Of a DNA stretch of 64,000 bases, positions 1-64,000 are shown in pieces. Position 1 is the first letter of the stretch, and every line of letters begins with the position of its first letter. The position numbers and the translations under genes are program-made. The notes below the pieces were generated by a model. That model was given only the letters and a program-made list of their open reading frames with translations, made no database searches and had not been told where the DNA came from. The DNA comes from a virus. Its lineage: Duplodnaviria; Caudoviricetes. The stretch covers positions 20,697-84,696 of the IMG/VR virus record IMGVR_UViG_3300020045_006302. The stretch is one strand, 5' to 3'.

Positions 1-124
1 TTTTGATTTTCATATCCTTCATATACATGAAGTCCATCAGGAAATACAAATTGTTTTCCAGGAGTAGCATAAGTATTAGTATTACTTAATGTTGCATGTC
101 CTCTATCTAATATTAATGTATCTA

Positions 125-478
125 TCATTGTGTTGGTTTTTTAATATTTAACCTCTTGTAAATCTCTTCAAATTGCTTTTCAACTCCTTTTCTCCATTCA
201 AGTAATCCAGCTTCTGTAACTCGCATTTCATAAATATGTTTTGTAAGTTCTTCTACTTTACCTGATAATGTTTGTGTAATTTTATTAGTAGTTTCTACAT
301 CTTTCTTTACTAATGATATTTCTGTTTTAATTTCAGACATTATATCTTTAATAGAAGAAAGTAAATCTACATTTCTTTCATTTTGTTTATCTGCTTTATT
401 AATTACATATTTAATTAACCATCCTGATAGACCTAAAAGAACTGAAAATATAATAGTTATAATATTTTGTGTTGTCAT
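125..478 (-). CDS. Holin-like membrane-anchored coiled-coil protein
   Basis: Single N-terminal hydrophobic helix (IITIIFSVLLGLSGWLI) followed by a long heptad-rich coil; lies downstream of tail genes. Confidence 0.45.
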   Translation of the reverse strand: MTTQNIITIIFSVLLGLSGWLIKYVINKADKQNERNVDLLSSIKDIMSEIKTEISLVKKDVETTNKITQTLSGKVEELTKHIYEMRVTEAGLLEWRKGVEKQFEEIYKRLNIKKPTQ

Positions 479-488
479 AAATTATTAA

Positions 489-872
489 TTATTTAATTAC
501 TAATATATCCTCTAATAACATAATTACTTCTAACTCAATATTACTGTCTTTCATATAATTATAAAAAGATTCTTCATTTATTAAATTAGTATTTTCTAAT
601 TCTACTAAAGTATTATTCATATCTATAATATCTTTATTAAAATTATCTTTTACTGATTCATCACTATACTCACTTTTAAGAGTTTCTTCATTAAATATTA
701 CACCATTTCTTTTAAATATTTCTTCTTGTAAAGTAATAACTAATTCTAATTCTTTTTTAATTTCAAATTTTAATTTAATAATTGCTTTTAAGTCTTCAAT
801 TTCTATTTTATTTGTTTTAATATTATTTAAAGCTTTATTAATATTTACTAAATCTTTTATTTTAATTTTCAT
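489..872 (-). CDS. Hypothetical protein
   Basis: 127-aa ORF, co-oriented and tightly packed in the late operon. Confidence 0.6.
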   Translation of the reverse strand: MKIKIKDLVNINKALNNIKTNKIEIEDLKAIIKLKFEIKKELELVITLQEEIFKRNGVIFNEETLKSEYSDESVKDNFNKDIIDMNNTLVELENTNLINEESFYNYMKDSNIELEVIMLLEDILVIK

Positions 873-899
873 TTATTTTCATTATTAAGGTTAATTTAT

Positions 900-1412
900 T
901 TATAAAGAAGGAGGTGCACTTATTGCTTGCCAAGTATCATTATTTCCATTTTCTATTACTTTAATATATATAGCACCTCCTAATAGTATATTAGGACAAC
1001 AAATTAATTGTCCTAAATTAACATTAGGATAAGTTGTATTTAAATAACTTTTACTTAATCCTACTGTAGTATTATTTACTATAATATTAGATATAATAGG
1101 TTTATTTTTAATGTAATCTAATAATCCTGTATTTGTTTGTAACCAATCTACTTGTATTTGAGGAGAAGGAATAACAGGAAAAGTTACTTTACTTCCATTT
1201 CCTGTTATATATTGAGTACTATTTCCATTTGGATTAATAGGCGTATATCCTAATGCATTTATTATTTGTGTACTATCAATAGATACTAAATATCCTGCTC
1301 CATTACTAAGTTGGTTATTATTAATCGGAATATTATTTAATTTAGCAAATGTATCTAAAGATTCTAATGATAATGCTTTAGTAGTTGAATTATATATAAC
1401 TACACTATTCAT
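900..1412 (-). CDS. Tail fibre/spike-associated protein
   Basis: ALGYTP and QVDWLQTNTGLLDYIKNKP motifs typical of Bacteroidota phage fibre proteins. Confidence 0.55.
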   Translation of the reverse strand: MNSVVIYNSTTKALSLESLDTFAKLNNIPINNNQLSNGAGYLVSIDSTQIINALGYTPINPNGNSTQYITGNGSKVTFPVIPSPQIQVDWLQTNTGLLDYIKNKPIISNIIVNNTTVGLSKSYLNTTYPNVNLGQLICCPNILLGGAIYIKVIENGNNDTWQAISAPPSL

Positions 1413-1840
1413 TCTTCTGTATTTTTAAATATTAATATATAACTCCATTCTCCGTTTTTTCCTTTTGTATATTCTGTTTGACTTCCTTCAAAACTTCTAT
1501 TAGGTAAATTAGGACAAAATACTTTAAATCCTTCTAATTGATTACCATAGATTTCATTTAACATACTATTTGTTTGCCATGTTACAATTTCTTCATTAAC
1601 TATATTCATTACTTCTGAATTTATTAATGAAAGTTGTTCATTAACTTTTTGAATACGTAAATAAGTATCTTGTTCTTCTTGTGTTGCTGCATTATACCAA
1701 CTATTTGTATTTGTATTAAATCTTGGGTCAGCCCAATTTTCTGTACATAAAACAGAGGTAGAATTTGGAGGTTGGTCTTCATAAAACATAGTACTTATAG
1801 GTTTATAAGTATTAAGGTCATAGATTGTGTAGAGTTGCAT
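1409..1840 (-). CDS. Hypothetical protein, possible fibre assembly factor
   Basis: ORF directly after the fibre gene; N-terminal PPNSTSV..WADPRFN..W pattern. Confidence 0.4.
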   Translation of the reverse strand: MQLYTIYDLNTYKPISTMFYEDQPPNSTSVLCTENWADPRFNTNTNSWYNAATQEEQDTYLRIQKVNEQLSLINSEVMNIVNEEIVTWQTNSMLNEIYGNQLEGFKVFCPNLPNRSFEGSQTEYTKGKNGEWSYILIFKNTEE

Positions 1841-1842
1841 AG

Positions 1843-3246
1843 TTATAGTTTATCGTTAGTTAATTTAAAATAAGATATAAATGCACTATCTGCTGCATTT
1901 GAAAGTGTTATAGAAAAAAATATATATACTGGTTGAGTTATATCTACTATTTGGCCTGTAAATCCTGCGGAATTAGTTAAATAACTTGAAGGTGTAGCAG
2001 TTGCTCTGTGTACGACAATCCAACCTGCATTCTTAAATTTACCTGTTCTTTGTAGTGTTCCACCGCCTGATGTACTTACAAATGTCTGTTCAATCATTGT
2101 AGCTGCGGTAGTTGGGGGAGTGAAAGTAGCGTTATTAGATATATACATCTTTACAACTTTGGATGCTACTTGTGGAGATGTAAAAGTAAAAGATACTTCC
2201 ATTGTTAATGCGCCATAACTAAGTTTATTTGCAGGTACGTCAAATCTTTTAAGTAGTGTTTCTGTTGTAACTCCTGTAATAGGTGTGGAATCACTTGTAT
2301 CCAATAATATCTTTTTTGATGTAGCATCTGTTAATGCATTTTCTACAAATTCAGTATTTGCAATATTTTTAGATACATCCCCTGTTGTTTGGGTGTTTAC
2401 CTTGTTAGAAGTTGTTAATCTAAAACTATCTGTTATACTATTATAGATTAACATATAAGAAATATTAGCATCTATTATACCTGCTTGCAATGCAGAACCT
2501 CCTACAGTTATAGCTTTTGCACCTAAACCATTTATATTTAATGTAGATGCTCCTGTATTTGCAGTAGTAAATCTTATAAAATATTTACTCATATCTGAAT
2601 AAGTTGTTATTGCCGGAGTTAAACTTGCTACATAAGTATCTGTTCCTGTTGTAGTAGCTTTAATTTCTGCATTATTTTGACTTATTTTAGTAAGTAATTT
2701 AGTATCTACATATATCTTTTGGGTATAATCTAAATTTTGTATATTTGCACTATGGTCTATATTAGATATTAATCCTCTTGAATTAGCAGCATCGCTCATT
2801 AAAGTTAAATTCCCATTAACACCTAATACAAGTCTTGTATATGTTAAACTTGTATTTGCATATAATACATTTGTTGTATTATTAATAAATATACCAAAAG
2901 AATTATTATTTGTTGCCATTCCTGTAAGTATATTTATACCTGCATCAATAGCACTGGTAGCAATTCCTATTTCTCCTGTTACTTTTCCTGTAGGTAATGT
3001 TCCAGCTAAAGGTATATAATCTCCTGTTCCACTTCCTCCTGAAAATACTACCCATTCTTCTGCTTCTTCATCATAATTATAATATGTTTTTTCATCTTGT
3101 ACATAAGTTAATAATCCATCATATAAATAAAATATTTCATCTAAATCTTCTACAGTCGGTACGACAAATCTTCTATCTATAGGAGTAAATCCTTGTATTT
3201 CCGTCCCTGTAGGAAGTAAAATACCATTTATATAAGTATATGCCAT
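1843..3246 (-). CDS. Tail fibre / receptor-binding protein
   Basis: N-terminal IDRRFVV..YDGLLTYVQDEKTYY attachment-like domain; TGTDTYVASLTPAITTY..FTTANTGASTLNINGLGAK fibre motif; Thr/Gly/Asn-rich. Confidence 0.7.
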   Translation of the reverse strand: MAYTYINGILLPTGTEIQGFTPIDRRFVVPTVEDLDEIFYLYDGLLTYVQDEKTYYNYDEEAEEWVVFSGGSGTGDYIPLAGTLPTGKVTGEIGIATSAIDAGINILTGMATNNNSFGIFINNTTNVLYANTSLTYTRLVLGVNGNLTLMSDAANSRGLISNIDHSANIQNLDYTQKIYVDTKLLTKISQNNAEIKATTTGTDTYVASLTPAITTYSDMSKYFIRFTTANTGASTLNINGLGAKAITVGGSALQAGIIDANISYMLIYNSITDSFRLTTSNKVNTQTTGDVSKNIANTEFVENALTDATSKKILLDTSDSTPITGVTTETLLKRFDVPANKLSYGALTMEVSFTFTSPQVASKVVKMYISNNATFTPPTTAATMIEQTFVSTSGGGTLQRTGKFKNAGWIVVHRATATPSSYLTNSAGFTGQIVDITQPVYIFFSITLSNAADSAFISYFKLTNDKL

Positions 3247-4760
3247 TATGATAATGTATAATTAATAGTTGAATGTATTTGTAATTCTCTTGTTCTATAC
3301 AAAGTTAAATTACTTGTAGTAGTTCCATTAGCAAGTATTAGAGTAAAATCTTTTTTAATAAAGAATGCAGTAGTACTATCCCATTCTCCAATAGTTAAAG
3401 GAAATCCTGTACTTATTGTAGCATCGCTTTTTGTAGATATAAAATATATATATTCATTAGCCACAGCGATATCTACTGATATTGTAGGATTTGATAATAA
3501 AAATTTAATTATATCTGTATTAATTAGTGTATAATCTTCTTCACTTAAATCTTCATTACCTGATGTACCATACCATTGAGGTATTATTCCTGTAGATGTA
3601 ACTATAGAAGTTTGTGTTACTGTAGTTCCTAACCTATTTATTGTTAAAGTTAAAGTAAATATTACAGTAGTTGCTAAATTACCAACATTTACTGTAGTAC
3701 TTCCTTCATCTACAAATTCTAATACATTTAAACTATATCCGTTATTACCAGTTAATACTGCATTTGTAATAATATCGTTATTACTAATTATATTTAAAGT
3801 TATATTTGTATTTCTATTAACACCTCTTTCTCCCGATGAAGGGCTTATAGTTAAAGATGTAGTTGCATTTTTATGTAATAATTCTCTTATTCCTTCATAT
3901 TCATCTTCTGCTAAGTGAAATCTTTCTGTTACTGTTCCTCCTTGTATTTGTAGTAAATCATTATGTAATGAACTTGTTGAAGGATTTGGTACATCAGGAT
4001 TTATTTGTAAATATGTATTTTCTAATGCAGTAAAATTCAATTCACAAGGTAAACATTTTTTAATAATTTCTAATTGAAATTTTAAATCTAATTCTGCTAA
4101 TTCTTCTTCTGTTATATCTTCTACTATATATTTATTATAAAAATATGCAGCTAAATAAAATATAGATAAATAAAATTTATATAATTTTTCTGAATAATAT
4201 AAATCAAATGTAATTAATCTTTGTTTATTTATTTCTAACAATTCTTCATCTATAAATTCTCTATATAAATATGTAGCATCTTGTAAAAATTGATAAATTT
4301 CATATCCATATGCTTGTTGTCCTACTTCTGCAATTGGTCTTATATTATATATATAAGTCTGCATCATACTCATTAAGTTTTGATATGATATACATCTATT
4401 TGCTTTATCATCGCATTTACAATTTGTACATTTACATTTTTTACATAATAAAGTTTTTAATGAAGGTAATATTATATTATAAAATATACTATTTTGTAAA
4501 TACACTACATAAGAACCTAATAAATCTTCTGTAGTTGCATCTACTATATCTATTATCAAAGGTATTGTATTAAAACCAGGTATATTTGAAGTATTAATTG
4601 ATGCTTCATTTCCTGTTTCTATTACAATAGGATTAATATATTCTTGTACTGGTCTTGTAATATGTACAATAACATTTAAAGGTACTGTACCTATATTATT
4701 CAAAACTACTTCGTCTATTCTTTGGTCTATTGTAACTATTCCTCCTAATTCTAATCCCAT
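3246..4760 (-). CDS. Virion tail structural protein with Cys-rich segment and C-terminal beta-rich (Ig-like) part
   Basis: CKKCKCTNCKC..C cluster; Thr-rich C-terminal half; position between the capsid module and fibre genes. Confidence 0.5.
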   Translation of the reverse strand: MGLELGGIVTIDQRIDEVVLNNIGTVPLNVIVHITRPVQEYINPIVIETGNEASINTSNIPGFNTIPLIIDIVDATTEDLLGSYVVYLQNSIFYNIILPSLKTLLCKKCKCTNCKCDDKANRCISYQNLMSMMQTYIYNIRPIAEVGQQAYGYEIYQFLQDATYLYREFIDEELLEINKQRLITFDLYYSEKLYKFYLSIFYLAAYFYNKYIVEDITEEELAELDLKFQLEIIKKCLPCELNFTALENTYLQINPDVPNPSTSSLHNDLLQIQGGTVTERFHLAEDEYEGIRELLHKNATTSLTISPSSGERGVNRNTNITLNIISNNDIITNAVLTGNNGYSLNVLEFVDEGSTTVNVGNLATTVIFTLTLTINRLGTTVTQTSIVTSTGIIPQWYGTSGNEDLSEEDYTLINTDIIKFLLSNPTISVDIAVANEYIYFISTKSDATISTGFPLTIGEWDSTTAFFIKKDFTLILANGTTTSNLTLYRTRELQIHSTINYTLS

Positions 4761-4774
4761 TACTTTTTTAAATT

Positions 4775-4810
4775 AAAAAACTGCTATTACATCAATAGCA
4801 ATAGCAGTTT
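4775..4810 (-). terminator. Rho-independent terminator
   Basis: AAACTGCTATT/AATAGCAGTTT 11-bp stem with a T-run after it on the minus strand. Confidence 0.75.
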
Positions 4811-4835
4811 AAATTAATAATTAAATCAAAAATAA

Positions 4836-5804
4836 TTATGCTGCACCTGTAGTAGTTGCACCATCTACTTCACTTGTATCAGGTACATTACTTCCCGGTT
4901 CTGCGTTATCTGTACCTGACCAACCTAATCCAAATACTTGTGCTAATATAGCAGCCAGTCTTGTTTGTAATGCAGTTGCTGCAGAAGGATAGGCAATTGC
5001 AATTGTATTTCTTGCTGAAAATCTTTTTACAGTAGGACTATCATTTTCAGATGTAAATCCAATAGTAGCTATACTATATGTACCGCTTCCTACTGCATCA
5101 GGATTATAATTAAACCATAAATCACTATTTTCAATTACACCGTCATTTCCTTTATAACGTGTATAATCTTTTTCCATTGCTTGTACATCTGTACCTACTC
5201 CAATTCCTGGTACTGGTGCAGTAGTATATGTACCTGTAACTCCTGCTGCAATTCCTCTTGTTCCTATTGCTAAGTCTACATGTGGATTTGATAGAGTAAT
5301 TGTTAGGTTAGTTGTAGAAGTTGATGCAACATACCAATTAGGAACTTGTCCACTTGGATATGGATTATTAAGTTTTACTACAACTCTTGCTAAAAATTGT
5401 GCAGTAGTTTCTGTAGATTTCTTAGTTAGATTTACATTACGTCTTTCTGTATTAATAGTATGATTATGTGATTTATTCATTATTGTAAAATCAAATTCTC
5501 CTACTGTACTATCTGTAATACTTGCATAAGGAATTACAAATACACCATTAACAGGTGCCCTATAATATTGCCAATTTACATAATCTACACTTCTCCTTAA
5601 TATAGGAACAGAAGTATGTACAGTTCCATCATCTTTTTTAACGATAAATTGAACTCGTTTAATATCTTGTGCCTGTCCTGCAGTACCATCCAAAATTACT
5701 TTACCATCTCCAAGTACTACTAATTCCCCTGCTGCAATTGTATTAAGTGCTGCAACTGCTGTAATACTTGATACTACATTTTTTAATACGAATATATCTT
5801 CCAT
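4836..5804 (-). CDS. Auxiliary capsid protein-like (crAss structural protein)
   Basis: 322 aa, Thr/Ala/Gly-rich; position after the ring protein as in crAss-like gene order; has its own terminator. Confidence 0.55.
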   Translation of the reverse strand: MEDIFVLKNVVSSITAVAALNTIAAGELVVLGDGKVILDGTAGQAQDIKRVQFIVKKDDGTVHTSVPILRRSVDYVNWQYYRAPVNGVFVIPYASITDSTVGEFDFTIMNKSHNHTINTERRNVNLTKKSTETTAQFLARVVVKLNNPYPSGQVPNWYVASTSTTNLTITLSNPHVDLAIGTRGIAAGVTGTYTTAPVPGIGVGTDVQAMEKDYTRYKGNDGVIENSDLWFNYNPDAVGSGTYSIATIGFTSENDSPTVKRFSARNTIAIAYPSAATALQTRLAAILAQVFGLGWSGTDNAEPGSNVPDTSEVDGATTTGAA

Positions 5805-5819
5805 CTTTTATTGTTTTTG

Positions 5820-6911
5820 TTATTCTATTATTATATTTTCTCTTACATATTTTTCATAATCATCACTTCCTACTACTCCTAATATAGTTTGTGCTGTATT
5901 AGATATTACTTCTTCAAGTATAGTATTATTTAATTCCGAACTACTATTCAAAAGTAAGTCAACTATCACAGGTTTACGCAAATAGGTCAATTTTACGGCA
6001 TGAACTCTGACACCGGCAGGTTTGGGTATCTCTATGAAAAATTCACGTAACACAGCGCAAACACTGGCATCTACAGACCTGCTAAGATATGAGTTTAAAA
6101 CGTCGGTTTTATATTCCTCGTCTATAACTCTAACCTCTCCTTCTTTTACTTTTGTATCCGGAATTGTATTTATATTATATGTAAATGCTGCAGAATCAAT
6201 TTCATAAATTTCATCATTTACAAGTACAGTTAAATCTGTTAAATTACCTATTAATTCTATTTTATTATTAAAAGTATTATAACTTACTTCTGTTATTACA
6301 TTATTATTAATATTAATATTATTATAAAAAGAAACAGTAGTATCTACAAATTGTAATTCTCTAAGTCTTTTTTTAATTATTTGTACTACTGCATTATTAA
6401 ATATAAAATTCTTTTTATAAGTTGGTATATTGTCTTGTGGTAAATAGCCATCAGGTAAATCATCTAATGAAAAAAGTGCTACAGTACCCAATACAGGTAA
6501 TGTAGCACTTATTTCCAAGGTATCTATATTATCAAAATTTTCAAAAGGATTAAAAGATATATTTCTAATTATTTCACTACTTTCATTATTTTCACATGAT
6601 ACATATGAAGATGCTGATATATAAAATAAATAATCTTTTGGTAGAGGAACTACTAAATCTTTATTATCAAACTGTAATACATTAATTACACGTGTAGTTA
6701 ATAATGGATTTAAATCCTGTATTCTTTTTTTAATATCAAATATTCCTTGTTGTTTATTATTAGATAGAGGGCTAAGTCTTTGTTTTATATATTTACTTAT
6801 TTCTCTATTAATAAAAAAATCATATTCCTGTGGCAAAAAACTTCTATTCCAATGTGTACTTGATTTTTGTACAAGTATGTTTAAACTATTGTGAAGTTCC
6901 TGCGTTGTCAT
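5820..6911 (-). CDS. Tail ring / head-tail connector protein (crAss gene-74-like)
   Basis: N-terminus MTTQELH..LVQK....RSFLPQEYDFFINRE and C-terminal YLRKP motif, as in crAss ring proteins; synteny. Confidence 0.7.
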   Translation of the reverse strand: MTTQELHNSLNILVQKSSTHWNRSFLPQEYDFFINREISKYIKQRLSPLSNNKQQGIFDIKKRIQDLNPLLTTRVINVLQFDNKDLVVPLPKDYLFYISASSYVSCENNESSEIIRNISFNPFENFDNIDTLEISATLPVLGTVALFSLDDLPDGYLPQDNIPTYKKNFIFNNAVVQIIKKRLRELQFVDTTVSFYNNININNNVITEVSYNTFNNKIELIGNLTDLTVLVNDEIYEIDSAAFTYNINTIPDTKVKEGEVRVIDEEYKTDVLNSYLSRSVDASVCAVLREFFIEIPKPAGVRVHAVKLTYLRKPVIVDLLLNSSSELNNTILEEVISNTAQTILGVVGSDDYEKYVRENIIIE

Positions 6912-6912
6912 A

Positions 6913-7977
6913 TTACTTTAAATTAATTTCTTTTTCTAATATATCTCGTATTATTATATTTTCTTGTATTTCTTTATTCTCTAAATATAATACTGCTTCA
7001 TCTATTGTTCTTCCTATCATAATACTATTATTATAATAATATATTTGTGTATTTGCAGGATTTTGTAATTTCCCTTTAGAAACACTCAATCGTATTAATA
7101 ATTTAGTTTCCCATTTATCATCCTGAGCAGCTTTTATAAATTTATCTATATTTTCTGGCTTACGATATAATTCATCAAGTACTATAATCTTTTCAATCAA
7201 ATCTTCTAATAATGCAGGAGTTTCTCCAAATTCAATTAATACTGCATCTACTTTCCTTTCATTATCTTGTAGAATACTAAATAATCTACCTGCTTCTTCT
7301 CTTTTTTGTATCATAGTATATTTAGTATTAATTGCACTTGATTTCTCAAATAAATAATACATAATTTTACCTGATTTATCTACATCTGCAAGACTATTTG
7401 CAACTCTTTGATGTTTTATACAGTAAGATAATAGTGCAAAATCTACAGCTGTATCCATATCTAATAATATAGCTACTTCTCCTTTATCATTTTTCTTTAC
7501 TAATCCTCTTTGTATAAAATCTATCTTTTCTTCTATAGTAGTTAGTTTTTGATATTGAGTTTCTGCTGCTTTTCGATTAAATTGAAATTTAATTTTACAA
7601 ACTTTACCTTTTTCATGTTCTTTTAGATTTTCATTATCAGGTGGAATTGGTACTCGTATTCCTTTCCAATAATCATCTGTCATACGTCTAAATTCAAATC
7701 CATTACTTTGGTGTCCTACAATTTCAGGCATAATAAGTAATTCTGCTTCTCCTGTTAATCCTTTTAGAATTGCTTTAGAACCTGACATAAAAGCTGAACC
7801 TAAATTCCAATTCATATCTACACCCGGAAGTCCTTTCATTTCTGAACTATCTTTCCTTCTTATAGAACATGTTAATTCTACTACTACAGGTATATAATTA
7901 ATATCCGTAGATTCTACTTTTTGTAATTTGTCTAATGGGTTACTTATAGCTGTTGTGCTTTCTGTATTAGTTTCCAT
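6913..7977 (-). CDS. Conserved crAss capsid-module protein (gene-75-like)
   Basis: 354-aa ORF immediately downstream of MCP, the conserved position in crAss-like phages. Confidence 0.55.
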   Translation of the reverse strand: METNTESTTAISNPLDKLQKVESTDINYIPVVVELTCSIRRKDSSEMKGLPGVDMNWNLGSAFMSGSKAILKGLTGEAELLIMPEIVGHQSNGFEFRRMTDDYWKGIRVPIPPDNENLKEHEKGKVCKIKFQFNRKAAETQYQKLTTIEEKIDFIQRGLVKKNDKGEVAILLDMDTAVDFALLSYCIKHQRVANSLADVDKSGKIMYYLFEKSSAINTKYTMIQKREEAGRLFSILQDNERKVDAVLIEFGETPALLEDLIEKIIVLDELYRKPENIDKFIKAAQDDKWETKLLIRLSVSKGKLQNPANTQIYYYNNSIMIGRTIDEAVLYLENKEIQENIIIRDILEKEINLK

Positions 7978-8020
7978 ACTTAATTAAATATATTTAAATT
8001 TATAATTTTTATTATTTTAG

Positions 8021-8061
8021 AAAATAAAGAAAGTCTACTAATTATTTTAGTAGACTTTCTT
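8021..8061 (-). terminator. Rho-independent terminator after MCP
   Basis: AAGAAAGTCTACTA/TAGTAGACTTTCTT 14-bp stem, then TATTTT on the minus strand. Confidence 0.85.
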
Positions 8062-8081
8062 GTAATTTTAGTTATATCTTT

Positions 8082-9608
8082 TTATGATATATCACAGTAT
8101 AAAGAGAAACAATGTGTATTCCTTTTTAAAGCTACCCCACAAGTTTTAAGCATGTGTATAGAACTTTTATCTTGTGAAGTTGATACTACTAATTCATTTG
8201 AATTACCTCCGTAAGATGCATCCGCAGTATTAAGCTGACCTTGTTTAAGAGCAGTCATACCTTGTTCTACGCCACGTACAAATTGACGTCCTTTTTGATG
8301 TACTAATTGAACATTGTTTTGTCCTTCATAGATACTCATATCAACAAAATGCATTTCATATGAAGTTAATGGCCAACCTGTTTCAGGATGTGTGGGTGCA
8401 TTTGCAGCACGTGAACCAAAGTCTAACATAGGTAATTCTGCAATTGTAACTGTATGTCCATCTATATGTCTAAATGTATCAAATGCCATACCAAAAGTTA
8501 AACTCATTGGAGAACCAGTAATAGTATTATTTAATGCACCATCAAGAAGTCTATATCCTGATGCTTTATCTTCTATAGCCCTACTAAATTCCCTACGTCC
8601 GCCTTTACCTGTAAATAGTACTACATTTAGATTATCTGTATCAGTTGCACCGTACATTACATCGCCTACTGTATTGAATAATTTAGCATAAGTTAATACA
8701 CTATAAAAATCCCTATTAGGTATTTGTTCTTTTAGTCCTGATGCATATGGAATTGGCATTTGAGTATCTGGATCAATTGTAGTAATACGTCCAAACGCAT
8801 CCCTATTATAAGTACTTTCCCATAAACTTTCTTCTACTGCTTCCTTAAACTCTAATTCTTTAGTATATTCATAATGTGGCATGAAATAATCTGTAAGTCC
8901 ATTTGCAGTTGGTAGTCTAAAGATTACTCGTTTATTAACTACATTACCTGCTACTTCAAAAGATTTACGTAATATACCAATTTGATTTTTAAGTTTACCG
9001 GGAAATTGAGTATTACTTTCATTACCAAATGAATAACTTTCAGAAGCATTTGCTCCTGCATTCATTGCCCATAGAGTATTATTAGTAAATTCAGATAGAG
9101 GTATAAAATCTTGATCTGATTTAGTAATAGGCTGGAGTATATATTTATATCCAGTACTAACTTTAGTAGGTTTTGCAGTTACCCTTGCTTTGTATCCATT
9201 TGGAGATACTATATTATGTTGATTTTTAAGCCATGCATCTTTAAATACAATTTCTATCATTGTATTCATATAACCAGGTTTTGCTCCTGTTGTATATTCA
9301 TGTCCTGCTATAGCTGATGTATAACGTGTACGTCCTTGTACTGGCCAATCATATTCTATATTCTCTATTCCAATTGATTTAGTTCCTCCCATTTGCCCTT
9401 CTGTAAGAAACAATAGTGGAAACTTTTTACTTTCATTACCCATTACATATGTTATAACAGGATTAAGTGTATCAGGGGCTACCATTCGAGATTGTGTAAG
9501 GGATTGTATATTTAAAAATCCTTTATCATCAAATGTTTCATCATATAATACTCTATATGAATTATTTTGTTGACCTGATAATGTGCTGTTAGGAGTTCCT
9601 ACTGCCAT
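8082..9608 (-). CDS. Major capsid protein (HK97 fold, crAss type)
   Basis: 508 aa; synteny terL-portal-X-MCP; motifs EYDWPV, KLKNQIGILRKSFEV, LFTGKGGRREF, MHFVDMS; strong downstream terminator. Confidence 0.85.
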   Translation of the reverse strand: MAVGTPNSTLSGQQNNSYRVLYDETFDDKGFLNIQSLTQSRMVAPDTLNPVITYVMGNESKKFPLLFLTEGQMGGTKSIGIENIEYDWPVQGRTRYTSAIAGHEYTTGAKPGYMNTMIEIVFKDAWLKNQHNIVSPNGYKARVTAKPTKVSTGYKYILQPITKSDQDFIPLSEFTNNTLWAMNAGANASESYSFGNESNTQFPGKLKNQIGILRKSFEVAGNVVNKRVIFRLPTANGLTDYFMPHYEYTKELEFKEAVEESLWESTYNRDAFGRITTIDPDTQMPIPYASGLKEQIPNRDFYSVLTYAKLFNTVGDVMYGATDTDNLNVVLFTGKGGRREFSRAIEDKASGYRLLDGALNNTITGSPMSLTFGMAFDTFRHIDGHTVTIAELPMLDFGSRAANAPTHPETGWPLTSYEMHFVDMSIYEGQNNVQLVHQKGRQFVRGVEQGMTALKQGQLNTADASYGGNSNELVVSTSQDKSSIHMLKTCGVALKRNTHCFSLYCDIS

Positions 9609-9641
9609 AATTTTACTTTTTAATTAATTTGTTTTTTCTTA

Positions 9642-10943
9642 TTATTTAAATTGTCCAACTCCTAATGGAGTTACTGTTGAAGCAGGCGTATTATGCACAT
9701 TATGGGTACTTGGGCTTATTACTTGTTGTCCTGATTGCTTATTATATCGTTCTCTTAAAGATAATACTTTATTTTCTTTTGCTATGTTAGCGGCTAATTT
9801 AGATATATCATAATTCTTATATCTTAAGTAAGAGGTAAGCAATTGAAATTCTAATGTATCACTTTCTGATTTTACTATATCCTGTGTATTACCTTTTTTA
9901 TCTATAGGTTTATTAAGATAATCAAAAAATGCTTGTCTTTCTGCAACAGGTATAGTAACATTATTTATTTTACCATTATCTACTACTTTCTTAGCTGCTT
10001 GCCAATATTGTTTTTCTTCTTCTTGTTCTTTCAGAAGCTGTTGTTGAAATAAACTATCTTTTTGTTGTTTATCTAAAGACTGTTGTTTATTTAAAAATAA
10101 CAATGCTTCTGCTGTTGAAGTCTTAATTTGTTTTTCTCCTGCTCCTTTAATCAGTTCAAGCATATTATCTACATTAGGTAAACCCTGTTTAGTAAACATG
10201 GTACGAATATAGTTAATTTTTGTGTCATTATCCAAATCATCTACCTTAATTGATGCATAATCAATCGAGGTAGGATTAAAAGTTTCATAAGTACCTCCTG
10301 TAGCAATATGTTTGTAAAAATCAAATGTTTCAGGATTAGAAAGTAGAAAATCTTTTACTGCTGTAGTATTTAATTGTGTTACAGTAGTTTTTACTAATTC
10401 TTGTATCCCTTCTATTGTATCAGGAAATTCTCCTTCTAATTTTATGCCATACTCTTGCTCAAAAGAAGATTTAATATCACTAATAATATCATCTGCTTCT
10501 ACTGTAGTTTCTATTACTTCTCCTAATGCATTGGTTTGTTTTCCTTCTGCATTTACAGGCAATTTATCTTCTGCAATATAAGTCTTAAGTTGTTCTTTAT
10601 TTAGAACTACTTTTCCTTCTGCATTTACTAAATCTCCTGTTTGATTAACTCCTGTTGCTTTTACTAAATCAAAAACTCCATTACGAATTTCCAATTGTTC
10701 TGTTGATAGTTGTTCTATAGGGAAAGATAAAAGAGCAATTGTTTCGTTAACTTCTTTCTCATTTCCCTCTACAGAAACATCAGCAGATGGTGCTTGTGGA
10801 ATTTGAGGTGCTTGTGGGGCTTGTTGTCCTGTTCCATTGTTAGGTGCTAATTCTGCCGGTAAAGTAAAAGGCATTGCATTTCCTTGTGGTTGTTGACCTG
10901 TCATACCTAAATCTGGTGTACCAGTAATGTCATTTACGTCCAT
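9642..10943 (-). CDS. Scaffold-like protein (crAss gene-77-like)
   Basis: Between portal and MCP; low-complexity QAPQ N-terminus; helical C-terminus with AFFDYL motif. Confidence 0.6.
   Translation of the reverse strand: MDVNDITGTPDLGMTGQQPQGNAMPFTLPAELAPNNGTGQQAPQAPQIPQAPSADVSVEGNEKEVNETIALLSFPIEQLSTEQLEIRNGVFDLVKATGVNQTGDLVNAEGKVVLNKEQLKTYIAEDKLPVNAEGKQTNALGEVIETTVEADDIISDIKSSFEQEYGIKLEGEFPDTIEGIQELVKTTVTQLNTTAVKDFLLSNPETFDFYKHIATGGTYETFNPTSIDYASIKVDDLDNDTKINYIRTMFTKQGLPNVDNMLELIKGAGEKQIKTSTAEALLFLNKQQSLDKQQKDSLFQQQLLKEQEEEKQYWQAAKKVVDNGKINNVTIPVAERQAFFDYLNKPIDKKGNTQDIVKSESDTLEFQLLTSYLRYKNYDISKLAANIAKENKVLSLRERYNKQSGQQVISPSTHNVHNTPASTVTPLGVGQFK
10704..10725 (-). repeat. 22-bp dispersed motif copy (TTTCCCTATAGAACAACTATCA)
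   Basis: Read from sequence; inside the scaffold-like gene. Confidence 0.85.
10762..10782 (+). repeat. Degenerate motif copy (TTTCCCTCTACAGAAACATCA)
   Basis: Matches the core, one base shorter; inverted relative to the copy at 10704. Confidence 0.5.
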
Positions 10944-10945
10944 AA

Positions 10946-13270
10946 TTATTTAGTTTTATTATTAATCTTATTTATTTGCTTATTCTTAAGTTTTAAATCT
11001 TCATCCTTCTGACGTCGTTTTTCAGTATCATCTAATACTTTATGATTAGCTAACATCATTTCTATTTCATTTGCAGGTCTTGCTTCTTGAGGTTCATTAC
11101 TATCTCCACTTTCTGCTCTTCTATCTGCTGTATATTTAACTCCTTCTAATTGACTATCTATTTTATATTTTTCCATTTCACGATTATCTGCATCATTATC
11201 ATTAACCATTTGTTGTAATTGTTTTTGATTTTCTGCTTCAGTCGCTTTCATCTGTTCTTCAAATTTCCTTGTCAATTCTTGTTGTTTTTCTATAATCCTA
11301 CTTAATCTTGTAGTACTATTTGTAGAATATAATTTAGGTATAATAGAAACATCTGCTCCATTTTGTATCATTGCTTGTCCTAATCCTCGTAATGCAGTAA
11401 TAGCTTCTGTATTATTTGTAGAGTTTTTAACAAATACTCCGTAACTTCTATTAAGATGATGTATTACATTGTCTGCATTAAGATTAATTACAGCTTGACT
11501 TCCATCACTACGAATATATTTAGCTTTTTTACCATTTATCCATGCTAATTTACTTAAATCTACAACACCTTCATAATCTTTTTCCATTACCTTTTCAAAA
11601 CGTCTTGTAAGTTCTGCTGTTATAATAGCACTTCTTACTATAGCCTGTTCTGTTGTAGATTTTCCTGCAGAAGTTCCTATATCAGCATATCGTTGAGGTG
11701 TCATTCCAATACTTTCCCAATACTCTCCTTTAGTTTCTCTAATAAATTCTAAACATTCTTTTACGAAATTCATATCAGAAGTATTTATAGATTTTATCAT
11801 TTGTCCTGCATAAGAAGCATTAGGAGAAGTTTCATCAATCCATAATATACCAGTTGCATCTGCATGATACATTACATCTTTAGCAGTCATACCTTGTTTT
11901 TTAGGTATTAAACCAAAAGGCATAACTGTCATTGTACCTTTATGCCTATTAATATATTTTTCTGCTTGATAATGTACAGTATTAATTAATCTTTGATAAT
12001 CCATTCCTTCTTTAATAAGAGAAGCTACTCCACCTGATGGAGATAATTCTTCTCGTCCATTATAAGAAAGTTTTTGTATAGATGTATTATTTAATTCTGC
12101 TCTATTTTCTACTAAAGGTCCAACATTTAAATAATGATTATCATATTTCCATGCTTGAAATACTAAGTTTTCCCATATCCATTCTATATCTATATCTCCT
12201 TGTTCTTCATTAAGTTTATAAGTTTCATCTACTTGCATAGTAGTAACTTGTCCTAATTCATCTTCATAAGTTAATATACCTATAGGTACCCATGTTTTAA
12301 ATTGTACATGATATAATGCTACTGTATTTCCTGTTCCTAATATACTATTATAGTTACTTCCATTTATATAAGCAGGTGCTTCTCGCATTAATCCTCCTTT
12401 TCCAACTGGAACTACAACTGAATTACCACTCATGTTATAATTCCTTGCATCACTATCTAATTTTTCTAATATACTTTTATCTAAATCTTTAAATGTATCA
12501 ATCATATAAGATACTGTAACAATTTGTTTTCTTACGGCATAACTTCTATCTTCTACATATATATTATTTTTTTCATAAGGAACAAACATTTCATCTGCCG
12601 GAACAATTTGTACTATAACATCGTCATTTAAAACTTGTTTATAAGTATAAACACATCCATATGCAACCCAATCCCAATATGCAGTAATATATTTATCTTC
12701 TAAATCTTGATTAAAATGTATATAATCTAATGCCTCTTGTCCTGTTAAAACTAAATTAGCATCATAAGATTGTTTAAAGTTTTCTTTATATTGTTCAAGT
12801 GTAGGTAATTCTTGGCTTTCTTCTCCTGTAGGAAATCCTATATTATTTAAAGTATTAATTACTTCTTGTTGATAATATCCTCTTAATGCTACAACTAATG
12901 CATCTTTATATGCACTTTCATCATCAGGATTAAAATCTATAACTTCATATTCATGTGCTCGTCTACCAAATTCCCCAACTAATAAATTAATTAATCCTAA
13001 TAATATATTATGATTTCTTAGTTTAGCATTAAAACTTGGTTCTTGTCCATCTGTACCTGTTTTCCTATTATAAGTATTAGTAATTCTTTTATAATCATTC
13101 TCATATATAACACCATGTATCATATCTCGAATTTCATATATCTCTTGTGTCCTATTACTATGTGTAGCTTCTTCTATATAATAATCAATAGTATCATATA
13201 TAGCCATTCTACCTTTATCATCTTTTTTAAGTTTTTCTGCTAAAGTAGTATATTGTTTAGGTAGTATCAT
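10946..13270 (-). CDS. Portal protein
   Basis: 774 aa, directly downstream of terL; crAss portal motifs (LIGEF/LVGEFGRR, KLSYNG, WESIGMTPQR) and coiled-coil C-terminus. Confidence 0.85.
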   Translation of the reverse strand: MILPKQYTTLAEKLKKDDKGRMAIYDTIDYYIEEATHSNRTQEIYEIRDMIHGVIYENDYKRITNTYNRKTGTDGQEPSFNAKLRNHNILLGLINLLVGEFGRRAHEYEVIDFNPDDESAYKDALVVALRGYYQQEVINTLNNIGFPTGEESQELPTLEQYKENFKQSYDANLVLTGQEALDYIHFNQDLEDKYITAYWDWVAYGCVYTYKQVLNDDVIVQIVPADEMFVPYEKNNIYVEDRSYAVRKQIVTVSYMIDTFKDLDKSILEKLDSDARNYNMSGNSVVVPVGKGGLMREAPAYINGSNYNSILGTGNTVALYHVQFKTWVPIGILTYEDELGQVTTMQVDETYKLNEEQGDIDIEWIWENLVFQAWKYDNHYLNVGPLVENRAELNNTSIQKLSYNGREELSPSGGVASLIKEGMDYQRLINTVHYQAEKYINRHKGTMTVMPFGLIPKKQGMTAKDVMYHADATGILWIDETSPNASYAGQMIKSINTSDMNFVKECLEFIRETKGEYWESIGMTPQRYADIGTSAGKSTTEQAIVRSAIITAELTRRFEKVMEKDYEGVVDLSKLAWINGKKAKYIRSDGSQAVINLNADNVIHHLNRSYGVFVKNSTNNTEAITALRGLGQAMIQNGADVSIIPKLYSTNSTTRLSRIIEKQQELTRKFEEQMKATEAENQKQLQQMVNDNDADNREMEKYKIDSQLEGVKYTADRRAESGDSNEPQEARPANEIEMMLANHKVLDDTEKRRQKDEDLKLKNKQINKINNKTK

Positions 13271-13279
13271 ATATTATTA

Positions 13280-15556
13280 TTAATTAAATGGATTAGAGAA
13301 ATAATCATCTTGTAGTTGACCTAATGCATTTGGAAGTTCTACAGTTTGTTCTTTATGTATCATTTCTCTAATATCATACATTCCTACTATAAGAGTTGAT
13401 ACTCTATCTGTATTTCGTTTTCCATCATATTTAAGAAGTTCTCGTAAGATACCAACATCATAAATATAATTCAAATTTAATATCTTTTTACCTGTATCGT
13501 CAATATATCTAACCTGTTTAAGCCAATCTGCAACCCACATAGCACCGTTTTTCTTACGGTTCATATTGGCAGCTATTGATATACCAGTCTTTCTACCTTT
13601 ACCACCGCCTTGTAAATCTTTTTGATATTGAAATTCAGGTTCTTGTTTTAGTAATTGAGAATATCCTAATATCTTAGCATTAGTTTTAACATCACCTCTA
13701 TCATTTTCATATAATAGTTTTGCTTTAAAATATTCTACTCCTAAAAACATTTGTTCATCATATTCAATTGTATTTTCAGTTCTACCTACATATAATGCTA
13801 CAATCCTATCTCCATGTGTATGTGTAAATGGATTTACAGCTTCATATATCATAGTACTTGCTAATGAATCTTTTAATGTAAACTCTTTAACTTCCTTCTC
13901 TATTCCAAATGGGTCATTCCATGCATGATATAATCCTTCCGGAATTTCTCTTGTTGCAGGATGTACATAAGGCATTTCATATAGTATCCAACATCCTGTT
14001 AAATCTGTTTTAGGTTTTAATGGATATTCTGTAACTGGATTAGGTATTATATCTGTAGAGAAATTTCCTTCTAATCCTCGTTGTACAAATTTAATTTTAC
14101 CTTTATCATCTTTAACAAATATGCCTTCTCGTCCTATTCCTTTTAATTTAGGATCACGAGTTACTCTCATTAATTGTTCATCAATTTCTTTAGAAGGCAT
14201 TAATGAATTTGTAACCCTACTAAAAGCTTGAGAAGGTTTATCAGGTTCTTCCATTTCATGTTGAGTAAGTTTAGTAGGACTATGTCTTACTTTATCTTTT
14301 TCTCTTTCATTTTCAAGTATAGAACCTTTTATATCACTATTTCCATGTATATCTATTAATCCCGGTTTATTTATAAAACATGGATGAAAGAATCCACAGC
14401 CAGTATCAGACATATTATTATCCCACATATTTTGGAACATAATAAAGTTCTGTGCAAATCCTTCGTAAAACAATTCTTCAAAATCTGCCCAATAACTTTC
14501 GTCACCTCCACCTGTTCCAAATACTACAAGTGTACCTGTACTATATATACCATCTGTAAATGCTTTCAATGCTGCTGCTATAGCTTCAGCTAAATTTCTA
14601 CATTTACCTGCTTCTTCTATTATAGCAAAATCAGCATCTTTACCACGTATTGCACCTGGGTCTTTACTTAAAATTGCAGTATAAATATTAGATAAAAATC
14701 CTAATTTCTCTGCTAATCCTTTTGCTTGGAAACCTATTTGTATATGTTCTAATCTATCATTTAATCTTTCCTTAGTCCAGTCTGTATTTTTATTTATAAA
14801 ATTTAAATAATTCTGAACTTTTACCATAGTACCATCATCATATAATGAAGTACTATCATAAGCAGCTACTACTGATGTAGTACGTGGATATAAATCTGCT
14901 CTATTAGCAACTACCCATCCATTTTTATATGAGTATCCTTTACGACGTGCTTTACCTACACATAAATGACGGCCTATAAGTCTACATAATTCTAATGCTT
15001 TAAAGTAATAATAATCTCCATCCCAAAATGAAGGCAAAGAAAAAGATTTAGTTGTACCTCCTTGTGTAGAAGTAATTAATTCTCCTGATGGAGAATATAA
15101 TGCACCTTGTTTTATTTCAAAATCTTTAGTTCTTTTTATTTCTGCATAATTTAAATAACCATAATGTTCTCCTGTTATATGAATTTTTTGTAATTCATAA
15201 GAACCATCATCATTTTTTATTAATTTTCCATATGCAGACATTCCTTCTTTTCTTCGCTTTTCTTCTTCATCCCAAAAAGCATTATATTCTGCTCTATCCC
15301 AAGTAGGATGTAAATCTGTATATCTACCTGTCTTTACAAATTGCTGTCCAGTTTTAGTAAATTCAGAAGTATTACAAAATGCTATATCTTCTGCTGTATA
15401 CATTTTTAAATTTGCATCAGGATTTTCAAATGTAACCAAATCTACTTCTCTATATGGACTTCCATATAAATCTGTAATAGGTCTTTTAGGTAAGTCATAT
15501 AATGTACTTCCTAATCCTGCTACAACATCATATGCATTAGAAGCTATAGTCCTCAT
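13280..15556 (-). CDS. terL: Terminase large subunit
   Basis: crAss-type Walker A GKARRKGYSY, Walker B IIEEAG, coupling motif VFGTGG; RNase H nuclease motifs NDPFG, YENDRG, DRVS. Confidence 0.9.
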   Translation of the reverse strand: MRTIASNAYDVVAGLGSTLYDLPKRPITDLYGSPYREVDLVTFENPDANLKMYTAEDIAFCNTSEFTKTGQQFVKTGRYTDLHPTWDRAEYNAFWDEEEKRRKEGMSAYGKLIKNDDGSYELQKIHITGEHYGYLNYAEIKRTKDFEIKQGALYSPSGELITSTQGGTTKSFSLPSFWDGDYYYFKALELCRLIGRHLCVGKARRKGYSYKNGWVVANRADLYPRTTSVVAAYDSTSLYDDGTMVKVQNYLNFINKNTDWTKERLNDRLEHIQIGFQAKGLAEKLGFLSNIYTAILSKDPGAIRGKDADFAIIEEAGKCRNLAEAIAAALKAFTDGIYSTGTLVVFGTGGGDESYWADFEELFYEGFAQNFIMFQNMWDNNMSDTGCGFFHPCFINKPGLIDIHGNSDIKGSILENEREKDKVRHSPTKLTQHEMEEPDKPSQAFSRVTNSLMPSKEIDEQLMRVTRDPKLKGIGREGIFVKDDKGKIKFVQRGLEGNFSTDIIPNPVTEYPLKPKTDLTGCWILYEMPYVHPATREIPEGLYHAWNDPFGIEKEVKEFTLKDSLASTMIYEAVNPFTHTHGDRIVALYVGRTENTIEYDEQMFLGVEYFKAKLLYENDRGDVKTNAKILGYSQLLKQEPEFQYQKDLQGGGKGRKTGISIAANMNRKKNGAMWVADWLKQVRYIDDTGKKILNLNYIYDVGILRELLKYDGKRNTDRVSTLIVGMYDIREMIHKEQTVELPNALGQLQDDYFSNPFN

Positions 15557-16020
15557 TATATTATAGTATATATTTCGTTAATATCTATATATCTTCCTAT
15601 ACCTGCTAATTTAGATGCTTTAGAATGATCTTCCTTACATCCTACAAATAAAGAAGCTGCTATAAACAATTCATGTTCCATAGCAGCATCATATATTAAT
15701 CCCGGATTAGGCATTTGTTCAAAAGATTTTCTTTTATAGGAATAATGTACTTTTACTCTTAATCCTTTCTTTACTTCTCTTTCTATTTTTCTACAAATAG
15801 TATTTATTTTATAATCAAATATTTCTTTTTTAATTATTCCATCTTCTATTTGATTTTGATTACTTAGTATAACTATATCATAATTATTATTATGGAATTT
15901 TTTTATTAATTCTACTATACCGTTAGTTAGTTTCCAATCTTCTGAATGAAGTCCATATAGTCTTCCACTAATAGTTGTTATTAATGTATCATCTAAATTT
16001 ATAAATAATGCTCTATACAT
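15556..16020 (-). CDS. HAD-IIIA (PNKP/GmhB-like) phosphatase fold, catalytic residues degenerate
   Basis: LFINLDDTLI (motif I), ILSNQ (II), MPNPG (III), FVGC..AGI (IV). Confidence 0.7.
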   Translation of the reverse strand: MYRALFINLDDTLITTISGRLYGLHSEDWKLTNGIVELIKKFHNNNYDIVILSNQNQIEDGIIKKEIFDYKINTICRKIEREVKKGLRVKVHYSYKRKSFEQMPNPGLIYDAAMEHELFIAASLFVGCKEDHSKASKLAGIGRYIDINEIYTII

Positions 16021-16045
16021 ATTATTTTATTTAAGTTCTTTAACA

Positions 16046-16067
16046 TTTCCCTATAGAAAGACTATCA
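16046..16067 (+). repeat. 22-bp dispersed motif copy (TTTCCCTATAGAAAGACTATCA)
   Basis: Intergenic, between the nuclease stop and the HAD start. Confidence 0.9.
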
Positions 16068-16074
16068 GATAAAG

Positions 16075-17016
16075 CTAACTTGCTTGTAGGTAATCCTGTA
16101 GCATAGCTTCTACTTCTTTCTTTAGATAAGGTATTTTTATTACTTTAGGTTCATGATTATCTCTAATATGTATAATTTCTAATCCTCCTTCTACTAATTC
16201 ATATCCCCAGCATTCTAGTATATAAGCATATGTAGAAAGCTGCATTGCATATTTATAAAAATTACAACAAGGAACATGATGTAAAGGATATAACATAGTT
16301 TTACCTGTAGCTATAAATTTATCTCCTTTTATCCATTTACCTCCAATGTTTTCTTTTTTATAATATCCTGCTACAGTAAGAAATTCATCTTTATTTGTTT
16401 TCCAGTCTAATATACAAAACTTATTTCCTTTAAATATAGGAACATCAATCATTCCTGCTAATTTAAAATCATCTAAATGTACTTTCTTTTCTGCATATAT
16501 ACTACAACCTCTTTCTATATATGATTTCAATCTATTATATATATAAGGAAATTTACTTCCTATTTCTGTTACATCTAAGTCATGTGTCGTAGCTATAACA
16601 TTATGTCCTAATCCTAATACCGGTTGTATAGAAGCATTAGTACTTCCTTTATAATCTCCTTTACTTTTATTTATATTATCTTCTAAGAAATTATGTGTAG
16701 CACTGCCTTTCATACAAGCATCTGCAGTATTTGCAGCCCAAGTAGCAATAGTTAAATTTTGGTAAGTTGCAAATGTTTTATCTTTCTTAAGGTCTTTTAA
16801 TTTATAAGCAACACCTGCTACTATAATAACACCTTTTTCATATTCTGCTTTTACTTTATAATGCCTATCTTTTAATGCAGTGTACATACTCCAGTAATCT
16901 GTATCAAATTCTTCTGCATATTTGCCTATTAAAGTTGTTACAGAAATATACTTAGTATTCTTTTCATTAGTATATTCATGTAATTTTTCGTCAAACTTTA
17001 TTTCTTTGTACTGCAT
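16075..17016 (-). CDS. PD-(D/E)XK exonuclease (Cas4/lambda-exo-like)
   Basis: SVTTLIG..., GSATH, YAEK, GMIDV, ILDWKT, QLSTYAY motifs. Confidence 0.8.
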   Translation of the reverse strand: MQYKEIKFDEKLHEYTNEKNTKYISVTTLIGKYAEEFDTDYWSMYTALKDRHYKVKAEYEKGVIIVAGVAYKLKDLKKDKTFATYQNLTIATWAANTADACMKGSATHNFLEDNINKSKGDYKGSTNASIQPVLGLGHNVIATTHDLDVTEIGSKFPYIYNRLKSYIERGCSIYAEKKVHLDDFKLAGMIDVPIFKGNKFCILDWKTNKDEFLTVAGYYKKENIGGKWIKGDKFIATGKTMLYPLHHVPCCNFYKYAMQLSTYAYILECWGYELVEGGLEIIHIRDNHEPKVIKIPYLKKEVEAMLQDYLQAS

Positions 17017-17017
17017 A

Positions 17018-17695
17018 TTATGATGTTGGTATTTCTCTGTTTCCTATTTCTCTTCCTCCTACTTTAACTAATTTTCCTCCTCCTTCTTCTGCAAACTTTG
17101 CAGCCAATCCGTCAAGTACTGATTTAAGTTTAGGTAGTTTTTCTATATTACTTGCAATATCACTTTGCATATCTGACAATTTAGAAAGTAAATTTATATA
17201 TTCTTTTACTTTACCCACTTGTTCTTTATCAGGTTCTCCTATTATTTCTACATCTTGTTTCCAAGTACGTATCATAACTTTTAGATTATCTATTTCATTT
17301 TGTTGATATTCTATATCTTCTGCTGCGCTATAAAAACTTCTTTCTGCTGCATAATAAGCTTTTCCTAATGGAGATAGAATTATATCTTGTTTCATTCTAT
17401 CAATTGCTTTTAATAACAATTTATCTTTAGATATATCAGGTTCTATTCCTGCTATTGCGGCAGCTTGTTTTTTTCTTTCTGCATAAGGAATAGCATTTAA
17501 ACTACTTGCAGGATGTACTAAATGAAATGCAAAAACTAATTCTTTACAAGTTTGTAATTTATTTCTTCCTTCACTATCTCCGGGACACCCTTTATCCCTT
17601 TTAATTAGTTTACGGTATTCCTCTGTAGCATACACTTGTTCATGTAGTACTAATCCATCTTTATTTGTCCATTTGAATAAATTACTAAAACTCAT
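17018..17695 (-). CDS. Conserved hypothetical helical protein
   Basis: 225-aa ORF in the packaging operon. Confidence 0.55.
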   Translation of the reverse strand: MSFSNLFKWTNKDGLVLHEQVYATEEYRKLIKRDKGCPGDSEGRNKLQTCKELVFAFHLVHPASSLNAIPYAERKKQAAAIAGIEPDISKDKLLLKAIDRMKQDIILSPLGKAYYAAERSFYSAAEDIEYQQNEIDNLKVMIRTWKQDVEIIGEPDKEQVGKVKEYINLLSKLSDMQSDIASNIEKLPKLKSVLDGLAAKFAEEGGGKLVKVGGREIGNREIPTS

Positions 17696-17698
17696 ATA

Positions 17699-18157
17699 TT
17701 AGTCTTTATGATTTTCTATTTTTCTTCCTAATGCTTTAAGTATTTTAAATACAGGCTTTTTAACAGTTTCAGTATTTAATACTTCTTCTATAGTAGCAAC
17801 TTTATGTGCAACTTCTCTTTCTTTCTTTTTATTATTCTCTGTTCTTATTGCCCAGTATTTATACATTTCATTTAATACCTCTTCTTTATTAAACTCAGGA
17901 TTAAGTTTAGCATTTTCATTTATTAATCTAATAGCTTCTTTACGTTCGTATCTACGTTCCATTCTATTAACATTCATAAATTTACCTAAACACGGTAGTC
18001 TTACATTCATTTTTTTTGTAACTCCTAATCCTAATCCAATAAATTGAAAATCTACAATTTTAGATATCTCCTCAATACTTAAATTCTGTTTAAATTTAAT
18101 ATCTATTTTACCTTGTATATTTTCTAATATATCAATTAATGTATCATCTAATTTCAT
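17699..18157 (-). CDS. HU/IHF-like DNA-binding protein
   Basis: LSIEEISKIVDFQF..VRLPCLGKF resembles the HU/IHF helix-helix-beta arm (G.GxF) signature; crAss-like phages carry IHF homologues here. Confidence 0.55.
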   Translation of the reverse strand: MKLDDTLIDILENIQGKIDIKFKQNLSIEEISKIVDFQFIGLGLGVTKKMNVRLPCLGKFMNVNRMERRYERKEAIRLINENAKLNPEFNKEEVLNEMYKYWAIRTENNKKKEREVAHKVATIEEVLNTETVKKPVFKILKALGRKIENHKD

Positions 18158-18610
18158 TTATGTAATAATTAAAGAAGGTTTAACATCTGTAATGATATTA
18201 GATTTAGGTTTTTCTTTTTGTTCTTCCATTTGTTGTTTTCCAATTCCAAATGCAGTTAATGCGCATAATGCATTATTAATTAAATCTTGTAATGCTTTTT
18301 CGTATAATGTCCATTTTCCTTTTAAAGGTTCTACTGGATGAAAAGATTGATGTAATATCATTTTACTTTCTATTACTTCTGATTTATCTATTATAAAATA
18401 TTCTAATATATAATAATCTTTTATCTTCTTTATATTATTATTTAATGTTGATTGTAATTCTAGAGTAGCAGTTCCTTTTTCAAATGATATTCGATAAGAA
18501 TGTTTTACATTTTGAGAATATGCATAATTAGTTTGTTTACCAATTAACTGTATAATTAAACTTTCTAAATGTATTAGGTTTTGTGATTTTTTTACTTCTA
18601 TATCTGCCAT
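18158..18610 (-). CDS. Hypothetical protein, first gene of the leftward arm
   Basis: 150-aa ORF. Confidence 0.55.
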   Translation of the reverse strand: MADIEVKKSQNLIHLESLIIQLIGKQTNYAYSQNVKHSYRISFEKGTATLELQSTLNNNIKKIKDYYILEYFIIDKSEVIESKMILHQSFHPVEPLKGKWTLYEKALQDLINNALCALTAFGIGKQQMEEQKEKPKSNIITDVKPSLIIT

Positions 18611-18658
18611 TTCTATTCTTTCTTTAATTGTATATTAATCTCATTATGTTTTTGCTTC

Positions 18659-18680
18659 TTTCCCTATAGAAAGACCATCC
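18659..18680 (+). repeat. 22-bp dispersed motif copy (TTTCCCTATAGAAAGACCATCC)
   Basis: Intergenic, about 50 nt upstream of the first leftward gene. Confidence 0.9.
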
Positions 18681-19007
18681 ATTAAATCTGTATGTAAATA
18701 TATGTAATTACTTGATACTCCGCAAGCAATTACAGCATAATGTGTAAATATTTTTATAGGAGTAGAAAAATTAACATAAGTAATAGTATAAATATGAATT
18801 AAATTTCATACCTCGCGTGCATACGTACACGCAGGCGTATAATATACATTAATATTTGTAATAATAAAATATTATTTTCATTAGGTTATTAAGTTTCTTA
18901 TGCTATATTAAGGACTCTTATATAATTATATAAAATAATGTAAATTAAATTAATATACAAATATTATTATACAAATTTTACAAATTTTAACATTTTTACT
19001 ATATACA

Positions 19008-19067
19008 AAATTATATTATAAAAATGTACAAAAATTATATTATTTTCATAAAATTAAATTATATTAT
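19008..19067 (+). repeat. Three copies of AAATTATATTAT at exact 24-bp period
   Basis: Copies at 19008, 19032 and 19056. Confidence 0.7.
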
Positions 19068-19095
19068 TCTCATACAACCATAATCTACAGTTGAT

Positions 19096-19117
19096 GGAAT
19101 GTCTTTGTATAGGGAAA
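19096..19117 (-). repeat. 22-bp dispersed motif copy (TTTCCCTATACAAAGACATTCC)
   Basis: Intergenic; inverted relative to the copy at 18659. Confidence 0.85.
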
Positions 19118-19813
19118 GGTTACAAAACTTAATAAACTTTAATTACATAAATTTCATAAAATTACAGTAATAATTTTAAATACTTTTTATTATGATTTTC
19201 AAGAATAAGTAACTAAGTGGTCTCAGCTACTTTATTGGGTACATTAGGATTTATATTATTTACATATAGATTTTCTTATGAGTATGAGTGTAGCTAAACT
19301 TAAATAATTTAAAGAATTTATAAATGTAAATTAAAATTATTTAAATTTTGTATTATTTTAAAGAATAGTATCATAAGTTTTATAAGATTATATTGTAGTA
19401 TTTTTATTAAATTTTATAAAAGATTAAAATTATTGTGTTAAATGTTGGATTAAGAATGATTTATTTTATTGAGAATAGTTAGAGTTTTATTTTATGGATA
19501 TTTTAGAAATTTTATAAGGAGATTTAGTGTGTTTTAAATTGTGTAAATAGTGTGAGGATTATTATAGAGATTATTATAGACAAATTGTTATAGAATTTAT
19601 TATGGCTTGATAAGAAGGATGAATATGGGGAAATACTGCACGATTAAATGATATTAGCCGTAGATATATGGACGTACCCTATCTTTCACCCCCGCATAGT
19701 TTTGGACGGACAGAATACCCCGTACCTTAATCTATATAGAAATTTAGAAATCTAAATTCCAAAAAATAGATTATAAACTTTGTAAATAATTGTTAACTTT
19801 AAATATTTTTATT

Positions 19814-20392
19814 ATGAAAACTACACGTGTAATCACAGATGTAAAATTAATTGACCGTAATGTTAAACGTGCTATTGTTGTCCTATCATTGGATGGACAT
19901 GCAGATGTAGTACGAACTACAGACCAAATGTTAATAGACTTCCAAAATAGTCTATTAATACGAGATGTACGTAGTACTGAAGACCCTCGTTTTGTAAAAG
20001 CATTACGTAGTCTTAAAGGAGCAAAACTAACAGGAGATTTGCAACCTCGTAAAGCAGGAGAAAGCTATACGATTGATGCTACACATCCTGATGTTGTTGC
20101 TGGTAAAGCTAAAGCAGGCGAAAAACGTATTGCTGAAAAAGATGGTGTATGGGTTGAGGGATTTCTTTCCATAGAAGAAAGCCTACAAACTCAAATGGTA
20201 AATGCAGAAGCAGAAGCTTGGGCAGAAAAACGAGCACAAATACTAAATCTTAGTAATATGTTTGGCTCATTTAATGCTACTACAGCTGCTGCACCTGTTG
20301 AGCCTGAAAATGTGTATGTTCCTTCTGAAGAAGTTCCTTCTGAAGAGCAGGAAATACTCGACGAAGTGCTTGGTAATGGTAAACCTGCATAA
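19814..20392 (+). CDS. Hypothetical protein with acidic tail, probably highly expressed
   Basis: ATG at 19814 preferred to the TTG at 19790; frequent CGT/GCT codons; own strong terminator. Confidence 0.65.
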   Translation: MKTTRVITDVKLIDRNVKRAIVVLSLDGHADVVRTTDQMLIDFQNSLLIRDVRSTEDPRFVKALRSLKGAKLTGDLQPRKAGESYTIDATHPDVVAGKAKAGEKRIAEKDGVWVEGFLSIEESLQTQMVNAEAEAWAEKRAQILNLSNMFGSFNATTAAAPVEPENVYVPSEEVPSEEQEILDEVLGNGKPA

Positions 20393-20407
20393 CGTAACAA
20401 CCTAACT

Positions 20408-20448
20408 TGCATTGCGGTTCCTACACGGAGCCGTGATGCATTTTATTT
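20408..20448 (+). terminator. Rho-independent terminator
   Basis: TGCATTGCGGTTCC-TACAC-GGAGCCGTGATGCA stem with G-U pairs, then TTTTATTT. Confidence 0.85.
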
Positions 20449-20492
20449 ACCTAATTAATTCAGATTTCTAAACTACACAATTAATATAAATT

Positions 20493-20678
20493 ATGCAATC
20501 ATTTAAAAATATACTTGCAGTAATACTTCTCATACTTGCAACTACTATACTTCTTTCAGACTTCCAAGATGATAATATATTACATTATATATTAATGCTT
20601 CTAACCACTAAAGCAATAGGAGTATTATTAGCAATTAAAGCAATAAAAACTTATAAACCTCAACCAAATGATAAATAG
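20493..20678 (+). CDS. Small two-helix membrane protein
   Basis: Two hydrophobic stretches in 61 aa. Confidence 0.5.
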   Translation: MQSFKNILAVILLILATTILLSDFQDDNILHYILMLLTTKAIGVLLAIKAIKTYKPQPNDK

Positions 20679-21153
20679 CGAAACAATATTTACATTCATA
20701 GTAATATTATCTGTATTAACAATAGCAGTAATATGTTTACTTACATATGTAATTAATACAGTAATTACAAATGATGTTAAAAATGAAGAGAATTATAAAT
20801 CTCTTAAAGAACAATTAAATGAATTAAGAAATTCAAATAATATTATACTTCAATACTTTAAAAAATTAAATAATAAAGAACCTTTATTTACTGTAGAAGA
20901 AGTAGAATTTATACCTTTAAAAGTAATATTAAAAGGTAATAAAGAAAGAATTAAAATAATTGCAGACCTGTATGATAAAGTAGAATATGGAGAATTTAAA
21001 ATATTAGACCGTATATTACTACATGGAATGTCTACAAAAGAATTTGAACATAAATTATATCAAATAGAAGAATATTTTAAAAAATCTCTTATATATGATA
21101 AAGATTTTTACACATCATTAACACAAGAACAATTAAAAGATTTAAAATTATGA
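20668..21153 (+). CDS. Membrane-anchored coiled-coil protein
   Basis: N-terminal TM helix followed by a coil. Confidence 0.55.
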   Translation: MINSETIFTFIVILSVLTIAVICLLTYVINTVITNDVKNEENYKSLKEQLNELRNSNNIILQYFKKLNNKEPLFTVEEVEFIPLKVILKGNKERIKIIADLYDKVEYGEFKILDRILLHGMSTKEFEHKLYQIEEYFKKSLIYDKDFYTSLTQEQLKDLKL

Positions 21154-21764
21154 AAACAATAATACGTTTAGTAGCATCATTAATTACAATTATAGTAATA
21201 TCATTAATAGCACATTACGATAATGAAGAAATTGCAGTAATATTAGGAGGAAGTGGATTTGCATTAGTATGTTTTCTGTTTATATTAGAAGATAGTATAA
21301 TAGAATGGTTTCATAATATTAAAACTGATGAAGAATTAGGATTTAGTAATGAAATTCAAGATTATGGTCCTAAAGAAATGCCTATTAATAATATTCAGAA
21401 AGAATATAATGATAATAAAGTAAAAACTTTAGAAGATAAAGATTATGATTTACCTTATAATACTAATGAAAGTAAAGAAATACCAGTATCAGAAGAATTT
21501 AATTCATATTTTCCTAAATTTCCTAAAGAAGGATTAAAAGTTATTAAAATTTCTATTGAAAAAGGTAAAGATTTTCATAAATATAAAATGTTTAAAGGAT
21601 TAGTAGGAGTAACATTAGGGCAATTTAAAAATAATTGTGTTATTAAATTTCCTACAGAAGATAATAATATAGTTTATAAAGATGTATATCAAGTAGGATT
21701 TGTAAAAGTAAAAGAAAGTGAAAAAAGGATAGAAATTGAAATAAGTAATGAGATAATAGAGTAA
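21150..21764 (+). CDS. Membrane protein (2 N-terminal TM helices, soluble C-terminus)
   Basis: Hydrophobic segments at about residues 3-22 and 28-46. Confidence 0.55.
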   Translation: MKTIIRLVASLITIIVISLIAHYDNEEIAVILGGSGFALVCFLFILEDSIIEWFHNIKTDEELGFSNEIQDYGPKEMPINNIQKEYNDNKVKTLEDKDYDLPYNTNESKEIPVSEEFNSYFPKFPKEGLKVIKISIEKGKDFHKYKMFKGLVGVTLGQFKNNCVIKFPTEDNNIVYKDVYQVGFVKVKESEKRIEIEISNEIIE

Positions 21765-22410
21765 AATGTTGTTGTAGATAATTAAATTTTACTAATTTAT
21801 TATGAAAGTAGGAGTGGATAAGTAGACTCAAGATAATAATACGTACGCCAACACGTTATTCCTTATCCTCTACATAATTCTACTCCTACACATTCATACA
21901 CAACTCAAATAATACTACAATTCTCACATTTACACAATTCTCACAATAATTCAAAATTACTTCAAATTCTTCAAATTTTTAATAAAATTAAATCACAACC
22001 TACAACAATGCAATCAAAATACCCTAAAATACTCAATAAACTAAAATAAAAATAATACGAAAATCACTACAATAATACAAATTTACACATAATCCAAAAT
22101 AATACTTAAATTATTAAAAATTCTTTAAGTTTTTAAGGTTTAGCTTCACTCATTTCCAATAAACCTACAAATAAACCAATAATACTAAAATAAAATACAA
22201 TAATGTAAGTAAAATTCAATATTGATTTTAAAGCCCTCTAAAGGCTCAATTTTCCTAAAATATATCAATACTCATACATAAATTTCCAATTCCGCATAAT
22301 CATCCTGTGTCCTTATATTAAGGTATCAGCCGGTATGCGTAAATTGTTAAAAATTTATAACATATTAATAATCAACATATTATAAAATAGTAAATAAAAT
22401 AATAAATAAA
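21765..22410 (+). other. Non-coding G-depleted tract with flanking hairpins
   Basis: No G in 21856-22009 and only two G in 21856-22128; no ORF. Confidence 0.7.
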
Positions 22411-22707
22411 ATGAATACAACAATAGCACAACAAGAATTAAATAAACTTAAAGATAACGTAATAGGTTTATATAAAGAAAATGATACATATTCATTAGTA
22501 ACTGCAACATATACTAATTCACAAGTAATAAAATATACTAATTCAGATTTAACTTTTGATTGTATTAATATAACTAATTTTGGTATTATACAAGAAGAAT
22601 ACAATAGACCAAATAGAGGAATATTAAAACTATTTCCTGATAATAAAAATATGATACAAATGTTAGAATCTATTACAGATTGGTATAATTTTATAATGGA
22701 ATTTTAA
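22411..22707 (+). CDS. Hypothetical protein
   Basis: First ORF of the long rightward operon. Confidence 0.55.
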   Translation: MNTTIAQQELNKLKDNVIGLYKENDTYSLVTATYTNSQVIKYTNSDLTFDCINITNFGIIQEEYNRPNRGILKLFPDNKNMIQMLESITDWYNFIMEF

Positions 22708-22719
22708 ATAGTAATTAAA

Positions 22720-22941
22720 ATGGCAAAAGATACATATTCAATAGTACAATCTAATATGATTACTAATAAAGATTATACTCCTTATTGTGGTAATGTAAAA
22801 CCTTATTATAATTCAAAAGCCTCTTGTAATAATCCAAGAACATATTGGAATGGAGAACAAATGCAATGTCCTAATTGTGGATGGATTTCTAAATTTACAG
22901 AAGAATTTATAAAAGAATACAAAGAGAAACATAACCTATAA
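22720..22941 (+). CDS. Small Cys-rich (probable zinc-binding) protein
   Basis: PYCGN..CNNPR..CPNCGW. Confidence 0.55.
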   Translation: MAKDTYSIVQSNMITNKDYTPYCGNVKPYYNSKASCNNPRTYWNGEQMQCPNCGWISKFTEEFIKEYKEKHNL

Positions 22942-22955
22942 TAAAATATACAACA

Positions 22956-23270
22956 ATGAATACACCTGAATCATTAAAAGAATTTAAAGCAAAAATAAAT
23001 TCTTTCTATTTAATTATAGAACCTATTGTAAAACATTTTAATAATCCTCAAGAAGAAACAATATTAGTATTACTTCAAAATTTAGGTTTTGATGGAGATA
23101 CTTGTATGAATTATTCATTTGAAGTAGAACAAAAAAGAAGTTTAAATATAATAGAAGCAATACAAAAAGTTGCTGTATATTATGATTATCATTTACTAAA
23201 TTGGATTGTACAAGAAATTCAACATTTAGAAGTAGAAATATATCATTCTGATTTTTTAGAAGAAATTTAA
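22956..23270 (+). CDS. Hypothetical protein
   Basis: Co-oriented packed ORF. Confidence 0.5.
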   Translation: MNTPESLKEFKAKINSFYLIIEPIVKHFNNPQEETILVLLQNLGFDGDTCMNYSFEVEQKRSLNIIEAIQKVAVYYDYHLLNWIVQEIQHLEVEIYHSDFLEEI

Positions 23271-23279
23271 ATATTACTT

Positions 23280-23549
23280 ATGAATAATTTTACTAAAGAA
23301 TGGCTTACATCAACATTAGCACCAGATTCTATTAGGAACATAAAAACAACTGAAAAGCAATATTTAGATTTAATTAAAAATGAAGATAATACTATACATA
23401 TTATGGTAGTTTCTAATGATGAAAAAGTATTAGCAATAGGAGAAAGTTTTGATAGTATATTAAAATCAAAACAATATACTTATATAGAAGCTATAAAAGA
23501 AGTAGCAAGATTATTAAATATTACTAATATATCAATAACAAAATCTTAA
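23280..23549 (+). CDS. Hypothetical protein
   Basis: Co-oriented packed ORF. Confidence 0.5.
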   Translation: MNNFTKEWLTSTLAPDSIRNIKTTEKQYLDLIKNEDNTIHIMVVSNDEKVLAIGESFDSILKSKQYTYIEAIKEVARLLNITNISITKS

Positions 23550-23715
23550 ATGAAAGAATTAACTATAGGAAAACTAATATATACTATAATTTTTGTAGTA
23601 TATATTAGGTGGTTAATAAAAGAATTTAATAATAAAGATAAAATCAAATGATAGCAATATCCACAAATTACTACGACAAAAACGGAAATAATATAACAAT
23701 TAATATATTTAAAAT

Positions 23716-23997
23716 ATGCAAATAATTTACATAATTATACTATTAATATGTGGTATATATTTAATAATAGAAGGAGATAAAAAATCTACTCCTTATTTAT
23801 TTGTAATAGGAGGTATATTTACTGCTGCTTCTATTATAGGAACTTGTATATATGTAGATAAAACATATATAAAAGATAAACCTAAATACGAAATTCAATT
23901 ATTAAATCAAACAGATGTAATAATTAAAACAGAAACACAATTAGATACTATTAAATTTGATAGTATAAATAATTATATATTAAAAGATAATTTATAA
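23716..23997 (+). CDS. Small membrane protein
   Basis: Two hydrophobic helices, then QTDVIIK..DTIKF like 26992..27210. Confidence 0.5.
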   Translation: MQIIYIIILLICGIYLIIEGDKKSTPYLFVIGGIFTAASIIGTCIYVDKTYIKDKPKYEIQLLNQTDVIIKTETQLDTIKFDSINNYILKDNL

Positions 23998-24269
23998 TGA
24001 AAGCAAGTTACGTTAAAAAACCAATAATAATTGAAGCTATTCAATGGAATGGTACTTCTAAATCTCATAAAGAACTTAATGATTTTATAGGAGAAGACTT
24101 AAAAACAAGTAATGGACATACTACTAAATTATTAATTCCTACTTTAGAAGGAATTATGGAAGCTTCTGTAGGAGATTTTATTATTAAAGGTATAAAAGGA
24201 GAATTCTATCCATGTAAACCTGATATATTTAATGATTCTTATGAACTTGTAGAACTTTTAAATTTATAA
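23997..24269 (+). CDS. PTLEG/PGDYG-like small phage protein
   Basis: YVKKPIIIEAIQW..IPTLEG..GDFIIKGIKGEFYPCKPDIF..SYE family signature. Confidence 0.7.
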   Translation: MKASYVKKPIIIEAIQWNGTSKSHKELNDFIGEDLKTSNGHTTKLLIPTLEGIMEASVGDFIIKGIKGEFYPCKPDIFNDSYELVELLNL

Positions 24270-24472
24270 TAAATAAAACTTAAATTAAAATGTTAACAAC
24301 AATAATATTCTTCCTATCATTACTATCATCAATATTATTACTAATTATTGTATCAACAATTGATAATTATAATATATCAAATAAAATACAAGATATAATA
24401 GTACTAATTACAGCATTAATAACTGCATTCTTATGGAGTTATTTATATTACTTATCACATTAAATAAAAAAT

Positions 24473-24721
24473 ATGAAAAAAATATACTGTGAATTACATT
24501 TAGATTTTCTAAATACATTAATAAATAATACAGATGTTAAACATGAAGTAATAACAAATACAACTACTATAAGATATTTAGTATTAGTTACATTTCATGA
24601 AGAACAAGATGTAAAAGATTTTATAGAAATAAAAGATACTTTTAAAAAACAATATAATTTAAAAACTTCTAATAATATGTATTATAATATACATGATAAA
24701 GTAGAAACTATATTTAATTAA
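24473..24721 (+). CDS. Hypothetical protein
   Basis: Co-oriented ORF. Confidence 0.45.
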   Translation: MKKIYCELHLDFLNTLINNTDVKHEVITNTTTIRYLVLVTFHEEQDVKDFIEIKDTFKKQYNLKTSNNMYYNIHDKVETIFN

Positions 24722-24776
24722 TTAAAATAATATACTAATTAAACATTGAAATAATCATCACTTAAAAATATCAAAT

Positions 24777-25271
24777 ATGTCAACAACAAAACAAGCAGTA
24801 ATATCATTAGAAACTGCAAAAGAAGCTTATAAATCAGGTTCAAATCTATTAGTAAAATTTGCATTAGGTAATTTTACAAAAGAAGAATTAGAAGAAGTAG
24901 AATTGCCTAATAAATGGGAGGATTTAGATTATATTAAAGGATTTTATGTAGATAGTATGTCTATAATTAAACCGTATTCTCAACCTACTTCAAATGCAGG
25001 TAAAAATACATTTCCTACTAAAGAATATGCAGAAGCAGCTTTAGCATTATCTCAATTACTTCAACTAAGGCAAGTATATATAGGAGATTGGGTTCCTGAT
25101 TATAAAAGTGAAGGATATACTGTATATTCAATTTATGTATATAAATGTAAATTAGATACAGGAGTATTTGTAAATACACAACATATATTAAGTTTTCCTA
25201 CATCAGAATTAAGAGATAAATTCTATAATAGTTTTAAAGATTTATTAGAAATAGCAAAACCATTATTATAA
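24777..25271 (+). CDS. Hypothetical protein of a family common in Bacteroidota phages
   Basis: LP.KWEDL..IKGFYV..FPTKEYAEAALALSQLLQLR..GDWVPD..LSFPT.ELRDKF pattern. Confidence 0.55.
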   Translation: MSTTKQAVISLETAKEAYKSGSNLLVKFALGNFTKEELEEVELPNKWEDLDYIKGFYVDSMSIIKPYSQPTSNAGKNTFPTKEYAEAALALSQLLQLRQVYIGDWVPDYKSEGYTVYSIYVYKCKLDTGVFVNTQHILSFPTSELRDKFYNSFKDLLEIAKPLL

Positions 25272-25453
25272 TGAAAAATTCAATACAAGCAATGTTAATA
25301 TGTATTATATCAGCAATAATATTATATTTACTTCTACTATATCAATTTAAATTAGAAGAAAATTTAGCACAATTAATTACATTTCTATACTATATTATAA
25401 GAATAGAAATAAAAGAAGTTCAATATGATATCCAAGATATTAAAAAGAAATAG
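25271..25453 (+). CDS. Small membrane protein
   Basis: 60 aa, hydrophobic; its TAG stop overlaps the first base of the ribozyme. Confidence 0.5.
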   Translation: MKNSIQAMLICIISAIILYLLLLYQFKLEENLAQLITFLYYIIRIEIKEVQYDIQDIKKK

Positions 25454-25517
25454 CCGAAATACCTATTAATTTAGGTATCTTACAGAGATAATCTACTGTA
25501 ACTGATGAGGCAGATTA
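25453..25517 (+). ncRNA. Type II hammerhead ribozyme
   Basis: GCC-GAAA-UACCU/AGGUA-UC (cleavage after 25479)-UUACAG/CUGUAA-CUGAUGA-GGC; full catalytic core; loop I UAAUCU (25489-94) can pair with the 3' tail AGAUUA (25512-17). Confidence 0.9.
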
Positions 25518-25539
25518 ATTAACAATTAAATATAATAAT

Positions 25540-25827
25540 ATGAGTAAATTATACACAGAAGAAAAAGTAAAAGAATTATTAACATCTTTATTATTTAAAA
25601 GTCCTTCGATGGTATTTTTATATCCTGATGAAACTGTAAATGATATTGATTATAAAGGTATGTTTGGTTTTAATAATTGGATTAAAGATAATCTAAATAA
25701 TGAAAATCAAAATTCAGATATAAAAGAACATCTACAATTTATATATCAACGTATGAGATTAAATCACGGAGAAAGTTCTAATGTAGATTATATGATTAAA
25801 TTTGAAGAAATAATAAATAACCTTTAA
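25540..25827 (+). CDS. Hypothetical protein
   Basis: Co-oriented ORF after the ribozyme. Confidence 0.5.
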   Translation: MSKLYTEEKVKELLTSLLFKSPSMVFLYPDETVNDIDYKGMFGFNNWIKDNLNNENQNSDIKEHLQFIYQRMRLNHGESSNVDYMIKFEEIINNL

Positions 25828-25839
25828 TATATAAATACA

Positions 25840-26172
25840 ATGTCAGCTACTAAAAATAGAATGCAATGGAATACAACAGAAGATAAAATATTAGAAGAAG
25901 AAATGTTAAAAACTACTTTTAATAAAGAAAGTTATATTATACTTGCAGAAACTTTAAATAGAACAGAAGATTCTGTTAAATCAAGAGCAAGTAAATTAAG
26001 AAGTAAATGGAAATTAAAAGAAGAAATACAAGAAACTTTTAAACCAAAAGAAGTAGATAATAGTAATGATTACGTTATAGTACAAGGTAAAATAAACTTT
26101 GGTGCTATTACTTTAGAAGGAGAATTTACTATTAAAGGTGCTTTTACTATTAAACCTATTAAAAATACATAA
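25840..26172 (+). CDS. Myb/SANT-like HTH protein
   Basis: WNTTEDKIL..LAETLNRTEDSVKSRASKL. Confidence 0.6.
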   Translation: MSATKNRMQWNTTEDKILEEEMLKTTFNKESYIILAETLNRTEDSVKSRASKLRSKWKLKEEIQETFKPKEVDNSNDYVIVQGKINFGAITLEGEFTIKGAFTIKPIKNT

Positions 26173-26184
26173 TAAATTAATTTT

Positions 26185-26241
26185 AGAATAGTAAGAGATA
26201 ATTAATATTAATAATATAATTTCGGAAACTCTTACTATTCT
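26185..26241. repeat. Perfect 13-bp inverted repeat with 31-nt AT-rich spacer
   Basis: AGAATAGTAAGAG (26185-97) / CTCTTACTATTCT (26229-41), intergenic. Confidence 0.75.
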
Positions 26242-26259
26242 TTTAAAATATATAATAAA

Positions 26260-26484
26260 ATGATAAAAAAATCTTTTTTAAAATGGTCAGAATGGCAAAC
26301 AGGATACATAAAGTTTAATAATAATGTACAAATATCATATTCAATATATAGTTGGGCATTACCTATAAATATAGAAATTGCTTCATATATAATATTTATT
26401 GATATATTATGTTTTGGAATAAGTTTTCATACATATAAAAGCCCTTGGAGTAAAAGATATAAAAACAAAAATAAAAACAAATAA
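26260..26484 (+). CDS. Small Trp/aromatic-rich hypothetical protein
   Basis: Co-oriented ORF. Confidence 0.45.
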   Translation: MIKKSFLKWSEWQTGYIKFNNNVQISYSIYSWALPINIEIASYIIFIDILCFGISFHTYKSPWSKRYKNKNKNK

Positions 26485-26486
26485 AC

Positions 26487-26732
26487 ATGAAAAAACTTTA
26501 CATTATTTTACTATTAATAACATTAACAGTAAATGCAAGAGAAAAATTAAGAATACCAAATCCGGTACAAAATGAAATATATGTAGAAAATGCTACATAT
26601 ATTAAAATATTCACATTACAAGGAAGATTAGTATGTGAAATACAATCTAATAAAATAGATGTATCAGGATTAGCTACAGGAATGTATTTTGTAGTAACAA
26701 ATGTAGGAGAATGTACAATAATTAAAAACTAA
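26487..26732 (+). CDS. Signal peptide plus T9SS type-A C-terminal sorting domain, no passenger
   Basis: MKKLYIILLLITLTVNA signal; IPNP..IKIFTLQGRLV..IDVSGLATGMYFV..IIKN matches the Por secretion tail consensus. Confidence 0.8.
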   Translation: MKKLYIILLLITLTVNAREKLRIPNPVQNEIYVENATYIKIFTLQGRLVCEIQSNKIDVSGLATGMYFVVTNVGECTIIKN

Positions 26733-26734
26733 TT

Positions 26735-26992
26735 ATGGACAATAAATTAAAAGTTTGGGAAATACTTCAAAATTTAATAAAAATAAATTTTAAATTATAT
26801 GAAACTTTAATAGATAATTATGCTTATTATTTTGATAAAGTTAGTAAATTAGCCGAAAGAGATTATAATTCTTATCGGGAAACTACAGAAGATTTAGGAG
26901 AAATATTAGTAAATTTTGATTATAAAGAAATACTAAAAGAAGATGATAAATTTTTAGAAGAATTTGAAAAACTAATAAAAATGATTAAATAA
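26735..26992 (+). CDS. Hypothetical protein
   Basis: Co-oriented ORF. Confidence 0.45.
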   Translation: MDNKLKVWEILQNLIKINFKLYETLIDNYAYYFDKVSKLAERDYNSYRETTEDLGEILVNFDYKEILKEDDKFLEEFEKLIKMIK

Positions 26993-27210
26993 TGAAAAAT
27001 AATTTACACATTCCAATATTTATAATAATAGGTATATTATATCTATCATTTATTCCTATTAAAACAGGAAATAGACAAATAGAATTTCCTGAAGAAATAG
27101 GATTAATACAAAAAGGAGATACAATAGTAATACATAGAAATAATGGAAACATTAAAATAGAATATTATCGTAAACCTGTAATAGATGGGACTTTATATAT
27201 AGTAAAATGA
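26992..27210 (+). CDS. Small membrane-anchored protein
   Basis: N-terminal TM helix; GDTIVI motif. Confidence 0.45.
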   Translation: MKNNLHIPIFIIIGILYLSFIPIKTGNRQIEFPEEIGLIQKGDTIVIHRNNGNIKIEYYRKPVIDGTLYIVK

Positions 27211-27518
27211 ATATCTCTATTCAATATACTCAGTACAAAAATAATATATATAGAGGAACTGTATTTGAATTAATAGATATATTAGAAAATAATTATTTTT
27301 CTATATACGAAAGTGATGATAAATCTACTTTATATTTAAAAGATAGTAAAGAAAATAAAACTTATGAATCTTTATATAGAAATGTAATATATTGTAGAAA
27401 ACATAAAAAACAATATGCAAAAGGTACATTAGATATGTATCATTATACAATTTGGCAATTAGCTAAAAAGAGTGAAAGACTAAAAGATTTACTTAAACAA
27501 TTTAATAATTATACTTAA
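27207..27518 (+). CDS. Hypothetical protein
   Basis: Co-oriented ORF. Confidence 0.45.
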   Translation: MNISIQYTQYKNNIYRGTVFELIDILENNYFSIYESDDKSTLYLKDSKENKTYESLYRNVIYCRKHKKQYAKGTLDMYHYTIWQLAKKSERLKDLLKQFNNYT

Positions 27519-27524
27519 TTAAAA

Positions 27525-27674
27525 ATGAAACCAAGAATTACAACAGGAAAATTAGTAACATCAACTAATCCAATAACAAGAAGTTTATCTTCAAGATTTA
27601 ATATAGAAGTACGATATACTCAATCGTATCGTACAATAGAAAGAACTTATAAAGATGTAGACTTTAAATGTTAA
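27525..27674 (+). CDS. 49-aa basic peptide (below the ORF track cutoff)
   Basis: MKPRITTGKLVTSTNPITRSLSSRFNIEVRYTQSYRTIERTYKDVDFKC, A-rich start context. Confidence 0.4.
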   Translation: MKPRITTGKLVTSTNPITRSLSSRFNIEVRYTQSYRTIERTYKDVDFKC

Positions 27675-27702
27675 ATCCGGCTTAAAACTGGATTTTATTT
27701 TT
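27673..27702 (+). terminator. Rho-independent terminator
   Basis: AAATCCGG-CTTAAAA-CTGGATTT, then TATTTTT. Confidence 0.65.
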
Positions 27703-27709
27703 ATCTTTG
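27702..27709 (+). promoter_or_regulatory. Bacteroidota sigma-A -7 element (TAnnTTTG)
   Basis: TATCTTTG(CA) right after a terminator; no clear -33 TTG. Confidence 0.45.
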
Positions 27710-27838
27710 CAACTGGTTAGTAATAGGCACATTGAGTGCTGAAATTGGGCATGTGAGCCATTAATTTGGTCGTAGTATAGTTAGGTGTGGTTATTTAATT
27801 TGCTTGCCTTACATCGAAGATTTTAGCATTCTTTATGC

Positions 27839-27860
27839 TTTCCCAATAGAAAGATAATCA
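27839..27860 (+). repeat. 22-bp dispersed motif copy (TTTCCCAATAGAAAGATAATCA)
   Basis: Intergenic, 22 nt upstream of the GroES-like ATG. Confidence 0.9.
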
Positions 27861-27882
27861 ATAACTTAAATATATAATAAAA

Positions 27883-28284
27883 ATGATTAATGTAAATTCA
27901 ATTAATTTATCAGCAGGATTAATACTTGTAGACGTAGATGAAGCATATAAAGTAGTAGAAGCTAAAAAAAGAAATAAAGCAATAAGTAATACTATTACTA
28001 CGGGAGTTGTTATTTCCGATGCTCAAATAGATGAATATGGAAGAAAACAACAAATGCGTACAGGTAAAGTAATGAAAATGTCTAATGACGTAAAAGAAAC
28101 TTTAAAGGTAAGAAAAGATGGACTGGAAGTTCTTGTAGAGGGAAGCGTTATAGTCTTTAATGCTTTAGCAATGGAAACATTTGATATACCTATATATGAA
28201 GAATCCGGAGAAGTAAGAAAAGAATTTAAAAATACTGCAACAATGCATATTAACTCTGTAATTGCAGAATTAAAAAATGAATGA
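27883..28284 (+). CDS. groES: GroES-like co-chaperonin
   Basis: LSAGLILVD / TTGVVISD / RTGKVMKM / VEGSVIVF line up with the GroES strands and mobile loop. Confidence 0.6.
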   Translation: MINVNSINLSAGLILVDVDEAYKVVEAKKRNKAISNTITTGVVISDAQIDEYGRKQQMRTGKVMKMSNDVKETLKVRKDGLEVLVEGSVIVFNALAMETFDIPIYEESGEVRKEFKNTATMHINSVIAELKNE

Positions 28285-28507
28285 AATTCCGTCAATACCT
28301 ATAATACTATTAATAATAGATAGTAGATATTCTGAATTAAGTACATTTAATCCCTACAAAGCTACTGTAGGGATTTTTCAATATATACAAGAAGATGAAA
28401 CAGTAATTCATCTTATAAAACCTACTGCACAATATAAAAATATTGGTATAGTAAGTAGAAAATCGGATATAACTATAGTTGACCAAATAATCATTAACTT
28501 AAATTAA
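28277..28507 (+). CDS. Hypothetical protein containing an intragenic terminator
   Basis: 76-aa ORF overlapping the groES stop. Confidence 0.4.
   Translation: MNEIPSIPIILLIIDSRYSELSTFNPYKATVGIFQYIQEDETVIHLIKPTAQYKNIGIVSRKSDITIVDQIIINLN
28349..28378 (+). terminator. Rho-independent terminator inside ORF 28277..28507
   Basis: AATCCCTACA-AAGCTAC-TGTAGGGATT 10-bp stem followed by a T-run. Confidence 0.6.
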
Positions 28508-28690
28508 ATGGATTTAAGTAAATATCCAAGATTAGTAGGAAAACCCATTCCTATAGAAAATATGTCAAAAGCATATTTACAAAATCAAATAGAAAGAATT
28601 AACCATGTAAAAGTAAATAAACCTTATAAAGAAAATTTACTTAAAGAATTAAAACATAAACTAACATTTAGATTTAAATACTTAAAATAA
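28508..28690 (+). CDS. Small hypothetical protein
   Basis: PIENMSKAYLQN pattern; packed ORF. Confidence 0.45.
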   Translation: MDLSKYPRLVGKPIPIENMSKAYLQNQIERINHVKVNKPYKENLLKELKHKLTFRFKYLK

Positions 28691-28696
28691 GATATT

Positions 28697-28912
28697 ATGA
28701 GAGAAAGAAACACAATAGATGCTATAATTAAAAGAGCAAAAATTACATTAGAAATGCATGCTAATCAATTTATAGGTAAAAATCCTTATGTATTTACACC
28801 TAAAGAAGAAAGAGCAGAAGCTATGAAAAATACAAGTACTTCTAATAAATTTAGAGTAAAGAAAAGATTAGCTAAAAAAGCACGTAAACAAATGTATGCA
28901 AATCGTAAATAA
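28697..28912 (+). CDS. Small basic hypothetical protein
   Basis: Packed ORF. Confidence 0.45.
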   Translation: MRERNTIDAIIKRAKITLEMHANQFIGKNPYVFTPKEERAEAMKNTSTSNKFRVKKRLAKKARKQMYANRK

Positions 28913-28915
28913 AAA

Positions 28916-29329
28916 ATGACATATAACGGAGAAATTAAAGAATTAAAATCTAATCAAGTATTTGTATTTGGTTCCAATACTCAAGGTAGACATGGAAAAG
29001 GTGCAGCATTAATAGCTAAAAGATTTTTTGGCGCTAAATACGGACAAGCAAAAGGAATACAAGGACAATCTTATGCAATAGTAACTAAAGATATATCCTC
29101 TTATCCTTATAAAAGTATGTCAAAAGATTATATTATAAATGAAATTAAGCATTTATATCAATTTGCTGTAATACATCCATATAAAGAATTTTATATAGCA
29201 TACAAAGGAAATGGAATTAATTTAAATGGATATTCTTCTATAGAAATGGCAGAAATGTTTAGTTTTTATCCTATACCTATTAATATAATATTTGAAGAAA
29301 CGTTCAAAGATTTAATAAAAAGTAATTAA
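28916..29329 (+). CDS. A1S_2505-family macrodomain-like phage protein
   Basis: VFVFGSN..GRHGKGAAL.A...FGA.YG...G.QGQSYAI.TK signature. Confidence 0.75.
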   Translation: MTYNGEIKELKSNQVFVFGSNTQGRHGKGAALIAKRFFGAKYGQAKGIQGQSYAIVTKDISSYPYKSMSKDYIINEIKHLYQFAVIHPYKEFYIAYKGNGINLNGYSSIEMAEMFSFYPIPINIIFEETFKDLIKSN

Positions 29330-29333
29330 AATT

Positions 29334-29645
29334 ATGAATATAAACGAAACTATTTATATAATATCTCCAGTAGAATTATATGGAAAATTTGTACCTAATT
29401 CTGCTCAAATATTAAAAGCAAAAGTAATTGAAATCTTAAAAGATAAATTAACTGTTGAAATAGATTTAGGAGAAGGTAGAATACAAATTAAAACTGTAAC
29501 AGAACCTTATTATAAAACTTTTCATGATGCTTTACCTCATATGGAAACTTTTATTAATAATAAAGTTAAAGTATTAAATGAAAATGAATATAAAGGAGAA
29601 GATATACCTTCAGATGGAAGTAATAGATATTTAACAGAAGTTTAA
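29334..29645 (+). CDS. Hypothetical protein
   Basis: Packed ORF. Confidence 0.45.
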   Translation: MNINETIYIISPVELYGKFVPNSAQILKAKVIEILKDKLTVEIDLGEGRIQIKTVTEPYYKTFHDALPHMETFINNKVKVLNENEYKGEDIPSDGSNRYLTEV

Positions 29646-29649
29646 TATT

Positions 29650-30330
29650 ATGAATATATTAGTATTTGATACAGAAACTAATGACCAAGCTAAAAACTTT
29701 AAACTTAAAGCTGAGGAAGATTTAAATAATTATCCTTATATAGTTCAACTATCAGCAAAGTTAATTAAAGTTGATATAGATGAAGATAAATGGTTAGTAG
29801 CACATACAAAAGATAAATCAGTTACAGTTACAGAATTATTTATATTAGATAATTTAATATCTCCTTATAGAGATGGAAATATAATAGAAATTTCTAATGG
29901 AGCATATGATGTTCATGGTATATCTGTCAATGATTGTATTAATGAAGGTTTTGATATAACAGAAAGGTTAATATTATTTCAAGGAATGCTATCAATGGCA
30001 GATGTAATTATAGCACATAATATAAACTTTGATAGAAATGTAATTGTTTCTGAATTTCTACGATTAGGATTAAAACCTTTAATTCGTAAAAAATCAATAG
30101 TATGGTGTAGTATGTTAAATACAATGTACGTATGTAATCTAAAAGGTAAAATACCAGGACAACCAAAATGGCCTACATTATCAGAATTATATAAACATTT
30201 ATTTAATATAGAATTAGGAACTATTCATAAAGCACATGATGCTATGGGAGATGTTAATGCTACTGTCGATTGTGTAGTAGAATTACTTAAAAGAGAAATT
30301 ACATTATTTCAAACGAATAAGAGAGAATGA
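29650..30330 (+). CDS. DEDDh 3'-5' exonuclease (DnaQ-like)
   Basis: VFDTET, AHNINFD, AHDAMGD. Confidence 0.9.
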   Translation: MNILVFDTETNDQAKNFKLKAEEDLNNYPYIVQLSAKLIKVDIDEDKWLVAHTKDKSVTVTELFILDNLISPYRDGNIIEISNGAYDVHGISVNDCINEGFDITERLILFQGMLSMADVIIAHNINFDRNVIVSEFLRLGLKPLIRKKSIVWCSMLNTMYVCNLKGKIPGQPKWPTLSELYKHLFNIELGTIHKAHDAMGDVNATVDCVVELLKREITLFQTNKRE

Positions 30331-30333
30331 CAG

Positions 30334-31677
30334 ATGCAGTTAAATGATGAACAGCAACAAGCAGCAGAAACATTACAAACATGGCTTAATAAATCTTCTG
30401 ATAAAAAAGATTTAATTAGAACTTTAAGTGGATTTGCTGGTACAGGTAAATCCACAGTTGCTAATGAAATACTAAGAGGACAAAGAGATGTTGTAGTTTC
30501 TGCTCCTACTCATAAAGCACGTAAAGTTATTGAGAATAAAACCCATAAACCAAGTGAAACAGTACAAGCTTTATTAGGATTAAGACCTGATGTAGAATTA
30601 GATAATTTTAATCCTAATAAACCTGTATTTAATTTATTAGCAGAAGAAAAAATAAAGTATTTTAAAACAATAGTAATTGATGAAGGGTCTATGGTTAATA
30701 ATAGTGCCCGAATAATGATTGAAGAAAAAGCACAAAAGTATGGTACAAAAATACTATATATAGGAGATGCATTACAACTTGCACCAGTAGGAGAAAATAT
30801 ATCTACAGTATTTACTAAATATCCTTTAACATCTTTAAATACAATTGTAAGACAAGAAGATAGTAATCCTAATACAAAATTAATTGAATTATCAAGAAAT
30901 GATGTATTATATGGAACTTCTACATTTTTACCTTATTTAAATAGTATTAAACAAGATATGCATAATGGAGAAGGATTTAAACTTCTACCAATGGAAGGAT
31001 TTTATAAAGGAATATTAGAACATTATTTTAATTCTGAATATGCTGTAGATTATGATTATGCTAAAACTATTTGTTATTCTAACGATACAGTTAAGAAAAT
31101 AAATAAGTATATAAGAAATCAAGTAAATAGAAATACTGAATTAGTAGCAAAAGGAGATGTATTAATGGGATATAATACTGTAAGTTTACAGATAATGGAT
31201 GCTCCTTATTATAGGCCTTTGATTAGTAATTCAGAAGATTATATTGTACAAAGTTCAGAATTAATAGAATTACCAATAGAAGGAACAGTATATACTGGCT
31301 ATAGAGTTAAATTACAATTAGTAGATGAATATCTATTTATTCTACATCCGTTATCTTATAAAGATTTTTATGATGAAATTTATAGAAGAATGGATGAAGC
31401 TAAATTATTTAAAAAATGGCCTGCATATTATAGATTTAAAAATCAGATACTTGTAATGGATGATTTTTACTATCCTGATAATAAAACATTATTAGTAAAA
31501 AAAGATATTGACTATGGATATTCTCTTACAGTACACAAGGCACAAGGCTCTACATATAAAAATGTAGGTATAGTACTTAAAGATATAGAAAGTTGTTATA
31601 AGATAGCTGATAGACGTAGATTACGATATGTAGCATTATCTCGTACAAGTAAAAATAACTTAATTTATGCCAAGTAA
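30334..31677 (+). CDS. SF1B helicase, Dda/RecD-like
   Basis: GFAGTGKS, APTHKA, IDEGSM, GDALQL, TVHKAQGST, RYVALSR. Confidence 0.9.
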   Translation: MQLNDEQQQAAETLQTWLNKSSDKKDLIRTLSGFAGTGKSTVANEILRGQRDVVVSAPTHKARKVIENKTHKPSETVQALLGLRPDVELDNFNPNKPVFNLLAEEKIKYFKTIVIDEGSMVNNSARIMIEEKAQKYGTKILYIGDALQLAPVGENISTVFTKYPLTSLNTIVRQEDSNPNTKLIELSRNDVLYGTSTFLPYLNSIKQDMHNGEGFKLLPMEGFYKGILEHYFNSEYAVDYDYAKTICYSNDTVKKINKYIRNQVNRNTELVAKGDVLMGYNTVSLQIMDAPYYRPLISNSEDYIVQSSELIELPIEGTVYTGYRVKLQLVDEYLFILHPLSYKDFYDEIYRRMDEAKLFKKWPAYYRFKNQILVMDDFYYPDNKTLLVKKDIDYGYSLTVHKAQGSTYKNVGIVLKDIESCYKIADRRRLRYVALSRTSKNNLIYAK

Positions 31678-31969
31678 TTTAGCAATTGCAATAGCACAAA
31701 ATAAAGAAACTTTTTTAGACTTTAGGAGATTTCTTTTAGAAAAGGGATTTACTAAAGAACAATTAATAGGAGTAGAAAACGGTAATGAAGATATTTATAT
31801 ACCAAGGTGTATAAGATATATAGAATATAATAATATTACTTTTAATGAAGCAGTAAATTATTATGTCTATGAAAGACCGGATTTAGATTATTGGGATTTA
31901 GTTAAAATAACAATAATAGGAGTATTTAGGAAGATTGAAAATAATGATATTAACTTTGTAACATATTAA
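31667..31969 (+). CDS. Hypothetical protein
   Basis: Packed ORF. Confidence 0.45.
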   Translation: MPSNLAIAIAQNKETFLDFRRFLLEKGFTKEQLIGVENGNEDIYIPRCIRYIEYNNITFNEAVNYYVYERPDLDYWDLVKITIIGVFRKIENNDINFVTY

Positions 31970-32141
31970 ATATGGAAGAATATTTAAATAAAATGATAAC
32001 ACTATTGAATGAAAAAATAGTATTACAAGAAAATATTATTAAAATACAAGATGAAACTATTAATACATTAAAAAAAGATAAAATAATATTATCAGATATG
32101 TTAAAAGTATGGCATATTAAATATGAAAATAACTAAATAAT

Positions 32142-32645
32142 ATGAAATTAAATATAACAGTAGATTTAGAAGACCTTTTTGTAGAAACAAGAGAAGACGG
32201 AGAAATTATTAATATACAAGAAGAAATAAAATCTGAAATTGTTTCTAAAGTAAAATCAGAAGTTTGGGCTTTATTTAGTAAAACAGCTAAAGAAGAAATA
32301 AATACATTATTAATAAGAGAAATTACTTCTATTAAAGATATACTTATTACAGAAAAAATAAGAGAACTTTTAATATCAGCTAAAATAAGAAAAAGTACTT
32401 TTGATAAATCAGAAATTACAGTAACTGATTACATATTAGAACAATTAAAAGGTACTTATGGAGAAACTACAAAAACAAGTAATGAAATTGATAAAGTAGT
32501 ATCAAATAATGCACATATAATTACTAATCAACTTAAAAATAGATATGATATGTTATTTGCTTCTCAATTAGTAAATAATATGAAACAAGCAGGAATGCTT
32601 AAAGATGATGTAGCAAAATTATTATTACCTGAAAAAGAACAATAA
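32142..32645 (+). CDS. Hypothetical protein
   Basis: 167-aa helical ORF. Confidence 0.5.
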   Translation: MKLNITVDLEDLFVETREDGEIINIQEEIKSEIVSKVKSEVWALFSKTAKEEINTLLIREITSIKDILITEKIRELLISAKIRKSTFDKSEITVTDYILEQLKGTYGETTKTSNEIDKVVSNNAHIITNQLKNRYDMLFASQLVNNMKQAGMLKDDVAKLLLPEKEQ

Positions 32646-32648
32646 CAA

Positions 32649-34937
32649 ATGATATTTTTTGTTACTAAAAATACAGATTATTATAAAAAAGCCTTCTATG
32701 GACAACTATTTAAAGATATAACTGTATTAACAGAACAAGAAGGTAAAGAATTATATTTTAAACATTTTGCTAAAAAAAGAATATTAGCATTTGACTGTGA
32801 AGCTACTGGATTAGATTCTTATTTACTTAATCCTATATTATATGGATTATCTACTAAAACTATACAATTAATGTATGATTGGACTGCAGATGTTACATAT
32901 GCTTTTAAAAATATAAGAGAGTATAATACAACTATGCTTGGTCATAATTTATTATATGATTTTAGATTAGTAAAAGTACATGTAGGAGTAGAATTAGATA
33001 AATGTTATGATACTATGCTTGCTGAACAACGACTTTATATGCGTTTAGGATATGAAATGGGATTAGCAGCATTAATTAGACGTTATTTAAAGAAAGAAGT
33101 AGAAAAAGAAGTAAGAAATGAATTTATAGGTGCAAATTTAGAAAAATTTAAAATTGCACCTCATCATTTATATTACCTAAAACAAGACCTTGTAGATTTA
33201 TTTGAAATAAGAGATAAACAGAGGGTTCAAATTAGGAATTATAAAATGGAATTTCTCATATATGGAATTGAATTTCCATTAATGCGTGCTATAGCAGAAG
33301 CAGAATTAAGAGGATTTGTACTTAATGTTGAAAAATGGAAAGAAAGAATAGAAAATGAGAAAAAAGAACTTTTTGAATTACTTTGTACTGTAGACCAACA
33401 AGTAAGAGATTTAAGAGATGAAATAGGAAAGTTAAATCCTGAAGTACGTATGAAATTATCAGGAGGAAAATATGATAATATAAGGAAATATAATCCTTTA
33501 TATGATATTTTCAAACCTGATGGAACTACTACAGAAATAGATTTATTTGGAAATTTTGCTACTAAATTAGGACTTACTAAAGTAAAGAAAAAAGTAATAT
33601 CTTATCCTAACAATACTAATTATAAATCTCCTGTTCAATTAATAAGAATATTTGCAGCTTTAGGTTATCCATTATTAAATAAAGCAGAACAATTTGAAGT
33701 ACCTATTATAAGAAATAATAAAATAGTAGGAGGAAATAATAAGTTTATGCTTAATGAAAAAGCTTTTAATAAATATCTTATATTAAAACCGGATACAGAC
33801 CTTAAAGATTTTATAACTAATATTATAAAAATAGGTAAAATAAAAAAATCTTTAGATACTTATGGAGAGTCTTTTATAGGATATATAAATCCTATTACTG
33901 GTAGGCTTCATACTGTATTTAGACAATGTTTTGCAGATACTGGAAGATTTCAATCAGGAGGTGGAGATAAGCAACCTGATAAACCTAATTTCCAAAATAT
34001 TCCTAAAACTAAAGAATATAGAGAAGCTTTTACAACAGATACAAGTAAATATATGATATGTACTTCTGATTATTCAGGAGCAGAGTTATTAGTAATGGCT
34101 TCTCATGCACAAGATTTTAAACTAATAGAATTAAGTAAACAAGATATGCATTCATATATGGCACAACGATGTTGGAGAACTATATATAAAAGTAGAGCAT
34201 ATAATTTATATTTAAAAATTACATCAGGATTATTAGGTCCTGGAAAACTATTAGAAAAACTTAAAGACGAATATAGAAGTTATAAAAACTTATCTGAAAC
34301 ATTTATAGTAAGTAAAGAAGAAAATAAAAAAGTTAGAGACGGTTTTAAATCTCAAACATTTGGTATAATATATAGAATGTATGCCAAGAAAGCAGGAGAA
34401 ACTATAAATGTAAGTAAAGAAGAAGGACAAATTACTATAGATGTTGTTAAAGCTGAATTACCGTTAACAAGTGCTATGGTTGATGAAGCTGTATATAATG
34501 CAGTAAATAATGGATTTTTAATATTAAATGAAAGAACTAATTCAAGAGCATGGTTTCCTGTACTTATTCAAAAATTAAAAGGAGTAATTACAGATAAAAC
34601 TCATTTTATGCAAATTTCTAAAGAAGAAGGTGCGGCAGCTAATTCAAGAATGCAAGGAACTCAAGCAGATTTTGTAAAAGAAGCTACAGTAATCTTAAGA
34701 AAATTTATTAAAAAGAATGGAATAGATGCAAGAATACTTAGTTGGGTACATGATGAAATTATAGATGAATTTCCTAAAGAATATGCAACATCTAATGGAA
34801 GGTTCTTCTATAGGGAAAGGGTATTTGATAATTATCCTGATTTCAAGACACATATAATGGAAGATGTAGCTAATAAATATTTAACAAATGTAACTATAGA
34901 AGTAGAAACAACAACATTACCTTATTGGACTAAATAA
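32649..34937 (+). CDS. polA: DNA polymerase family A with 3'-5' exonuclease
   Basis: FDCEATG and GHNLLYD (exo); TGRFQS..PNFQNIP; motif A DYSGAELL; motif B RDGFKSQTFGIIY; QGTQAD; motif C VHDEI. Confidence 0.93.
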   Translation: MIFFVTKNTDYYKKAFYGQLFKDITVLTEQEGKELYFKHFAKKRILAFDCEATGLDSYLLNPILYGLSTKTIQLMYDWTADVTYAFKNIREYNTTMLGHNLLYDFRLVKVHVGVELDKCYDTMLAEQRLYMRLGYEMGLAALIRRYLKKEVEKEVRNEFIGANLEKFKIAPHHLYYLKQDLVDLFEIRDKQRVQIRNYKMEFLIYGIEFPLMRAIAEAELRGFVLNVEKWKERIENEKKELFELLCTVDQQVRDLRDEIGKLNPEVRMKLSGGKYDNIRKYNPLYDIFKPDGTTTEIDLFGNFATKLGLTKVKKKVISYPNNTNYKSPVQLIRIFAALGYPLLNKAEQFEVPIIRNNKIVGGNNKFMLNEKAFNKYLILKPDTDLKDFITNIIKIGKIKKSLDTYGESFIGYINPITGRLHTVFRQCFADTGRFQSGGGDKQPDKPNFQNIPKTKEYREAFTTDTSKYMICTSDYSGAELLVMASHAQDFKLIELSKQDMHSYMAQRCWRTIYKSRAYNLYLKITSGLLGPGKLLEKLKDEYRSYKNLSETFIVSKEENKKVRDGFKSQTFGIIYRMYAKKAGETINVSKEEGQITIDVVKAELPLTSAMVDEAVYNAVNNGFLILNERTNSRAWFPVLIQKLKGVITDKTHFMQISKEEGAAANSRMQGTQADFVKEATVILRKFIKKNGIDARILSWVHDEIIDEFPKEYATSNGRFFYRERVFDNYPDFKTHIMEDVANKYLTNVTIEVETTTLPYWTK
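34797..34818 (-). repeat. 22-bp dispersed motif copy (TTTCCCTATAGAAGAACCTTCC)
   Basis: Inside the polA 3' end. Confidence 0.85.
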
Positions 34938-34950
34938 TTAAATAAAACTT

Positions 34951-35406
34951 ATGATAAATGAAAAAGAATTAATAAAAAGAAACTTAAAAATACCCCTTCC
35001 CTCTACAAGAACTATCAGAGATTTACCTGACGGAATTACAGCTATTCCTGTATATAAAAAATCTTATGTACTTTTAGATAAAGTAATAGAAATAAATTCT
35101 ACTACATTACAATTACAAAGAGTAATAGAATTAGATAAAGAATATCCTAAAGCAATTATAGGATTTCATCCTCCTTTATTTAAAGATTTTATAAATAAAG
35201 ACAATACTATAAATACTCATGTTAATGTAGGGGAAACTGTAGTATTAGGATTAAAATTTAAAAATGATAAAAATCCACCAAGAATTGTAAAAGAATTATA
35301 TTTTACATCATTAAATAGTATTACTGTAATTATTGCTAAATTAGATAATGAAGATTATTATCCTTCATACTTTTTAGAAAAATACATAGAACCTGATGCA
35401 AGTTAA
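34951..35406 (+). CDS. Hypothetical protein
   Basis: Packed ORF. Confidence 0.5.
   Translation: MINEKELIKRNLKIPLPSTRTIRDLPDGITAIPVYKKSYVLLDKVIEINSTTLQLQRVIELDKEYPKAIIGFHPPLFKDFINKDNTINTHVNVGETVVLGLKFKNDKNPPRIVKELYFTSLNSITVIIAKLDNEDYYPSYFLEKYIEPDAS
34996..35017 (+). repeat. 22-bp dispersed motif copy (CTTCCCTCTACAAGAACTATCA)
   Basis: Coding; inverted relative to the copy at 34797. Confidence 0.85.
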
Positions 35407-36796
35407 TGAAAAGAAAAAACAGAGACAACTTAATGGAATAATCAAGTGGCATAATTGTGGCTTCAGGGGTATTTTATATTATCCAACTGGATTTGGTAAA
35501 ACTTTTACAGCTATATTAGCAATTCAATATTTAGAAAAACTTACTAAATCTTCTTATTTAATAGGAGTAGCATCTGAACAAAATAAACAACAATGGATAA
35601 AAGTACTTGAAAAGAATTTACCTAAATATTTATTAGAAAGAGTAAGAGTAAAAACATTCCATGAAATTGTAACTTCTGATTTAAGATATGAAGTAGGAAC
35701 ATTTATAGTAGATGAAATACATGAATGTCATACAGATGAAAGAATAGATTTAATTAATGGATTTAAAGTATATTCTAAATATATATTAGGACTTACAGCA
35801 AGTGCAGATGATAAAAACTTCTTTAAAATCACAATGCATATTCCGATTATAGATGAAATTACCGAAACGTATGCTATACAAGAAGGATATATATCTGACT
35901 TTATAGAATATAACATACCAGTAAATTTAACTGTAAAAGAAAAAGGAGATTATGATAGACATTCTTCTATAGTATCAGGATTAATGGATAAATTCAATAA
36001 AGATATTGGATTAGTTCAAAAATGTATTAACGGAGGAAAAGATAATTATGGAACTTATTATACAGGAGTACATTGGGCAACATCACTTGCACGTAGTAAA
36101 GGATGGGCACCTACATTAGATTTTAATTTACAAAGAAATAGAGAACTTGATGATGAATATAATCCTAATACAATAATTAATAATAGTCGTAGATTAATGA
36201 CTGCTATTAGAAAAAGAAAAGAAATATTGTATATGGCATCAGAAAAATATACATTGTGTATAGAAATATTAAAAAAGTATTCTACTATTAAAACAATATT
36301 ATTTTCTGAAAGTACTGAATTTATAGATATACTACAAATTCAAGCTAAACGTCAAGAATTAAAAACTTCTTTATATCACGGTAATTTAAAAACACAGATT
36401 AAAACTTCTCCTGTATCAGGAAAATTAATTAAATTTGGAAAAACAAGATTAAAAAAGATTGCATTAGAGGAAATTACTACAGGAAAGACAGCAGCTTTAC
36501 TTACATCTAAAGTATTAGAAAAAGGTACAGATATACCTGATATTCGTATAGGTATTGATGTAGCAGGTACTTCAAATCCTACTACATATAAACAAAGAAA
36601 AGGTAGAGCATTACGTAAAGAAGCAAGTGTATTTGAGGAAGATATTGTATCACTTATATTAAATATATATGTAAAAGATACAGTAGAAGAAAGTTGGCTT
36701 AAGAATAGACAAAAGGACACAACTCACGTTATTAATAAAGTGTTATCTTTAGATGATGTTGATTATGTACCTCCAAGTAATCCGGATTTACTATGA
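35396..36796 (+). CDS. SF2 helicase (DEAD/SNF2-like)
   Basis: PTGFGKT, VDEIH, LGLTAS, EKGTDIP, QRKGRALR. Confidence 0.88.
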   Translation: MQVNEKKKQRQLNGIIKWHNCGFRGILYYPTGFGKTFTAILAIQYLEKLTKSSYLIGVASEQNKQQWIKVLEKNLPKYLLERVRVKTFHEIVTSDLRYEVGTFIVDEIHECHTDERIDLINGFKVYSKYILGLTASADDKNFFKITMHIPIIDEITETYAIQEGYISDFIEYNIPVNLTVKEKGDYDRHSSIVSGLMDKFNKDIGLVQKCINGGKDNYGTYYTGVHWATSLARSKGWAPTLDFNLQRNRELDDEYNPNTIINNSRRLMTAIRKRKEILYMASEKYTLCIEILKKYSTIKTILFSESTEFIDILQIQAKRQELKTSLYHGNLKTQIKTSPVSGKLIKFGKTRLKKIALEEITTGKTAALLTSKVLEKGTDIPDIRIGIDVAGTSNPTTYKQRKGRALRKEASVFEEDIVSLILNIYVKDTVEESWLKNRQKDTTHVINKVLSLDDVDYVPPSNPDLL

Positions 36797-37389
36797 TAAT
36801 AGAGGATAGTTATTTAGATTTTTTAATACTAAATAGATTAACACAACCACAATTCTTATTATTACATTTAATATATAAGAAAAGAATAGATTTATTACGA
36901 AAGTATAAACAAGCGTTCCCAACAGATGATGGAACTATAATAGGAAAACGATTAACAGACGAATTAATACAAAGAGGATTTTTAATAATAAAAGAAGAAG
37001 GAGGTGGATTTGAAATAGGAAAAGAATTTCTTAAACTATATATAGATAGTAGAGAAGCAACAGAACAAATATTTAGAATATATCCAACATACTATCATAA
37101 AAGTGGATTGGATATACCTTTAAATATAATGGATAGAAGAACATTTTCTAAAATATATGAAGAAGCTATTATATATTCTAATGCAGAACATATAGAAGTT
37201 ATAAAAGATATTAAATATGGTAAATTACATAATCTTATTATAATACCTATAGATAAATTTGTAAAATCACATTATTGGAAAGTATTACGTAAACAAAGAT
37301 TAGATTATGAAAATACACCACAAATAGATGAATACTCTTTATCAGTTCCACAGCCGGAAAATGACAGCTATTCTGAACCTGCCTTTTAA
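36793..37389 (+). CDS. Hypothetical protein, possible winged-helix replication factor
   Basis: LILNRLTQPQFLLLHL..DELIQRGFL..F.RIYP pattern; follows the helicase. Confidence 0.45.
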   Translation: MIIEDSYLDFLILNRLTQPQFLLLHLIYKKRIDLLRKYKQAFPTDDGTIIGKRLTDELIQRGFLIIKEEGGGFEIGKEFLKLYIDSREATEQIFRIYPTYYHKSGLDIPLNIMDRRTFSKIYEEAIIYSNAEHIEVIKDIKYGKLHNLIIIPIDKFVKSHYWKVLRKQRLDYENTPQIDEYSLSVPQPENDSYSEPAF

Positions 37390-37465
37390 CTGTATGCCCT
37401 TTTTAGGCTCACAGTTGTATTTTAACCCTTGTTACGTATTATAATAAAGGAATTAAAGAACGTTG

Positions 37466-37484
37466 CTTAAATCGCCTTAAAATC
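37466..37484 (+). repeat. Intergenic motif CTTAAATCGCCTTAAAATC
   Basis: 18/19 identical to 48511..48529. Confidence 0.6.
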
Positions 37485-37589
37485 GCTTATAGTCAATAGT
37501 AGGAAAATTAGAAAAATGTTAATGAAATTAAAAAGATAAACGGATACTAAAATAAATTGATTGAAAATTGTAAAATTAACTGGAATGTC

Positions 37590-37620
37590 TTGCAGGATAA
37601 ATATAAGTTGATTATATTTG
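37590..37620 (+). promoter_or_regulatory. Bacteroidota/Flavobacterium sigma-A promoter
   Basis: TTG (37590-92), 20-nt spacer, TATATTTG (37613-20); upstream of the RecT-like gene. Confidence 0.55.
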
Positions 37621-37690
37621 TAGTGTAATAGAAACAGATACAAAGGCAATTTGAGATTATCAAAATAGTATCGAAAAATTAAAGTTTTAT

Positions 37691-38620
37691 ATGGATGCAA
37701 ATTTAGCCGATAAAGGCTCTACAGAAACAGAAGGACTTAAAAAAGATGAAGCTATTACAATTCCTACTGAAAATGATAATGTAAGTTATGAGGAACTTAC
37801 AGTAAAAAAATCAGATGTAAATTTAATTCCTGTAAATGAAGTAGAAATACTATCAAAACAAGAATTACAAGTAAAGGAAAAAGAAATAACTTCATCTTTA
37901 AGTTCTTTTAAAGGAAATTATGCAGAAGTATATGAAGCTAATCATGCATTAGAGGATATGAGATTAATAGCGCAACAATTTCTAAAAGCGCAATTATGTC
38001 CACTTAAAAGTGAAGCTGATATTATATTAGCAATTATTACTGGTAATCAATATGGATTTAATTTTATAACTTCTGTACAAAATATATATCCTATTAATGG
38101 AAGAGCAGCATTATCAACTCATTTAATAAGAGCACAAATACTTAAAAATGGGATTATATTTGAAAAAATAAATGATTATGCTCCTGTATATAAATATTAT
38201 AAAACAGAAGAAAAAGAAGGAAATTTTGTATTAGCAGTTACAAAAGATAATAAAGCAATAGAAGTAGGATTAACTACAGATAAAGAATTACCAAATGGAA
38301 ATTATGCAAGAGGTAATACTATAGTTGATTATATTACTACATATAAGTTTACAAGGTGGGTAAAAACACCAGTAGGATGGAAAGAACAAAATGTTAATGT
38401 ATCTTTTACGATAAGTGAAGCAAGACAAGCACAATTATTAGATAAAGAAAATTGGCAGAAATATCCTAAAAGAATGTTAGATGCTCGTGCTTTTAATTAT
38501 GGAGCAAGAGAAATTGCAGATGATGTGATAATGGGAGTATATTCTATATCAGAATTAGCAGATGCAAATAACATTAAATATACCATTAATGAAAATGGAG
38601 AAGAAACAATAATAAATTAA
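37691..38620 (+). CDS. RecT/Red-beta-like ssDNA-annealing protein
   Basis: IITGNQYGF..SVQNIYPING..; FTISEARQAQL..NWQKYPKRML.ARA...GAREIA.DV.MG.Y. Confidence 0.7.
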   Translation: MDANLADKGSTETEGLKKDEAITIPTENDNVSYEELTVKKSDVNLIPVNEVEILSKQELQVKEKEITSSLSSFKGNYAEVYEANHALEDMRLIAQQFLKAQLCPLKSEADIILAIITGNQYGFNFITSVQNIYPINGRAALSTHLIRAQILKNGIIFEKINDYAPVYKYYKTEEKEGNFVLAVTKDNKAIEVGLTTDKELPNGNYARGNTIVDYITTYKFTRWVKTPVGWKEQNVNVSFTISEARQAQLLDKENWQKYPKRMLDARAFNYGAREIADDVIMGVYSISELADANNIKYTINENGEETIIN

Positions 38621-38660
38621 ACAAAATAAATATTAATATAAATTTTTAAATCAAAAGATT

Positions 38661-39302
38661 ATGGCTATTAAATTCTTAAAAACTCTTTCACAAAAAAGAA
38701 ATGTATCAACTTATTCAAAACCGTATGTAATTGCAACAGTAACACCAGGTGTTATTAAATTTACACACGATATTGCAGAAAAACTTGGAGTAGATGAAGC
38801 ATCTACACTTTTACTTCTTGCAGATGATAAAATTGTATATATTGGTAAAGGTTCAGGTTCAGCTAAAAAAGATGAAAATGGAACACTTGTTACTAACGAA
38901 AGAGGTAGGAAAACGTATGAAGGTAAAGTTAAAGGTTCGGCAGTAGCCTATAACAAAGACTTTATGCAAACGTCGAATGCAGGTGCATGGGGAGTTCTAA
39001 ATGGAGATGAAAATAAAACAGTTTATTTTACTCTTGGAGATCCGGAAGAAATTGGTGTACTATATGATGAAAATGCATCACCAACAGACCCTGAAAATCA
39101 ATATGTAACTACAGGTTATCCACTGATTTTCTCTAAAGAGAAAGCAAAATCAGTATCAGATAAAGAAGGTGTAGATGCAGATGTAGAAACAGAAGAAGTA
39201 GCAGATGAAGCTGATGCAGATTTTGATGCCCCTTCTACAGATGGACTAATGCCTACTGAAACAGTAGCAAGTACAACAGGATTTGAAGAAGAAGAAATAT
39301 AA
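38661..39302 (+). CDS. Hypothetical protein with very acidic tail (SSB-like candidate)
   Basis: Beta-rich core plus D/E-rich C-terminus; own terminator. Confidence 0.5.
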   Translation: MAIKFLKTLSQKRNVSTYSKPYVIATVTPGVIKFTHDIAEKLGVDEASTLLLLADDKIVYIGKGSGSAKKDENGTLVTNERGRKTYEGKVKGSAVAYNKDFMQTSNAGAWGVLNGDENKTVYFTLGDPEEIGVLYDENASPTDPENQYVTTGYPLIFSKEKAKSVSDKEGVDADVETEEVADEADADFDAPSTDGLMPTETVASTTGFEEEEI

Positions 39303-39328
39303 TCTATATAAATAGATTTTAAATTAAC

Positions 39329-39361
39329 AAGAGGGCTAATTAATTTTAGTCCTCTTTTTTA
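39329..39361 (+). terminator. Rho-independent terminator
   Basis: AAGAGGGCTAA/TTAGTCCTCTT stem plus T-run. Confidence 0.85.
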
Positions 39362-39407
39362 GCATCCAAAATAACACATTTTTATAAAACTTTAATTTAA
39401 TTTTATT

Positions 39408-40136
39408 ATGGGATTTAACGTAACAAAAGAAACAAGAGGAACAGCATTAATGCCAATACCTGTTCCAGTAAAACTTTTAGAAACACAAAGGGATCAATTA
39501 TTCCCTATGGGTTATAAATATAGTACAGCACGCTTAGTAAATGTAGTATTTGACCCAGAAAAAGAAGTAAAGCAAAATAATGAAACTACAGTACAGCCAA
39601 TACTAAGTTTTATATTTGCTGATGATAAACAACGTCGTGCAACTCTTACATTTTTTGTGCCAAGTGATATGGATGAAGCAAAAAATGATAAAGAAACAGC
39701 AAGACAACAAGAAAGAATTAAACATATTTGGGATGAAACTGTAGGAGAAGAAAGATTTCCTGAAGAAGGCTTAGCACCTACAGCAGAAAGTCATGGAGAT
39801 TTCTTTAGAGAAGTAGCAGATAATTTTAATAAGATAACTCGTGAAGTACCAGGAGGTTCTGCAGAAAAGCCTAAATTAGTTAAAATGTATACTATTGACC
39901 GAGTATATATAAAATTAACTTATTATAATAATAATATTAATTTTCCATTATTCGGAAATATTATACAAAGAGCAGAAACAGGACAAAAACCATTAGTATG
40001 TGAAAAATTAGATATTAATCCTACATATGATAAACTAAGTAAAGAAGCAGGAGCACCAAAGAATAGCGGAGGAATGTTACCTACAGGTAATGATTCAGCT
40101 TTTAATTCATTCCCTGATGATTTACCAAATATATAA
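39408..40136 (+). CDS. ssDNA-binding protein candidate
   Basis: Ends FNSFPDDLPNI (DDLPF-like tail); between the recombinase and primase. Confidence 0.5.
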   Translation: MGFNVTKETRGTALMPIPVPVKLLETQRDQLFPMGYKYSTARLVNVVFDPEKEVKQNNETTVQPILSFIFADDKQRRATLTFFVPSDMDEAKNDKETARQQERIKHIWDETVGEERFPEEGLAPTAESHGDFFREVADNFNKITREVPGGSAEKPKLVKMYTIDRVYIKLTYYNNNINFPLFGNIIQRAETGQKPLVCEKLDINPTYDKLSKEAGAPKNSGGMLPTGNDSAFNSFPDDLPNI

Positions 40137-40158
40137 TTAAATCTTTTTAATAATAAAC

Positions 40159-40189
40159 AAGCAGGTATAGATAATATACCTGCTTTTTT
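40159..40189 (+). terminator. Rho-independent terminator
   Basis: AAGCAGGTATA-GATAA-TATACCTGCTT plus T-run. Confidence 0.85.
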
Positions 40190-40200
40190 AATGCCTTAAT

Positions 40201-40449
40201 ATGAATACTATAATAGGAGTAATATCAAACATAGTGGATGTTTCTGTAAAGGGAAAGGATAAAAAACTAATCGTAGATTTATCTATAAACAGAGAAGTAT
40301 TATTTATAACATTTAAACACAATCTACAAATGTTTACAAATTATAAACAAGGAGATAGAGTTAAAATATCTTTTACTTATAATGGAAGTATTTATAAAGG
40401 AAAATATATTAATAATATTAATGGACATTCAATAAGCCTTGAGCAATAA
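40201..40449 (+). CDS. DUF3127-like OB-fold protein
   Basis: GDRVKISFTYNGSIYKGKYINNI resembles the DUF3127 GD.V.VSF...G..W.G.YFN motif. Confidence 0.55.
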   Translation: MNTIIGVISNIVDVSVKGKDKKLIVDLSINREVLFITFKHNLQMFTNYKQGDRVKISFTYNGSIYKGKYINNINGHSISLEQ

Positions 40450-41557
40450 AAAGAACGTTTTTCCTGATTTAACAAAGAAATACATTTTAGATAGAATTTC
40501 ACAAGAAAGACTAATGGAATTTTATACAGAAATACCTGTAATTGATAAACATTTTACAGGTAATTCTTTTTTATCTCCATTAAGACCGGATAATAATCCT
40601 ACTGCAAATTATTATTATACAGATACTAATAAACTAAAATTAAGAGATTATGGAATTAGTTTTAATGGTGATGTTTTTGATGTAATATCATATTTAACTA
40701 AAATAAGTATTAAATCTTCACAAGGATTTGTATTATTACTTCATAAAATAGCTTCAGATTTTCAAATACATAAATATGAAAGTAAGGAAGAAAGAGATAT
40801 ACTTAATTTAAATGTAAAAAATTATGTAGAAATTAAATCACTAAAAGGATATAAAGTAGTACCAAGAAAATTTAATAAAGTAGATTATAATTACTGGACT
40901 TTACAATATGGTATTACTCAAGACATGCTTAGAATAGCTAAAATAATACCTATAGATGAATTATATATTACAGATTTTAATGGATTTTTTTATAGAAGAT
41001 ATGTATATAGTAATAATAATCCCGGATATGCTTATTACGGAGGAACAGAAAATGGAGTAAATATATGGAAATGTTATTTTCCTTTTTCTACAGATAAAAA
41101 AAAGAAATTTACTACCAATAAATCCTTTATACAAGGAGAACATATGTTAGTTCCTGCAGAAATATGTGTATTAACAAAATCTTATAAAGATGTACTTTGT
41201 TATAAATCATTTGGAATACAGGCAGTCGCAGTAGCGTCAGAAAGTAGTTTACCAGATAAAGATTTTATATTTAAATTAAAAAGTTATTACAATGTAGTTA
41301 TCTCTAATATGGATTATGATACTGCCGGTATAAAACTTTCTAACAAACTAAAAAAAATTTATAATATACAGCCAGTAATGTTTACACAAGGTAAATACGG
41401 TAGTATTAATTATGGAGTAAAAGATTTTAGTGATTTTATAAAACTATATGGTAGAGAAAAAGCATTACAATTGTTAATAATGACAATAGGTAATTATAGA
41501 GAAGACTTAGATAATATAAATATAATTAATTATAATATTTTAAAAGATATTAAATGA
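40439..41557 (+). CDS. DNA primase (crAss-type, TOPRIM)
   Basis: SPLRPDNNPT, LRDYG, TKSYKDV, A..SES, MDYDTAG, KDFSDF. Confidence 0.85.
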   Translation: MSNKKNVFPDLTKKYILDRISQERLMEFYTEIPVIDKHFTGNSFLSPLRPDNNPTANYYYTDTNKLKLRDYGISFNGDVFDVISYLTKISIKSSQGFVLLLHKIASDFQIHKYESKEERDILNLNVKNYVEIKSLKGYKVVPRKFNKVDYNYWTLQYGITQDMLRIAKIIPIDELYITDFNGFFYRRYVYSNNNPGYAYYGGTENGVNIWKCYFPFSTDKKKKFTTNKSFIQGEHMLVPAEICVLTKSYKDVLCYKSFGIQAVAVASESSLPDKDFIFKLKSYYNVVISNMDYDTAGIKLSNKLKKIYNIQPVMFTQGKYGSINYGVKDFSDFIKLYGREKALQLLIMTIGNYREDLDNINIINYNILKDIK

Positions 41558-41901
41558 AAATACTTAAAAGTTTAAAACACGTAAAGTTAGAAACAGTTAG
41601 AAAAGTAGATATAAAAGTAGATATAAAAGATGATGTTAAAATTGTTAAAACTATAAAAAGTTCTAAACCTAAGTATAGTAATTATATTAAATCTAAACCT
41701 AATAAAAATACAACATCATTTTATAAATTAAAAACAATATATAAAATAAATGAAAATAACGAAATAATTAAAGAATATACTGATATAGAAGAATGTATAA
41801 AAGATTTAAAAATAGATAAGATTTTTGCTATAAGAATTTTAACAGGATTAAATAAAATAAAAATACCTTATAAATTAGTATATAAATCTAAATATAAATA
41901 A
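41554..41901 (+). CDS. Basic protein with a NUMOD1-like DNA-binding domain
   Basis: IYKINENNEIIKEYTDIEEC..L.I...I..IL.G pattern; no nuclease motif. Confidence 0.45.
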   Translation: MKILKSLKHVKLETVRKVDIKVDIKDDVKIVKTIKSSKPKYSNYIKSKPNKNTTSFYKLKTIYKINENNEIIKEYTDIEECIKDLKIDKIFAIRILTGLNKIKIPYKLVYKSKYK

Positions 41902-41919
41902 TAAAAGTATTAATTGAAT

Positions 41920-42348
41920 ATGAAAGCAATTAAATTAAAGATATTAAGGAGCAAAGAAGAAGCATTCATGTATGCACTTCTTCCCTGTACAGAATCATCC
42001 ATTGAAGCTACGAGAGTAAATAAAGGCTTAGATAAATCTATATTAGATTTTGCAAGAGAACAAAATATAATAACTTTTGACCAAGATATAGAAGGAATAT
42101 ATTATTTAGGAGAATTAGATAAATTTTCTTCATATGGACAATTAGTATATAAATTTCCATTAACTAAACGTCAGATAGTAGATAAAAAGAAAGAACAATT
42201 TAGAGATTATGGAATGGATATAGAAAAACAAAAAGAATATATGCATTTAGTAATTTTATGTTCATCTGCGGCAGTAAGTTGGAAAACAGCAATAAAAGCA
42301 TCAGGAAGTAAATTTGGAGTAATATGTAAAGTAAAACTACATGGATAA
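41920..42348 (+). CDS. Hypothetical protein
   Basis: ATG at 41920 (the track uses TTG at 41914). Confidence 0.5.
   Translation: MKAIKLKILRSKEEAFMYALLPCTESSIEATRVNKGLDKSILDFAREQNIITFDQDIEGIYYLGELDKFSSYGQLVYKFPLTKRQIVDKKKEQFRDYGMDIEKQKEYMHLVILCSSAAVSWKTAIKASGSKFGVICKVKLHG
41980..42000 (+). repeat. Degenerate motif copy (CTTCCCTGTACAGAATCATCC)
   Basis: Matches the core; one base shorter. Confidence 0.4.
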
Positions 42349-43057
42349 AATAGTTTATGTTACTATAGAGGAAAAAATAGATAAAATAGATTTAAAAAAT
42401 AATTACTATTATTATGATAAAATACATCAAGAATCTATAGCAGTAATTAATAATACAAAATTACCTAATAAATATCTAATAAATAAAGAAGGAAATACAA
42501 ATAAATTAAATATTAAATTTCCTTATGGTATTGGTATATTTGTAAAAAGTAGATTACAAGTAGTAGAAGGTTATATAGATAAAAACAATAAAGAATATAA
42601 TAGAAAAGTAGGAGAAGAAAGAGTAACTTATTCCGATTTTCCATTAGTATATAAAATTATTAATACAATAACAAAAGAAGTATTAGAAGTAATACCAACA
42701 AATAAAGAAGAATTTGATTATAAACCTTTAATCAATGAATTGAAAGACTTTCTAAAGGGAAAGGATGATGTAGAAATAGTATCATTAGTAGGTAATCAAT
42801 TAAAAATAAAAGTGAAAATGAATTTAGTTGCAAAATATGCAGGAAGAGTTATAGAATTAAGAAAAGACTTAGAAATACATAAAAAAGGAGAAAGACTTAC
42901 TATAGATAAAATAGAATTAGATACTATTGAAAAAGGTAAAGGAATTAAAATATATTTTGATTTAGGAGAAGAATCTTCTGTAGAAGAAATTAATGATGCT
43001 CCTGGAAATTGGAAATATGAAACATGGTTAAGTAAAAACATTAAAATAATTTATTAA
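42341..43057 (+). CDS. Hypothetical protein
   Basis: 238-aa packed ORF. Confidence 0.5.
   Translation: MDKIVYVTIEEKIDKIDLKNNYYYYDKIHQESIAVINNTKLPNKYLINKEGNTNKLNIKFPYGIGIFVKSRLQVVEGYIDKNNKEYNRKVGEERVTYSDFPLVYKIINTITKEVLEVIPTNKEEFDYKPLINELKDFLKGKDDVEIVSLVGNQLKIKVKMNLVAKYAGRVIELRKDLEIHKKGERLTIDKIELDTIEKGKGIKIYFDLGEESSVEEINDAPGNWKYETWLSKNIKIIY
42741..42762 (-). repeat. 22-bp dispersed motif copy (TTTCCCTTTAGAAAGTCTTTCA)
   Basis: Coding; two deviations from the consensus. Confidence 0.7.
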
Positions 43058-43058
43058 T

Positions 43059-43286
43059 ATGACTGCACAAGAAGCAAGAGAAATAACAGAAGAAAATTCA
43101 AAATATATAGAAGATAAATTAAAAACTATATTTGAAAAAATAAAAGAAAAATGTATAGAAGGTAAGGATAGCATTTCTATAGATATACCTGAAAGTAATT
43201 ATAACGTATATACAAAAAAATTAAGAGATTTGGATTATGATGTAACAAGAAATCAAAATACAACTATATACATAATATCTTGGTAA
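43059..43286 (+). CDS. Small hypothetical protein
   Basis: MTAQEAREIT..L..LDYDV..IISW pattern common in phages. Confidence 0.5.
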   Translation: MTAQEAREITEENSKYIEDKLKTIFEKIKEKCIEGKDSISIDIPESNYNVYTKKLRDLDYDVTRNQNTTIYIISW

Positions 43287-43288
43287 AT

Positions 43289-44545
43289 ATGGATACATTA
43301 TATAAATTATCTAACGGAAAAATATTACAATGGTCTGCAAATGTTGTAGATAATATATCTTCAGCTTCTATAGTAATTAAACATGGAGAAATGAATGGTA
43401 AATTACAAGATGATGTAAGACATGGTATCGTAGGTAAAAATAAAAATAAAAAAAATGAAACTAGTATTTTAGTACAAGCAAGTAATGAAATAGAAAGTTT
43501 ATATCAAGATAAAAGAAAAAGAGGATATAAATCATTAAAAGATTTAGAAATATTAACTTTTTCTGTAGATGATAGTATTACCTATTTAGAGCAATTATTA
43601 AAATCTAAATTATCAGAAGATTTAACAACTTTACAAGGTTATATAAAACCTATGAAATGTCAACAGTATTATAGAAGTAAACCTAATTGGATTTCTCCTG
43701 AAGGAATAGAATATAAAGATAGAAAATATTATTATCTTAAAAATCCTAATGTAGAAAAAGAACCTAAATCAATTATAATAGATTTTCCTGCTATAATTCA
43801 ACCTAAAATTAATGGAGTACGATGTACACCGCAAGTAGTAGGAAATGAATTAAAGTTATTAAGTAAAGAAGGATTAGAATATAAAATACCTCATATTACT
43901 AATGCATTAAATGTAATATTACCTATACTTATAGAAAATAATTACATATTAGATGGAGAACTTTATATACCTGGGGAAGCTTTACAAAATATTACATCAG
44001 CTGTAAAAAAAGAAAATTTATATACATCTTTAATAGAATTTCATGTATTTGATTTAGCTATTCCTAATATGATTAATAAGGATAGATTAGAATTACTTAA
44101 AAATCTTTTATTTGAAGTAAATGATATTTGTATTAAATTAGTACCTTCTATACAAGTTACTAATGATGCTACAGTACAATTACTTACGGATACTTTTATT
44201 AAAGAAGGATATGAAGGAAGTATAATAAGAAATCCTAAAGGATTATATAATTTCGGAGGTAGACCTAAAAATATTGTTAAACTTAAAAGATTAATAGATG
44301 AAGAATTTGAAATTATAGGTATAGTTTCTCAATCAGTTGATGCATCATTAGGAATGTTTGCTTGTAAAACAAAAGATGGTAAAGAATTTACAGCAAATCC
44401 TACTATGAGTGAAAATGATAAAAGAGCATTATTTATAATACCGGAAGAATATATAGGTAAAATGTTAACTTGTTCTTTTTATGAATATACGGAAGATGGT
44501 AAACCTTTTCATATAGTAGATACAGTAATTAGAGATTATGAATAA
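43289..44545 (+). CDS. ATP-dependent DNA ligase
   Basis: KPMKCQ; motif I QPKINGVR; LDGELY; FHVFDL; EGYEGSIIRN; VKLK; OB domain; ATG at 43289. Confidence 0.9.
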   Translation: MDTLYKLSNGKILQWSANVVDNISSASIVIKHGEMNGKLQDDVRHGIVGKNKNKKNETSILVQASNEIESLYQDKRKRGYKSLKDLEILTFSVDDSITYLEQLLKSKLSEDLTTLQGYIKPMKCQQYYRSKPNWISPEGIEYKDRKYYYLKNPNVEKEPKSIIIDFPAIIQPKINGVRCTPQVVGNELKLLSKEGLEYKIPHITNALNVILPILIENNYILDGELYIPGEALQNITSAVKKENLYTSLIEFHVFDLAIPNMINKDRLELLKNLLFEVNDICIKLVPSIQVTNDATVQLLTDTFIKEGYEGSIIRNPKGLYNFGGRPKNIVKLKRLIDEEFEIIGIVSQSVDASLGMFACKTKDGKEFTANPTMSENDKRALFIIPEEYIGKMLTCSFYEYTEDGKPFHIVDTVIRDYE

Positions 44546-44553
44546 TAAATATT

Positions 44554-44997
44554 ATGAGTACTTATGCATATAAAATATTAAAAGATATTGTAGATTTTAA
44601 AATTACAGAAGAAGAAGGAGAAAAATTATTATTAGAATTTTTTAATAATTATTGGGAACCTTCTGAAAATAGAAGATTACCAAGAGATTTAGAATTACCT
44701 AAAGATAAAATATATTTATTAGAATTGTATGGAGATAGATGTATATTTTGTAATATAATAATGATATCTGATACAGGTTTTCAAACTAAATTAACATCAG
44801 AAGATAATTTAACAATAGAACATATTTTACCAAGAAGTAAAGGAGGACCTAATCATTTAGATAATAAATGTTTATCTTGTGCAAGTTGTAATAGTAGAAA
44901 ACAAAGTAATATAATACCTGCAATAAATAGAATACAAAAAGTATATAATAAAAATACACCATTTGAATATATATTAAAAAATCTAAATAAGAAATAA
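44554..44997 (+). CDS. HNH endonuclease
   Basis: CIFC..TIEHILPRSKGG.N..DN..LSCASCNSRK. Confidence 0.88.
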   Translation: MSTYAYKILKDIVDFKITEEEGEKLLLEFFNNYWEPSENRRLPRDLELPKDKIYLLELYGDRCIFCNIIMISDTGFQTKLTSEDNLTIEHILPRSKGGPNHLDNKCLSCASCNSRKQSNIIPAINRIQKVYNKNTPFEYILKNLNKK

Positions 44998-45013
44998 TTA
45001 ATAACAATCAAGT

Positions 45014-47122
45014 ATGAAAATACAACAATATACACCTGTTGAAGAAAATACAATAGGAGATTTTAAAGAAATAGAGTCAGGCATTAGAAGTTCAGATTTA
45101 GGATTTGCATTAAATGCTGTATCTAAAAATCTATACTCTAATCCTATAGGTTCATTTATAAGAGAATTAGTATCTAATGCTGTAGATGCAAATAAAGATA
45201 ATAATTCTTCTGAACCTGTATTAGTAGAAATATCTCAAGAAGATGGAAACTGGTATTTTTCTGTAAAAGATTACGGTAAAGGATTATCAGAAGAACAATT
45301 CTCAAATATTTATATGAATTGGTTTAATAGTAATAAAAGAGATAGTAATAATCTTATAGGAGGATTTGGTCTTGGAAGTAAAAGCCCACTATCTTACACA
45401 GATAATTATGAATTTATTACTATACATGAAGGAATAGAATATTCGTATTCTATTTACAAAACTAAAGATGTACCAAGGGCTACATTATTAAATAAAGTTA
45501 ATAATGAATTAGAAGTAGGAACTATAGTAAAATTTGAAGTAAAAGAAACAGATTTATGGAAAATTAACCAAGAATGTAAAAAACAATTACTTTATTTTGA
45601 TAATGTTATAGTAAAAGATAGAAAATATCACTTTGATAATAATTTTAATGTATTAGAAAGTGAATTATTTAAATATCGTACTAATAATACGGCTGTAGAT
45701 AAATTACATATATCTTTAGGTAATGTTCCTTATGAAATTGATTTTTCTTTATTACAAATATCTCAAATATATATTCCTATTGCTATTAAATTTGAAACAG
45801 GGGAATTACCAGTTGTATTAAGTAGAGAAAGTATTAATTATGAAGATGAAAATATAGATGTAATAAATGTAATTAAAGAAAGATTATTTACTGTTGTTGA
45901 AGATATTAAAGAAAGGTATGAAAAACAAGTTAATTTTACTAATTTTAAAGAATATTTAGATTTTCTATTTGAAGAAAATAAATACCTTAAATTAGGAGAA
46001 TTTAAAGTAAAAATAGATAAAGATGTAGTAAATAATATTAAAGGTAAATTAGCAATAAAAGAATATACCTTTAAATTATCTAAAGAAAGATTAAATAAAA
46101 TATCAGAATTAGTTTACACAAGCGGTGTAGTAAAAAGCGTAAAAAAGAATGATATTACTATATCAGATATAAGACGATATACTCAAGTAATTATAAAAGA
46201 TAGTAAAACTAATAAATTTTCTGAACAACATTTTAAAGGCAAGGTTTATATTAAATTTAAAGATTATAGTAGAAATTTATTAGAAACTATTGCAGAAGAA
46301 TTAGATATATTAGGAAGTGAAAATTGGCTATTAGTTTCTTCTTTTATTTATAAAGGAATTAAAGATTTTATTACAAGTAAATCTTATGGAATGTATTCAC
46401 AATATCCTAAGTATATAGAAGAAAAAATAACTAAAGAAGTAAAAGAAAAAACAGATTATATTACAACTTATACATCTTCTAATTCTAAAGAACAATTAGG
46501 GTATAATATATTAAATTCTTATAAATATATATTTTATATTATAAAAGATGATAAAACTGACTATGTTAAAATTGCAAATTATGAGAAATTATTTAGTACA
46601 TTTCCTGCATATTTTAAAACTCAATTATTACTAATAGTTGTATCTCCTACTGTAATTACTAAGTATAAAAAAGATAAAAGATTTAAAGAAGTAGAAGTTG
46701 TATGGTCATATAAAAAACTTTATAATCATTTTAATAGACTATTAATTACAAATAGATTTAAAGAATTAGATATACACTATGGTATAAATGATATAAGTAG
46801 ATATTATGCTAAATTATATTATGATTTAAGGACAGTATATAATTATCAATTAATAGATACTGTTTCAGTATTTCAACCAAGTAAATATAGTCCAACTAAA
46901 ATAGAAAAAGATATAAATATAATTAAATATTTTAATATTCAATTAAATTTAAGAAAAAATGATAAACATTATCAATTAATAGATAAATTAGAAGAATTAG
47001 AAAAAGTTAAAGACTTTTTACATTTATATTTATTAGTAGAAAGTAATAAAGGAAAGGAACATTATAAAGAAATATTTAAATATATTAAAAAACAAAGTAA
47101 ATTAACAAAATTAAATTATTAA
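45014..47122 (+). CDS. rIIA-like protein with GHKL (HSP90/MORC) ATPase domain
   Basis: LYSNPIGSFIRELVSNAVDA, KDYGKGL, GGFGLGSKS, VGTIV, LSRE. Confidence 0.8.
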   Translation: MKIQQYTPVEENTIGDFKEIESGIRSSDLGFALNAVSKNLYSNPIGSFIRELVSNAVDANKDNNSSEPVLVEISQEDGNWYFSVKDYGKGLSEEQFSNIYMNWFNSNKRDSNNLIGGFGLGSKSPLSYTDNYEFITIHEGIEYSYSIYKTKDVPRATLLNKVNNELEVGTIVKFEVKETDLWKINQECKKQLLYFDNVIVKDRKYHFDNNFNVLESELFKYRTNNTAVDKLHISLGNVPYEIDFSLLQISQIYIPIAIKFETGELPVVLSRESINYEDENIDVINVIKERLFTVVEDIKERYEKQVNFTNFKEYLDFLFEENKYLKLGEFKVKIDKDVVNNIKGKLAIKEYTFKLSKERLNKISELVYTSGVVKSVKKNDITISDIRRYTQVIIKDSKTNKFSEQHFKGKVYIKFKDYSRNLLETIAEELDILGSENWLLVSSFIYKGIKDFITSKSYGMYSQYPKYIEEKITKEVKEKTDYITTYTSSNSKEQLGYNILNSYKYIFYIIKDDKTDYVKIANYEKLFSTFPAYFKTQLLLIVVSPTVITKYKKDKRFKEVEVVWSYKKLYNHFNRLLITNRFKELDIHYGINDISRYYAKLYYDLRTVYNYQLIDTVSVFQPSKYSPTKIEKDINIIKYFNIQLNLRKNDKHYQLIDKLEELEKVKDFLHLYLLVESNKGKEHYKEIFKYIKKQSKLTKLNY

Positions 47123-47126
47123 TATT

Positions 47127-47471
47127 ATGGCTAAAAAACAAATTTCAGCAAAACAAGTAGGAAAGAATATCATAGTAATGATAGATGGAGTAAAACATTC
47201 TAAAGCAATTGATACTCCGGAAGAAAGACAATTAATATTAGAAGAAGTAAAATCTTATAATGAAAAAAATAATGCTACAAAATTAAAAGCAATTATTAAA
47301 TCATTATCTAAAGATATACCGGTTAAAAAAGAAACTAAAGAAAAAACAACTAAAAAAATTGAATTAGTTAAAGAAAAACCAGTAGAAAAAGAAGTTGTAC
47401 AAAAAGTACAAGAAGAAAAAACATATACTCCTCCTGCACCTACATATAGAAGAAGAGGTGGAGAATATTAA
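47127..47471 (+). CDS. Basic hypothetical protein (possible rIIB N-terminal stub)
   Basis: Directly follows the rIIA-like gene; lacks an rIIB core. Confidence 0.4.
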   Translation: MAKKQISAKQVGKNIIVMIDGVKHSKAIDTPEERQLILEEVKSYNEKNNATKLKAIIKSLSKDIPVKKETKEKTTKKIELVKEKPVEKEVVQKVQEEKTYTPPAPTYRRRGGEY

Positions 47472-48087
47472 TGATGTAATAAAAATATGTCCTATAGTAT
47501 TAGATAAGGAAGATAAAGATGTACAAGATTTAGCATTATTTTATCTTCCTTATTCTACAGGATTTGAGATAGAATGTGAATGTAAAGAGGATGTAAATAA
47601 ATTTGAATTTCAAAAATTACAACTTTTACATTTAGATATAAATTCTTCTGAACAAAGATTTAGAATACAAAACGGAATAGAAGGATTATGTCAATTATAT
47701 AATATTGCAAAATTACTTCCTACTTCTATGTATTTTAATGATGAAAGTGGAATACATTATCATATAGATTGTACTGATATTTATGATAAATTAAATAAAG
47801 ATTTAATAAAAGATATGTCAGAATATATTCTTAATGAATTAGATACATGGGAATATAAAGGAACTTACAATAGTAGAAAATGTGAATTTAGTGAAGATAG
47901 AAATTATACAAGATTTAAAAGCTTAACTAAAACAATGGAATTTAGAATTGGAGAAATGACTTTCGATTATGAAGTATTGTTTAAAAGAATTACACATTGT
48001 AATAGTATTGTAAGAGAAATTAAAAATAAAATAAATTATAACTTTGAGGAAGATATTGTAATTAAGGATAGAATAATTAAAATATAA
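47395..48087 (+). CDS. Amidoligase-2 (COOH-NH2 ligase)-like protein, start codon unclear
   Basis: TGFEIEC, EQRFR, SGIHYHID, TMEFR; no in-frame ATG before these motifs. Confidence 0.6.
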   Translation: MYKKYKKKKHILLLHLHIEEEVENINDVIKICPIVLDKEDKDVQDLALFYLPYSTGFEIECECKEDVNKFEFQKLQLLHLDINSSEQRFRIQNGIEGLCQLYNIAKLLPTSMYFNDESGIHYHIDCTDIYDKLNKDLIKDMSEYILNELDTWEYKGTYNSRKCEFSEDRNYTRFKSLTKTMEFRIGEMTFDYEVLFKRITHCNSIVREIKNKINYNFEEDIVIKDRIIKI

Positions 48088-48089
48088 AC

Positions 48090-48110
48090 TTTCCCAATAG
48101 AAAGATATCA
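48090..48110 (+). repeat. Dispersed motif copy (TTTCCCAATAGAAAGATATCA)
   Basis: Fills the intergenic gap 48088-48116. Confidence 0.88.
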
Positions 48111-48116
48111 ACAACT

Positions 48117-48422
48117 ATGGATAAATATGATTATAATACAGTAAAAGAAATTACAACTCAATATCCTAAAGATAATGCTATAAATTTCTTATTAAGGATT
48201 ATTAAACAACAAAAATATGAAAGAGAAAAAGTAGAAGATGGAATATTTGTTAAAGATGATGTATATAAATCTCTAAAAGGAATTATAAAATCTACAATAG
48301 CTAAAAATAAAACATTAGAAATTAAAGTAGCAAATCAATCAAAACAAATACGAGAATTAGAAGCAAAATTAAAAGAATGTAAGGAACTTTTACCGGATTT
48401 GGATGCAGAAACTGACGATTAA
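48117..48422 (+). CDS. Coiled-coil hypothetical protein
   Basis: C-terminal heptads; bracketed by two motif copies. Confidence 0.5.
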   Translation: MDKYDYNTVKEITTQYPKDNAINFLLRIIKQQKYEREKVEDGIFVKDDVYKSLKGIIKSTIAKNKTLEIKVANQSKQIRELEAKLKECKELLPDLDAETDD

Positions 48423-48460
48423 AATTCAAGCCTGTGGATAGCGTTTTTAGCCTCAATGAC

Positions 48461-48482
48461 TGATTATCTTTCTATAGGGAAG
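48461..48482 (-). repeat. 22-bp dispersed motif copy (CTTCCCTATAGAAAGATAATCA)
   Basis: Intergenic; inverted relative to the copy at 48090. Confidence 0.9.
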
Positions 48483-48510
48483 GGTTAAGACCTCCTTAGA
48501 TTTTAAATCT

Positions 48511-48529
48511 CTTAAATCTCCTTAAAATC
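48511..48529 (+). repeat. Intergenic motif CTTAAATCTCCTTAAAATC
   Basis: 18/19 identical to 37466..37484. Confidence 0.6.
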
Positions 48530-48563
48530 ATTCAAAATAAATACAACTTAAAATATAAATAAA

Positions 48564-49100
48564 ATGTCAGAACAAACAACAGGATTAGCAGTAATCTCTC
48601 CTTTACTTGATACAAGTATAAATACTGTATCTAAAAATATAGTACAACAAGTAGTAAATGGAGAAGTAAATGCCGTAGAAGCACATATGGCTGTAAAATG
48701 GTTAGAAAGTTTAGCTAAAGAAATTACAGAAAATAAAGAATATAAATCTGCAGTACTAGCAGGAATAGAAAAACAAGTAGAAGGAAATAAAAGAAGTATA
48801 ACTTATAAAGATCATACTGTAGCTATAAGAGCAACTTCTACTTATTATGATTTTGAAGCTACAAAAGATCCATTATGGCAAGAATGGAAAGATATTGAAA
48901 CCAGAGCTAAAGAAGCCCTTAAGAAAAGAGAAGACGAATTAAAAGCAGGATGGGATGAAAAATCTTTTAATATACAAGTAAAAACTGTATTAATAGAAAA
49001 ATTACCTACTTTAAATATGGAAGAAGTAATGCAAGATTATAGGATATATCCTCCTGTTAAACATCAAAAAGATGGACCAGTAGTAACATTTAAAAAGTAA
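48564..49100 (+). CDS. Hypothetical protein
   Basis: 178-aa ORF. Confidence 0.55.
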   Translation: MSEQTTGLAVISPLLDTSINTVSKNIVQQVVNGEVNAVEAHMAVKWLESLAKEITENKEYKSAVLAGIEKQVEGNKRSITYKDHTVAIRATSTYYDFEATKDPLWQEWKDIETRAKEALKKREDELKAGWDEKSFNIQVKTVLIEKLPTLNMEEVMQDYRIYPPVKHQKDGPVVTFKK

Positions 49101-49104
49101 AATA

Positions 49105-50052
49105 ATGATTATAGCACTTTCAGGAAAAATAGGAGCAGGTAAAGATTTAGTAGGAAGTATTATACAATATCTTACAGTTTCTAATATAAAAGGAAATACT
49201 TTTCCAGTTACAATAGAAGAATATTTAAAAGGTATAACAGGAAAATTATATGATAATGGTTATGGAGATAATATAATTGATGTATATGAAACTTTTAAAA
49301 TAGAAAAATTTGCAAATACTCTTAAAGATATAGTATGTTTACTAACTAATTGTACAAGAGAACAATTAGAAGATAGAGAATTTAAAGAACAGGAATTAGG
49401 AGAAGAATGGAGAATATGGTTTATGACTCATTATAAACTAAATGGTAATAAAATTGGTAAACTTTATTCAAGTAAGCAAGAAATAACAGAATATGAAAAT
49501 TCTGAGTTTTTTAAAAGTTTTAAATTAGATGGATATCAAATAGAAACTAAAATATTAACTCGTAGACTGTTATTACAATTATTAGGTACAGATTGTGGTA
49601 GAGATATAATACATCCTAATATATGGATTAATTCTTTATTTAGTAAATATATACCTTCTATGAAAACATTTACAGAAGAAGCAGAAGTATATAAAGGTAA
49701 TGCAATTTGGAATACAGGATATAATCCTAAAGTTCCAGTAGAACATCATAATTTAGATATAGGTAATAAATTATTTACTTGGTATAGACATGAATATCCT
49801 AATTGGATTATTACAGATTTAAGATTTCCAAATGAATTAAAAGCTATAGAAGAAAGAAAAGGTATTACTATTAGAATTAATAGAAATTATGTTGATAATG
49901 AAAATAAAATATTAAAAGTAGATTTTGAAGAACATGAAAGTGAAACAGCTTTAGACAATGCTACATTTTCATATATTATAGATAATAATGGTACTATAGA
50001 AGAATTAATAGAAAAAGTAAAAGAAATATTAATTAAAGAAAACCTAATATGA
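49105..50052 (+). CDS. Deoxynucleoside monophosphate kinase
   Basis: IIALSGKIGAGKD, FANTLKD, RRLLLQLLGTDCGR, WIITDLRFPNE, HESETALD. Confidence 0.9.
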   Translation: MIIALSGKIGAGKDLVGSIIQYLTVSNIKGNTFPVTIEEYLKGITGKLYDNGYGDNIIDVYETFKIEKFANTLKDIVCLLTNCTREQLEDREFKEQELGEEWRIWFMTHYKLNGNKIGKLYSSKQEITEYENSEFFKSFKLDGYQIETKILTRRLLLQLLGTDCGRDIIHPNIWINSLFSKYIPSMKTFTEEAEVYKGNAIWNTGYNPKVPVEHHNLDIGNKLFTWYRHEYPNWIITDLRFPNELKAIEERKGITIRINRNYVDNENKILKVDFEEHESETALDNATFSYIIDNNGTIEELIEKVKEILIKENLI

Positions 50053-50477
50053 GAATAACTAATAAAATAGCGGATGAAATATTAAATTATACTAATCCAG
50101 TAATAGTTTTATTAAAAAACTTAGAAAATACTTTTAATTATAATTCTTTTGGACAAACTTCTAATAAATTTATTGCAATACCTAAATTAGAATTTAGACA
50201 AAGTTATACTTATCTTCCTGATAATAGAAATTTAGTAATAGGATTAGAACCTATAGAATTTCATTATAGAATTACACTACAAGATGTTACTATAATAGCA
50301 AGAAGAGTTCATATAAAAACAAGAGATAATATAGAACAATATAAAGAAAGTAAATTAAAATTAGACCAAGATTTTCTATCTTTTGTATTACATACTTTAA
50401 TAGGAGTTAAATCACAAGATTTAAAAGATTTTTATGATTTACAAGAATATAAGAAACGATATGGATATTTAAAATAA
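50049..50477 (+). CDS. Hypothetical protein
   Basis: Packed ORF. Confidence 0.45.
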   Translation: MRITNKIADEILNYTNPVIVLLKNLENTFNYNSFGQTSNKFIAIPKLEFRQSYTYLPDNRNLVIGLEPIEFHYRITLQDVTIIARRVHIKTRDNIEQYKESKLKLDQDFLSFVLHTLIGVKSQDLKDFYDLQEYKKRYGYLK

Positions 50478-50483
50478 ATAATT

Positions 50484-50780
50484 ATGATAAATTTATTAGA
50501 AGAAAGTTTAAAACGTAACATAATACGAGAAGGAAGAGCAGTAGGAAATACTACAAGACAGGTAGATTTAGCAATTGATTTATTACATCAAGGAGAAGAA
50601 ATTGAAGTAATAGACCATGCTAAAATTAGTAATCCTAATGGAGAACATCAAATGAATATATATTTATATTCTAAATTAAGAGAAAGATTTGATATTATGT
50701 ATAAATATCAAAGTAGGGTTAAATTAGAGAAAATGGAAAATCAAAATAAAATGATATTAAAATTAAATATAAAATCATGA
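50484..50780 (+). CDS. Hypothetical protein
   Basis: RAVGNTTRQVD.AI..L..G pattern. Confidence 0.45.
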   Translation: MINLLEESLKRNIIREGRAVGNTTRQVDLAIDLLHQGEEIEVIDHAKISNPNGEHQMNIYLYSKLRERFDIMYKYQSRVKLEKMENQNKMILKLNIKS

Positions 50781-51853
50781 GTGGAATAGGTCATATAGCA
50801 AGAGAAAGAGAAAAAGTATTAAGAAAAGACAAAACAACAGAAAAAGATTATTTATTATATCAAAAACAAGAATTATCTACTTTAGCAAGATTAATAATAA
50901 CCCATAAAGAACCTTCTGAAATAACTAATAAATATTTAGTTATGGATAATCCTTATTTAGTTCATATATTTTCAGAAGATTATATACTAAAACTAATGAG
51001 TAAACCTTATAAAAATAGACTTATAATAGCAGGACAATTATTAGCTGCTGAATTAGATAGATTAGAATACGAAGATAAAGTTAAAGAAGTAAAAGTTAAA
51101 GAAGTAAAAGAAAGATTTAATACTATTGATGATACAAAACCTGTAACAGGAAGAGAAATATTTGAATTAAAATTAAGTGAAGATTGGCAACCTAATAATA
51201 CTTATTTTAAAAGTGTACAACTTAATTTTACAGAAGAAGAAAAAAAAGAATGGGATAGTTTAATAGAAAAATGGAAAAATGAACCTCTAAAATTTTTACA
51301 TGTAGAAAATGAATTAACATTTCCTAAATTATTAGAAGAAATGAAACAATACTATAATGTACAAATATTACATGAAAGAGGTACTAAAGAAAATTCTCCT
51401 TATATATCAGAAGTATTAGAATTTATGAATGTTAACAAACAATACATTTCTAATATACCTAAAATACCTAATAAAGAATTAGCATTATTTAGAGTAAAAT
51501 TAATTCAAGAAGAATTAGATGAACTTACAGAAGCAATAGAAAATAATGATTTAATAGAAGTTGCTGATGCATTTGTAGATTTACAATATGTATTATCAGG
51601 CGGAGTATTAACTTTTGGATTAGGAGATTTATTTTATAAATTATTTGCAGAAGTACAAAGAAGTAATATGAGTAAAGCTTGTAATACTGAAGAAGAAGCA
51701 ATAGAAACAGTAAACGAATATAGAGAAAATGGAGTAGAAACTTATTATCAATATTCAGAAGGAAAATATATTATATATAGGAAAGAAGATAATAAGATAT
51801 TAAAAAGTATAAATTACAGTCCGGCTAATATTAAATCAATACTTAAACAATAA
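50777..51853 (+). CDS. MazG-like / PRA-PH nucleoside triphosphate pyrophosphohydrolase with extra N-terminal domain
   Basis: EVLEFM..LFRVKLIQEELDELTEA..DLIEVADAFVDLQYV..SNMSK. Confidence 0.8.
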   Translation: MSGIGHIAREREKVLRKDKTTEKDYLLYQKQELSTLARLIITHKEPSEITNKYLVMDNPYLVHIFSEDYILKLMSKPYKNRLIIAGQLLAAELDRLEYEDKVKEVKVKEVKERFNTIDDTKPVTGREIFELKLSEDWQPNNTYFKSVQLNFTEEEKKEWDSLIEKWKNEPLKFLHVENELTFPKLLEEMKQYYNVQILHERGTKENSPYISEVLEFMNVNKQYISNIPKIPNKELALFRVKLIQEELDELTEAIENNDLIEVADAFVDLQYVLSGGVLTFGLGDLFYKLFAEVQRSNMSKACNTEEEAIETVNEYRENGVETYYQYSEGKYIIYRKEDNKILKSINYSPANIKSILKQ

Positions 51854-53076
51854 TGAATATAAGTGCAAAAGTAATAACTGATTCTATTAATCAATATGGT
51901 AATAGATTAAGAACATTAGAAATAATATTTCCAAGGTATATTCTTGCAGAATTAAATACTCATAGAATGTTAAGTAAGAATAGTGCAAGTAGTAGAGCTA
52001 TTCCATTTAATAAAATGGTACAATCAGTACGAGATAATCCTTTTATTCCTTATGCATGGCAAAAAGATCATAAAGGTATGCAAGGTACTGAATATTTAGA
52101 TGAATTATCTGCTAATGATTTAGATGAAACTTGGATTAAAGAATTAACTGCAAAAGGATTATTAAGAGGATTTTGGGGAGACGATACAGAATATAATGGA
52201 GATAATTCTGCATTATATAATGCAATAAATTCTGCTACTAATTTAAATAAACATGGAGTAACTAAACAATTAGCAAATCGTTTATTAGAACCTTTTATGT
52301 ACCATAAAGTATTAATATCAGGTACAGAATGGGATAATTTCTTTGAATTACGTTGTCCTCAATACGAATTAACAGCAGAAGAAAGTCCTATAGGAGATAA
52401 ATCATATTATTATAGTAGTAGAAAAGATTTTATAAAATATTGTTCTAATATAATAGATTGTGAAAACTGGACTATATTAGATTGGTTAAAACGTAATAAA
52501 GGTAAAGCAGATATTCATATGATGTTTTTAGCAGAAGCTATATATGATGCTATTAATGAAAGTATACCTAAAGAATTAAAAAAAGGAGAATGGCATTTAC
52601 CTTATGGAGATAATATAGATGAAAATTTACTTATACCTATTGTAATTGAAAATAATTATACTAATCCTAATATTAATACATTAGATGAAGTTAATAAAAG
52701 TATAATAAAAGTATCTACAGCAAGATGTGCAAGATTATCATATCAAACATTAGGAGATAATCCTGAAATTAACTATGAAGCAGATTTAAAACTATTTAAT
52801 GGTTTATTAATAGATAAACCTATACATGCAAGTCCTGCTGAACATCCTTCAAGAGTAATGACTGATATGGAATATAAAAGTTATTCTAAAAGATATATAG
52901 TTAAAAATCTTACAGATAAATTAAAAGGAGAAAAAGAAAAAGGTATTACACATATAGGAATAGAAAGAGATAATAATGATAATATAATTCAATATCATGT
53001 AATAGAATATGGATGGTGTAATAATTACCGAGGATTTATACAACTACGTAAAATATTAGAAAATGACAATAACTAA
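51853..53076 (+). CDS. thyX: FAD-dependent thymidylate synthase
   Basis: ELNTHRMLSKNSASSRAIP, KQLANRLLEPF, NFFELR, VSTARCARLSY, HASPAEH. Confidence 0.9.
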   Translation: MNISAKVITDSINQYGNRLRTLEIIFPRYILAELNTHRMLSKNSASSRAIPFNKMVQSVRDNPFIPYAWQKDHKGMQGTEYLDELSANDLDETWIKELTAKGLLRGFWGDDTEYNGDNSALYNAINSATNLNKHGVTKQLANRLLEPFMYHKVLISGTEWDNFFELRCPQYELTAEESPIGDKSYYYSSRKDFIKYCSNIIDCENWTILDWLKRNKGKADIHMMFLAEAIYDAINESIPKELKKGEWHLPYGDNIDENLLIPIVIENNYTNPNINTLDEVNKSIIKVSTARCARLSYQTLGDNPEINYEADLKLFNGLLIDKPIHASPAEHPSRVMTDMEYKSYSKRYIVKNLTDKLKGEKEKGITHIGIERDNNDNIIQYHVIEYGWCNNYRGFIQLRKILENDNN

Positions 53077-53440
53077 AGAACAATTTATAAAAGATGCTGT
53101 AATTAGTATGGCATCTAATATTGAAATACTTCCTAATGATTATATAGTAAATAATCAAATTGTTGCTATTAATAATATATTTTCAATAGCAGAAGAATTA
53201 TGGAATAGATTTAATTATCAATTTTCAGAGCCTATTGTTATTGATTTAGATGCAGGAAATGAAAAAGTAATTGCAATTTATTTAGGTAATAGTGAAATAT
53301 ATAATCAAGGACAGTCGTATGAAGTAGATTTGGTTAAAGATGTAAGTAATTATTTAGTAAAAGAATTTACTCAAATAGCAGGAAGTTATACTACACAGGA
53401 AGCATTAAAATTAGATTGGAGAATAATTAAAATATTATAA
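53063..53440 (+). CDS. Hypothetical protein
   Basis: Packed ORF. Confidence 0.45.
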   Translation: MTITKEQFIKDAVISMASNIEILPNDYIVNNQIVAINNIFSIAEELWNRFNYQFSEPIVIDLDAGNEKVIAIYLGNSEIYNQGQSYEVDLVKDVSNYLVKEFTQIAGSYTTQEALKLDWRIIKIL

Positions 53441-53441
53441 T

Positions 53442-54473
53442 ATGAGTCACATGTTTAACAATAAAGGAGTCAATACTTCTTTCGTGAGTAAGAAAGAGTT
53501 GCCCTGGCACATGCTCGGGAAGATTGTAGATACAATGACTTCTAAAGAAGCAATAGTATTAGGAGGTTTAGATTTTGAAGTAGAAAAAGTTCCACTTTGG
53601 ATAAAGAATACAACTCCTATTACTTTTGATGAAGGCCGAGGACATGAAAATTTAATGAGAATTAAAGAAGGAGAAAATAATCCTCAATATTATTCAATGA
53701 ATAATGTAGTAGATAAATTTGCAATGATTAGAACTGATACTCAACATTACTTTGGTACTGTAGGTAGTAGATATGAACCCTTACAAAATATAGAAGCATT
53801 TGAATGGTTTGATAGTTTTATAGGAGAAAATAATACTCAATATGAAACAGTAGGAGCATTAGGAAATGGAGAAACAGTATTTATTACAGTAAAACTTCCT
53901 GATTATTTTGAAGTTGCAAAATCTCAAATAGATAAATATTTACTTTTATCTATGAGTCATGATGGAAGTTCGTCTATACAAATTACTTTTACTCCTATAA
54001 GAGTTGTATGTAATAATACCTTATCAGCTGCACTAAAAAATAGTAAGAATAAAATTACTATAAAACATACTCGTAATTTACGTGATAGGTTAGAAATAAC
54101 TAAACAAGTACTAGGATTAGTAAATACACAAGTAAATACATTAGCTCAAATTTGGGATAATTGGTCTACTGCTCCTATATCAGATGAAGATTCTCTTAAA
54201 ATAATGGAATTAGTATTAGGATTACCAAGAGATGAAAAAAATGAATTAAGTACAAGAGCAAGTAATATTTTACATTCTGTAAATACTTATTATCATTCAG
54301 GAGTAGGACAAGAAGATATAGTAGGAAGTAAATGGGGAGTATATAATGCTGTAACTGGTTATTTTCAAAATGTAAAAGATTATAAAACTCTTGATAATAA
54401 ATTTAGTAGTATATTTTTATCAAGTGATGAAAGAATTAGACAAGATTTATTTAATACATTACTAACATACTAA
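53442..54473 (+). CDS. DUF932 (TIGR03299-like) phage protein
   Basis: PWHMLG, GGLDFEVEK, R.DT..YFG.VG..Y..LQN.EAF, YET.G.LG.G, SHDGS, PIRVVCNNTL. Confidence 0.88.
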   Translation: MSHMFNNKGVNTSFVSKKELPWHMLGKIVDTMTSKEAIVLGGLDFEVEKVPLWIKNTTPITFDEGRGHENLMRIKEGENNPQYYSMNNVVDKFAMIRTDTQHYFGTVGSRYEPLQNIEAFEWFDSFIGENNTQYETVGALGNGETVFITVKLPDYFEVAKSQIDKYLLLSMSHDGSSSIQITFTPIRVVCNNTLSAALKNSKNKITIKHTRNLRDRLEITKQVLGLVNTQVNTLAQIWDNWSTAPISDEDSLKIMELVLGLPRDEKNELSTRASNILHSVNTYYHSGVGQEDIVGSKWGVYNAVTGYFQNVKDYKTLDNKFSSIFLSSDERIRQDLFNTLLTY

Positions 54474-54476
54474 AAT

Positions 54477-54752
54477 ATGGTACCATTTTTAATAATAGTA
54501 ATTTTAATTTTAATATGGTATAATATTATAACGGTATTAAGTTATAAAAATACAATTTATATATTAAAAAGAGAAGAAAACAAAGAAGATATAAAACCAT
54601 ATAATAGATATTTAAATACTATATCAGAATTACATATTACTAATCCTATTTTAGAAAAAGAAATTATATATGTAAAAGAAAATAATAGTTATTATATTTT
54701 TGATAGACTATGGAAAAAACTTGAAAATTATGAGAGAAAAAATAATAGCTGA
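54477..54752 (+). CDS. Small membrane-anchored protein
   Basis: N-terminal hydrophobic helix. Confidence 0.45.
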   Translation: MVPFLIIVILILIWYNIITVLSYKNTIYILKREENKEDIKPYNRYLNTISELHITNPILEKEIIYVKENNSYYIFDRLWKKLENYERKNNS

Positions 54753-55272
54753 AATAAATTCAGTATTAGAAAATTCTACATCAATGTCAGGAGTAAATTT
54801 ATTAGATAGATTTACTCCTATTGATTTAGGAAATTTTGCTACAGTAATATATTCTTGTTTACCTTTATATACAGATGAAAATATAGAAACTATTGTTTAT
54901 AATATTATTCATGTATTTGAAGATATAGAAAGAGGTATAAAATTTATATATAAAAATATAGCTTTATATTTACCGGATTATGTAAAACGAGAATATACAT
55001 CAGAAGATTTAACTGCATTAGTGTTTTGGATTAATTTATTAAATAAAATTAAATTTCAAACTGATTTAGTAGATGAAGAAGTAAATTATAAAGATTACTT
55101 ATTATCACATTTAATATCAGAAATAGATTTGAGAAATGAAATTCAAGAAGTAAAAGCAGATGGAGAAACATTATCAATGGGATTAAATTACCTTAGAGTA
55201 GATAGAGAAAGTGATTTATTGCTTCCCTCTACAAAGACTATCAGTGAATATGGAAAATATATTAAAAAATGA
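54730..55272 (+). CDS. Hypothetical protein
   Basis: ATG at 54730 preferred to the track start. Confidence 0.5.
   Translation: MREKIIAEINSVLENSTSMSGVNLLDRFTPIDLGNFATVIYSCLPLYTDENIETIVYNIIHVFEDIERGIKFIYKNIALYLPDYVKREYTSEDLTALVFWINLLNKIKFQTDLVDEEVNYKDYLLSHLISEIDLRNEIQEVKADGETLSMGLNYLRVDRESDLLLPSTKTISEYGKYIKK
55222..55243 (+). repeat. 22-bp dispersed motif copy (CTTCCCTCTACAAAGACTATCA)
   Basis: Coding. Confidence 0.88.
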
Positions 55273-55742
55273 GAATAACATTAGATATTGTAGTAGTTAA
55301 TTTAATTATAGTAGTATTGACTATCTTTCTATTGGGAAGATATAATAAAAATAAAATAAGTAAATTAAAGGAAGAAAATGCAAAATTAAATCATAAAATA
55401 AAATCTTTAACAAATGAAATTAAAATAAATATAGAAATAAATTTTATTATAGAATGTATATTAAATAAAGGATTAGTATTAGTAACAGAAGATAAAAGAT
55501 TGAGATTTAGTACTAATTATCAAATATTTAAAACTAAAGTTACAGTATTTATTCCAGTAAAAGGAGATAAAGGAGATGTAGTAGAAGGAAAATTATGTTA
55601 TATTTATAAAGAAAATGATATAAGATATTATATACCTCAATATAAATTTATAACTATATTAAAATCATATCACAAAAATAATACTTTAGATTATTTTAAA
55701 GCTTTATTAAAAAAAGAAGCAATAATAACAGATAATAAATAA
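55269..55742 (+). CDS. Membrane-anchored hypothetical protein
   Basis: N-terminal TM helix plus coil. Confidence 0.45.
   Translation: MRITLDIVVVNLIIVVLTIFLLGRYNKNKISKLKEENAKLNHKIKSLTNEIKINIEINFIIECILNKGLVLVTEDKRLRFSTNYQIFKTKVTVFIPVKGDKGDVVEGKLCYIYKENDIRYYIPQYKFITILKSYHKNNTLDYFKALLKKEAIITDNK
55318..55339 (-). repeat. 22-bp dispersed motif copy (CTTCCCAATAGAAAGATAGTCA)
   Basis: Coding; inverted relative to the copy at 55222. Confidence 0.88.
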
Positions 55743-55745
55743 ATT

Positions 55746-55991
55746 ATGAGATATTGGATAGGTAAAGCTTCTCCATCTTTTGTAGGAGCAGAAGAAGAAT
55801 GGAAATTTAAGGCAGAAAATGAAGAAGATGCTATGGATTTCTTTAGAGATACAGGAGTACAACATATAGAAGGATATGAAAGTCCTTCTCAATGGGAAGA
55901 AGAAAATGATATTGAATATGAATATAATATTCATGTAGAAGAGATATCAGAAAAAGAATACAATGAATCCGATATACAAGTATTAGAATAA
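55746..55991 (+). CDS. Small acidic hypothetical protein
   Basis: E/D-rich 81 aa. Confidence 0.5.
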   Translation: MRYWIGKASPSFVGAEEEWKFKAENEEDAMDFFRDTGVQHIEGYESPSQWEEENDIEYEYNIHVEEISEKEYNESDIQVLE

Positions 55992-56021
55992 ATATAAATA
56001 TTAACTTAAATTTTAAATAAA

Positions 56022-56291
56022 ATGGACGGACAAACAGAACAAGGTACATTAGGTACACCGAGAGAATTAACATTTGGAGAAAAATTAATGGGAGTAAATT
56101 TTAATCCATCAAATTTATCAAATGTATATAGCGTTAAAAGGTCATTTGCTTATATAGCAGATACTATAGGAGATCCTACAGCTGATACAGAAAAAAGAAG
56201 TTGGACTTATAATGTATTAAGGACAGCAGCATTAAATGGATGTGTATTAGCACAAATGTCAGTAGTTAAATTTATAACTTGGAAAGATTAA
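56022..56291 (+). CDS. Acb2-like (anti-CBASS nucleotide sponge) candidate
   Basis: TFGEK.MGVNFNPS..V..VKR.FA..AD..; C-terminal helix AQMSVVKFITW resembles the Acb2/Tad1-type hairpin family (recalled, not searched). Confidence 0.55.
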   Translation: MDGQTEQGTLGTPRELTFGEKLMGVNFNPSNLSNVYSVKRSFAYIADTIGDPTADTEKRSWTYNVLRTAALNGCVLAQMSVVKFITWKD

Positions 56292-56424
56292 CTATTATGG
56301 AAGAAAGTTTAACTTATAATCAAAAGATAGAAATACTTAGATTAGCAACTATTAATAGTGTAGATAATAATGATACTATTAAAAAATATAAAGAATTAAT
56401 AAAAGTAATTAAAGAATATTAAAT

Positions 56425-56955
56425 ATGAGCCAAAACACAATGGGTTATAGTGGTACTAAAGCAACTAAAAAACCAGTAGAAATAGAATTTTTTACATTTG
56501 AAGAAGTAGTAAATATAGGAATAGTAAATAATCCTGAAAGTTTACATGATGGTATTCCTTGGGTAATAGCAATTAATGGACATAATTTAACACATGAAAA
56601 TAATGAATGTTATATTATACCTACATTAGAAGGTAGTTATAATTTTACTCCTAATGATGTATTAATTATAGGAGTTAAAGGAGAAATATATCCATGTAAA
56701 AAAGATATATTTAATTTAACTTATAATGTTAAACAAGAAACTACATTCTTACAAAGATTGATAATTGAAGAAGAGGAATTAAATACTAAATTAATAGGAT
56801 TAGGAAAATTCTTAGATAAACCTAATGAAGAATTAAATAGTATGGTAGGAAATTATCAAAAGGTATTATTACAAATTCAATTATGTTCTATGGATACTTA
56901 TCATAAAGTATTACAAGAAAGAATAAAAGATTTATCAAGTAATAAAGCTTCTTAA
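56425..56955 (+). CDS. PTLEG/PGDYG-like domain fused to a crAss001_48-like coiled-coil
   Basis: KKPVEI..IPTLEG..IIGVKGEIYPCKKDIF..TY, then TFLQRLIIEEEELNTKL..L..FL..Q..SMDTY..VL.ERI. Confidence 0.65.
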   Translation: MSQNTMGYSGTKATKKPVEIEFFTFEEVVNIGIVNNPESLHDGIPWVIAINGHNLTHENNECYIIPTLEGSYNFTPNDVLIIGVKGEIYPCKKDIFNLTYNVKQETTFLQRLIIEEEELNTKLIGLGKFLDKPNEELNSMVGNYQKVLLQIQLCSMDTYHKVLQERIKDLSSNKAS

Positions 56956-56978
56956 TATATAATATTATATTAAAATAG

Positions 56979-57011
56979 AAAACCCTATAGAAATTAATCT
57001 ATAGGGTTTTT
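56979..57011. terminator. Bidirectional Rho-independent terminator at the convergence point
   Basis: AAAACCCTATAG-AAATTAAT-CTATAGGGTTTTT between converging operons. Confidence 0.88.
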
Positions 57012-57019
57012 ACATTTTA

Positions 57020-57059
57020 AAGCTATTAAAAATTTAGCAATTCAAGCTATTAAAAATTT
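57020..57059 (+). repeat. 16-bp direct repeat AAGCTATTAAAAATTT x2, 24-bp period
   Basis: Copies at 57020-35 and 57044-59, abutting the RNAP stop. Confidence 0.75.
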
Positions 57060-57061
57060 GA

Positions 57062-60000
57062 CTATTCAAAGGTCTGTACCGAACTGTTTATAAACCTATA
57101 ACCTTGGTTCAGGAATGGTACTATACGACCTGTAGAATGGCTTAACTTGCTATCTCCGGCATATTCTCCCGTTTTGTAATTATCGTCGCCTGTAACGGCT
57201 GTAATGACGTCGCCAGTCCACTTAATTGTGTTATCTACTAAAGATAATGCTGGAATTACATCTTTAAATATTTTTCTTCCTTCTGCAGGATTTACATATA
57301 ATAGCATATCTGTTCTTAGTCTTAATCCTTGATTAAATAATACATTGTAAGCATAATTTTCTTCATCATCATCACCTTTTAATACTGCTCCTAATGCAAG
57401 TAGTAATAATTGTGCATTAATAACTAAAGTAATTTCCATTGATAATCTTCTTAAGTTTGCAGCATCTACTTGACTTAAATTTAGATTATTGAAATCTGTA
57501 TTTTTAAATATAGTACCAAATGAATTATTTTTTATTACTGATTTTAATATACTTCCATATAAATTTAATGTATTTTTATCTAATTTAGTATTTTCTGCTA
57601 AACTTCTATATCTACCTTTTACTTGTAAATCTAATAAATGGTCTGTACGTTCTTTACCAAACCTTACAATTATAGCATCTACTAACCAACTTCTAAACTG
57701 TATTACTGCTCTACCTAAAATATTTCTTTTTATTCTCGGAGAAGAAGATGGGTCATAATTACCATGTATTCTTTTAGCTATAGCTTGGTCTACTTTAATA
57801 CGAGTTTTTGTTATTAATTCTTTTGGTTCTTCTCCGTATTTTTCTGTATTCCAATTTCCTTCACTATCAAAACCTTCATATAAATTAATTTCTCCATCTT
57901 TAGTAGTAGTTTTAGTATTAAGCATTATTGCTATCATTACAGGAGCCTGATTTACATATTCAGTTGACCTATATATTTGATAAGGATTTAATGCTTGTGC
58001 TTTTTTCTTAAGCATACTTGTATTACTATTTACATTAAATTCTTCTGTAGCATCTTTAAGTGTATTCCAATTGTACATTAAATTTGTTATTTTATTTGCA
58101 TCTCCTAATTGTAAATTATTAAAAGAAACATTTTTAGCAATACTTGCTGATACTAATTTATATGCCGTTAACATTTGATTAGTACTAAATAACTCATTTC
58201 CTGCTCCTTCTACAATATTAGATATAAATCCAAATCCTGCATTAGATACACCTCCTAAAAAGTTCCAACCCATTCCTAATAGTTGAAAATATTTTAATAC
58301 ATTATCTCCATATTTAGAATATACTCTATTACTTCCTAATTGAGATTTTTGTACTTGTAAAGAATTTTTAGTAGTATCATATTCTATTTGAGATATTTCT
58401 TTATTAGCTAATGAAGTTTCTAATTGTTCTATTACGGTATCAATTTCTTTTATTTTATTTTTTTCTTCATTAGTATAAGTTTTACTTCCTATTCCTTCCT
58501 CTTCTTTACCACTATTATAATAATTTAAGTCCATAAAATGTTGAAGCATTTTCTTCATATTTATAAAACTTTCTTCAATAGGTTTTTGATGTATTTCATT
58601 ATTACCTGAAATTGTAATAGCTGTTCCATCTCCACGTCTATTTACTTCTTTCATTGTATCAATAATAGATTTAGCCATTTTTACATTACCTTCTATTTCT
58701 GATTTATGTTTATAAGCAAGTGAAGTAATAGAAAATAATTTAAGTATTTTAGGTAAATCAGTTGCATTATCTTTTGTAAGTTCTGCAATTTTATCTAATC
58801 TCCATTCTTCTAACATTTCTACTGGAGCAGGTTCTCTATTCTCTATTTGATATTTAGCAGCTTGTAATGCTATATAATCATTTATTTCTTTATAATGGTT
58901 TTTAATCATTCCTACTCTCATTTGTTTAAGAGGTTTTTGAGTAAGAGGGTCTATATCAACTACAGCGTTACTTCCATAATTAGATTGTGTAGATTTTACT
59001 AATGCATCATTTATTACTCCAAATCCGGCTTTTAATCCTCCATCAAAGAATTGATTTATTACTGATTTCTCTAATTCAGGTAATCCATTATATGCTAATT
59101 GTTTTTGTTGTTCTTCTGATAAGAAACTTGTTAATTGTTTTAATGAATTATTAAATGTATTATAGAATTGTATAAAATCTGTATCAGCTTCTATTCTTTC
59201 AAATCTTTTATCTTTTTTATCTTCATTACCAATAACTTCATAATAATTTTGAGAATTAAAGTTATCTAATTGTGATAAATAAGAAGGAGAACCTTCTTTA
59301 ATAAAAGTTGCTAATTTATATGGACTATTTTGATTTATCCATCTTGAATATAAAGAACTTGCATTTACATCATTAGATATATCTGCTGCTTTTGCTAATC
59401 CAAATCTTCCTATTAAATATTCTATTTGTGCATCTAATGCATTTTTATAATTATCTATTTTTTTCTCTTGTTTAAGTATATAATCATTATAGATAAAATC
59501 TCCTAATTGTTCTTTTAATTTACTTCTATTATTTTCAACAGCTTTAGTTATTTTTCCATTCTCAGGAAAATAATCTTGTAGATTTATATCTAAAGTATTT
59601 TTCTTAAGCCAATTAATATATGCTACGAAATTTATAGGATTTCTTTCTTCGTTTAAGTTACTTAATGCTCTATTCCTTTCCCTATAGAAAGAACTTCCAA
59701 ATGGTTTAATTATGTGATTATTAAATCTTCCTTTTTCATCTGTCTGTAGAAATATACTAAATGGATTTTTATTATCTATTACTTTAAGTTTTTCAATAAC
59801 TTTATCTGTAACTCCATCTATATTCTTTAATATTTTTCTACTTTCGTCTTCTGTTTTAATATTAGCTTCTTTTAAATCTATCATTAATGAACTTAATAAT
59901 TCATTTCCTGATGAACTTATATCTGTAAATAAAGAAGCTAATTCACTTTCATCTTTATATTTATCAAATATATCAGATATTGTTATATCTTTACCAGTTT

Positions 60001-63000
60001 TTTGTTTTACATATTCTTGTAGATATTTATTTTTAATTTGTAATAATTTCTGTTCTGCTGAATATGCTTTACTTTCTAAATCTCCATACATATTATTTAA
60101 TAATTCAGAACCAAAATGTTTATCTTGAAATACTCTTTGTTTAGCTACTTTCCAAAATTGTACTGTACTATCTATAAAATTAATATCCTCAATACTTAAT
60201 GTACGTTTAAACATTTCTTGTATTTTAGCTAATTCCTGTTCTCCGTATGCATGTAAATCTACTAACTTAGGTAAATCATTTACTTTACGTAATTTTTCTC
60301 TTTCTACTACTAAGTCATTTTCTAAAGTTGTAATTTTAGCGAAATCTTCTTTTGCTTTTGCATTATTAAGATTTTTTCTAATCTCACGTATTCTATAATT
60401 AATTACATCTAAGTAATTTTTATAATAACCCTTTTCTTGTTCTGTAGCAGAAGATGCATCTACATTTATACTATTTAATACTTCTAAATCTGAATAAGTT
60501 TTATATTGTACATCTACAAAGTTATTAATTTGTGTAGCAATTAAATTGGCTAAATTTTTATTAATAAATGTTACAATTTCTTTTGCATTTTCTTTTTCTA
60601 CATAATCATCATTTTCATCTACTAATCTAAATTTGTTATCAATATATTCTTTAGTTCTTACGTACTTAGGAACTGTTACTTCTTTTTGTAAATTTCTATT
60701 TACTTTTTCAAATAACTGGATAGTTTCATGTAAAACTCCTTCTAAATTACTATCTGAAATTACTCCTAATGATACTAATAAATCTTTAATTCTTTTAATA
60801 AATCTTGACCATAATGAAGTATTTTCATTTTTAAGATTATTAAGTATATTTTGAAATTCTTTATTAGTAATAGCATTAGCTACAAATTCATCTAATGATG
60901 TTACATTATACATTAATCTTTCAGTAGCATTTAATGCTTTACCTGTAGACATTTTATTTAGTAACTTATCATAAGCTTCTTGTCCATATTTAGATATTAA
61001 AGCTTTTTTAGTATCTTCTCTTAAAGCTTCTAATCTTTTAGTATGTACTGTATTCTTTTTTAATTCTTGTCTTAGTACTCCATGTATCATTTCTTCTAAT
61101 AATACACGTTGCATTTCATTTTCTCCTTTTATATTATTAGGATTAATTTCTATTCTTACAGGACGTCCTTTTAATTTAGAAGTATAAGTTGCACCTTTAG
61201 CATTTAGATTATTATTTAAATATATAGAAGTTTCTGCTAAATATGGAACTATAGGCATTAATTTATTTGCCATATATGATAATATACTATCACTACTATC
61301 TGAAATATTAGTTAGTATATTAGTATATTTACTTTCATTACTACTATTATTATCTGTTAATGAATATTTATCCTCTAAAGAATTACTTTCATTATATAAT
61401 CTATCTCCTATTGCATTTGTATCTAAATTTAAAAATTGATATACTTCATTTATTGTATTCGGTATATAAGTACTAACTGACTGTTCTTGTATAGGGAAAG
61501 CTTGAGAAGCTTGAGGTAAATAATTATAATTATCTGCTGTATTAGCATATATTACAGTTCTTGCTGCAAATTCTGCATTTAAATCATATTCATTCATTAC
61601 ATCATTACCTAATGTATCAATCTGATGATAAACTCCATTATAATCTTTATATACATCATAACCCTTTCTACTATTCACAGAAGGTATTGTAATTATATTA
61701 GGAAAATATGTAGTATCTACTCCTTCATTAAATATTAATACTCCATCTTCAATCCTTTCTATAGATTCCATAAATACACTTTTATAATACTTTTCAGGAT
61801 TATGTTGTATATGTTGAGTTAAGAAATTATTAAAATGTTGATTTACATTTACACTTTTTCCTTCTATATAAGAATTTTTAATACTTTCATAATATCCTAT
61901 ATCTTTTAAATATGTAACAGGTATAAATTTAATTAATTGTGTACCTTTTTGTACTCCTCCTGTTATACCTTGATGTATAATTAAATTATCAATAACATCT
62001 TTAGTAGTCGTAGATTTTCCATTATATTCTCCTATATCTTTAGGATTTACAATCATATCTATAATAGTATTAATAATTACTTCTTCTTCTAATTCTTGAG
62101 TTGAAGCATTAATAAAACTAATTGCAGTAGGAACTTTACCTGAAACATCTATAGGAGCATTAAATTCTCCTACTTGTATTCTATCTATAAAAGGATTTAA
62201 TAAATTAGGTTTTTTCTTCATTTCACTTATTATAGTTCCAAGTGATTTATGAGTTTCTGTATCTAATAATAAATCTTCTTTAGCTTCAGTTATAGTATTA
62301 TATTTATTAAATAATTGATAAGTATTAGAAGATATATATCCTTTATATTCTAAGAATGTTTTTTGTAATTCTTCTGCTCTTGTAGATATTAAACTTGATG
62401 ATGTAGTTAATGATACTATATTATTTAATGTAGTATTTAAAAATCCTTTATTATAAGGAAAATAATTACTCCATAATTCTGTATTAAATAAATTAGCATA
62501 AACAGCTGCATATCCATTAATAGTTGCAGGTTTAATCATAACATCTTTATATAAATAATACCCATCACGTTTCTTTTCTTCTAAAAAGTCTTTCTGTAAT
62601 TCACTATCTAATTCTAAATATTCTTTATCATTATTATAATAATAATAATCTCCTACAATTTTACTTATGTTACTTATATTACTATTTTGTCCTAATCTTA
62701 ATAATGCATTTGCTTTTTCTATAGAATAAAAACTATTCTTACCAATACCTGCACTATCTACATTTATTGCACTTTGTACAGTTTTAAGTTGTTTACCTTT
62801 TTTAGTTAAATCTTTAAATAATTTCAAAGCTGCTTGTTGGTAATCTCCCTCTAATATATTATCTGCAATATACCTATGCATATCTTTTAATTCTGTATTT
62901 TGTAATAGAATTTCTTCTTCTATCATTAAATCAAAATCTCCATTAAGTAATGCATCTTGTTCTTCTTTATTATCTCTTGTTTTTATATATTCCTTAATTA

Positions 63001-64000
63001 AAGGTTGATTAATAAAAGCAATAGATACTTCCAAAGGCATTCCTGTTTGATTTAATACTCTTAACGCATCTGCTGTATTACTATTAATATTAAGTTTATA
63101 CAATAATTGTTCTTTAGTATCATCTAATGCTACAGATTGAAATTCAGATATATTTTCTGATTTATATCCTCCTTTTGCATCTTTCATATCATTTAAATTA
63201 GTACTTGAATAAGTAGCTAATCTAACCCTAAATGGAATTTGTTTTGCTTTTCCATCTTTATCAAAAACTGTAGTCATAAAGTTAACCGGTGCTGTAACTT
63301 CTTGTAAACTTGCATTAAATACACTATCTAATGAAAATGAACCAACTAATGCTTTACCTGCACGAGAACTAAAATATCTATATGATTGATAATCTTCTGA
63401 TAAAGGTGTCCATTTATTATCTTCTATAGGATAATAAACATTTTTTACTATATCTTGTAGAGTATCAAATCCTAATGCTTTTGCTCTTTGTGATTGTACT
63501 TCTATAGCAGGATTTTCTAATACAGCTTTAGTATATTTTAATATATTATTTTGATATACCATTTCTTGTCCTCTAAAGATATTTTTACCTTCTATACTTT
63601 CTTGAGTAATAGCTGATAGTTTACCTTCTTTATCTACAAAAGTATTATACATTTGAGTATATAATTTATCTACGTCAAAATCTGAACCCATTTGAGTTAC
63701 AAAATCTTTAGAAGCTACTATTATATCTCCCATATACTTAGGGGTAAATCCTACCACTTTAATTAAACTCATTGAATTTAATCCCTGTGTTGGTATTCTA
63801 AATCCAAATATTTCTAATAATTCAGGAGATATTTTATCTGTATCTAAATATCCATCTTTAATATATTTATCTAATTTAAGTAAACTACCTTTATTATCCC
63901 AAAATTTAAATGGTAATAAAACTTCTGAATATTTTATAGTTCCATCTTCATTTCTTGTTGTTTTTAATGTACCATCCCAATCCTTAGTAGTTATTAATTT
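57062..64000 (-). CDS. Giant virion RNA polymerase / ejection polyprotein (beta-prime-like catalytic region, zincin-like domain, long helical C-terminus); 5'-truncated by the window
   Basis: Frame stays open from 63772 to the window edge (FGFRIPTQGLNSM); catalytic GSDFDVDKLY at 63668-82; zincin-like EEMIH at 61082-96. Confidence 0.88.
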   Translation of the reverse strand, partial: KLITTKDWDGTLKTTRNEDGTIKYSEVLLPFKFWDNKGSLLKLDKYIKDGYLDTDKISPELLEIFGFRIPTQGLNSMSLIKVVGFTPKYMGDIIVASKDFVTQMGSDFDVDKLYTQMYNTFVDKEGKLSAITQESIEGKNIFRGQEMVYQNNILKYTKAVLENPAIEVQSQRAKALGFDTLQDIVKNVYYPIEDNKWTPLSEDYQSYRYFSSRAGKALVGSFSLDSVFNASLQEVTAPVNFMTTVFDKDGKAKQIPFRVRLATYSSTNLNDMKDAKGGYKSENISEFQSVALDDTKEQLLYKLNINSNTADALRVLNQTGMPLEVSIAFINQPLIKEYIKTRDNKEEQDALLNGDFDLMIEEEILLQNTELKDMHRYIADNILEGDYQQAALKLFKDLTKKGKQLKTVQSAINVDSAGIGKNSFYSIEKANALLRLGQNSNISNISKIVGDYYYYNNDKEYLELDSELQKDFLEEKKRDGYYLYKDVMIKPATINGYAAVYANLFNTELWSNYFPYNKGFLNTTLNNIVSLTTSSSLISTRAEELQKTFLEYKGYISSNTYQLFNKYNTITEAKEDLLLDTETHKSLGTIISEMKKKPNLLNPFIDRIQVGEFNAPIDVSGKVPTAISFINASTQELEEEVIINTIIDMIVNPKDIGEYNGKSTTTKDVIDNLIIHQGITGGVQKGTQLIKFIPVTYLKDIGYYESIKNSYIEGKSVNVNQHFNNFLTQHIQHNPEKYYKSVFMESIERIEDGVLIFNEGVDTTYFPNIITIPSVNSRKGYDVYKDYNGVYHQIDTLGNDVMNEYDLNAEFAARTVIYANTADNYNYLPQASQAFPIQEQSVSTYIPNTINEVYQFLNLDTNAIGDRLYNESNSLEDKYSLTDNNSSNESKYTNILTNISDSSDSILSYMANKLMPIVPYLAETSIYLNNNLNAKGATYTSKLKGRPVRIEINPNNIKGENEMQRVLLEEMIHGVLRQELKKNTVHTKRLEALREDTKKALISKYGQEAYDKLLNKMSTGKALNATERLMYNVTSLDEFVANAITNKEFQNILNNLKNENTSLWSRFIKRIKDLLVSLGVISDSNLEGVLHETIQLFEKVNRNLQKEVTVPKYVRTKEYIDNKFRLVDENDDYVEKENAKEIVTFINKNLANLIATQINNFVDVQYKTYSDLEVLNSINVDASSATEQEKGYYKNYLDVINYRIREIRKNLNNAKAKEDFAKITTLENDLVVEREKLRKVNDLPKLVDLHAYGEQELAKIQEMFKRTLSIEDINFIDSTVQFWKVAKQRVFQDKHFGSELLNNMYGDLESKAYSAEQKLLQIKNKYLQEYVKQKTGKDITISDIFDKYKDESELASLFTDISSSGNELLSSLMIDLKEANIKTEDESRKILKNIDGVTDKVIEKLKVIDNKNPFSIFLQTDEKGRFNNHIIKPFGSSFYRERNRALSNLNEERNPINFVAYINWLKKNTLDINLQDYFPENGKITKAVENNRSKLKEQLGDFIYNDYILKQEKKIDNYKNALDAQIEYLIGRFGLAKAADISNDVNASSLYSRWINQNSPYKLATFIKEGSPSYLSQLDNFNSQNYYEVIGNEDKKDKRFERIEADTDFIQFYNTFNNSLKQLTSFLSEEQQKQLAYNGLPELEKSVINQFFDGGLKAGFGVINDALVKSTQSNYGSNAVVDIDPLTQKPLKQMRVGMIKNHYKEINDYIALQAAKYQIENREPAPVEMLEEWRLDKIAELTKDNATDLPKILKLFSITSLAYKHKSEIEGNVKMAKSIIDTMKEVNRRGDGTAITISGNNEIHQKPIEESFINMKKMLQHFMDLNYYNSGKEEEGIGSKTYTNEEKNKIKEIDTVIEQLETSLANKEISQIEYDTTKNSLQVQKSQLGSNRVYSKYGDNVLKYFQLLGMGWNFLGGVSNAGFGFISNIVEGAGNELFSTNQMLTAYKLVSASIAKNVSFNNLQLGDANKITNLMYNWNTLKDATEEFNVNSNTSMLKKKAQALNPYQIYRSTEYVNQAPVMIAIMLNTKTTTKDGEINLYEGFDSEGNWNTEKYGEEPKELITKTRIKVDQAIAKRIHGNYDPSSSPRIKRNILGRAVIQFRSWLVDAIIVRFGKERTDHLLDLQVKGRYRSLAENTKLDKNTLNLYGSILKSVIKNNSFGTIFKNTDFNNLNLSQVDAANLRRLSMEITLVINAQLLLLALGAVLKGDDDEENYAYNVLFNQGLRLRTDMLLYVNPAEGRKIFKDVIPALSLVDNTIKWTGDVITAVTGDDNYKTGEYAGDSKLSHSTGRIVPFLNQGYRFINSSVQTFE
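59677..59698 (+). repeat. 22-bp dispersed motif copy (TTTCCCTATAGAAAGAACTTCC)
   Basis: Inside the RNAP gene. Confidence 0.88.
61478..61499 (-). repeat. 22-bp dispersed motif copy (TTTCCCTATACAAGAACAGTCA)
   Basis: Inside the RNAP gene; inverted relative to the copy at 59677. Confidence 0.85.

Follow-up and report, generated by a model that had tools for sequence, protein, structure and literature searches.

crAss-like phages are among the most abundant human gut viruses and are widespread in the environment, and their replication and genome control are largely unknown. Promoters of the T7 group (T7, T3, SP6, K11) span 23 bp, from -17 to +6, all point with the genes and require a T7-like RNA polymerase (RNAP). 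Promoters of the N4 virion RNAP form a 5-7 bp hairpin with a 3-nt loop, maintained through compensatory changes. The hairpin-forming IncQ sites ssiA and ssiB lie on opposite strands of a DnaB-independent, strand-displacement replicon and occur once per replicon. DnaG-type primases are known to recognise 3-5 nt plus a short flank, not ~30 bp. Chi sites and DNA uptake sequences are short words (5-12 nt), read by host machinery and shared by all host DNA. Strong sites of the T7 primase consist of a 5-nt core with a 3' flank (PMC12839067), and the nick motifs of T5/BF23, phiKMV-like phages and tf are confined to a single strand in all known cases (PMC3517423). Among crAss-like phages, the middle and late promoters of phi14:2 are tripartite, sigma-70-like, read by the host RNAP and almost always intergenic and sense (bioRxiv 10.1101/2020.03.07.982082); no other promoter motif reported for crAss-like phages was found in the literature.

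The crAss-like phage genome analysed here (84.6 kb, circular assembly) carried 23 copies of a repeated signal, 18 of them in the window, the 64-kb stretch of DNA that was analysed. A sequence-only reading of this stretch had described an asymmetric repeated motif of 22 bp; asymmetry and repetition were borne out, but the element was about 31 bases long, with column conservation from about -17 to +12 relative to the first G of the reverse-complement GGG. The strand on which the motif had been written was the less informative one, and its reverse complement revealed a start-site-like architecture: in 5' to 3' order, a separate, lineage-specific upstream block (-17 to -11), a pyrimidine tract, an invariant TA (-4/-3) and an invariant GGGAA (+1 to +5). 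In this reading, it resembles the start site of a polymerase. A possible CTTTC/GAAAG stem showed no covariation (-5 was C or G, +3 always G) and no common stem was found across the dialects of relatives and crAss002; the lack of covariation ruled out a hairpin promoter of the N4 virion-RNAP kind. Beyond about +/-40 bp, flanks displayed no AT-rich or GC-rich feature in the present genome or in crAss002.

An IUPAC consensus matched exactly at 10 places and at 15 with up to two mismatches, where dinucleotide shuffles predict 0.00 and 0.14. Sites were called at a cut-off of at least 19 bits with a position weight matrix (PWM) derived from the signal copies; the weakest called sites thus scored at least 19 bits, against only 12 bits for the next best match in the genome, and Markov-shuffled genomes gave 0 to 4 matches at 10 bits or more. 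All 14 strong coordinates of the sequence-only reading proved real, as did its weaker copies at 10762 (22.5 bits) and 41980 (19.1 bits), but not the one at 28547 (best score below 9 bits), and strong copies at 28124 and 40235 (both minus in its orientation) had been missed. Six copies were intergenic, as had been stated (16051, 18664, 19112, 27844, 48095 and 48477), and the 17 within ORFs represented all three codon phases, sense and antisense. Synonymous-codon shuffling (200 shuffles, proteins and codon usage kept) left about 0.9 coding copies; since nearly all were lost, the constraint acts on DNA and not on protein, as had been proposed. The sites in the window, on the strand of the start-site-like reading and with their PWM scores, and two genes of the replication module were as follows.

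10702..10732, plus strand: signal copy, +1 G at 10720; antisense in ORF 9642-10943 (minus strand), convergent partner 10767; 30.3 bits
10755..10785, minus strand: signal copy, +1 G at 10767; sense in ORF 9642-10943 (minus strand); 22.5 bits
16039..16069, minus strand: signal copy, +1 G at 16051; intergenic, sense, unpaired; 38.6 bits
18652..18682, minus strand: signal copy, +1 G at 18664; intergenic, at the head of the leftward (structural) arm, divergent partner 19112; 36.1 bits
19094..19124, plus strand: signal copy, +1 G at 19112; intergenic, at the head of the rightward (early) arm; 41.2 bits
27832..27862, minus strand: signal copy, +1 G at 27844; intergenic, antisense, divergent partner 28140; 34.3 bits
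28122..28152, plus strand: signal copy, +1 G at 28140; sense in ORF 27883-28284 (plus strand); 37.5 bits
34795..34825, plus strand: signal copy, +1 G at 34813; sense in polA, 124 nt before the stop, convergent partner 35001; 38.5 bits
34989..35019, minus strand: signal copy, +1 G at 35001; 64 nt past the polA stop, antisense in ORF 34951-35406; 37.3 bits
40233..40263, plus strand: signal copy, +1 G at 40251; sense and unpaired, ahead of the primase gene; 36.3 bits
40439..41557, plus strand: DnaG/Toprim-type primase gene (Pfam Toprim_2; PHROG DNA primase, 1.6e-34), putative reader of the signal
41973..42003, minus strand: weak signal copy, +1 G at 41985; antisense in ORF 41920-42348; 19.1 bits
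42739..42769, plus strand: signal copy, +1 G at 42757; sense in ORF 42341-43057; 34.0 bits
43280..44545, plus strand: ATP-dependent DNA ligase gene, whose presence co-occurs with the signal in 10 genomes (an association only)
48083..48113, minus strand: signal copy, +1 G at 48095; intergenic, antisense, divergent partner 48477; 25.6 bits
48459..48489, plus strand: signal copy, +1 G at 48477; intergenic, sense; 40.5 bits
55215..55245, minus strand: signal copy, +1 G at 55227; antisense, in the last 46 nt of ORF 54730-55272, divergent partner 55334; 37.5 bits
55316..55346, plus strand: signal copy, +1 G at 55334; sense, 65 nt into ORF 55269-55742; 27.6 bits
59670..59700, minus strand: signal copy, +1 G at 59682; sense, mid virion RNAP gene; 30.9 bits
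61476..61506, plus strand: signal copy, +1 G at 61494; antisense, mid virion RNAP gene; 36.2 bits

The 23 sites were divided between plus (11) and minus (12) strands, with one site per ~7 kb on each strand and a spacing far more even than random (coefficient of variation, CV, 0.38 and 0.33, p<=0.0007). Spacing per strand was likewise even in the complete relative G005 (CV 0.17 and 0.24) and in crAss002 (CV 0.40 and 0.45). Strands alternated at 20 of 23 steps. Twelve sites had an opposite-strand partner within 500 bp, and both convergent and divergent pairs were present. The distance between some partners on opposite strands was only 39-47 bp. Such close inverted pairs were enriched in the present genome (p=0.006) and in G005 (p=0.003); crAss002 kept evenness of spacing and strand alternation but not pairing. 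Orientation was independent of transcription, as the sequence-only reading had claimed, with sense to antisense ratios of 14:9 here, 14:10 in G005 and 15:14 in crAss002. Sites occurred in the middle of genes of 2,200-2,800 codons, and pairs fell inside single giant ORFs both here and in G005, which ruled out a scheme with reverse copies as terminators and forward copies as promoters. Pairs inside ORFs also ruled out RNA stems or RNase III sites made by inverted pairs, for which one shared word would be needless.

Relatives carried their own words in the same places. The pattern recurred in G005 (polA 48% identical), where another word stood at syntenic positions and in other reading frames, and syntenic sites with a different word persisted in relatives at 48-59% protein identity. 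Position and orientation were conserved through these sequence changes for the arm-junction, portal/scaffold and polA-stop pairs and for the pre-primase site. The divergent pair at the arm junction (18664/19112) was kept in six relatives (L041, L042, L043, L045, L083 and G005), and relatives harbored a pair at the same portal/scaffold junction as 10720/10767. In G005, the 27844/28140 pair had a syntenic counterpart (47470-/47570+), polA had copies 122 nt before and 78 nt after its stop in another reading frame than here, a copy 229 nt upstream of the primase ORF matched the single site 40251, and the giant ORF equivalent to the virion RNAP gene also contained a signal pair. The TA/G-run core was kept and the upstream block altered in L042-45, L045, G005, L083 and crAss002; further dialects were carried by crAss002, cr3_1 and cr127_1. 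Among ten genomes compared, the signal was not found in phi14:2, crAss001 or three Suoliviridae. As judged from these sequences, several Crassvirales groups carry a strand-specific signal, of which the motif is the version of this lineage.

The large terminase of the present phage was only ~30% identical to that of any deposited crAss-like phage. Megablast against deposited phages gave no match to a close relative, a metagenome search with the DUF932 protein returned only relatives at 40% identity or less, and an exact-word scan of IMG/VR gave scattered single matches only. Among 185,579 bacterial species genomes, none had a cluster of the present dialect, and single matches were scattered as by chance; one Bdellovibrionales metagenome-assembled genome had three copies inside paralogous genes, which are unrelated. 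A signal of the same kind is shared with crAss002 and other gut lineages despite this terminase divergence, and protein coding is overridden in essential genes, which argues for an old and strongly selected signal. Searches of the full-text literature turned up no account of a signal of this kind in crAss-like phages, in agreement with the sequence-only reading, which knew of no such motif in this group.

The ten genomes compared comprised five carriers (the present genome, G005, crAss002, cr3_1 and cr127_1) and five signal-less genomes (phi14:2, crAss001, cr124_1, cr130_1 and ProJPt-Bp1). An ATP-dependent DNA ligase was encoded by 5/5 carriers vs 0/5 signal-less genomes, and a DnaB_C match was obtained in 0/5 and 3/5, respectively (crAss001 has instead an annotated replicative helicase), an association that may represent a single evolutionary split between Intestiviridae, Crevaviridae and this lineage on one side and Steigviridae and Suoliviridae on the other, and is thus effectively worth one or two independent contrasts. 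Carriers also encoded a RecD/Dda-like helicase, a PD-(D/E)XK exonuclease and RecT, with Gam in several. HNH domains were detected in three carriers (the present genome, crAss002 and cr3_1) and were missing from G005 and cr127_1, so that a conserved HNH nickase was rejected as the reader. A T7-like RNAP (Pfam PF00940) had no match in the five carriers, nor in the control genomes, and besides the two-barrel virion RNAP no ORF had a size suiting such an enzyme. The giant virion RNAP gene was present in all Crassvirales inspected for it, five signal-less phages included, and a giant RNAP gene in 5/5 cultured or annotated reference genomes, which makes it a poor candidate for a specific reader. The sequence-only reading had named this polymerase among possible readers, a proposal that lost support as the gene does not track the signal among the genomes inspected; HU-like (17699), Myb-like (25840) and NUMOD1-like (41554) proteins had also been named, and these gave no Pfam or PHROG match at the thresholds used.

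We tentatively favor, well short of confidence, the reading of the motif as putative fixed strand-synthesis start sites on both DNA strands, tied to the replication module. A phage enzyme would bind the lineage-specific block (-17 to -11) and the pyrimidine tract, the DNA would open at the TA step, and synthesis would begin at the G run and proceed away from the recognised block. With one site per ~7 kb per strand regardless of gene direction, products would tile both strands, unlike a set of mRNAs, as primers or nick-primed strands in a DnaB-less replisome, later sealed by the phage ligase. One trait of priming signals is present here, namely strand-specific sites on both strands of a replicon with a primase gene of its own and no DnaB_C match. 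The reading draws on the conserved core behind a changing upstream block, as in known polymerase start sites, on the equal service and even spacing of both strands, on position and orientation conserved across changing words, on co-occurrence with the ligase-bearing, DnaB-less module and on the presence of a DnaG-type primase gene. It is weakened by the 3-5 nt recognition of DnaG-type primases, which signal-less crAss phages possess too, by the tight pairing of 12 sites, which has no clear role in the model, by the promoter-like heading of both gene arms with a correctly pointing copy, and by the ligase, which would be equally compatible with T5-like nick sites.

A broader version, which we consider rather unlikely, is that DnaB-less, ligase-bearing crAss-like phages copy both strands in fixed segments of ~7 kb from hard-wired signals of ~30 bp. 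The signals would be written through essential genes and co-evolve with a polar reader, which could be the giant RNAP in a priming role, a DnaG-like primase or a helicase partner. To our knowledge, no virus or cell has been described in which replication follows a comparable grammar of fixed sites on two strands.

Alternatively, and unlikely in our judgement though still a contender, the sites could be promoters of a phage-specific transcription system (virion RNAP or another factor) with a T7-like single-block architecture, whose antisense copies would provide regulatory or insulating antisense transcription, or a supercoiling boost to the divergent partner. The core resembles T7/T3-group promoters (CTATAGGGA here, CTAAAGG in L083), correctly oriented copies head both gene arms with the junction pair kept in the six relatives, the three unpaired sites of the window are all sense, and functional modules are preceded by sense copies whose distance to the next start codon is 31-190 nt. 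In the present genome, host-type promoters were not enriched, whether sigma-70-like (112 vs 134 expected) or of the Bacteroidota -33/-7 type (5 vs 4 expected, with the -7 element 10 times sense and 10 times antisense), and phi14:2, a user of host-type middle and late promoters, lacks the signal. The motif itself lacks the two-block consensus of a host-RNAP promoter of either type. Phage promoters are nevertheless hard to reconcile with conserved antisense copies inside essential giant genes, with an antisense strand spaced as evenly as the sense strand, with first genes of both arms lacking an upstream copy in crAss002 and with a virion RNAP in signal-less phages; the lack of sense bias and the pairs inside single giant ORFs disfavor mRNA promoters and terminators alike.

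Also unlikely, though likewise a contender, is that a phage nickase cuts at these sites and leaves localized single-strand interruptions on both strands of packaged DNA. A lineage-specific, co-evolving word at similar map positions in relatives recalls tf/LUZ24 and phiKMV (PMC3517423), the signal ignores gene boundaries, and all carriers encode a ligase. Described nick motifs, however, are of 7-19 nt vs ~31 here and occupy one strand only (PMC3517423), vs 11 and 12 sites on the two strands here; partners 39-47 bp apart on opposite strands would weaken the duplex, and no nuclease was common to the carriers.

Binding of a genome-organising phage protein, in an operator network, in looping or as a packaging or ejection signal, is improbable. 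In its favor, an asymmetric site of ~31 bp would be apt for a multi-domain protein, dimers or loops could make use of the close inverted pairs, and the regular spacing could have a structural reason. Against it, crAss002 has no such pairing, and strict polarity, an invariant G run and a TA step are unusual for architectural sites. The ORFs previously named yielded no candidate DNA-binding domain, and a fixed packaging or ejection polarity would need one orientation only. The operator network, as first proposed, fits poorly with sites amid giant genes, equal strand numbers and even per-strand spacing.

Still more doubtful are Chi-like polar signals that would tame a helicase-nuclease, so that double-strand ends meet a correctly oriented site within a few kb. 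Equal orientations and even spacing would minimise the longest unprotected stretch, and carriers encode the helicase, exonuclease, RecT and, in several, Gam that such a system could involve; Chi, however, is 5-8 nt long and set by the host, while the present word of ~31 bp differs between close relatives and its dialect is not clustered in the bacterial genomes scanned. Ends of small mobile elements (MITE-like inverted repeats), which the many inverted pairs with 47-450 bp between them might suggest, or an artefact of chance or codon usage are together next to impossible. The enclosed cores (47-2,100 bp) are unrelated and take in parts of essential genes, pairs are both convergent and divergent, distant relatives have syntenic sites with a different word, and the shuffles exclude chance and codon usage.

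The signal points to an undescribed step in the copying or handling of crAss-like phage DNA, and its association with a single kind of replication module offers a concrete way of testing what it does. Lineage-specific words could mark crAss-like contigs for classification, and should the sites be start points or nicks, read-end patterns and assembly breaks in viromes would have to be interpreted with them in mind.

Compared with known systems, Chi sites and DNA uptake sequences are likewise over-represented polar words in both orientations at kilobase spacing, but are far shorter and not lineage-specific within a phage clade. The phi14:2 promoters are also a repeated motif found by genome scans, in a phage that lacks the present signal. 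Nick motifs of T5/BF23, phiKMV-like phages and tf share dispersed, lineage-specific words co-evolving with their reader (PMC3517423), similar map positions among relatives and independence of gene boundaries, but are shorter, one-stranded and unevenly spaced. With ssiA/ssiB and T7 primase sites, the putative start signal shares strand specificity and a recognised part located, on the template, 3' of the start; it differs by ~23 sites of ~31 bp with no conserved hairpin. T7-group promoters share a single asymmetric block with a lineage-specific upstream region, an AT-rich TA step before the G-run start and many near-identical copies across the phage genome, but here orientation is close to 50:50, both strands are evenly served and copies lie inside giant genes.

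A genome-wide scan with a PWM derived from the motif copies themselves retrieved 23 sites scoring 19 bits or more, 18 of them inside the window. The best remaining match scored 12 bits, and Markov-shuffled genomes yielded 0 to 4 matches at 10 bits or more. The consensus first put forward by a sequence-only reading (an asymmetric 22-bp motif in at least 13 copies) had 10 exact matches in the window and 15 with up to two mismatches, against 0.00 and 0.14 in shuffles. Consensus and PWM scans recovered all 14 strong coordinates of that reading; among its weak copies, 10762 and 41980 were real whereas 28547 was not, and two minus-strand copies (28124 and 40235) had been overlooked. Six sites were intergenic, as it had claimed, while the 17 sites within ORFs, including two in the virion RNAP gene, occupied all three codon phases, in sense and antisense. 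Synonymous-codon shuffling within every gene, the control then suggested, left only about 0.9 coding copies; the selective constraint therefore acts on the DNA, and not on the protein, as originally argued. Chance, codon usage and a mobile element were excluded as the origin of the signal.

The reverse-complement strand of the motif proved the more informative to read. In this orientation, T at -4, A at -3 and GGGA at +1 to +4 were present in 20 of 20 aligned copies, and A at +5 in 19. Positions -10 to -5 formed a pyrimidine tract, with a distinct upstream block (TGR..G) at -16 to -11, and conservation faded to a weaker level that reached about +12. In sense copies that would give an in-frame TAG stop, the TATA step was replaced by TAGA, TAAA or TATT. 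No conserved hairpin was found among the 20 aligned copies, a candidate CTTTC/GAAAG stem showing no covariation, and base composition was unremarkable farther than about 40 bp on either side of the sites.

The window (bases 20697-84696) belongs to a single contig of 84,696 bp, whose ends overlap by 121 bp, indicating a circular assembly. A crAss-like gene layout was recognised, with a large terminase only about 30% identical to that of any deposited crAss-like phage.

Gene layout from PHROG and Pfam matches, and further features (window coordinates unless stated)
Leftward arm: major capsid, portal and large terminase
Leftward: giant virion RNAP gene
Rightward arm, replication and recombination: Dda-like helicase (30334-31677), family A polymerase, SNF2 helicase, RecT
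Rightward arm, further genes: DnaG-type primase (40439-41557), ATP-dependent ligase, rIIA-like protein, nucleotide-metabolism genes
Genome 1-8386, minus strand, preceding the window: a single open frame, 2,795 codons or longer, arranged in tandem with the virion RNAP gene
19373-19580, plus strand: 208-nt tract without C, starting 260 nt downstream of the rightward copy 19112
21856-22009, plus strand: 154-nt tract without G
27673-27695: hairpin and adjoining T run resembling a terminator, where the small-gene early block ends, directly ahead of the pair 27844/28140
56425-56955: last rightward-arm ORF, with a match to Pfam crAss001_48-related protein (3e-14), a family named for a crAss001 gene adjoining the RNAP genes of that phage

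The long minus-strand frame runs past the contig start, continuing across the terminal overlap, and holds two copies of the signal, a divergent pair of its own.

Sites were oriented rightward in 11 cases and leftward in 12, and 14 were sense and 9 antisense, in line with the earlier view that orientation is independent of transcription direction. They were evenly spaced on each strand and alternated between strands.

Spacing, strand alternation and pairing of sites
This genome: 23 sites; per-strand spacing CV 0.38/0.33 (p<=0.0007); alternation in 20 of 23 steps (p=0.0006); opposite-strand partner within 500 bp for 12 sites (p=0.006)
G005, a complete relative: 24 sites; CV 0.17/0.24; alternation in 20 of 24 steps; partner within 500 bp for 16 sites (p=0.003)
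crAss002: 29 sites; CV 0.40/0.45; alternation in 24 of 29 steps; partner within 500 bp for 6 sites (not significant)

The majority of pairs in this genome were divergent, and none of the models considered accounts for the close pairing in this clade.

The word of this genome was absent from the relatives retrieved through the terminase, each of which carried a word of its own that shared the TA/G-run core and differed in the upstream block. Six relatives kept a divergent pair at the point where the gene arms separate, about 3.3 kb upstream of the terminase gene, and four kept a pair at the portal/scaffold junction. The complete relative (83,238 bp, polymerase 48% identical) displayed the same site order in its early and middle arm, including a divergent pair ahead of the replication genes and a lone site before the primase gene. 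A convergent pair flanked the polymerase stop codon in both genomes, with sites 122 nt ahead of it and 78 nt past it in the relative, and 124 and 64 nt in this genome; the polymerase-internal site fell in a variable linker, and in a different reading frame in each. Of the conservation of position and motif proposed earlier as a check, positions and orientations thus held, but the word itself did not.

The signal extended to other Crassvirales. In crAss002 (Intestiviridae), cultured on Bacteroides xylanisolvens, the word ended in TAY followed by GGGGGAA, and its evenly spaced, strand-alternating sites (15 sense, 14 antisense) were not closely paired. Strong dialects of their own were found in cr3_1 (Intestiviridae) and cr127_1 (Crevaviridae), the latter (NC_055886.1, 1776-42233) bearing eight near-identical copies of a roughly 40-bp dialect in 50 kb, with three pairs 170-560 bp apart, the sharpest version among the genomes examined. 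Nothing comparable was detected in phi14:2 and crAss001 (Steigviridae), nor in 50 kb of each of cr124_1, cr130_1 and ProJPt-Bp1 (Suoliviridae).

Other short repeats were observed. The 9-mer CTCCTAATG occurred 12 times in the genome, on both strands and without conserved flanks, versus 0.67 expected (in the window, for example, at 9659, 10520, 11818, 52748, 56648, 57388 and 60763), and was also enriched in another relative, L083. An analogous word of crAss001, TCCAGAAG, was found 38 times versus 9 expected; such words may mark another short DNA signal, or stem from a codon-pair effect. Runs of at least 10 A (or T) occurred 36 times in crAss001 (MH675552.1) versus 0.3 expected.

An ATP-dependent ligase was encoded by all five carriers and none of the five non-carriers, while a DnaB_C match was found in no carrier and in three non-carriers, a fourth having an annotated replicative helicase. 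The association was perfect in this small sample of 10 genomes, and could reflect a single evolutionary split. All three cultured reference phages, whether they carry the signal or not, have an annotated giant RNAP gene.

The best reading, which we advance tentatively, would be that the sites are fixed start points for strand synthesis, since the process has to serve both strands and shows a link with the replication module, and since DNA is read with fixed polarity from an element resembling a start site. The strands begun there might be primers, or nick-primed strands, that would be ligated later. Phage-specific promoters are an unlikely explanation that retains weight because the core is T7-like, each arm in this clade is headed by a copy in the right orientation, and no other promoter signal was detected; in crAss002, no copy was found upstream of the first genes of either arm. 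T5-like structural nicks appear improbable as well. HNH domains were not common to all carriers: in this genome one (E 2.8e-10) was encoded by an ORF of 147 codons immediately following the ligase gene (window 44554-44997), and the complete relative had no HNH match. Architectural binding sites and Chi-like sites were judged less likely. Ordinary mRNA promoters, terminators and RNA-processing stems fitted poorly, because sense bias was absent, conserved pairs lay inside single essential genes and sites on the antisense strand were as regular as those on the sense strand.

No published description of such a signal was found in a literature search, in agreement with the sequence-only reading, to which no such motif was known for crAss-like phages. 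The elements new to this analysis are the occurrence of the signal in an AT-rich and very distant lineage, its tightly paired sites, the reading of the motif architecture as a start site, the absence of the signal from Steigviridae and Suoliviridae, and its association with a replication module that has a ligase and lacks DnaB.

Follow-up and report, generated by a model that had tools for sequence, protein, structure and literature searches.

Does the short gap between two small orphan open reading frames (ORFs) in an AT-rich phage genome hold a genuine, catalytically competent ribozyme and, if it does, what would a self-inflicted cut at this place mean for the transcript that carries it? To our knowledge, the biological role of the self-cleaving ribozymes of bacteria and phages is still unknown, 15 years after these RNAs had been found to be widespread. 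An earlier note on this stretch of DNA had identified an intact type II hammerhead ribozyme with a pseudoknot, encoded on the sense strand of an intercistronic gap, and the analysis described here fully supports this identification. What the ribozyme does for the phage is a question of a different kind, which is approached below through the genes around the element, through its relatives and through the ribozymes that occupy a comparable place in related phages.

The record from which the DNA derives is a complete genome of 84,696 bp with direct terminal repeats and a GC content of about 25%; its bases 20697-84696, a stretch of 64,000 nucleotides, constitute the window, in which positions are counted throughout. 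Minus-strand genes at 0.9-18.6 kb, among them those for the major head protein, the portal and the large terminase, lie on one side of a non-coding region, after which a plus-strand arm starts with about 25 small ORFs at 22.4-29.6 kb and proceeds with genes for an exonuclease, a Dda-like helicase, a family A DNA polymerase (PolA) and a second helicase and with an rIIA-like gene. The genome is classed as that of an uncultured crAss-like phage, its capsid protein being about 32% identical over 95% of the length to crAss-like phages, with Flavobacterium phage records among the matches, and its PolA being about 27% identical to crAss-like phages. The host is probably a member of the Bacteroidota, with which the presence of a T9SS C-terminal sorting domain in an ORF of 81 amino acids fits. 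Besides, a minus-strand ORF of 2236 amino acids (57062-63772) has no match in PHROG or Pfam; in size and position it recalls, as we take it, the virion RNA polymerase of crAss-like phages.

All positions of the hammerhead core are present with zero deviations, C25479 takes position H17 (non-G), and the sequence aligns to the consensus without a core mismatch (Table 1). The permutation is that of type II: loops close off stems I and III, stem II has none, and G25509 and C25455 form the G10.1-C11.1 pair. In the stem descriptor, stem II comprises 3 bp, stem I is built from the strands UUACAG (25480-25485) and CUGUAA (25496-25501), and stem III from 25459-25465 and 25472-25478, A15.1-U16.1 being counted among its 7 bp. 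The complete sense-strand core and the stems described in the earlier note were thus all recovered at the places given there, with stem III measuring 7 bp, and the proposed pairing of loop I with the 3' tail is exact, UAAUCU at 25489-25494 being the perfect complement of AGAUUA at 25512-25517. This pseudoknot consists of 6 Watson-Crick pairs at an offset of 0 from the 3' end of stem II, at least 4 bp being needed for membership. Equally, the borders had been drawn correctly: G25453 is a base of stem II and at the same time the end of the upstream TAG (25451-25453), and the spacing of about 20 nt to the next ATG corresponds to 22 nt between the pseudoknot tail and the ATG at 25540.

Table 1. 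Positions in the window of the hammerhead ribozyme, its parts and the two flanking cistrons.
Feature	Positions	Strand	Basis
Type II hammerhead ribozyme as a whole, with the 3' pseudoknot tail	25452-25521	+	RF02276 25452-25519; model R1 25452-25521
Upstream cistron, hydrophobic orphan ORF of 60 aa, stop abuts the ribozyme	25271-25453	+	ORF list, homologue search
Stem II, 5' strand GCC (11.3-11.1)	25453-25455	+	sequence reading; pairs with 25509-25511
Core G12 A13 A14	25456-25458	+	sequence; columns invariant in alignments A2 and A3
Stem III hairpin, 7 bp, A15.1 (25459) to U16.1 (25478), loop 25466-25471	25459-25478	+	sequence, MFE fold, descriptor
Predicted cleavage site, C17 = 25479, scission 25479/25480	25479-25480	+	hammerhead numbering applied to the sequence
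Stem I hairpin, 6 bp (25480-25485 with 25496-25501), 10-nt loop 25486-25495	25480-25501	+	sequence, MFE fold, descriptor
Pseudoknot strand in loop I, UAAUCU	25489-25494	+	perfect complement of 25512-25517
Core C3 U4 G5 A6 U7 G8 A9 (CUGAUGA)	25502-25508	+	sequence; invariant in A2 and A3
Stem II, 3' strand GGC (10.1-10.3)	25509-25511	+	sequence
Pseudoknot strand in the 3' tail, AGAUUA, directly after stem II	25512-25517	+	sequence; chance test; column covariation
Downstream cistron, orphan ORF of 95 aa, ATG 22 nt past the pseudoknot tail	25540-25827	+	ORF list, homologue search

The search with Infernal against Rfam Hammerhead_II that had been suggested in the earlier note places the element in the family RF02276 with 39.3 bits against a gathering score of 37 and with full coverage of the model, at E = 5.8e-7 when 221 nt are compared with the whole of Rfam and at E = 5.3e-8 for the whole genome; in the same genome scan, the match is absent from 14 of 14 control genomes. 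Rfam scans of a 10-kb piece and of the whole 64-kb window miss the element, in gathering and E-value modes alike, because the speed filters drop a short, AT-rich match of 39 bits, a control demonstrating that this is loss in the filter and not absence. Routine annotation would miss this AT-rich hammerhead. A second covariance model, R1, was built from 33 type II hammerheads of unrelated viral contigs with the window copy left out, and with the filters off it assigns the element 57.8 bits (E 6e-14), the runner-up in the 64-kb window reaching 9.1 bits.

Neither of the two covariance models scores the pseudoknot as pairing. Among random genomic or shuffled pairs of loop and tail, 0.8% form at least 6 Watson-Crick pairs at the place of the pseudoknot, and the pseudoknot adds roughly 100-fold against chance. 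It shares its columns with 24 other viral hammerheads, and these columns covary (GC, AU, UA and CG pair types); as the aligned set of 24 had been chosen for stems and pseudoknot, the percentage of pairing is given by construction and the point of the comparison is positional homology. The minimum free energy (MFE) fold of 81 nt is a three-way junction (z = -2.9; 0 of 200 shuffles as good). Upon folding with 241 nt of context stems I and III survive and the 3-bp stem II is lost from that MFE fold, and for loop I a 3-bp extension of stem I appears as an alternative that competes with the pseudoknot.

A chance look-alike or a decayed relic that does not cleave, as might be suspected from a Rfam score just 2.3 bits over the gathering score, from the ease with which AT-rich sequence provides short stems and from the lack of conservation support at the locus itself, is very improbable given E values of 5e-8 per genome with Rfam and of 6e-14 with the independent model, a core without deviation and a pseudoknot with its roughly 100-fold weight against chance. 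Furthermore, a much looser descriptor, applied to both strands of 1.6 Mb of DNA from related phages, returned only 2 weak, chance-like matches. At the level of sequence and models, the match is far beyond chance and the identification as a hammerhead can be considered secure, and identity, completeness, strand and intercistronic position of the element are equally established at this level.

Type II hammerheads, the pseudoknot seen here, its importance for fast cleavage and their intergenic occurrence in phages have been described by Perreault et al. (2011; PMC3088659), and such ribozymes with the pseudoknot are active and cut polycistronic transcripts in vitro and in E. coli (PMC3088659). The element in the window resembles the RF02276 type II hammerheads in its permuted topology, the identical core, the short stem II, the pseudoknot immediately after stem II and the location in intergenic phage DNA, but its stems and pseudoknot are unusually AT-rich, with AAUC/GAUU in place of the consensus GGCC/GGCC, and only one other hammerhead from DNA of at most 30% GC is found among the matches listed. 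The exact type II pattern with a GCC/GGC stem II occurs in at least 119 stretches in viral contigs; in 80 matching viral loci that are listed, at least 115 copies, up to nine per contig, pass the stem descriptor and 61 possess a pseudoknot of at least 4 bp. A narrower type II hammerhead pattern is also abundant in metagenomes, among the matches listed. The ORF context of the at least 115 viral hammerheads was considered as evidence and set aside as uninformative, since GC-rich contigs are full of spurious long ORFs. Dense type II arrays, with up to eight matches in 4 kb and a spacing of about 200-900 nt, were observed in the viral contigs L105, L138, L094, L104 and L119, and these are the known gene-flanking arrangement.

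Two previously described settings come closest to the one in the window. The hammerheads in prophage operons of Clostridium scindens and, at ardA, of Agrobacterium tumefaciens (Perreault et al., 2011) are likewise located on the sense strand, between cistrons and among small accessory genes, and those that flank single genes have been proposed to cut long phage transcripts into shorter mRNAs (PMC3088659). They form arrays, whereas a single copy is present here, and the genome analysed is a complete crAss-like genome with terminal repeats and not a prophage near an integrase. In the HHphage variant of haloarchaeal viruses, on the other hand, the hammerhead precedes replication genes of a lytic virus within an early polycistronic unit, as it does here, and a 5' end has been mapped within three nucleotides of the cleavage site (PMC3088659); that virus infects archaea, however, and its ribozyme has a variant core and stands immediately before the helicase gene, whereas the copy in the window has the canonical core and stands 4.8 kb upstream. 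Thus, the kind of element has been known in phage operons since 2011 and is abundant in phage and metagenome DNA, and the present one is a further example. In the literature searched, no paper links hammerheads or self-cleaving ribozymes to crAss-like phages.

The element occupies 78% of the 86-nt gap, on the coding strand and within a run of tightly packed co-directional ORFs, and no ORF of 40 amino acids or more overlaps the gap on either strand. The block of small ORFs to which the gap belongs follows the divergent non-coding region and precedes the genes for the exonuclease, the helicase and PolA, the distance from the element to the helicase gene being 4.8 kb. The designation as a phage early operon in the earlier note agrees with this gene order, in which small orphan ORFs precede the replication genes, and the early status itself is read from gene order only. 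The downstream gene with a T9SS tail that had been pointed out is real: an ORF of 81 amino acids (26487-26732, plus strand) about 1 kb downstream of the ribozyme encodes a Por_Secre_tail sorting domain (Pfam PF18962) with almost no passenger and is 54-62% identical in the two closest relatives. Nothing ties this ORF specifically to the ribozyme. To judge from a terminator-like hairpin at 27673-27695, the downstream product of cleavage would comprise the nine ORFs at 25540-27674, the T9SS-tail ORF among them.

In the whole genome, no pistol, hatchet, twister-sister, twister-P1 or type I or III hammerhead was found, and the element is the single ribozyme of a known class. A ribozyme array in the sense of ribozymes in successive gaps of one operon is not present, as there is one hammerhead and the remaining long gaps in the block show plain hairpins instead. 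These two other long intercistronic gaps of the block (23558-23617 and 26180-26249, plus strand) contain near-perfect long hairpins (z = -3.8 and -3.7, with 0 of 200 shuffles as stable), which could be RNase III sites or terminators, and with them several RNA elements may divide the block into segments.

A genuine, catalytically competent type II hammerhead that is transcribed within the sense-strand polycistronic mRNA of a presumed-early block of small genes and cuts this mRNA between two cistrons is the probable explanation of the locus. As extrapolated from knowledge of the family, the RNA would fold co-transcriptionally, with stems I, II and III arranged around the conserved core and with loop I and the 3' tail joined by the 6-bp pseudoknot, which would keep stems I and II parallel. 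Cleavage at 25479/25480 would then result from an attack of the C17 2'-OH on its own phosphate. The upstream RNA would end after the stop codon of the 60-aa ORF with the stem III hairpin and a 2',3'-cyclic phosphate, and a 5'-OH would mark the start of the downstream RNA, which would open with the stem I hairpin and run for 60 nt up to the ATG at 25540. The fate of the downstream cistrons, be it stability or translation, would thereby be uncoupled from that of the cistrons upstream. We infer that the element is transcribed and cleaves in vivo, and that it uncouples the stability or the translation of the cistrons at 25540-27674 from the upstream ones. A ribosome that terminates at 25451-25453 would cover stem II, which counts against activity at that place. 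That phage mRNAs are split for differential stability, as put forward for this locus in the earlier note, is a standing published hypothesis and not a new inference, processing into RNAs of different stability having been proposed as the role of such ribozymes (Perreault et al., 2011, PMC3088659; Weinberg, 2019, PMC6765202). Among the possible functions, stability or uncoupling is ranked first, a mere passenger second and the making of a leader third; the latter two are weighed below, together with the evidence from relatives.

The clade defined by the helicase consists of metagenomic contigs, many of them of 80-85 kb, with 44-56% identity. Eleven loci from ten helicase homologues were sampled together with 80 more distant viral loci. 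Among the relatives, synteny extends over the replication genes; the small ORFs are not conserved, the block being hypervariable. Searches with blastn against phages, for related loci and homologues and for synteny with tblastn and tblastx found no locus with the same flanking genes. The upstream ORF of 60 amino acids has a match only to itself among 1.84 billion representative proteins, and equally the downstream ORF of 95 amino acids matches only itself in a collection of 5.8 billion clustered proteins; in the loci of the relatives, neither of the two has a counterpart. With both flanking ORFs being orphans, there is no orthologous copy of the hammerhead in the collections in which compensatory changes could be sought. 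As negative results with Rfam are uninformative for matches of about 40 bits, own descriptors and R1 without filters were used on the relatives. No type II hammerhead was found in ten loci of the nearest relatives (145 kb in total; model R1, filters off) nor in 50 whole related viral records, and the descriptors detected no type I or III hammerhead in any relative locus. Being missing from all sampled relatives, the hammerhead is sporadic and not essential to the clade.

Several candidates for a closer connection to other loci were rejected. The weak similarity of the downstream ORF to an ORF of the related contig L085 is insignificant (23% identity, pairwise E 0.005). The closest hammerhead among the matches listed (L227:2449-2520) shares its tail with the element and is much like it in geometry; it is located on an unrelated contig of 2.5 kb and is not an orthologue, and a RAGATH-34 match in L212 stays with 34.4 bits below the cut-off of 60.7. 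Two observations on relatives stand for themselves. A tRNA-like element in a 540-nt gap of the early block (L088:5553-5678, plus strand) scores 46.2 bits with Rfam tRNA; its acceptor, D and T arms are canonical, its anticodon arm carries a 58-nt insertion, and ARAGORN does not call it. Furthermore, the family A DNA polymerase gene is split by an ORF for a LAGLIDADG homing endonuclease in L211:3724-7106 and in the P0007 contig, which suggests an intron or intein, and the PolA gene in the window is uninterrupted.

The scattered distribution of the hammerhead invites the view that the ribozyme is real and active and yet a passenger, which came with a horizontally acquired cassette of ribozyme and orphan ORF and persists because its cutting is harmless. 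Two flanking ORFs without relatives in billions of proteins, a block of small ORFs that is hypervariable between relatives, the absence of the hammerhead from all relatives sampled, the unrelated context of the most similar hammerhead among the matches listed (L227) and the variation of ribozyme classes between relatives are all in line with such an arrival. The intact core and the perfect 6-bp pseudoknot, by contrast, argue for ongoing purifying selection, a search for flanking repeats gave AT-rich chance matches only and no boundaries of a mobile element, and the layout from the stop codon to about 20 nt before the ATG recurs with a pistol ribozyme in two relatives, which suggests selection for placement. 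On balance, a passenger is considered unlikely.

The pistol ribozymes (RF02679) just mentioned deserve a closer description. One is located at L085:1385-1456 (plus strand; 51.6 bits against a cut-off of 34.5) in the closest relative whose contig covers the early block and whose helicase is 55% identical; the other, at L032:4783-4842 (plus strand), identical with G031:21125-21184, scores 58.8 bits against 34.5 and belongs to a more distant record of 85.7 kb. Like the hammerhead, both pistols lie on the sense strand in the block of small ORFs, 5.2-5.3 kb upstream of the homologous helicase gene as compared to 4.8 kb for the hammerhead, and the distance from their 3' ends to the start codon is 21-22 nt for both, as compared to 20-22 nt for the hammerhead, which makes 20-23 nt across three phages and two ribozyme classes. 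They differ from the hammerhead in an unrelated fold and catalytic core and in non-homologous flanking genes, and because the genes flanking the pistols are not homologous to those flanking the hammerhead, the positions are analogous and not demonstrably orthologous. Hammerhead, twister and pistol ribozymes have been found to share phage gene neighbourhoods, which suggests that it is the cut and not the motif that counts (PMC4604425; PMC6765202), and the relatives, with a different ribozyme class in a like position, support this view. A more far-reaching reading, that the clade keeps one slot in the early block, about 5 kb before the Dda-like helicase gene and about 21 nt before a start codon, which is filled by a self-cleaving ribozyme of any class under selection for the cut, is entertained as a doubtful, tentative proposal. 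In such a slot the cut might, for example, yield a 5'-OH leader that escapes host RNases dependent on the 5' end.

A related suggestion takes the leader itself as the purpose: the cut would create a defined 5'-OH leader for the translation of the ORF at 25540-25827, releasing an AU-rich initiation region both from translational coupling and from structure upstream of it, and would not set a half-life. The distance from ribozyme to ATG, constant at 20-23 nt in three phages and with two classes of ribozyme, speaks for this, as does the pre-ATG motif AACAATTAAA, which directly follows the ribozyme both here and in L085; that motif also precedes genes without a ribozyme, however: in L085 it is a leader before ATGs in general, and the window shows no enrichment of it. 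Ribozyme-dependent initiation of translation reportedly has a precedent in RNA viruses (PMC13725137), but with a type II hammerhead the product retains 60 nt of structured RNA at its 5' end. The making of a leader as the reason for the cut is regarded as quite improbable, and uncoupling of downstream from upstream cistrons by an intercistronic cut stays the preferred reading.

What is known about hammerheads is unchanged by this copy. It adds a clean, single and canonical hammerhead in the complete genome of a little-studied, AT-rich lineage of crAss-like phages, and the swap of ribozyme class among related crAss-like phages is a mildly interesting extra. One ribozyme with two orphan genes constitutes a simple construct for a reporter test and, should the slot in the early block be real, the clade would offer a clean natural system for testing the purpose of phage ribozymes.

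What the first reader, a model, noticed from the sequence alone, without database searches (positions are those of the whole stretch)
26487..26732. Cargo-less T9SS substrate: signal peptide fused directly to a Por secretion C-terminal domain
Seen: an 81-aa ORF made of a Sec signal peptide (ending TVNA) followed at once by a type-A CTD (PNP, IFTLQGRLV, IDVSGLATGMYFV, IIKN), with no passenger domain. Established: this CTD routes proteins through the Bacteroidota T9SS (SprA/PorV, PorU sortase), which supports gliding adhesins and surface proteins, some used as phage receptors. Inference: a phage decoy that jams or competes for the T9SS, giving superinfection exclusion or immobilising the host. 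It also points to a T9SS-positive host such as Flavobacteriaceae.
Basis: partly seen in the sequence, partly recalled or inferred. Interest (0 to 1): 0.8.

Follow-up and report, generated by a model that had tools for sequence, protein, structure and literature searches.

The report
Phage-encoded bare T9SS sorting domain
A crAss-like phage of a Bacteroidota host carries a small conserved gene that encodes only an export signal plus the tag read by the host's type IX secretion system. It probably docks on that system and may obstruct it, but this has not been tested.

Summary
Window 26487..26732 (+) is a real 81-codon gene. Residues 1-17 form a Sec-type signal peptide. Residues about 20-81 form a complete, compact type-A T9SS C-terminal domain (CTD): PF18962 scores 39.5 bits against a cut-off of 27, and TIGR04183 scores 32.4 against 23. 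The AF2 model is a beta-sandwich whose best PDB match is the NucA CTD bound to SprA-PorV. There is no passenger domain and no sign of a gene remnant.

The genome is an 84.7-kb, 25.7% GC, distant crAss-like phage. Two syntenic phage contigs carry 81-aa orthologues at 54-62% identity. That matches their helicase and DNA polymerase, whereas most neighbouring small ORFs have no detectable counterpart. dN/dS is 0.2-0.7.

One deviation stands out. The near-invariant Lys at position -5 of CTD motif E is Thr in all three phage copies.

The "decoy/jam" reading remains untested. Bacteria also encode SP+CTD mini-proteins, so the architecture is not phage-specific and need not be inhibitory. Phage-encoded T9SS cargo is already published, but I found no paper on a cargo-less form. 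This scan has noted similar phage mini-CTDs on other DNA (e1-5357633, e1-5829737).

The parts
26487..26732 (+). Complete gene for the 81-aa mini-CTD protein (stop codon included)
   Evidence: ORF list. 81-aa orthologues at 62% and 54-56% identity sit in the syntenic phage contigs L002 and L003. dN/dS is 0.21-0.69. GC is 23.2%, the same as its flanks, and GC3 is 7%.
26472..26474 (+). In-frame TAA five codons upstream of the start, which excludes an N-terminal extension or remnant
   Evidence: Sequence. The open frame is 85 aa.
26487..26537 (+). Predicted Sec (SPase I) signal peptide, residues 1-17, cleaved after V-N-A
   Evidence: Hydropathy and the -3/-1 rule. The model shows a low-confidence helix at residues 3-12 that is separate from the domain. 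The orthologues keep MKK, a hydrophobic core and x-N-A.
26538..26729 (+). Type-A T9SS C-terminal sorting domain, which makes up the whole mature protein (residues 18-81; HMM match 24-78)
   Evidence: PF18962 and TIGR04183 score above their cut-offs. A profile built from A3 hits 8glk_D at 1e-9 and 8glj_D at 2e-8. Fold match: Z 8.0 to 8glk_D. The invariant residues P24, P26, G46, D58, G65 and Y67 are shared with cellular CTDs.
26715..26729 (+). Atypical motif E (T-I-I-K-N): Thr replaces the near-invariant Lys at position -5, while Lys at -2 is kept
   Evidence: Of 112 non-redundant cellular CTDs ending hydrophobic-hydrophobic-K-x, 95 have K and 6 have R at -5. All three phage copies have C-T at -6/-5. 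The literature describes this Lys as important (PMC10994853, PMC10202324, PMC11285876).
22411..27695 (+). Context: a run of about 25 tightly packed small + strand ORFs that contains the gene and ends at a terminator-like hairpin (27673-27695). It lies upstream of the replication genes and is presumed early or middle
   Evidence: ORF lists. Terminator scan. PIF1-like helicase, PolA and helicase lie downstream. The timing is inferred from position only.

Best explanation
The gene encodes a minimal client of the host's type IX secretion system. Shown here: it is a real, conserved phage gene whose product is a Sec signal peptide followed at once by a complete, compact type-A CTD. Inferred: Sec exports the protein to the periplasm and signal peptidase I removes the leader. 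The 64-residue beta-sandwich then docks, like any type-A CTD, in the pocket formed by the PorV loops and the SprA translocon. It carries no passenger and has no linker for the PorU sortase to cut. It also lacks the first Lys of motif E, which the literature says is needed for efficient transport rather than for binding. I therefore expect it to dwell on PorV/SprA, as the uncleaved CTDs of PorU and PorZ do on PorV, instead of being processed and released. When made in quantity from the phage's small-ORF (presumed early) block, it would compete with host type-A cargo for the shuttle and translocon. That would thin out T9SS-dependent surface proteins and secreted enzymes during infection. The likely benefit to the phage is fewer receptors, giving exclusion of superinfecting phages and less loss of progeny on infected cells or debris, and possibly less secreted protease or nuclease. 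That the protein is a T9SS client I rate at about 0.7-0.85. The inhibitory outcome I rate at about 0.4.
For: Gene and domain identity.

Selective retention: the orthologues in L002 and L003 have the same length and the same start, with a gapless alignment. They are 54-62% identical, which equals the PIF1 helicase (55-56%) and PolA (61%). No window ORF between 19 and 26.4 kb finds a match in L002. dN/dS is 0.21-0.69, and a Ser codon has switched from TCA to AGT. Composition is fully adapted to the phage.

Binding plausibility: model type-A substrates bind purified SprA-PorV in vitro without energy input. CTD recognition is by shape and hydrophobic contacts, not by conserved residues (PMC10994853).

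Motif-E deviation: it is conserved in all three copies and rare in cellular CTDs. Basic residues are absent from both -5 and -6 in only 3 of 112. The Lys is called almost invariant and functionally important, with its primary role said to lie elsewhere in the transport process rather than in binding.

Uncleaved CTDs persist: those of PorU and PorZ are not removed (PMC11285876).

Pay-off: mutations in T9SS and gliding genes make F. psychrophilum resistant to phages, and T9SS-secreted adhesins are suspected receptors (PMC9804748).

Position: the gene sits in a block of small ORFs upstream of the replication genes.
Against: Nothing shows that the protein is made, exported, bound to PorV or inhibitory. 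The host is unknown. Bacteria encode conserved SP+linker+CTD mini-proteins of their own: Croceivirga MAG L007 and its relative L048, Chryseobacterium L043, and ESM Atlas clusters of 88-109 aa. A bare CTD can therefore be a normal client. A minority of cellular CTDs also lack Lys at -5, including the Chryseobacterium mini-protein. A study cited in PMC11285876 found that 16 point mutations across the RgpB CTD revealed no indispensable side chain. Competition would need high expression, and that is unknown. Only three orthologues exist, so the selection statistics are weak, and dS is distorted by the extreme AT bias.
Confidence: 0.4

Rival explanations
1. It is an ordinary, non-inhibitory mini T9SS client. 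The phage copy would do whatever the uncharacterised bacterial SP+CTD mini-proteins do, for example act as a small PorV-associated or surface-exposed component or as a modulator of shuttle traffic. The phage would supply or replace it as an auxiliary gene, and T9SS would not be blocked.
For: Cellular mini-proteins with the same layout are real and conserved. The tandem pair in L007 recurs in L048, and L043 holds a 116-aa example with a full-length TIGR04183 match. The nearest ESM Atlas clusters by sequence features are Bacteroidota proteins of 88-109 aa that carry only PF18962, with 53-187 members each. A cell is unlikely to jam its own T9SS.
Against: The phage protein is more minimal, with about 3 residues before the CTD against 11-18 in the cellular ones. 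It is not a close homologue of any cellular mini-protein: identity to L007 and L048 is 31-32%. It also carries the conserved motif-E substitution. No function is known for the cellular proteins, so this reading explains little.
Confidence: 0.28
2. It is a carrier or adaptor. The mini-CTD would bind a phage or host protein that has no T9SS signal of its own and take it through, or anchor it at, the T9SS. Earlier scan reports proposed this for tiny CTD proteins paired with tag-less fibres in Bacteroidota chromosomes.
For: In L007 the two mini-proteins follow a 721-aa repeat protein that has no CTD. Scan notes e1-2342740, e1-5296645 and e1-4417542 describe conserved pairs of mini-CTD and fibre.
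Against: The phage gene has no conserved neighbour. The adjacent ORFs differ between the window and L002/L003, lack signal peptides, and have no Pfam or PHROG hits. A 64-residue domain with no extra residues offers no obvious partner-binding module.
Confidence: 0.1
3. It is a periplasmic or outer-membrane beta-sandwich that acts on a target other than the T9SS. It would be derived from a CTD but re-purposed, for example as a small inhibitor of another envelope protein or receptor.
For: The fold is a generic Ig-like sandwich, and many unrelated PDB domains score Z 6-7.6. Motif E is altered. Small exported phage proteins commonly block envelope receptors (own knowledge, e.g. T5 Llp).
Against: Both CTD HMMs score above their curated cut-offs, and the other CTD motifs are retained: PxP, the beta3-beta4 Gly, D-x-S-x-L-x-x-G-x-Y and the terminal K. 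The best structural and sequence matches are CTDs caught on SprA-PorV.
Confidence: 0.1
4. It is a neutral leftover: the two ends of a captured host T9SS cargo gene joined by deletion of the passenger, with no function.
For: It is very short. There is no PHROG family and no relative in INPHARED or IMG/VR beyond this clade.
Against: It is retained intact, at the same length and with the same start, in three phages whose core genes are only 54-61% identical. Meanwhile the surrounding small ORFs have turned over. dN/dS is below 1. Composition is fully ameliorated.
Confidence: 0.07

Closest known systems
Type-A T9SS C-terminal sorting domains (TIGR04183 / PF18962), e.g. the F. johnsoniae NucA and FspA CTDs solved on SprA-PorV (PDB 8GLK, 8GLJ; Lauber et al. 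2024, PMC10994853)
   Same: The HMMs score above their cut-offs. It has the same seven-strand sandwich (Z 8.0 and 7.2, 29-33% identity), the same conserved fold motifs and the same C-terminal position, and it is preceded by a Sec signal.
   Different: No passenger or linker precedes it. It is a compact 62-residue form, a length that some cellular CTDs also have. Lys at -5 of motif E is replaced by Thr. It is encoded by a phage.
Bacterial SP+CTD mini-proteins (uncharacterised; annotated only as 'T9SS type A sorting domain-containing protein'), e.g. the Croceivirga MAG tandem pair (L007 2558..2866 and 3001..3321), the Chryseobacterium schmidteae 116-aa protein (L043 2223..2573), and ESM Atlas clusters of 88-109 aa
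   Same: A signal peptide plus a CTD, with no recognisable passenger.
   Different: The cellular proteins keep an 11-18 residue linker and are 102-116 aa long. Identity to the phage protein is only 31-32% (L007, L048). Their function is unknown. They are chromosomal, and in L007 they sit next to a CTD-less repeat protein.
Phage-encoded T9SS cargo ('Cryophage' endoglucanase, GH39 and PA14 proteins, Bellas et al. 2020, PMC7468147; BFVD entries such as A0A218MM41, A0A6J5L910)
   Same: These are phage genes that carry the host's type-A sorting domain and presumably use the host T9SS.
   Different: They have passengers and are 174-1047 aa long, with enzymes or binding domains. Here there is none, so the gene cannot deliver an activity.
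Non-cleaved CTDs of PorU and PorZ, which remain attached and hold these proteins on PorV (PMC11285876)
   Same: A type-A CTD that is expected not to be removed by the sortase, and so could stay PorV-bound.
   Different: PorU and PorZ are large T9SS components with an extra hairpin in the CTD. Persistence of the phage protein on PorV is my inference and has not been shown.
Small exported phage proteins that block envelope receptors or machines, e.g. T5 Llp on FhuA (own knowledge); compare the phage 'pilin stub' mimics noted in this scan
   Same: It is small, carries a signal peptide, lies in the presumed early region of the phage, and has a plausible role in exclusion.
   Different: There is no homology, so this is an analogy of logic only. 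The target here would be a secretion system approached through its own substrate-recognition signal.

Membership tests
T9SS type-A C-terminal sorting domain (TIGR04183 / PF18962) | Match to the family HMMs above the curated thresholds | tested here: met
   PF18962 scores 39.5 bits (cut-off 27) and TIGR04183 scores 32.4 bits (cut-off 23).
T9SS type-A C-terminal sorting domain (TIGR04183 / PF18962) | The domain lies at the extreme C-terminus of the protein | tested here: met
   The HMM match runs to residue 77-78 of 81. Alignment with cellular CTDs and with 8glk_D runs to the last residue.
T9SS type-A C-terminal sorting domain (TIGR04183 / PF18962) | Ig-like seven-strand beta-sandwich fold | tested here: met
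   In the AF2 model, residues 21-81 have pLDDT 84-97. The best PDB match is the NucA CTD 8glk_D (Z 8.0, rmsd 2.1 A over 61 residues), followed by the mirolase, FspA, RemZ, RemA, PorZ and RgpB CTDs at Z 6.2-7.5. Unrelated sandwiches score nearly as high, so the fold alone would not decide membership.
T9SS type-A C-terminal sorting domain (TIGR04183 / PF18962) | Conserved motifs: PxP, the Gly at the beta3-beta4 turn, D-x-S-x-L-x-x-G-x-Y, and the two lysines of motif E (K-x-x-K-x) | tested here: inconclusive
   P24, P26, G46, D58, G65, Y67 and K80 are present and invariant. The first motif-E Lys (-5) is Thr in all three orthologues. K or R occupies this position in 101 of 112 cellular CTDs.
T9SS substrate (cargo protein) | N-terminal Sec signal peptide | tested here: met
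   The n/h/c regions and the -3/-1 rule are satisfied and are conserved in the orthologues. This is a heuristic check only, because no SignalP was available.
T9SS substrate (cargo protein) | A passenger domain between the signal peptide and the CTD | tested here: not met
   About 2-3 residues separate the predicted cleavage site (after residue 17) from the first CTD strand (residue about 20).
T9SS substrate (cargo protein) | The host has a T9SS; export depends on SprA/PorV; PorU removes the CTD | not testable with these tools
   The host is unknown.
Crassvirales-like phage (context) | crAss-type terminase, portal and major capsid protein; a giant ORF; two opposed gene arms | tested here: met
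   The PHROG hits are to major head protein phrog_11589, portal phrog_6547 and TerL phrog_6681. TerL is 30% identical to crAss-like phages cr60_1 and others, and 149 records match, including phages of Bacteroides, Flavobacterium psychrophilum and Cellulophaga. A 5,062-aa ORF is present. Formal taxonomy was not tested.

The most novel reading that the evidence does not exclude
[quoted passage not shown] It would be a 'stalled substrate' that binds the PorV-SprA pocket through a normal CTD fold but cannot be extracted or processed, because it has no passenger, no PorU site and Thr in place of the motif-E Lys. Phages of T9SS-bearing Bacteroidota would then use such bare sorting domains (type A here; type A and type B in other phages noted by this scan) as a recurrent device to strip T9SS-dependent receptors from the cell and exclude competitors.
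Probability: 0.3. Interest if true: 0.8.

Novelty: new variant of a known kind. Interest (0 to 1): 0.55.

Why it matters
I found no published natural protein inhibitor of the T9SS in my literature searches. How CTDs are recognised, extracted and cleaved is an active question. A 64-residue CTD selected by a phage, with one informative substitution, would be a ready-made probe. It separates binding from transport, it can be tested directly in F. johnsoniae, and it would suit structural work on SprA-PorV.

For phage biology, it would link two facts that are currently separate. Flavobacterial phages depend on T9SS and gliding functions for infection, and phages carry T9SS-tagged genes.

Even if it is not inhibitory, it draws attention to a widespread and unstudied class of bacterial SP+CTD mini-proteins.

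Tried and rejected
Nothing can be said about binding from it.

Searches that found no further relatives or no useful signal:
- tblastn of the protein against INPHARED phages found no match.
- Megablast of 14 kb around the gene found no match.
- The IMG/VR scan found no relative.
- The metagenome and genome scans found no further close orthologue, only cellular CTDs and mini-proteins.
- The scan with alignment A3 failed for lack of a conserved stretch.
- PHROGs gave no family for the protein or for most neighbours.
- Pfam gave nothing for ten neighbours.
- Foldseek against PDB gave only weak E-values (4e-3 and above) among generic sandwiches. The VIA re-alignment was clearer.
- The word-indexed profile search and the short hits of the exhaustive search yielded only CTD fragments without signal peptides. 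They are not further mini-proteins.
- A type-B CTD (TIGR04131) was not found in the phage, but the control rang nowhere, so this is uninformative.
- The sigma-70 promoter scan was no better than shuffles.
- Rfam found nothing in 18500-30500.

Readings I rejected:
- Gene remnant or frameshift: there is an in-frame stop five codons upstream, and the orthologues start at the same Met.
- Lipoprotein: the window copy has no Cys, and the orthologues have Val at -1 of the Cys.
- Signal anchor: the hydrophobic core is only about 12 residues.
- Spanin or lysis role: wrong architecture and wrong location.
- CTD hits in other INPHARED records (H21, H23): these are ordinary cargo of 199 and 568 aa.

Full report
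OBSERVATION. An in-frame TAA lies five codons upstream, and the stop-to-stop frame is only 85 codons. The protein therefore cannot be the tail of a longer reading frame.

Residues 1-17 have the layout of a cleavable Sec signal peptide: MKK, a 12-residue hydrophobic core, and V-N-A. SignalP was not available, so this rests on hydropathy and the -3/-1 rule.

Residues 24-78 match both curated models of the type-A T9SS sorting domain above their thresholds. PF18962 scores 39.5 bits against 27, and TIGR04183 scores 32.4 against 23.

An AF2 model built on an 18-sequence alignment gives pLDDT 84-97 for residues 21-81, folded as a small beta-sandwich. A profile of that alignment hits the F. johnsoniae NucA and FspA CTDs at 1e-9 and 2e-8. 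These CTDs were solved on the SprA-PorV translocon. The best structural match after re-alignment is the NucA CTD (8glk_D: Z 8.0, rmsd 2.1 A over 61 residues, 33% identity). The CTDs of mirolase, FspA, RemZ, RemA, PorZ and RgpB follow at Z 6.2-7.5. Generic Ig-like sandwiches score almost as well, so the sequence models carry the assignment and the fold is merely consistent with it.

Only 2-3 residues separate the predicted signal-peptidase site from the first CTD strand. There is no passenger.

CONTEXT. The window is bases 20697-84696 of an 84,696-bp virus record with 25.7% GC. The major capsid protein, portal and large terminase hit crAss-type PHROGs. TerL is about 30% identical to crAss-like phages. 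Its 149 matching records include phages of Bacteroides, Flavobacterium psychrophilum, Cellulophaga and Azobacteroides. The phage is thus a distant crAss-like phage of a Bacteroidota host.

The nearest cellular CTDs that carry names come from Flavobacteriales, Flavobacteriaceae or Bacteroidota MAGs. Together with the very low GC, this points weakly to a low-GC member of the Flavobacteriales.

The gene lies in a run of about 25 tightly packed small + strand ORFs (22.4-27.7 kb). The run ends at a terminator-like hairpin and lies upstream of the PIF1-like helicase, PolA and a second helicase. I therefore presume early or middle expression, but nothing here measures timing. This is the only PF18962 match in the phage.

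IS IT A REAL, SELECTED GENE? Two other phage contigs (L002 and L003, from Logan assemblies) carry an 81-residue orthologue in the same position relative to the helicase and polymerase. The alignment is gapless, with the same start and the same stop position.

Identity is 62% and 54-56%. That equals the helicase (55-56%) and PolA (61%). No window ORF between 19 and 26.4 kb finds any match in the 4 kb upstream of the L002 orthologue, and the immediate neighbours are unrelated. The gene is an island of conservation in a fast-turning region.

dN/dS is 0.21 between the two closer copies and 0.45-0.69 against the window copy. These numbers are rough, because GC3 is 7% and only three sequences exist. 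A Ser codon has changed from TCA to AGT while the residue was kept. Gene composition equals that of its flanks, so this is not a recent capture.

A DEVIATION WORTH NOTING. Cellular type-A CTDs end with motif E, K-hydrophobic-hydrophobic-K-x. Position -5 is Lys in 95 and Arg in 6, and only 3 have no basic residue at -5 or -6. All three phage copies have Cys-Thr at -6/-5 and keep only the Lys at -2.

By position from the C-terminus, -5 corresponds to RemZ Lys1110. It also corresponds to the lysines at residue 71 of the 75-residue NucA and FspA CTD chains. Lauber et al. call this residue almost invariant and functionally important. They note that it touches PorV in every structure but in non-conserved ways, and they conclude that its primary role lies elsewhere in the transport process (PMC10994853). 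Reviews state that the motif-E lysines are needed for efficient secretion (PMC10202324), and a conserved Lys in strand beta7 is also noted for P. gingivalis and T. forsythia CTDs (PMC11285876).

Several caveats apply. The correspondence rests on alignment from the C-terminus. My sample of cellular CTDs was gathered by similarity to the phage protein. A minority of working CTDs lack this Lys. Sixteen point mutations in the RgpB CTD showed no indispensable side chain.

THE ARCHITECTURE IS NOT UNIQUE TO PHAGES. A pattern scan of bacterial genomes turned up a Croceivirga MAG with two tandem genes of 102 and 106 codons. Each is a signal peptide, an 11-18 residue linker and a full-length TIGR04183 domain. 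They lie just after a 721-residue repeat protein that has no CTD. The same pair recurs in a metagenome contig.

Chryseobacterium schmidteae has a 116-residue example among its 87 CTD matches. The nearest ESM Atlas clusters by sequence features are Bacteroidota proteins of 88-109 residues that carry only PF18962, with 53-187 members each. I found no paper that discusses them.

Earlier reports of this scan describe tiny CTD proteins paired with tag-less fibres in Bacteroidota chromosomes. They also describe two other phage mini-CTDs: an 87-residue type-A one in a marine Flavobacteriaceae phage, and a type-B one. These are leads only and I could not see their sequences. They do mean that the scan has met this theme before on other DNA.

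PHAGE-ENCODED T9SS-TAGGED PROTEINS ARE ALREADY KNOWN. Bellas et al. reported three in 'Cryophage' and proposed hijacking of the host system (PMC7468147). BFVD holds several viral proteins of 174-1047 residues with this domain. Two INPHARED hits proved to be ordinary cargo of 199 and 568 residues. What is new here is the absence of any cargo.

MECHANISM. Shown: gene, signal peptide, CTD, conservation. Established elsewhere: type-A CTDs are recognised by PorV and the SprA translocon through shape and hydrophobic contacts. Model type-A substrates bind purified SprA-PorV without energy input, energy is needed to extract substrates, and PorV then shuttles them to PorU, which cuts off the CTD (PMC10994853, PMC12618676). 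The uncleaved CTDs of PorU and PorZ persist (PMC11285876).

Inferred: the phage protein is exported by Sec and docks on PorV-SprA. It has no passenger and no linker for PorU, and it has a weakened motif E, so it dwells there and competes with host cargo.

The pay-off would be loss of T9SS-dependent surface proteins. In F. psychrophilum, about 40% of phage-resistance mutations fell in T9SS or gliding genes. Secreted adhesins such as RemA and SprB are suspected receptors (PMC9804748). This makes superinfection exclusion, or protection of progeny from adsorption to spent cells, a sensible benefit.

I rate the client part at 0.7-0.85 and the inhibitory outcome at about 0.4. Immobilisation of the host is the least supported element, because SprB uses a type-B CTD and SprF-type shuttles.

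RIVALS. Four rival readings remain:
- A benign mini-client equivalent to the bacterial ones (0.28).
- A carrier for a tag-less partner (0.10). This is weakened by the lack of any conserved neighbour.
- A re-purposed sandwich acting on another envelope target (0.10).
- A neutral leftover (0.07). This is contradicted by retention of the gene.

LIMITS. The host is unknown and there are no expression data. Only three orthologues were found, despite an exhaustive search of 1.84 billion representatives.

VERDICT. The gene is a new variant (cargo-less, phage-borne) of a known kind (phage-encoded T9SS-tagged proteins and T9SS CTDs). It is moderately interesting and directly testable.

Noticed in passing
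window 57062-64000 (-) and the rest of the record (G000 1-8386): The 2,236/2,312-aa ORF at the window's end is only the C-terminal part of a single open frame of 5,062 aa. This frame runs across the ends of the record once the 121-bp terminal repeat is collapsed. The 'DTR' therefore lies inside a gene and is probably an assembly overlap of a circular or permuted genome. The ORF has no PHROG hit.
   Followed up: partly
window 25453-25517: An earlier scan note (e1-5895041) proposes a type II hammerhead ribozyme here. An Rfam search of 18500-30500 at E <= 0.1 found no family at all.
   Followed up: partly
window 27696-27882: This non-coding stretch of about 190 bp follows the terminator-like hairpin (27673-27695). 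It could be a promoter region or a small RNA.
   Followed up: no
window 19000-26486 versus L002 1-4123: The small-ORF region upstream of the mini-CTD gene shares no detectable protein homology between the window phage and its relative L002, although their replication genes are 54-61% identical. This is a hypervariable early region.
   Followed up: partly
L007 244-3321 (Croceivirga MAG) and L048 1301-2065: Two tandem bacterial SP+linker+CTD mini-genes (102 and 106 aa) are conserved between two sources. In L007 they lie directly after a 721-aa repeat protein that has no CTD. A LuxE-like acyl-protein synthetase gene lies downstream. The function of such mini-proteins is unknown.
   Followed up: partly
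L043 2223-3591 (Chryseobacterium schmidteae): A 116-aa SP+CTD mini-protein, which also lacks Lys at -5, sits next to an ABC-transporter ATPase. The ATPase resembles GldA but scores below that model's cut-off (163 bits against 402).
   Followed up: no
window 45014-47122: A 702-aa protein matches RIIA-type PHROGs (phrog_612, E 8e-56) in this crAss-like genome.
   Followed up: no
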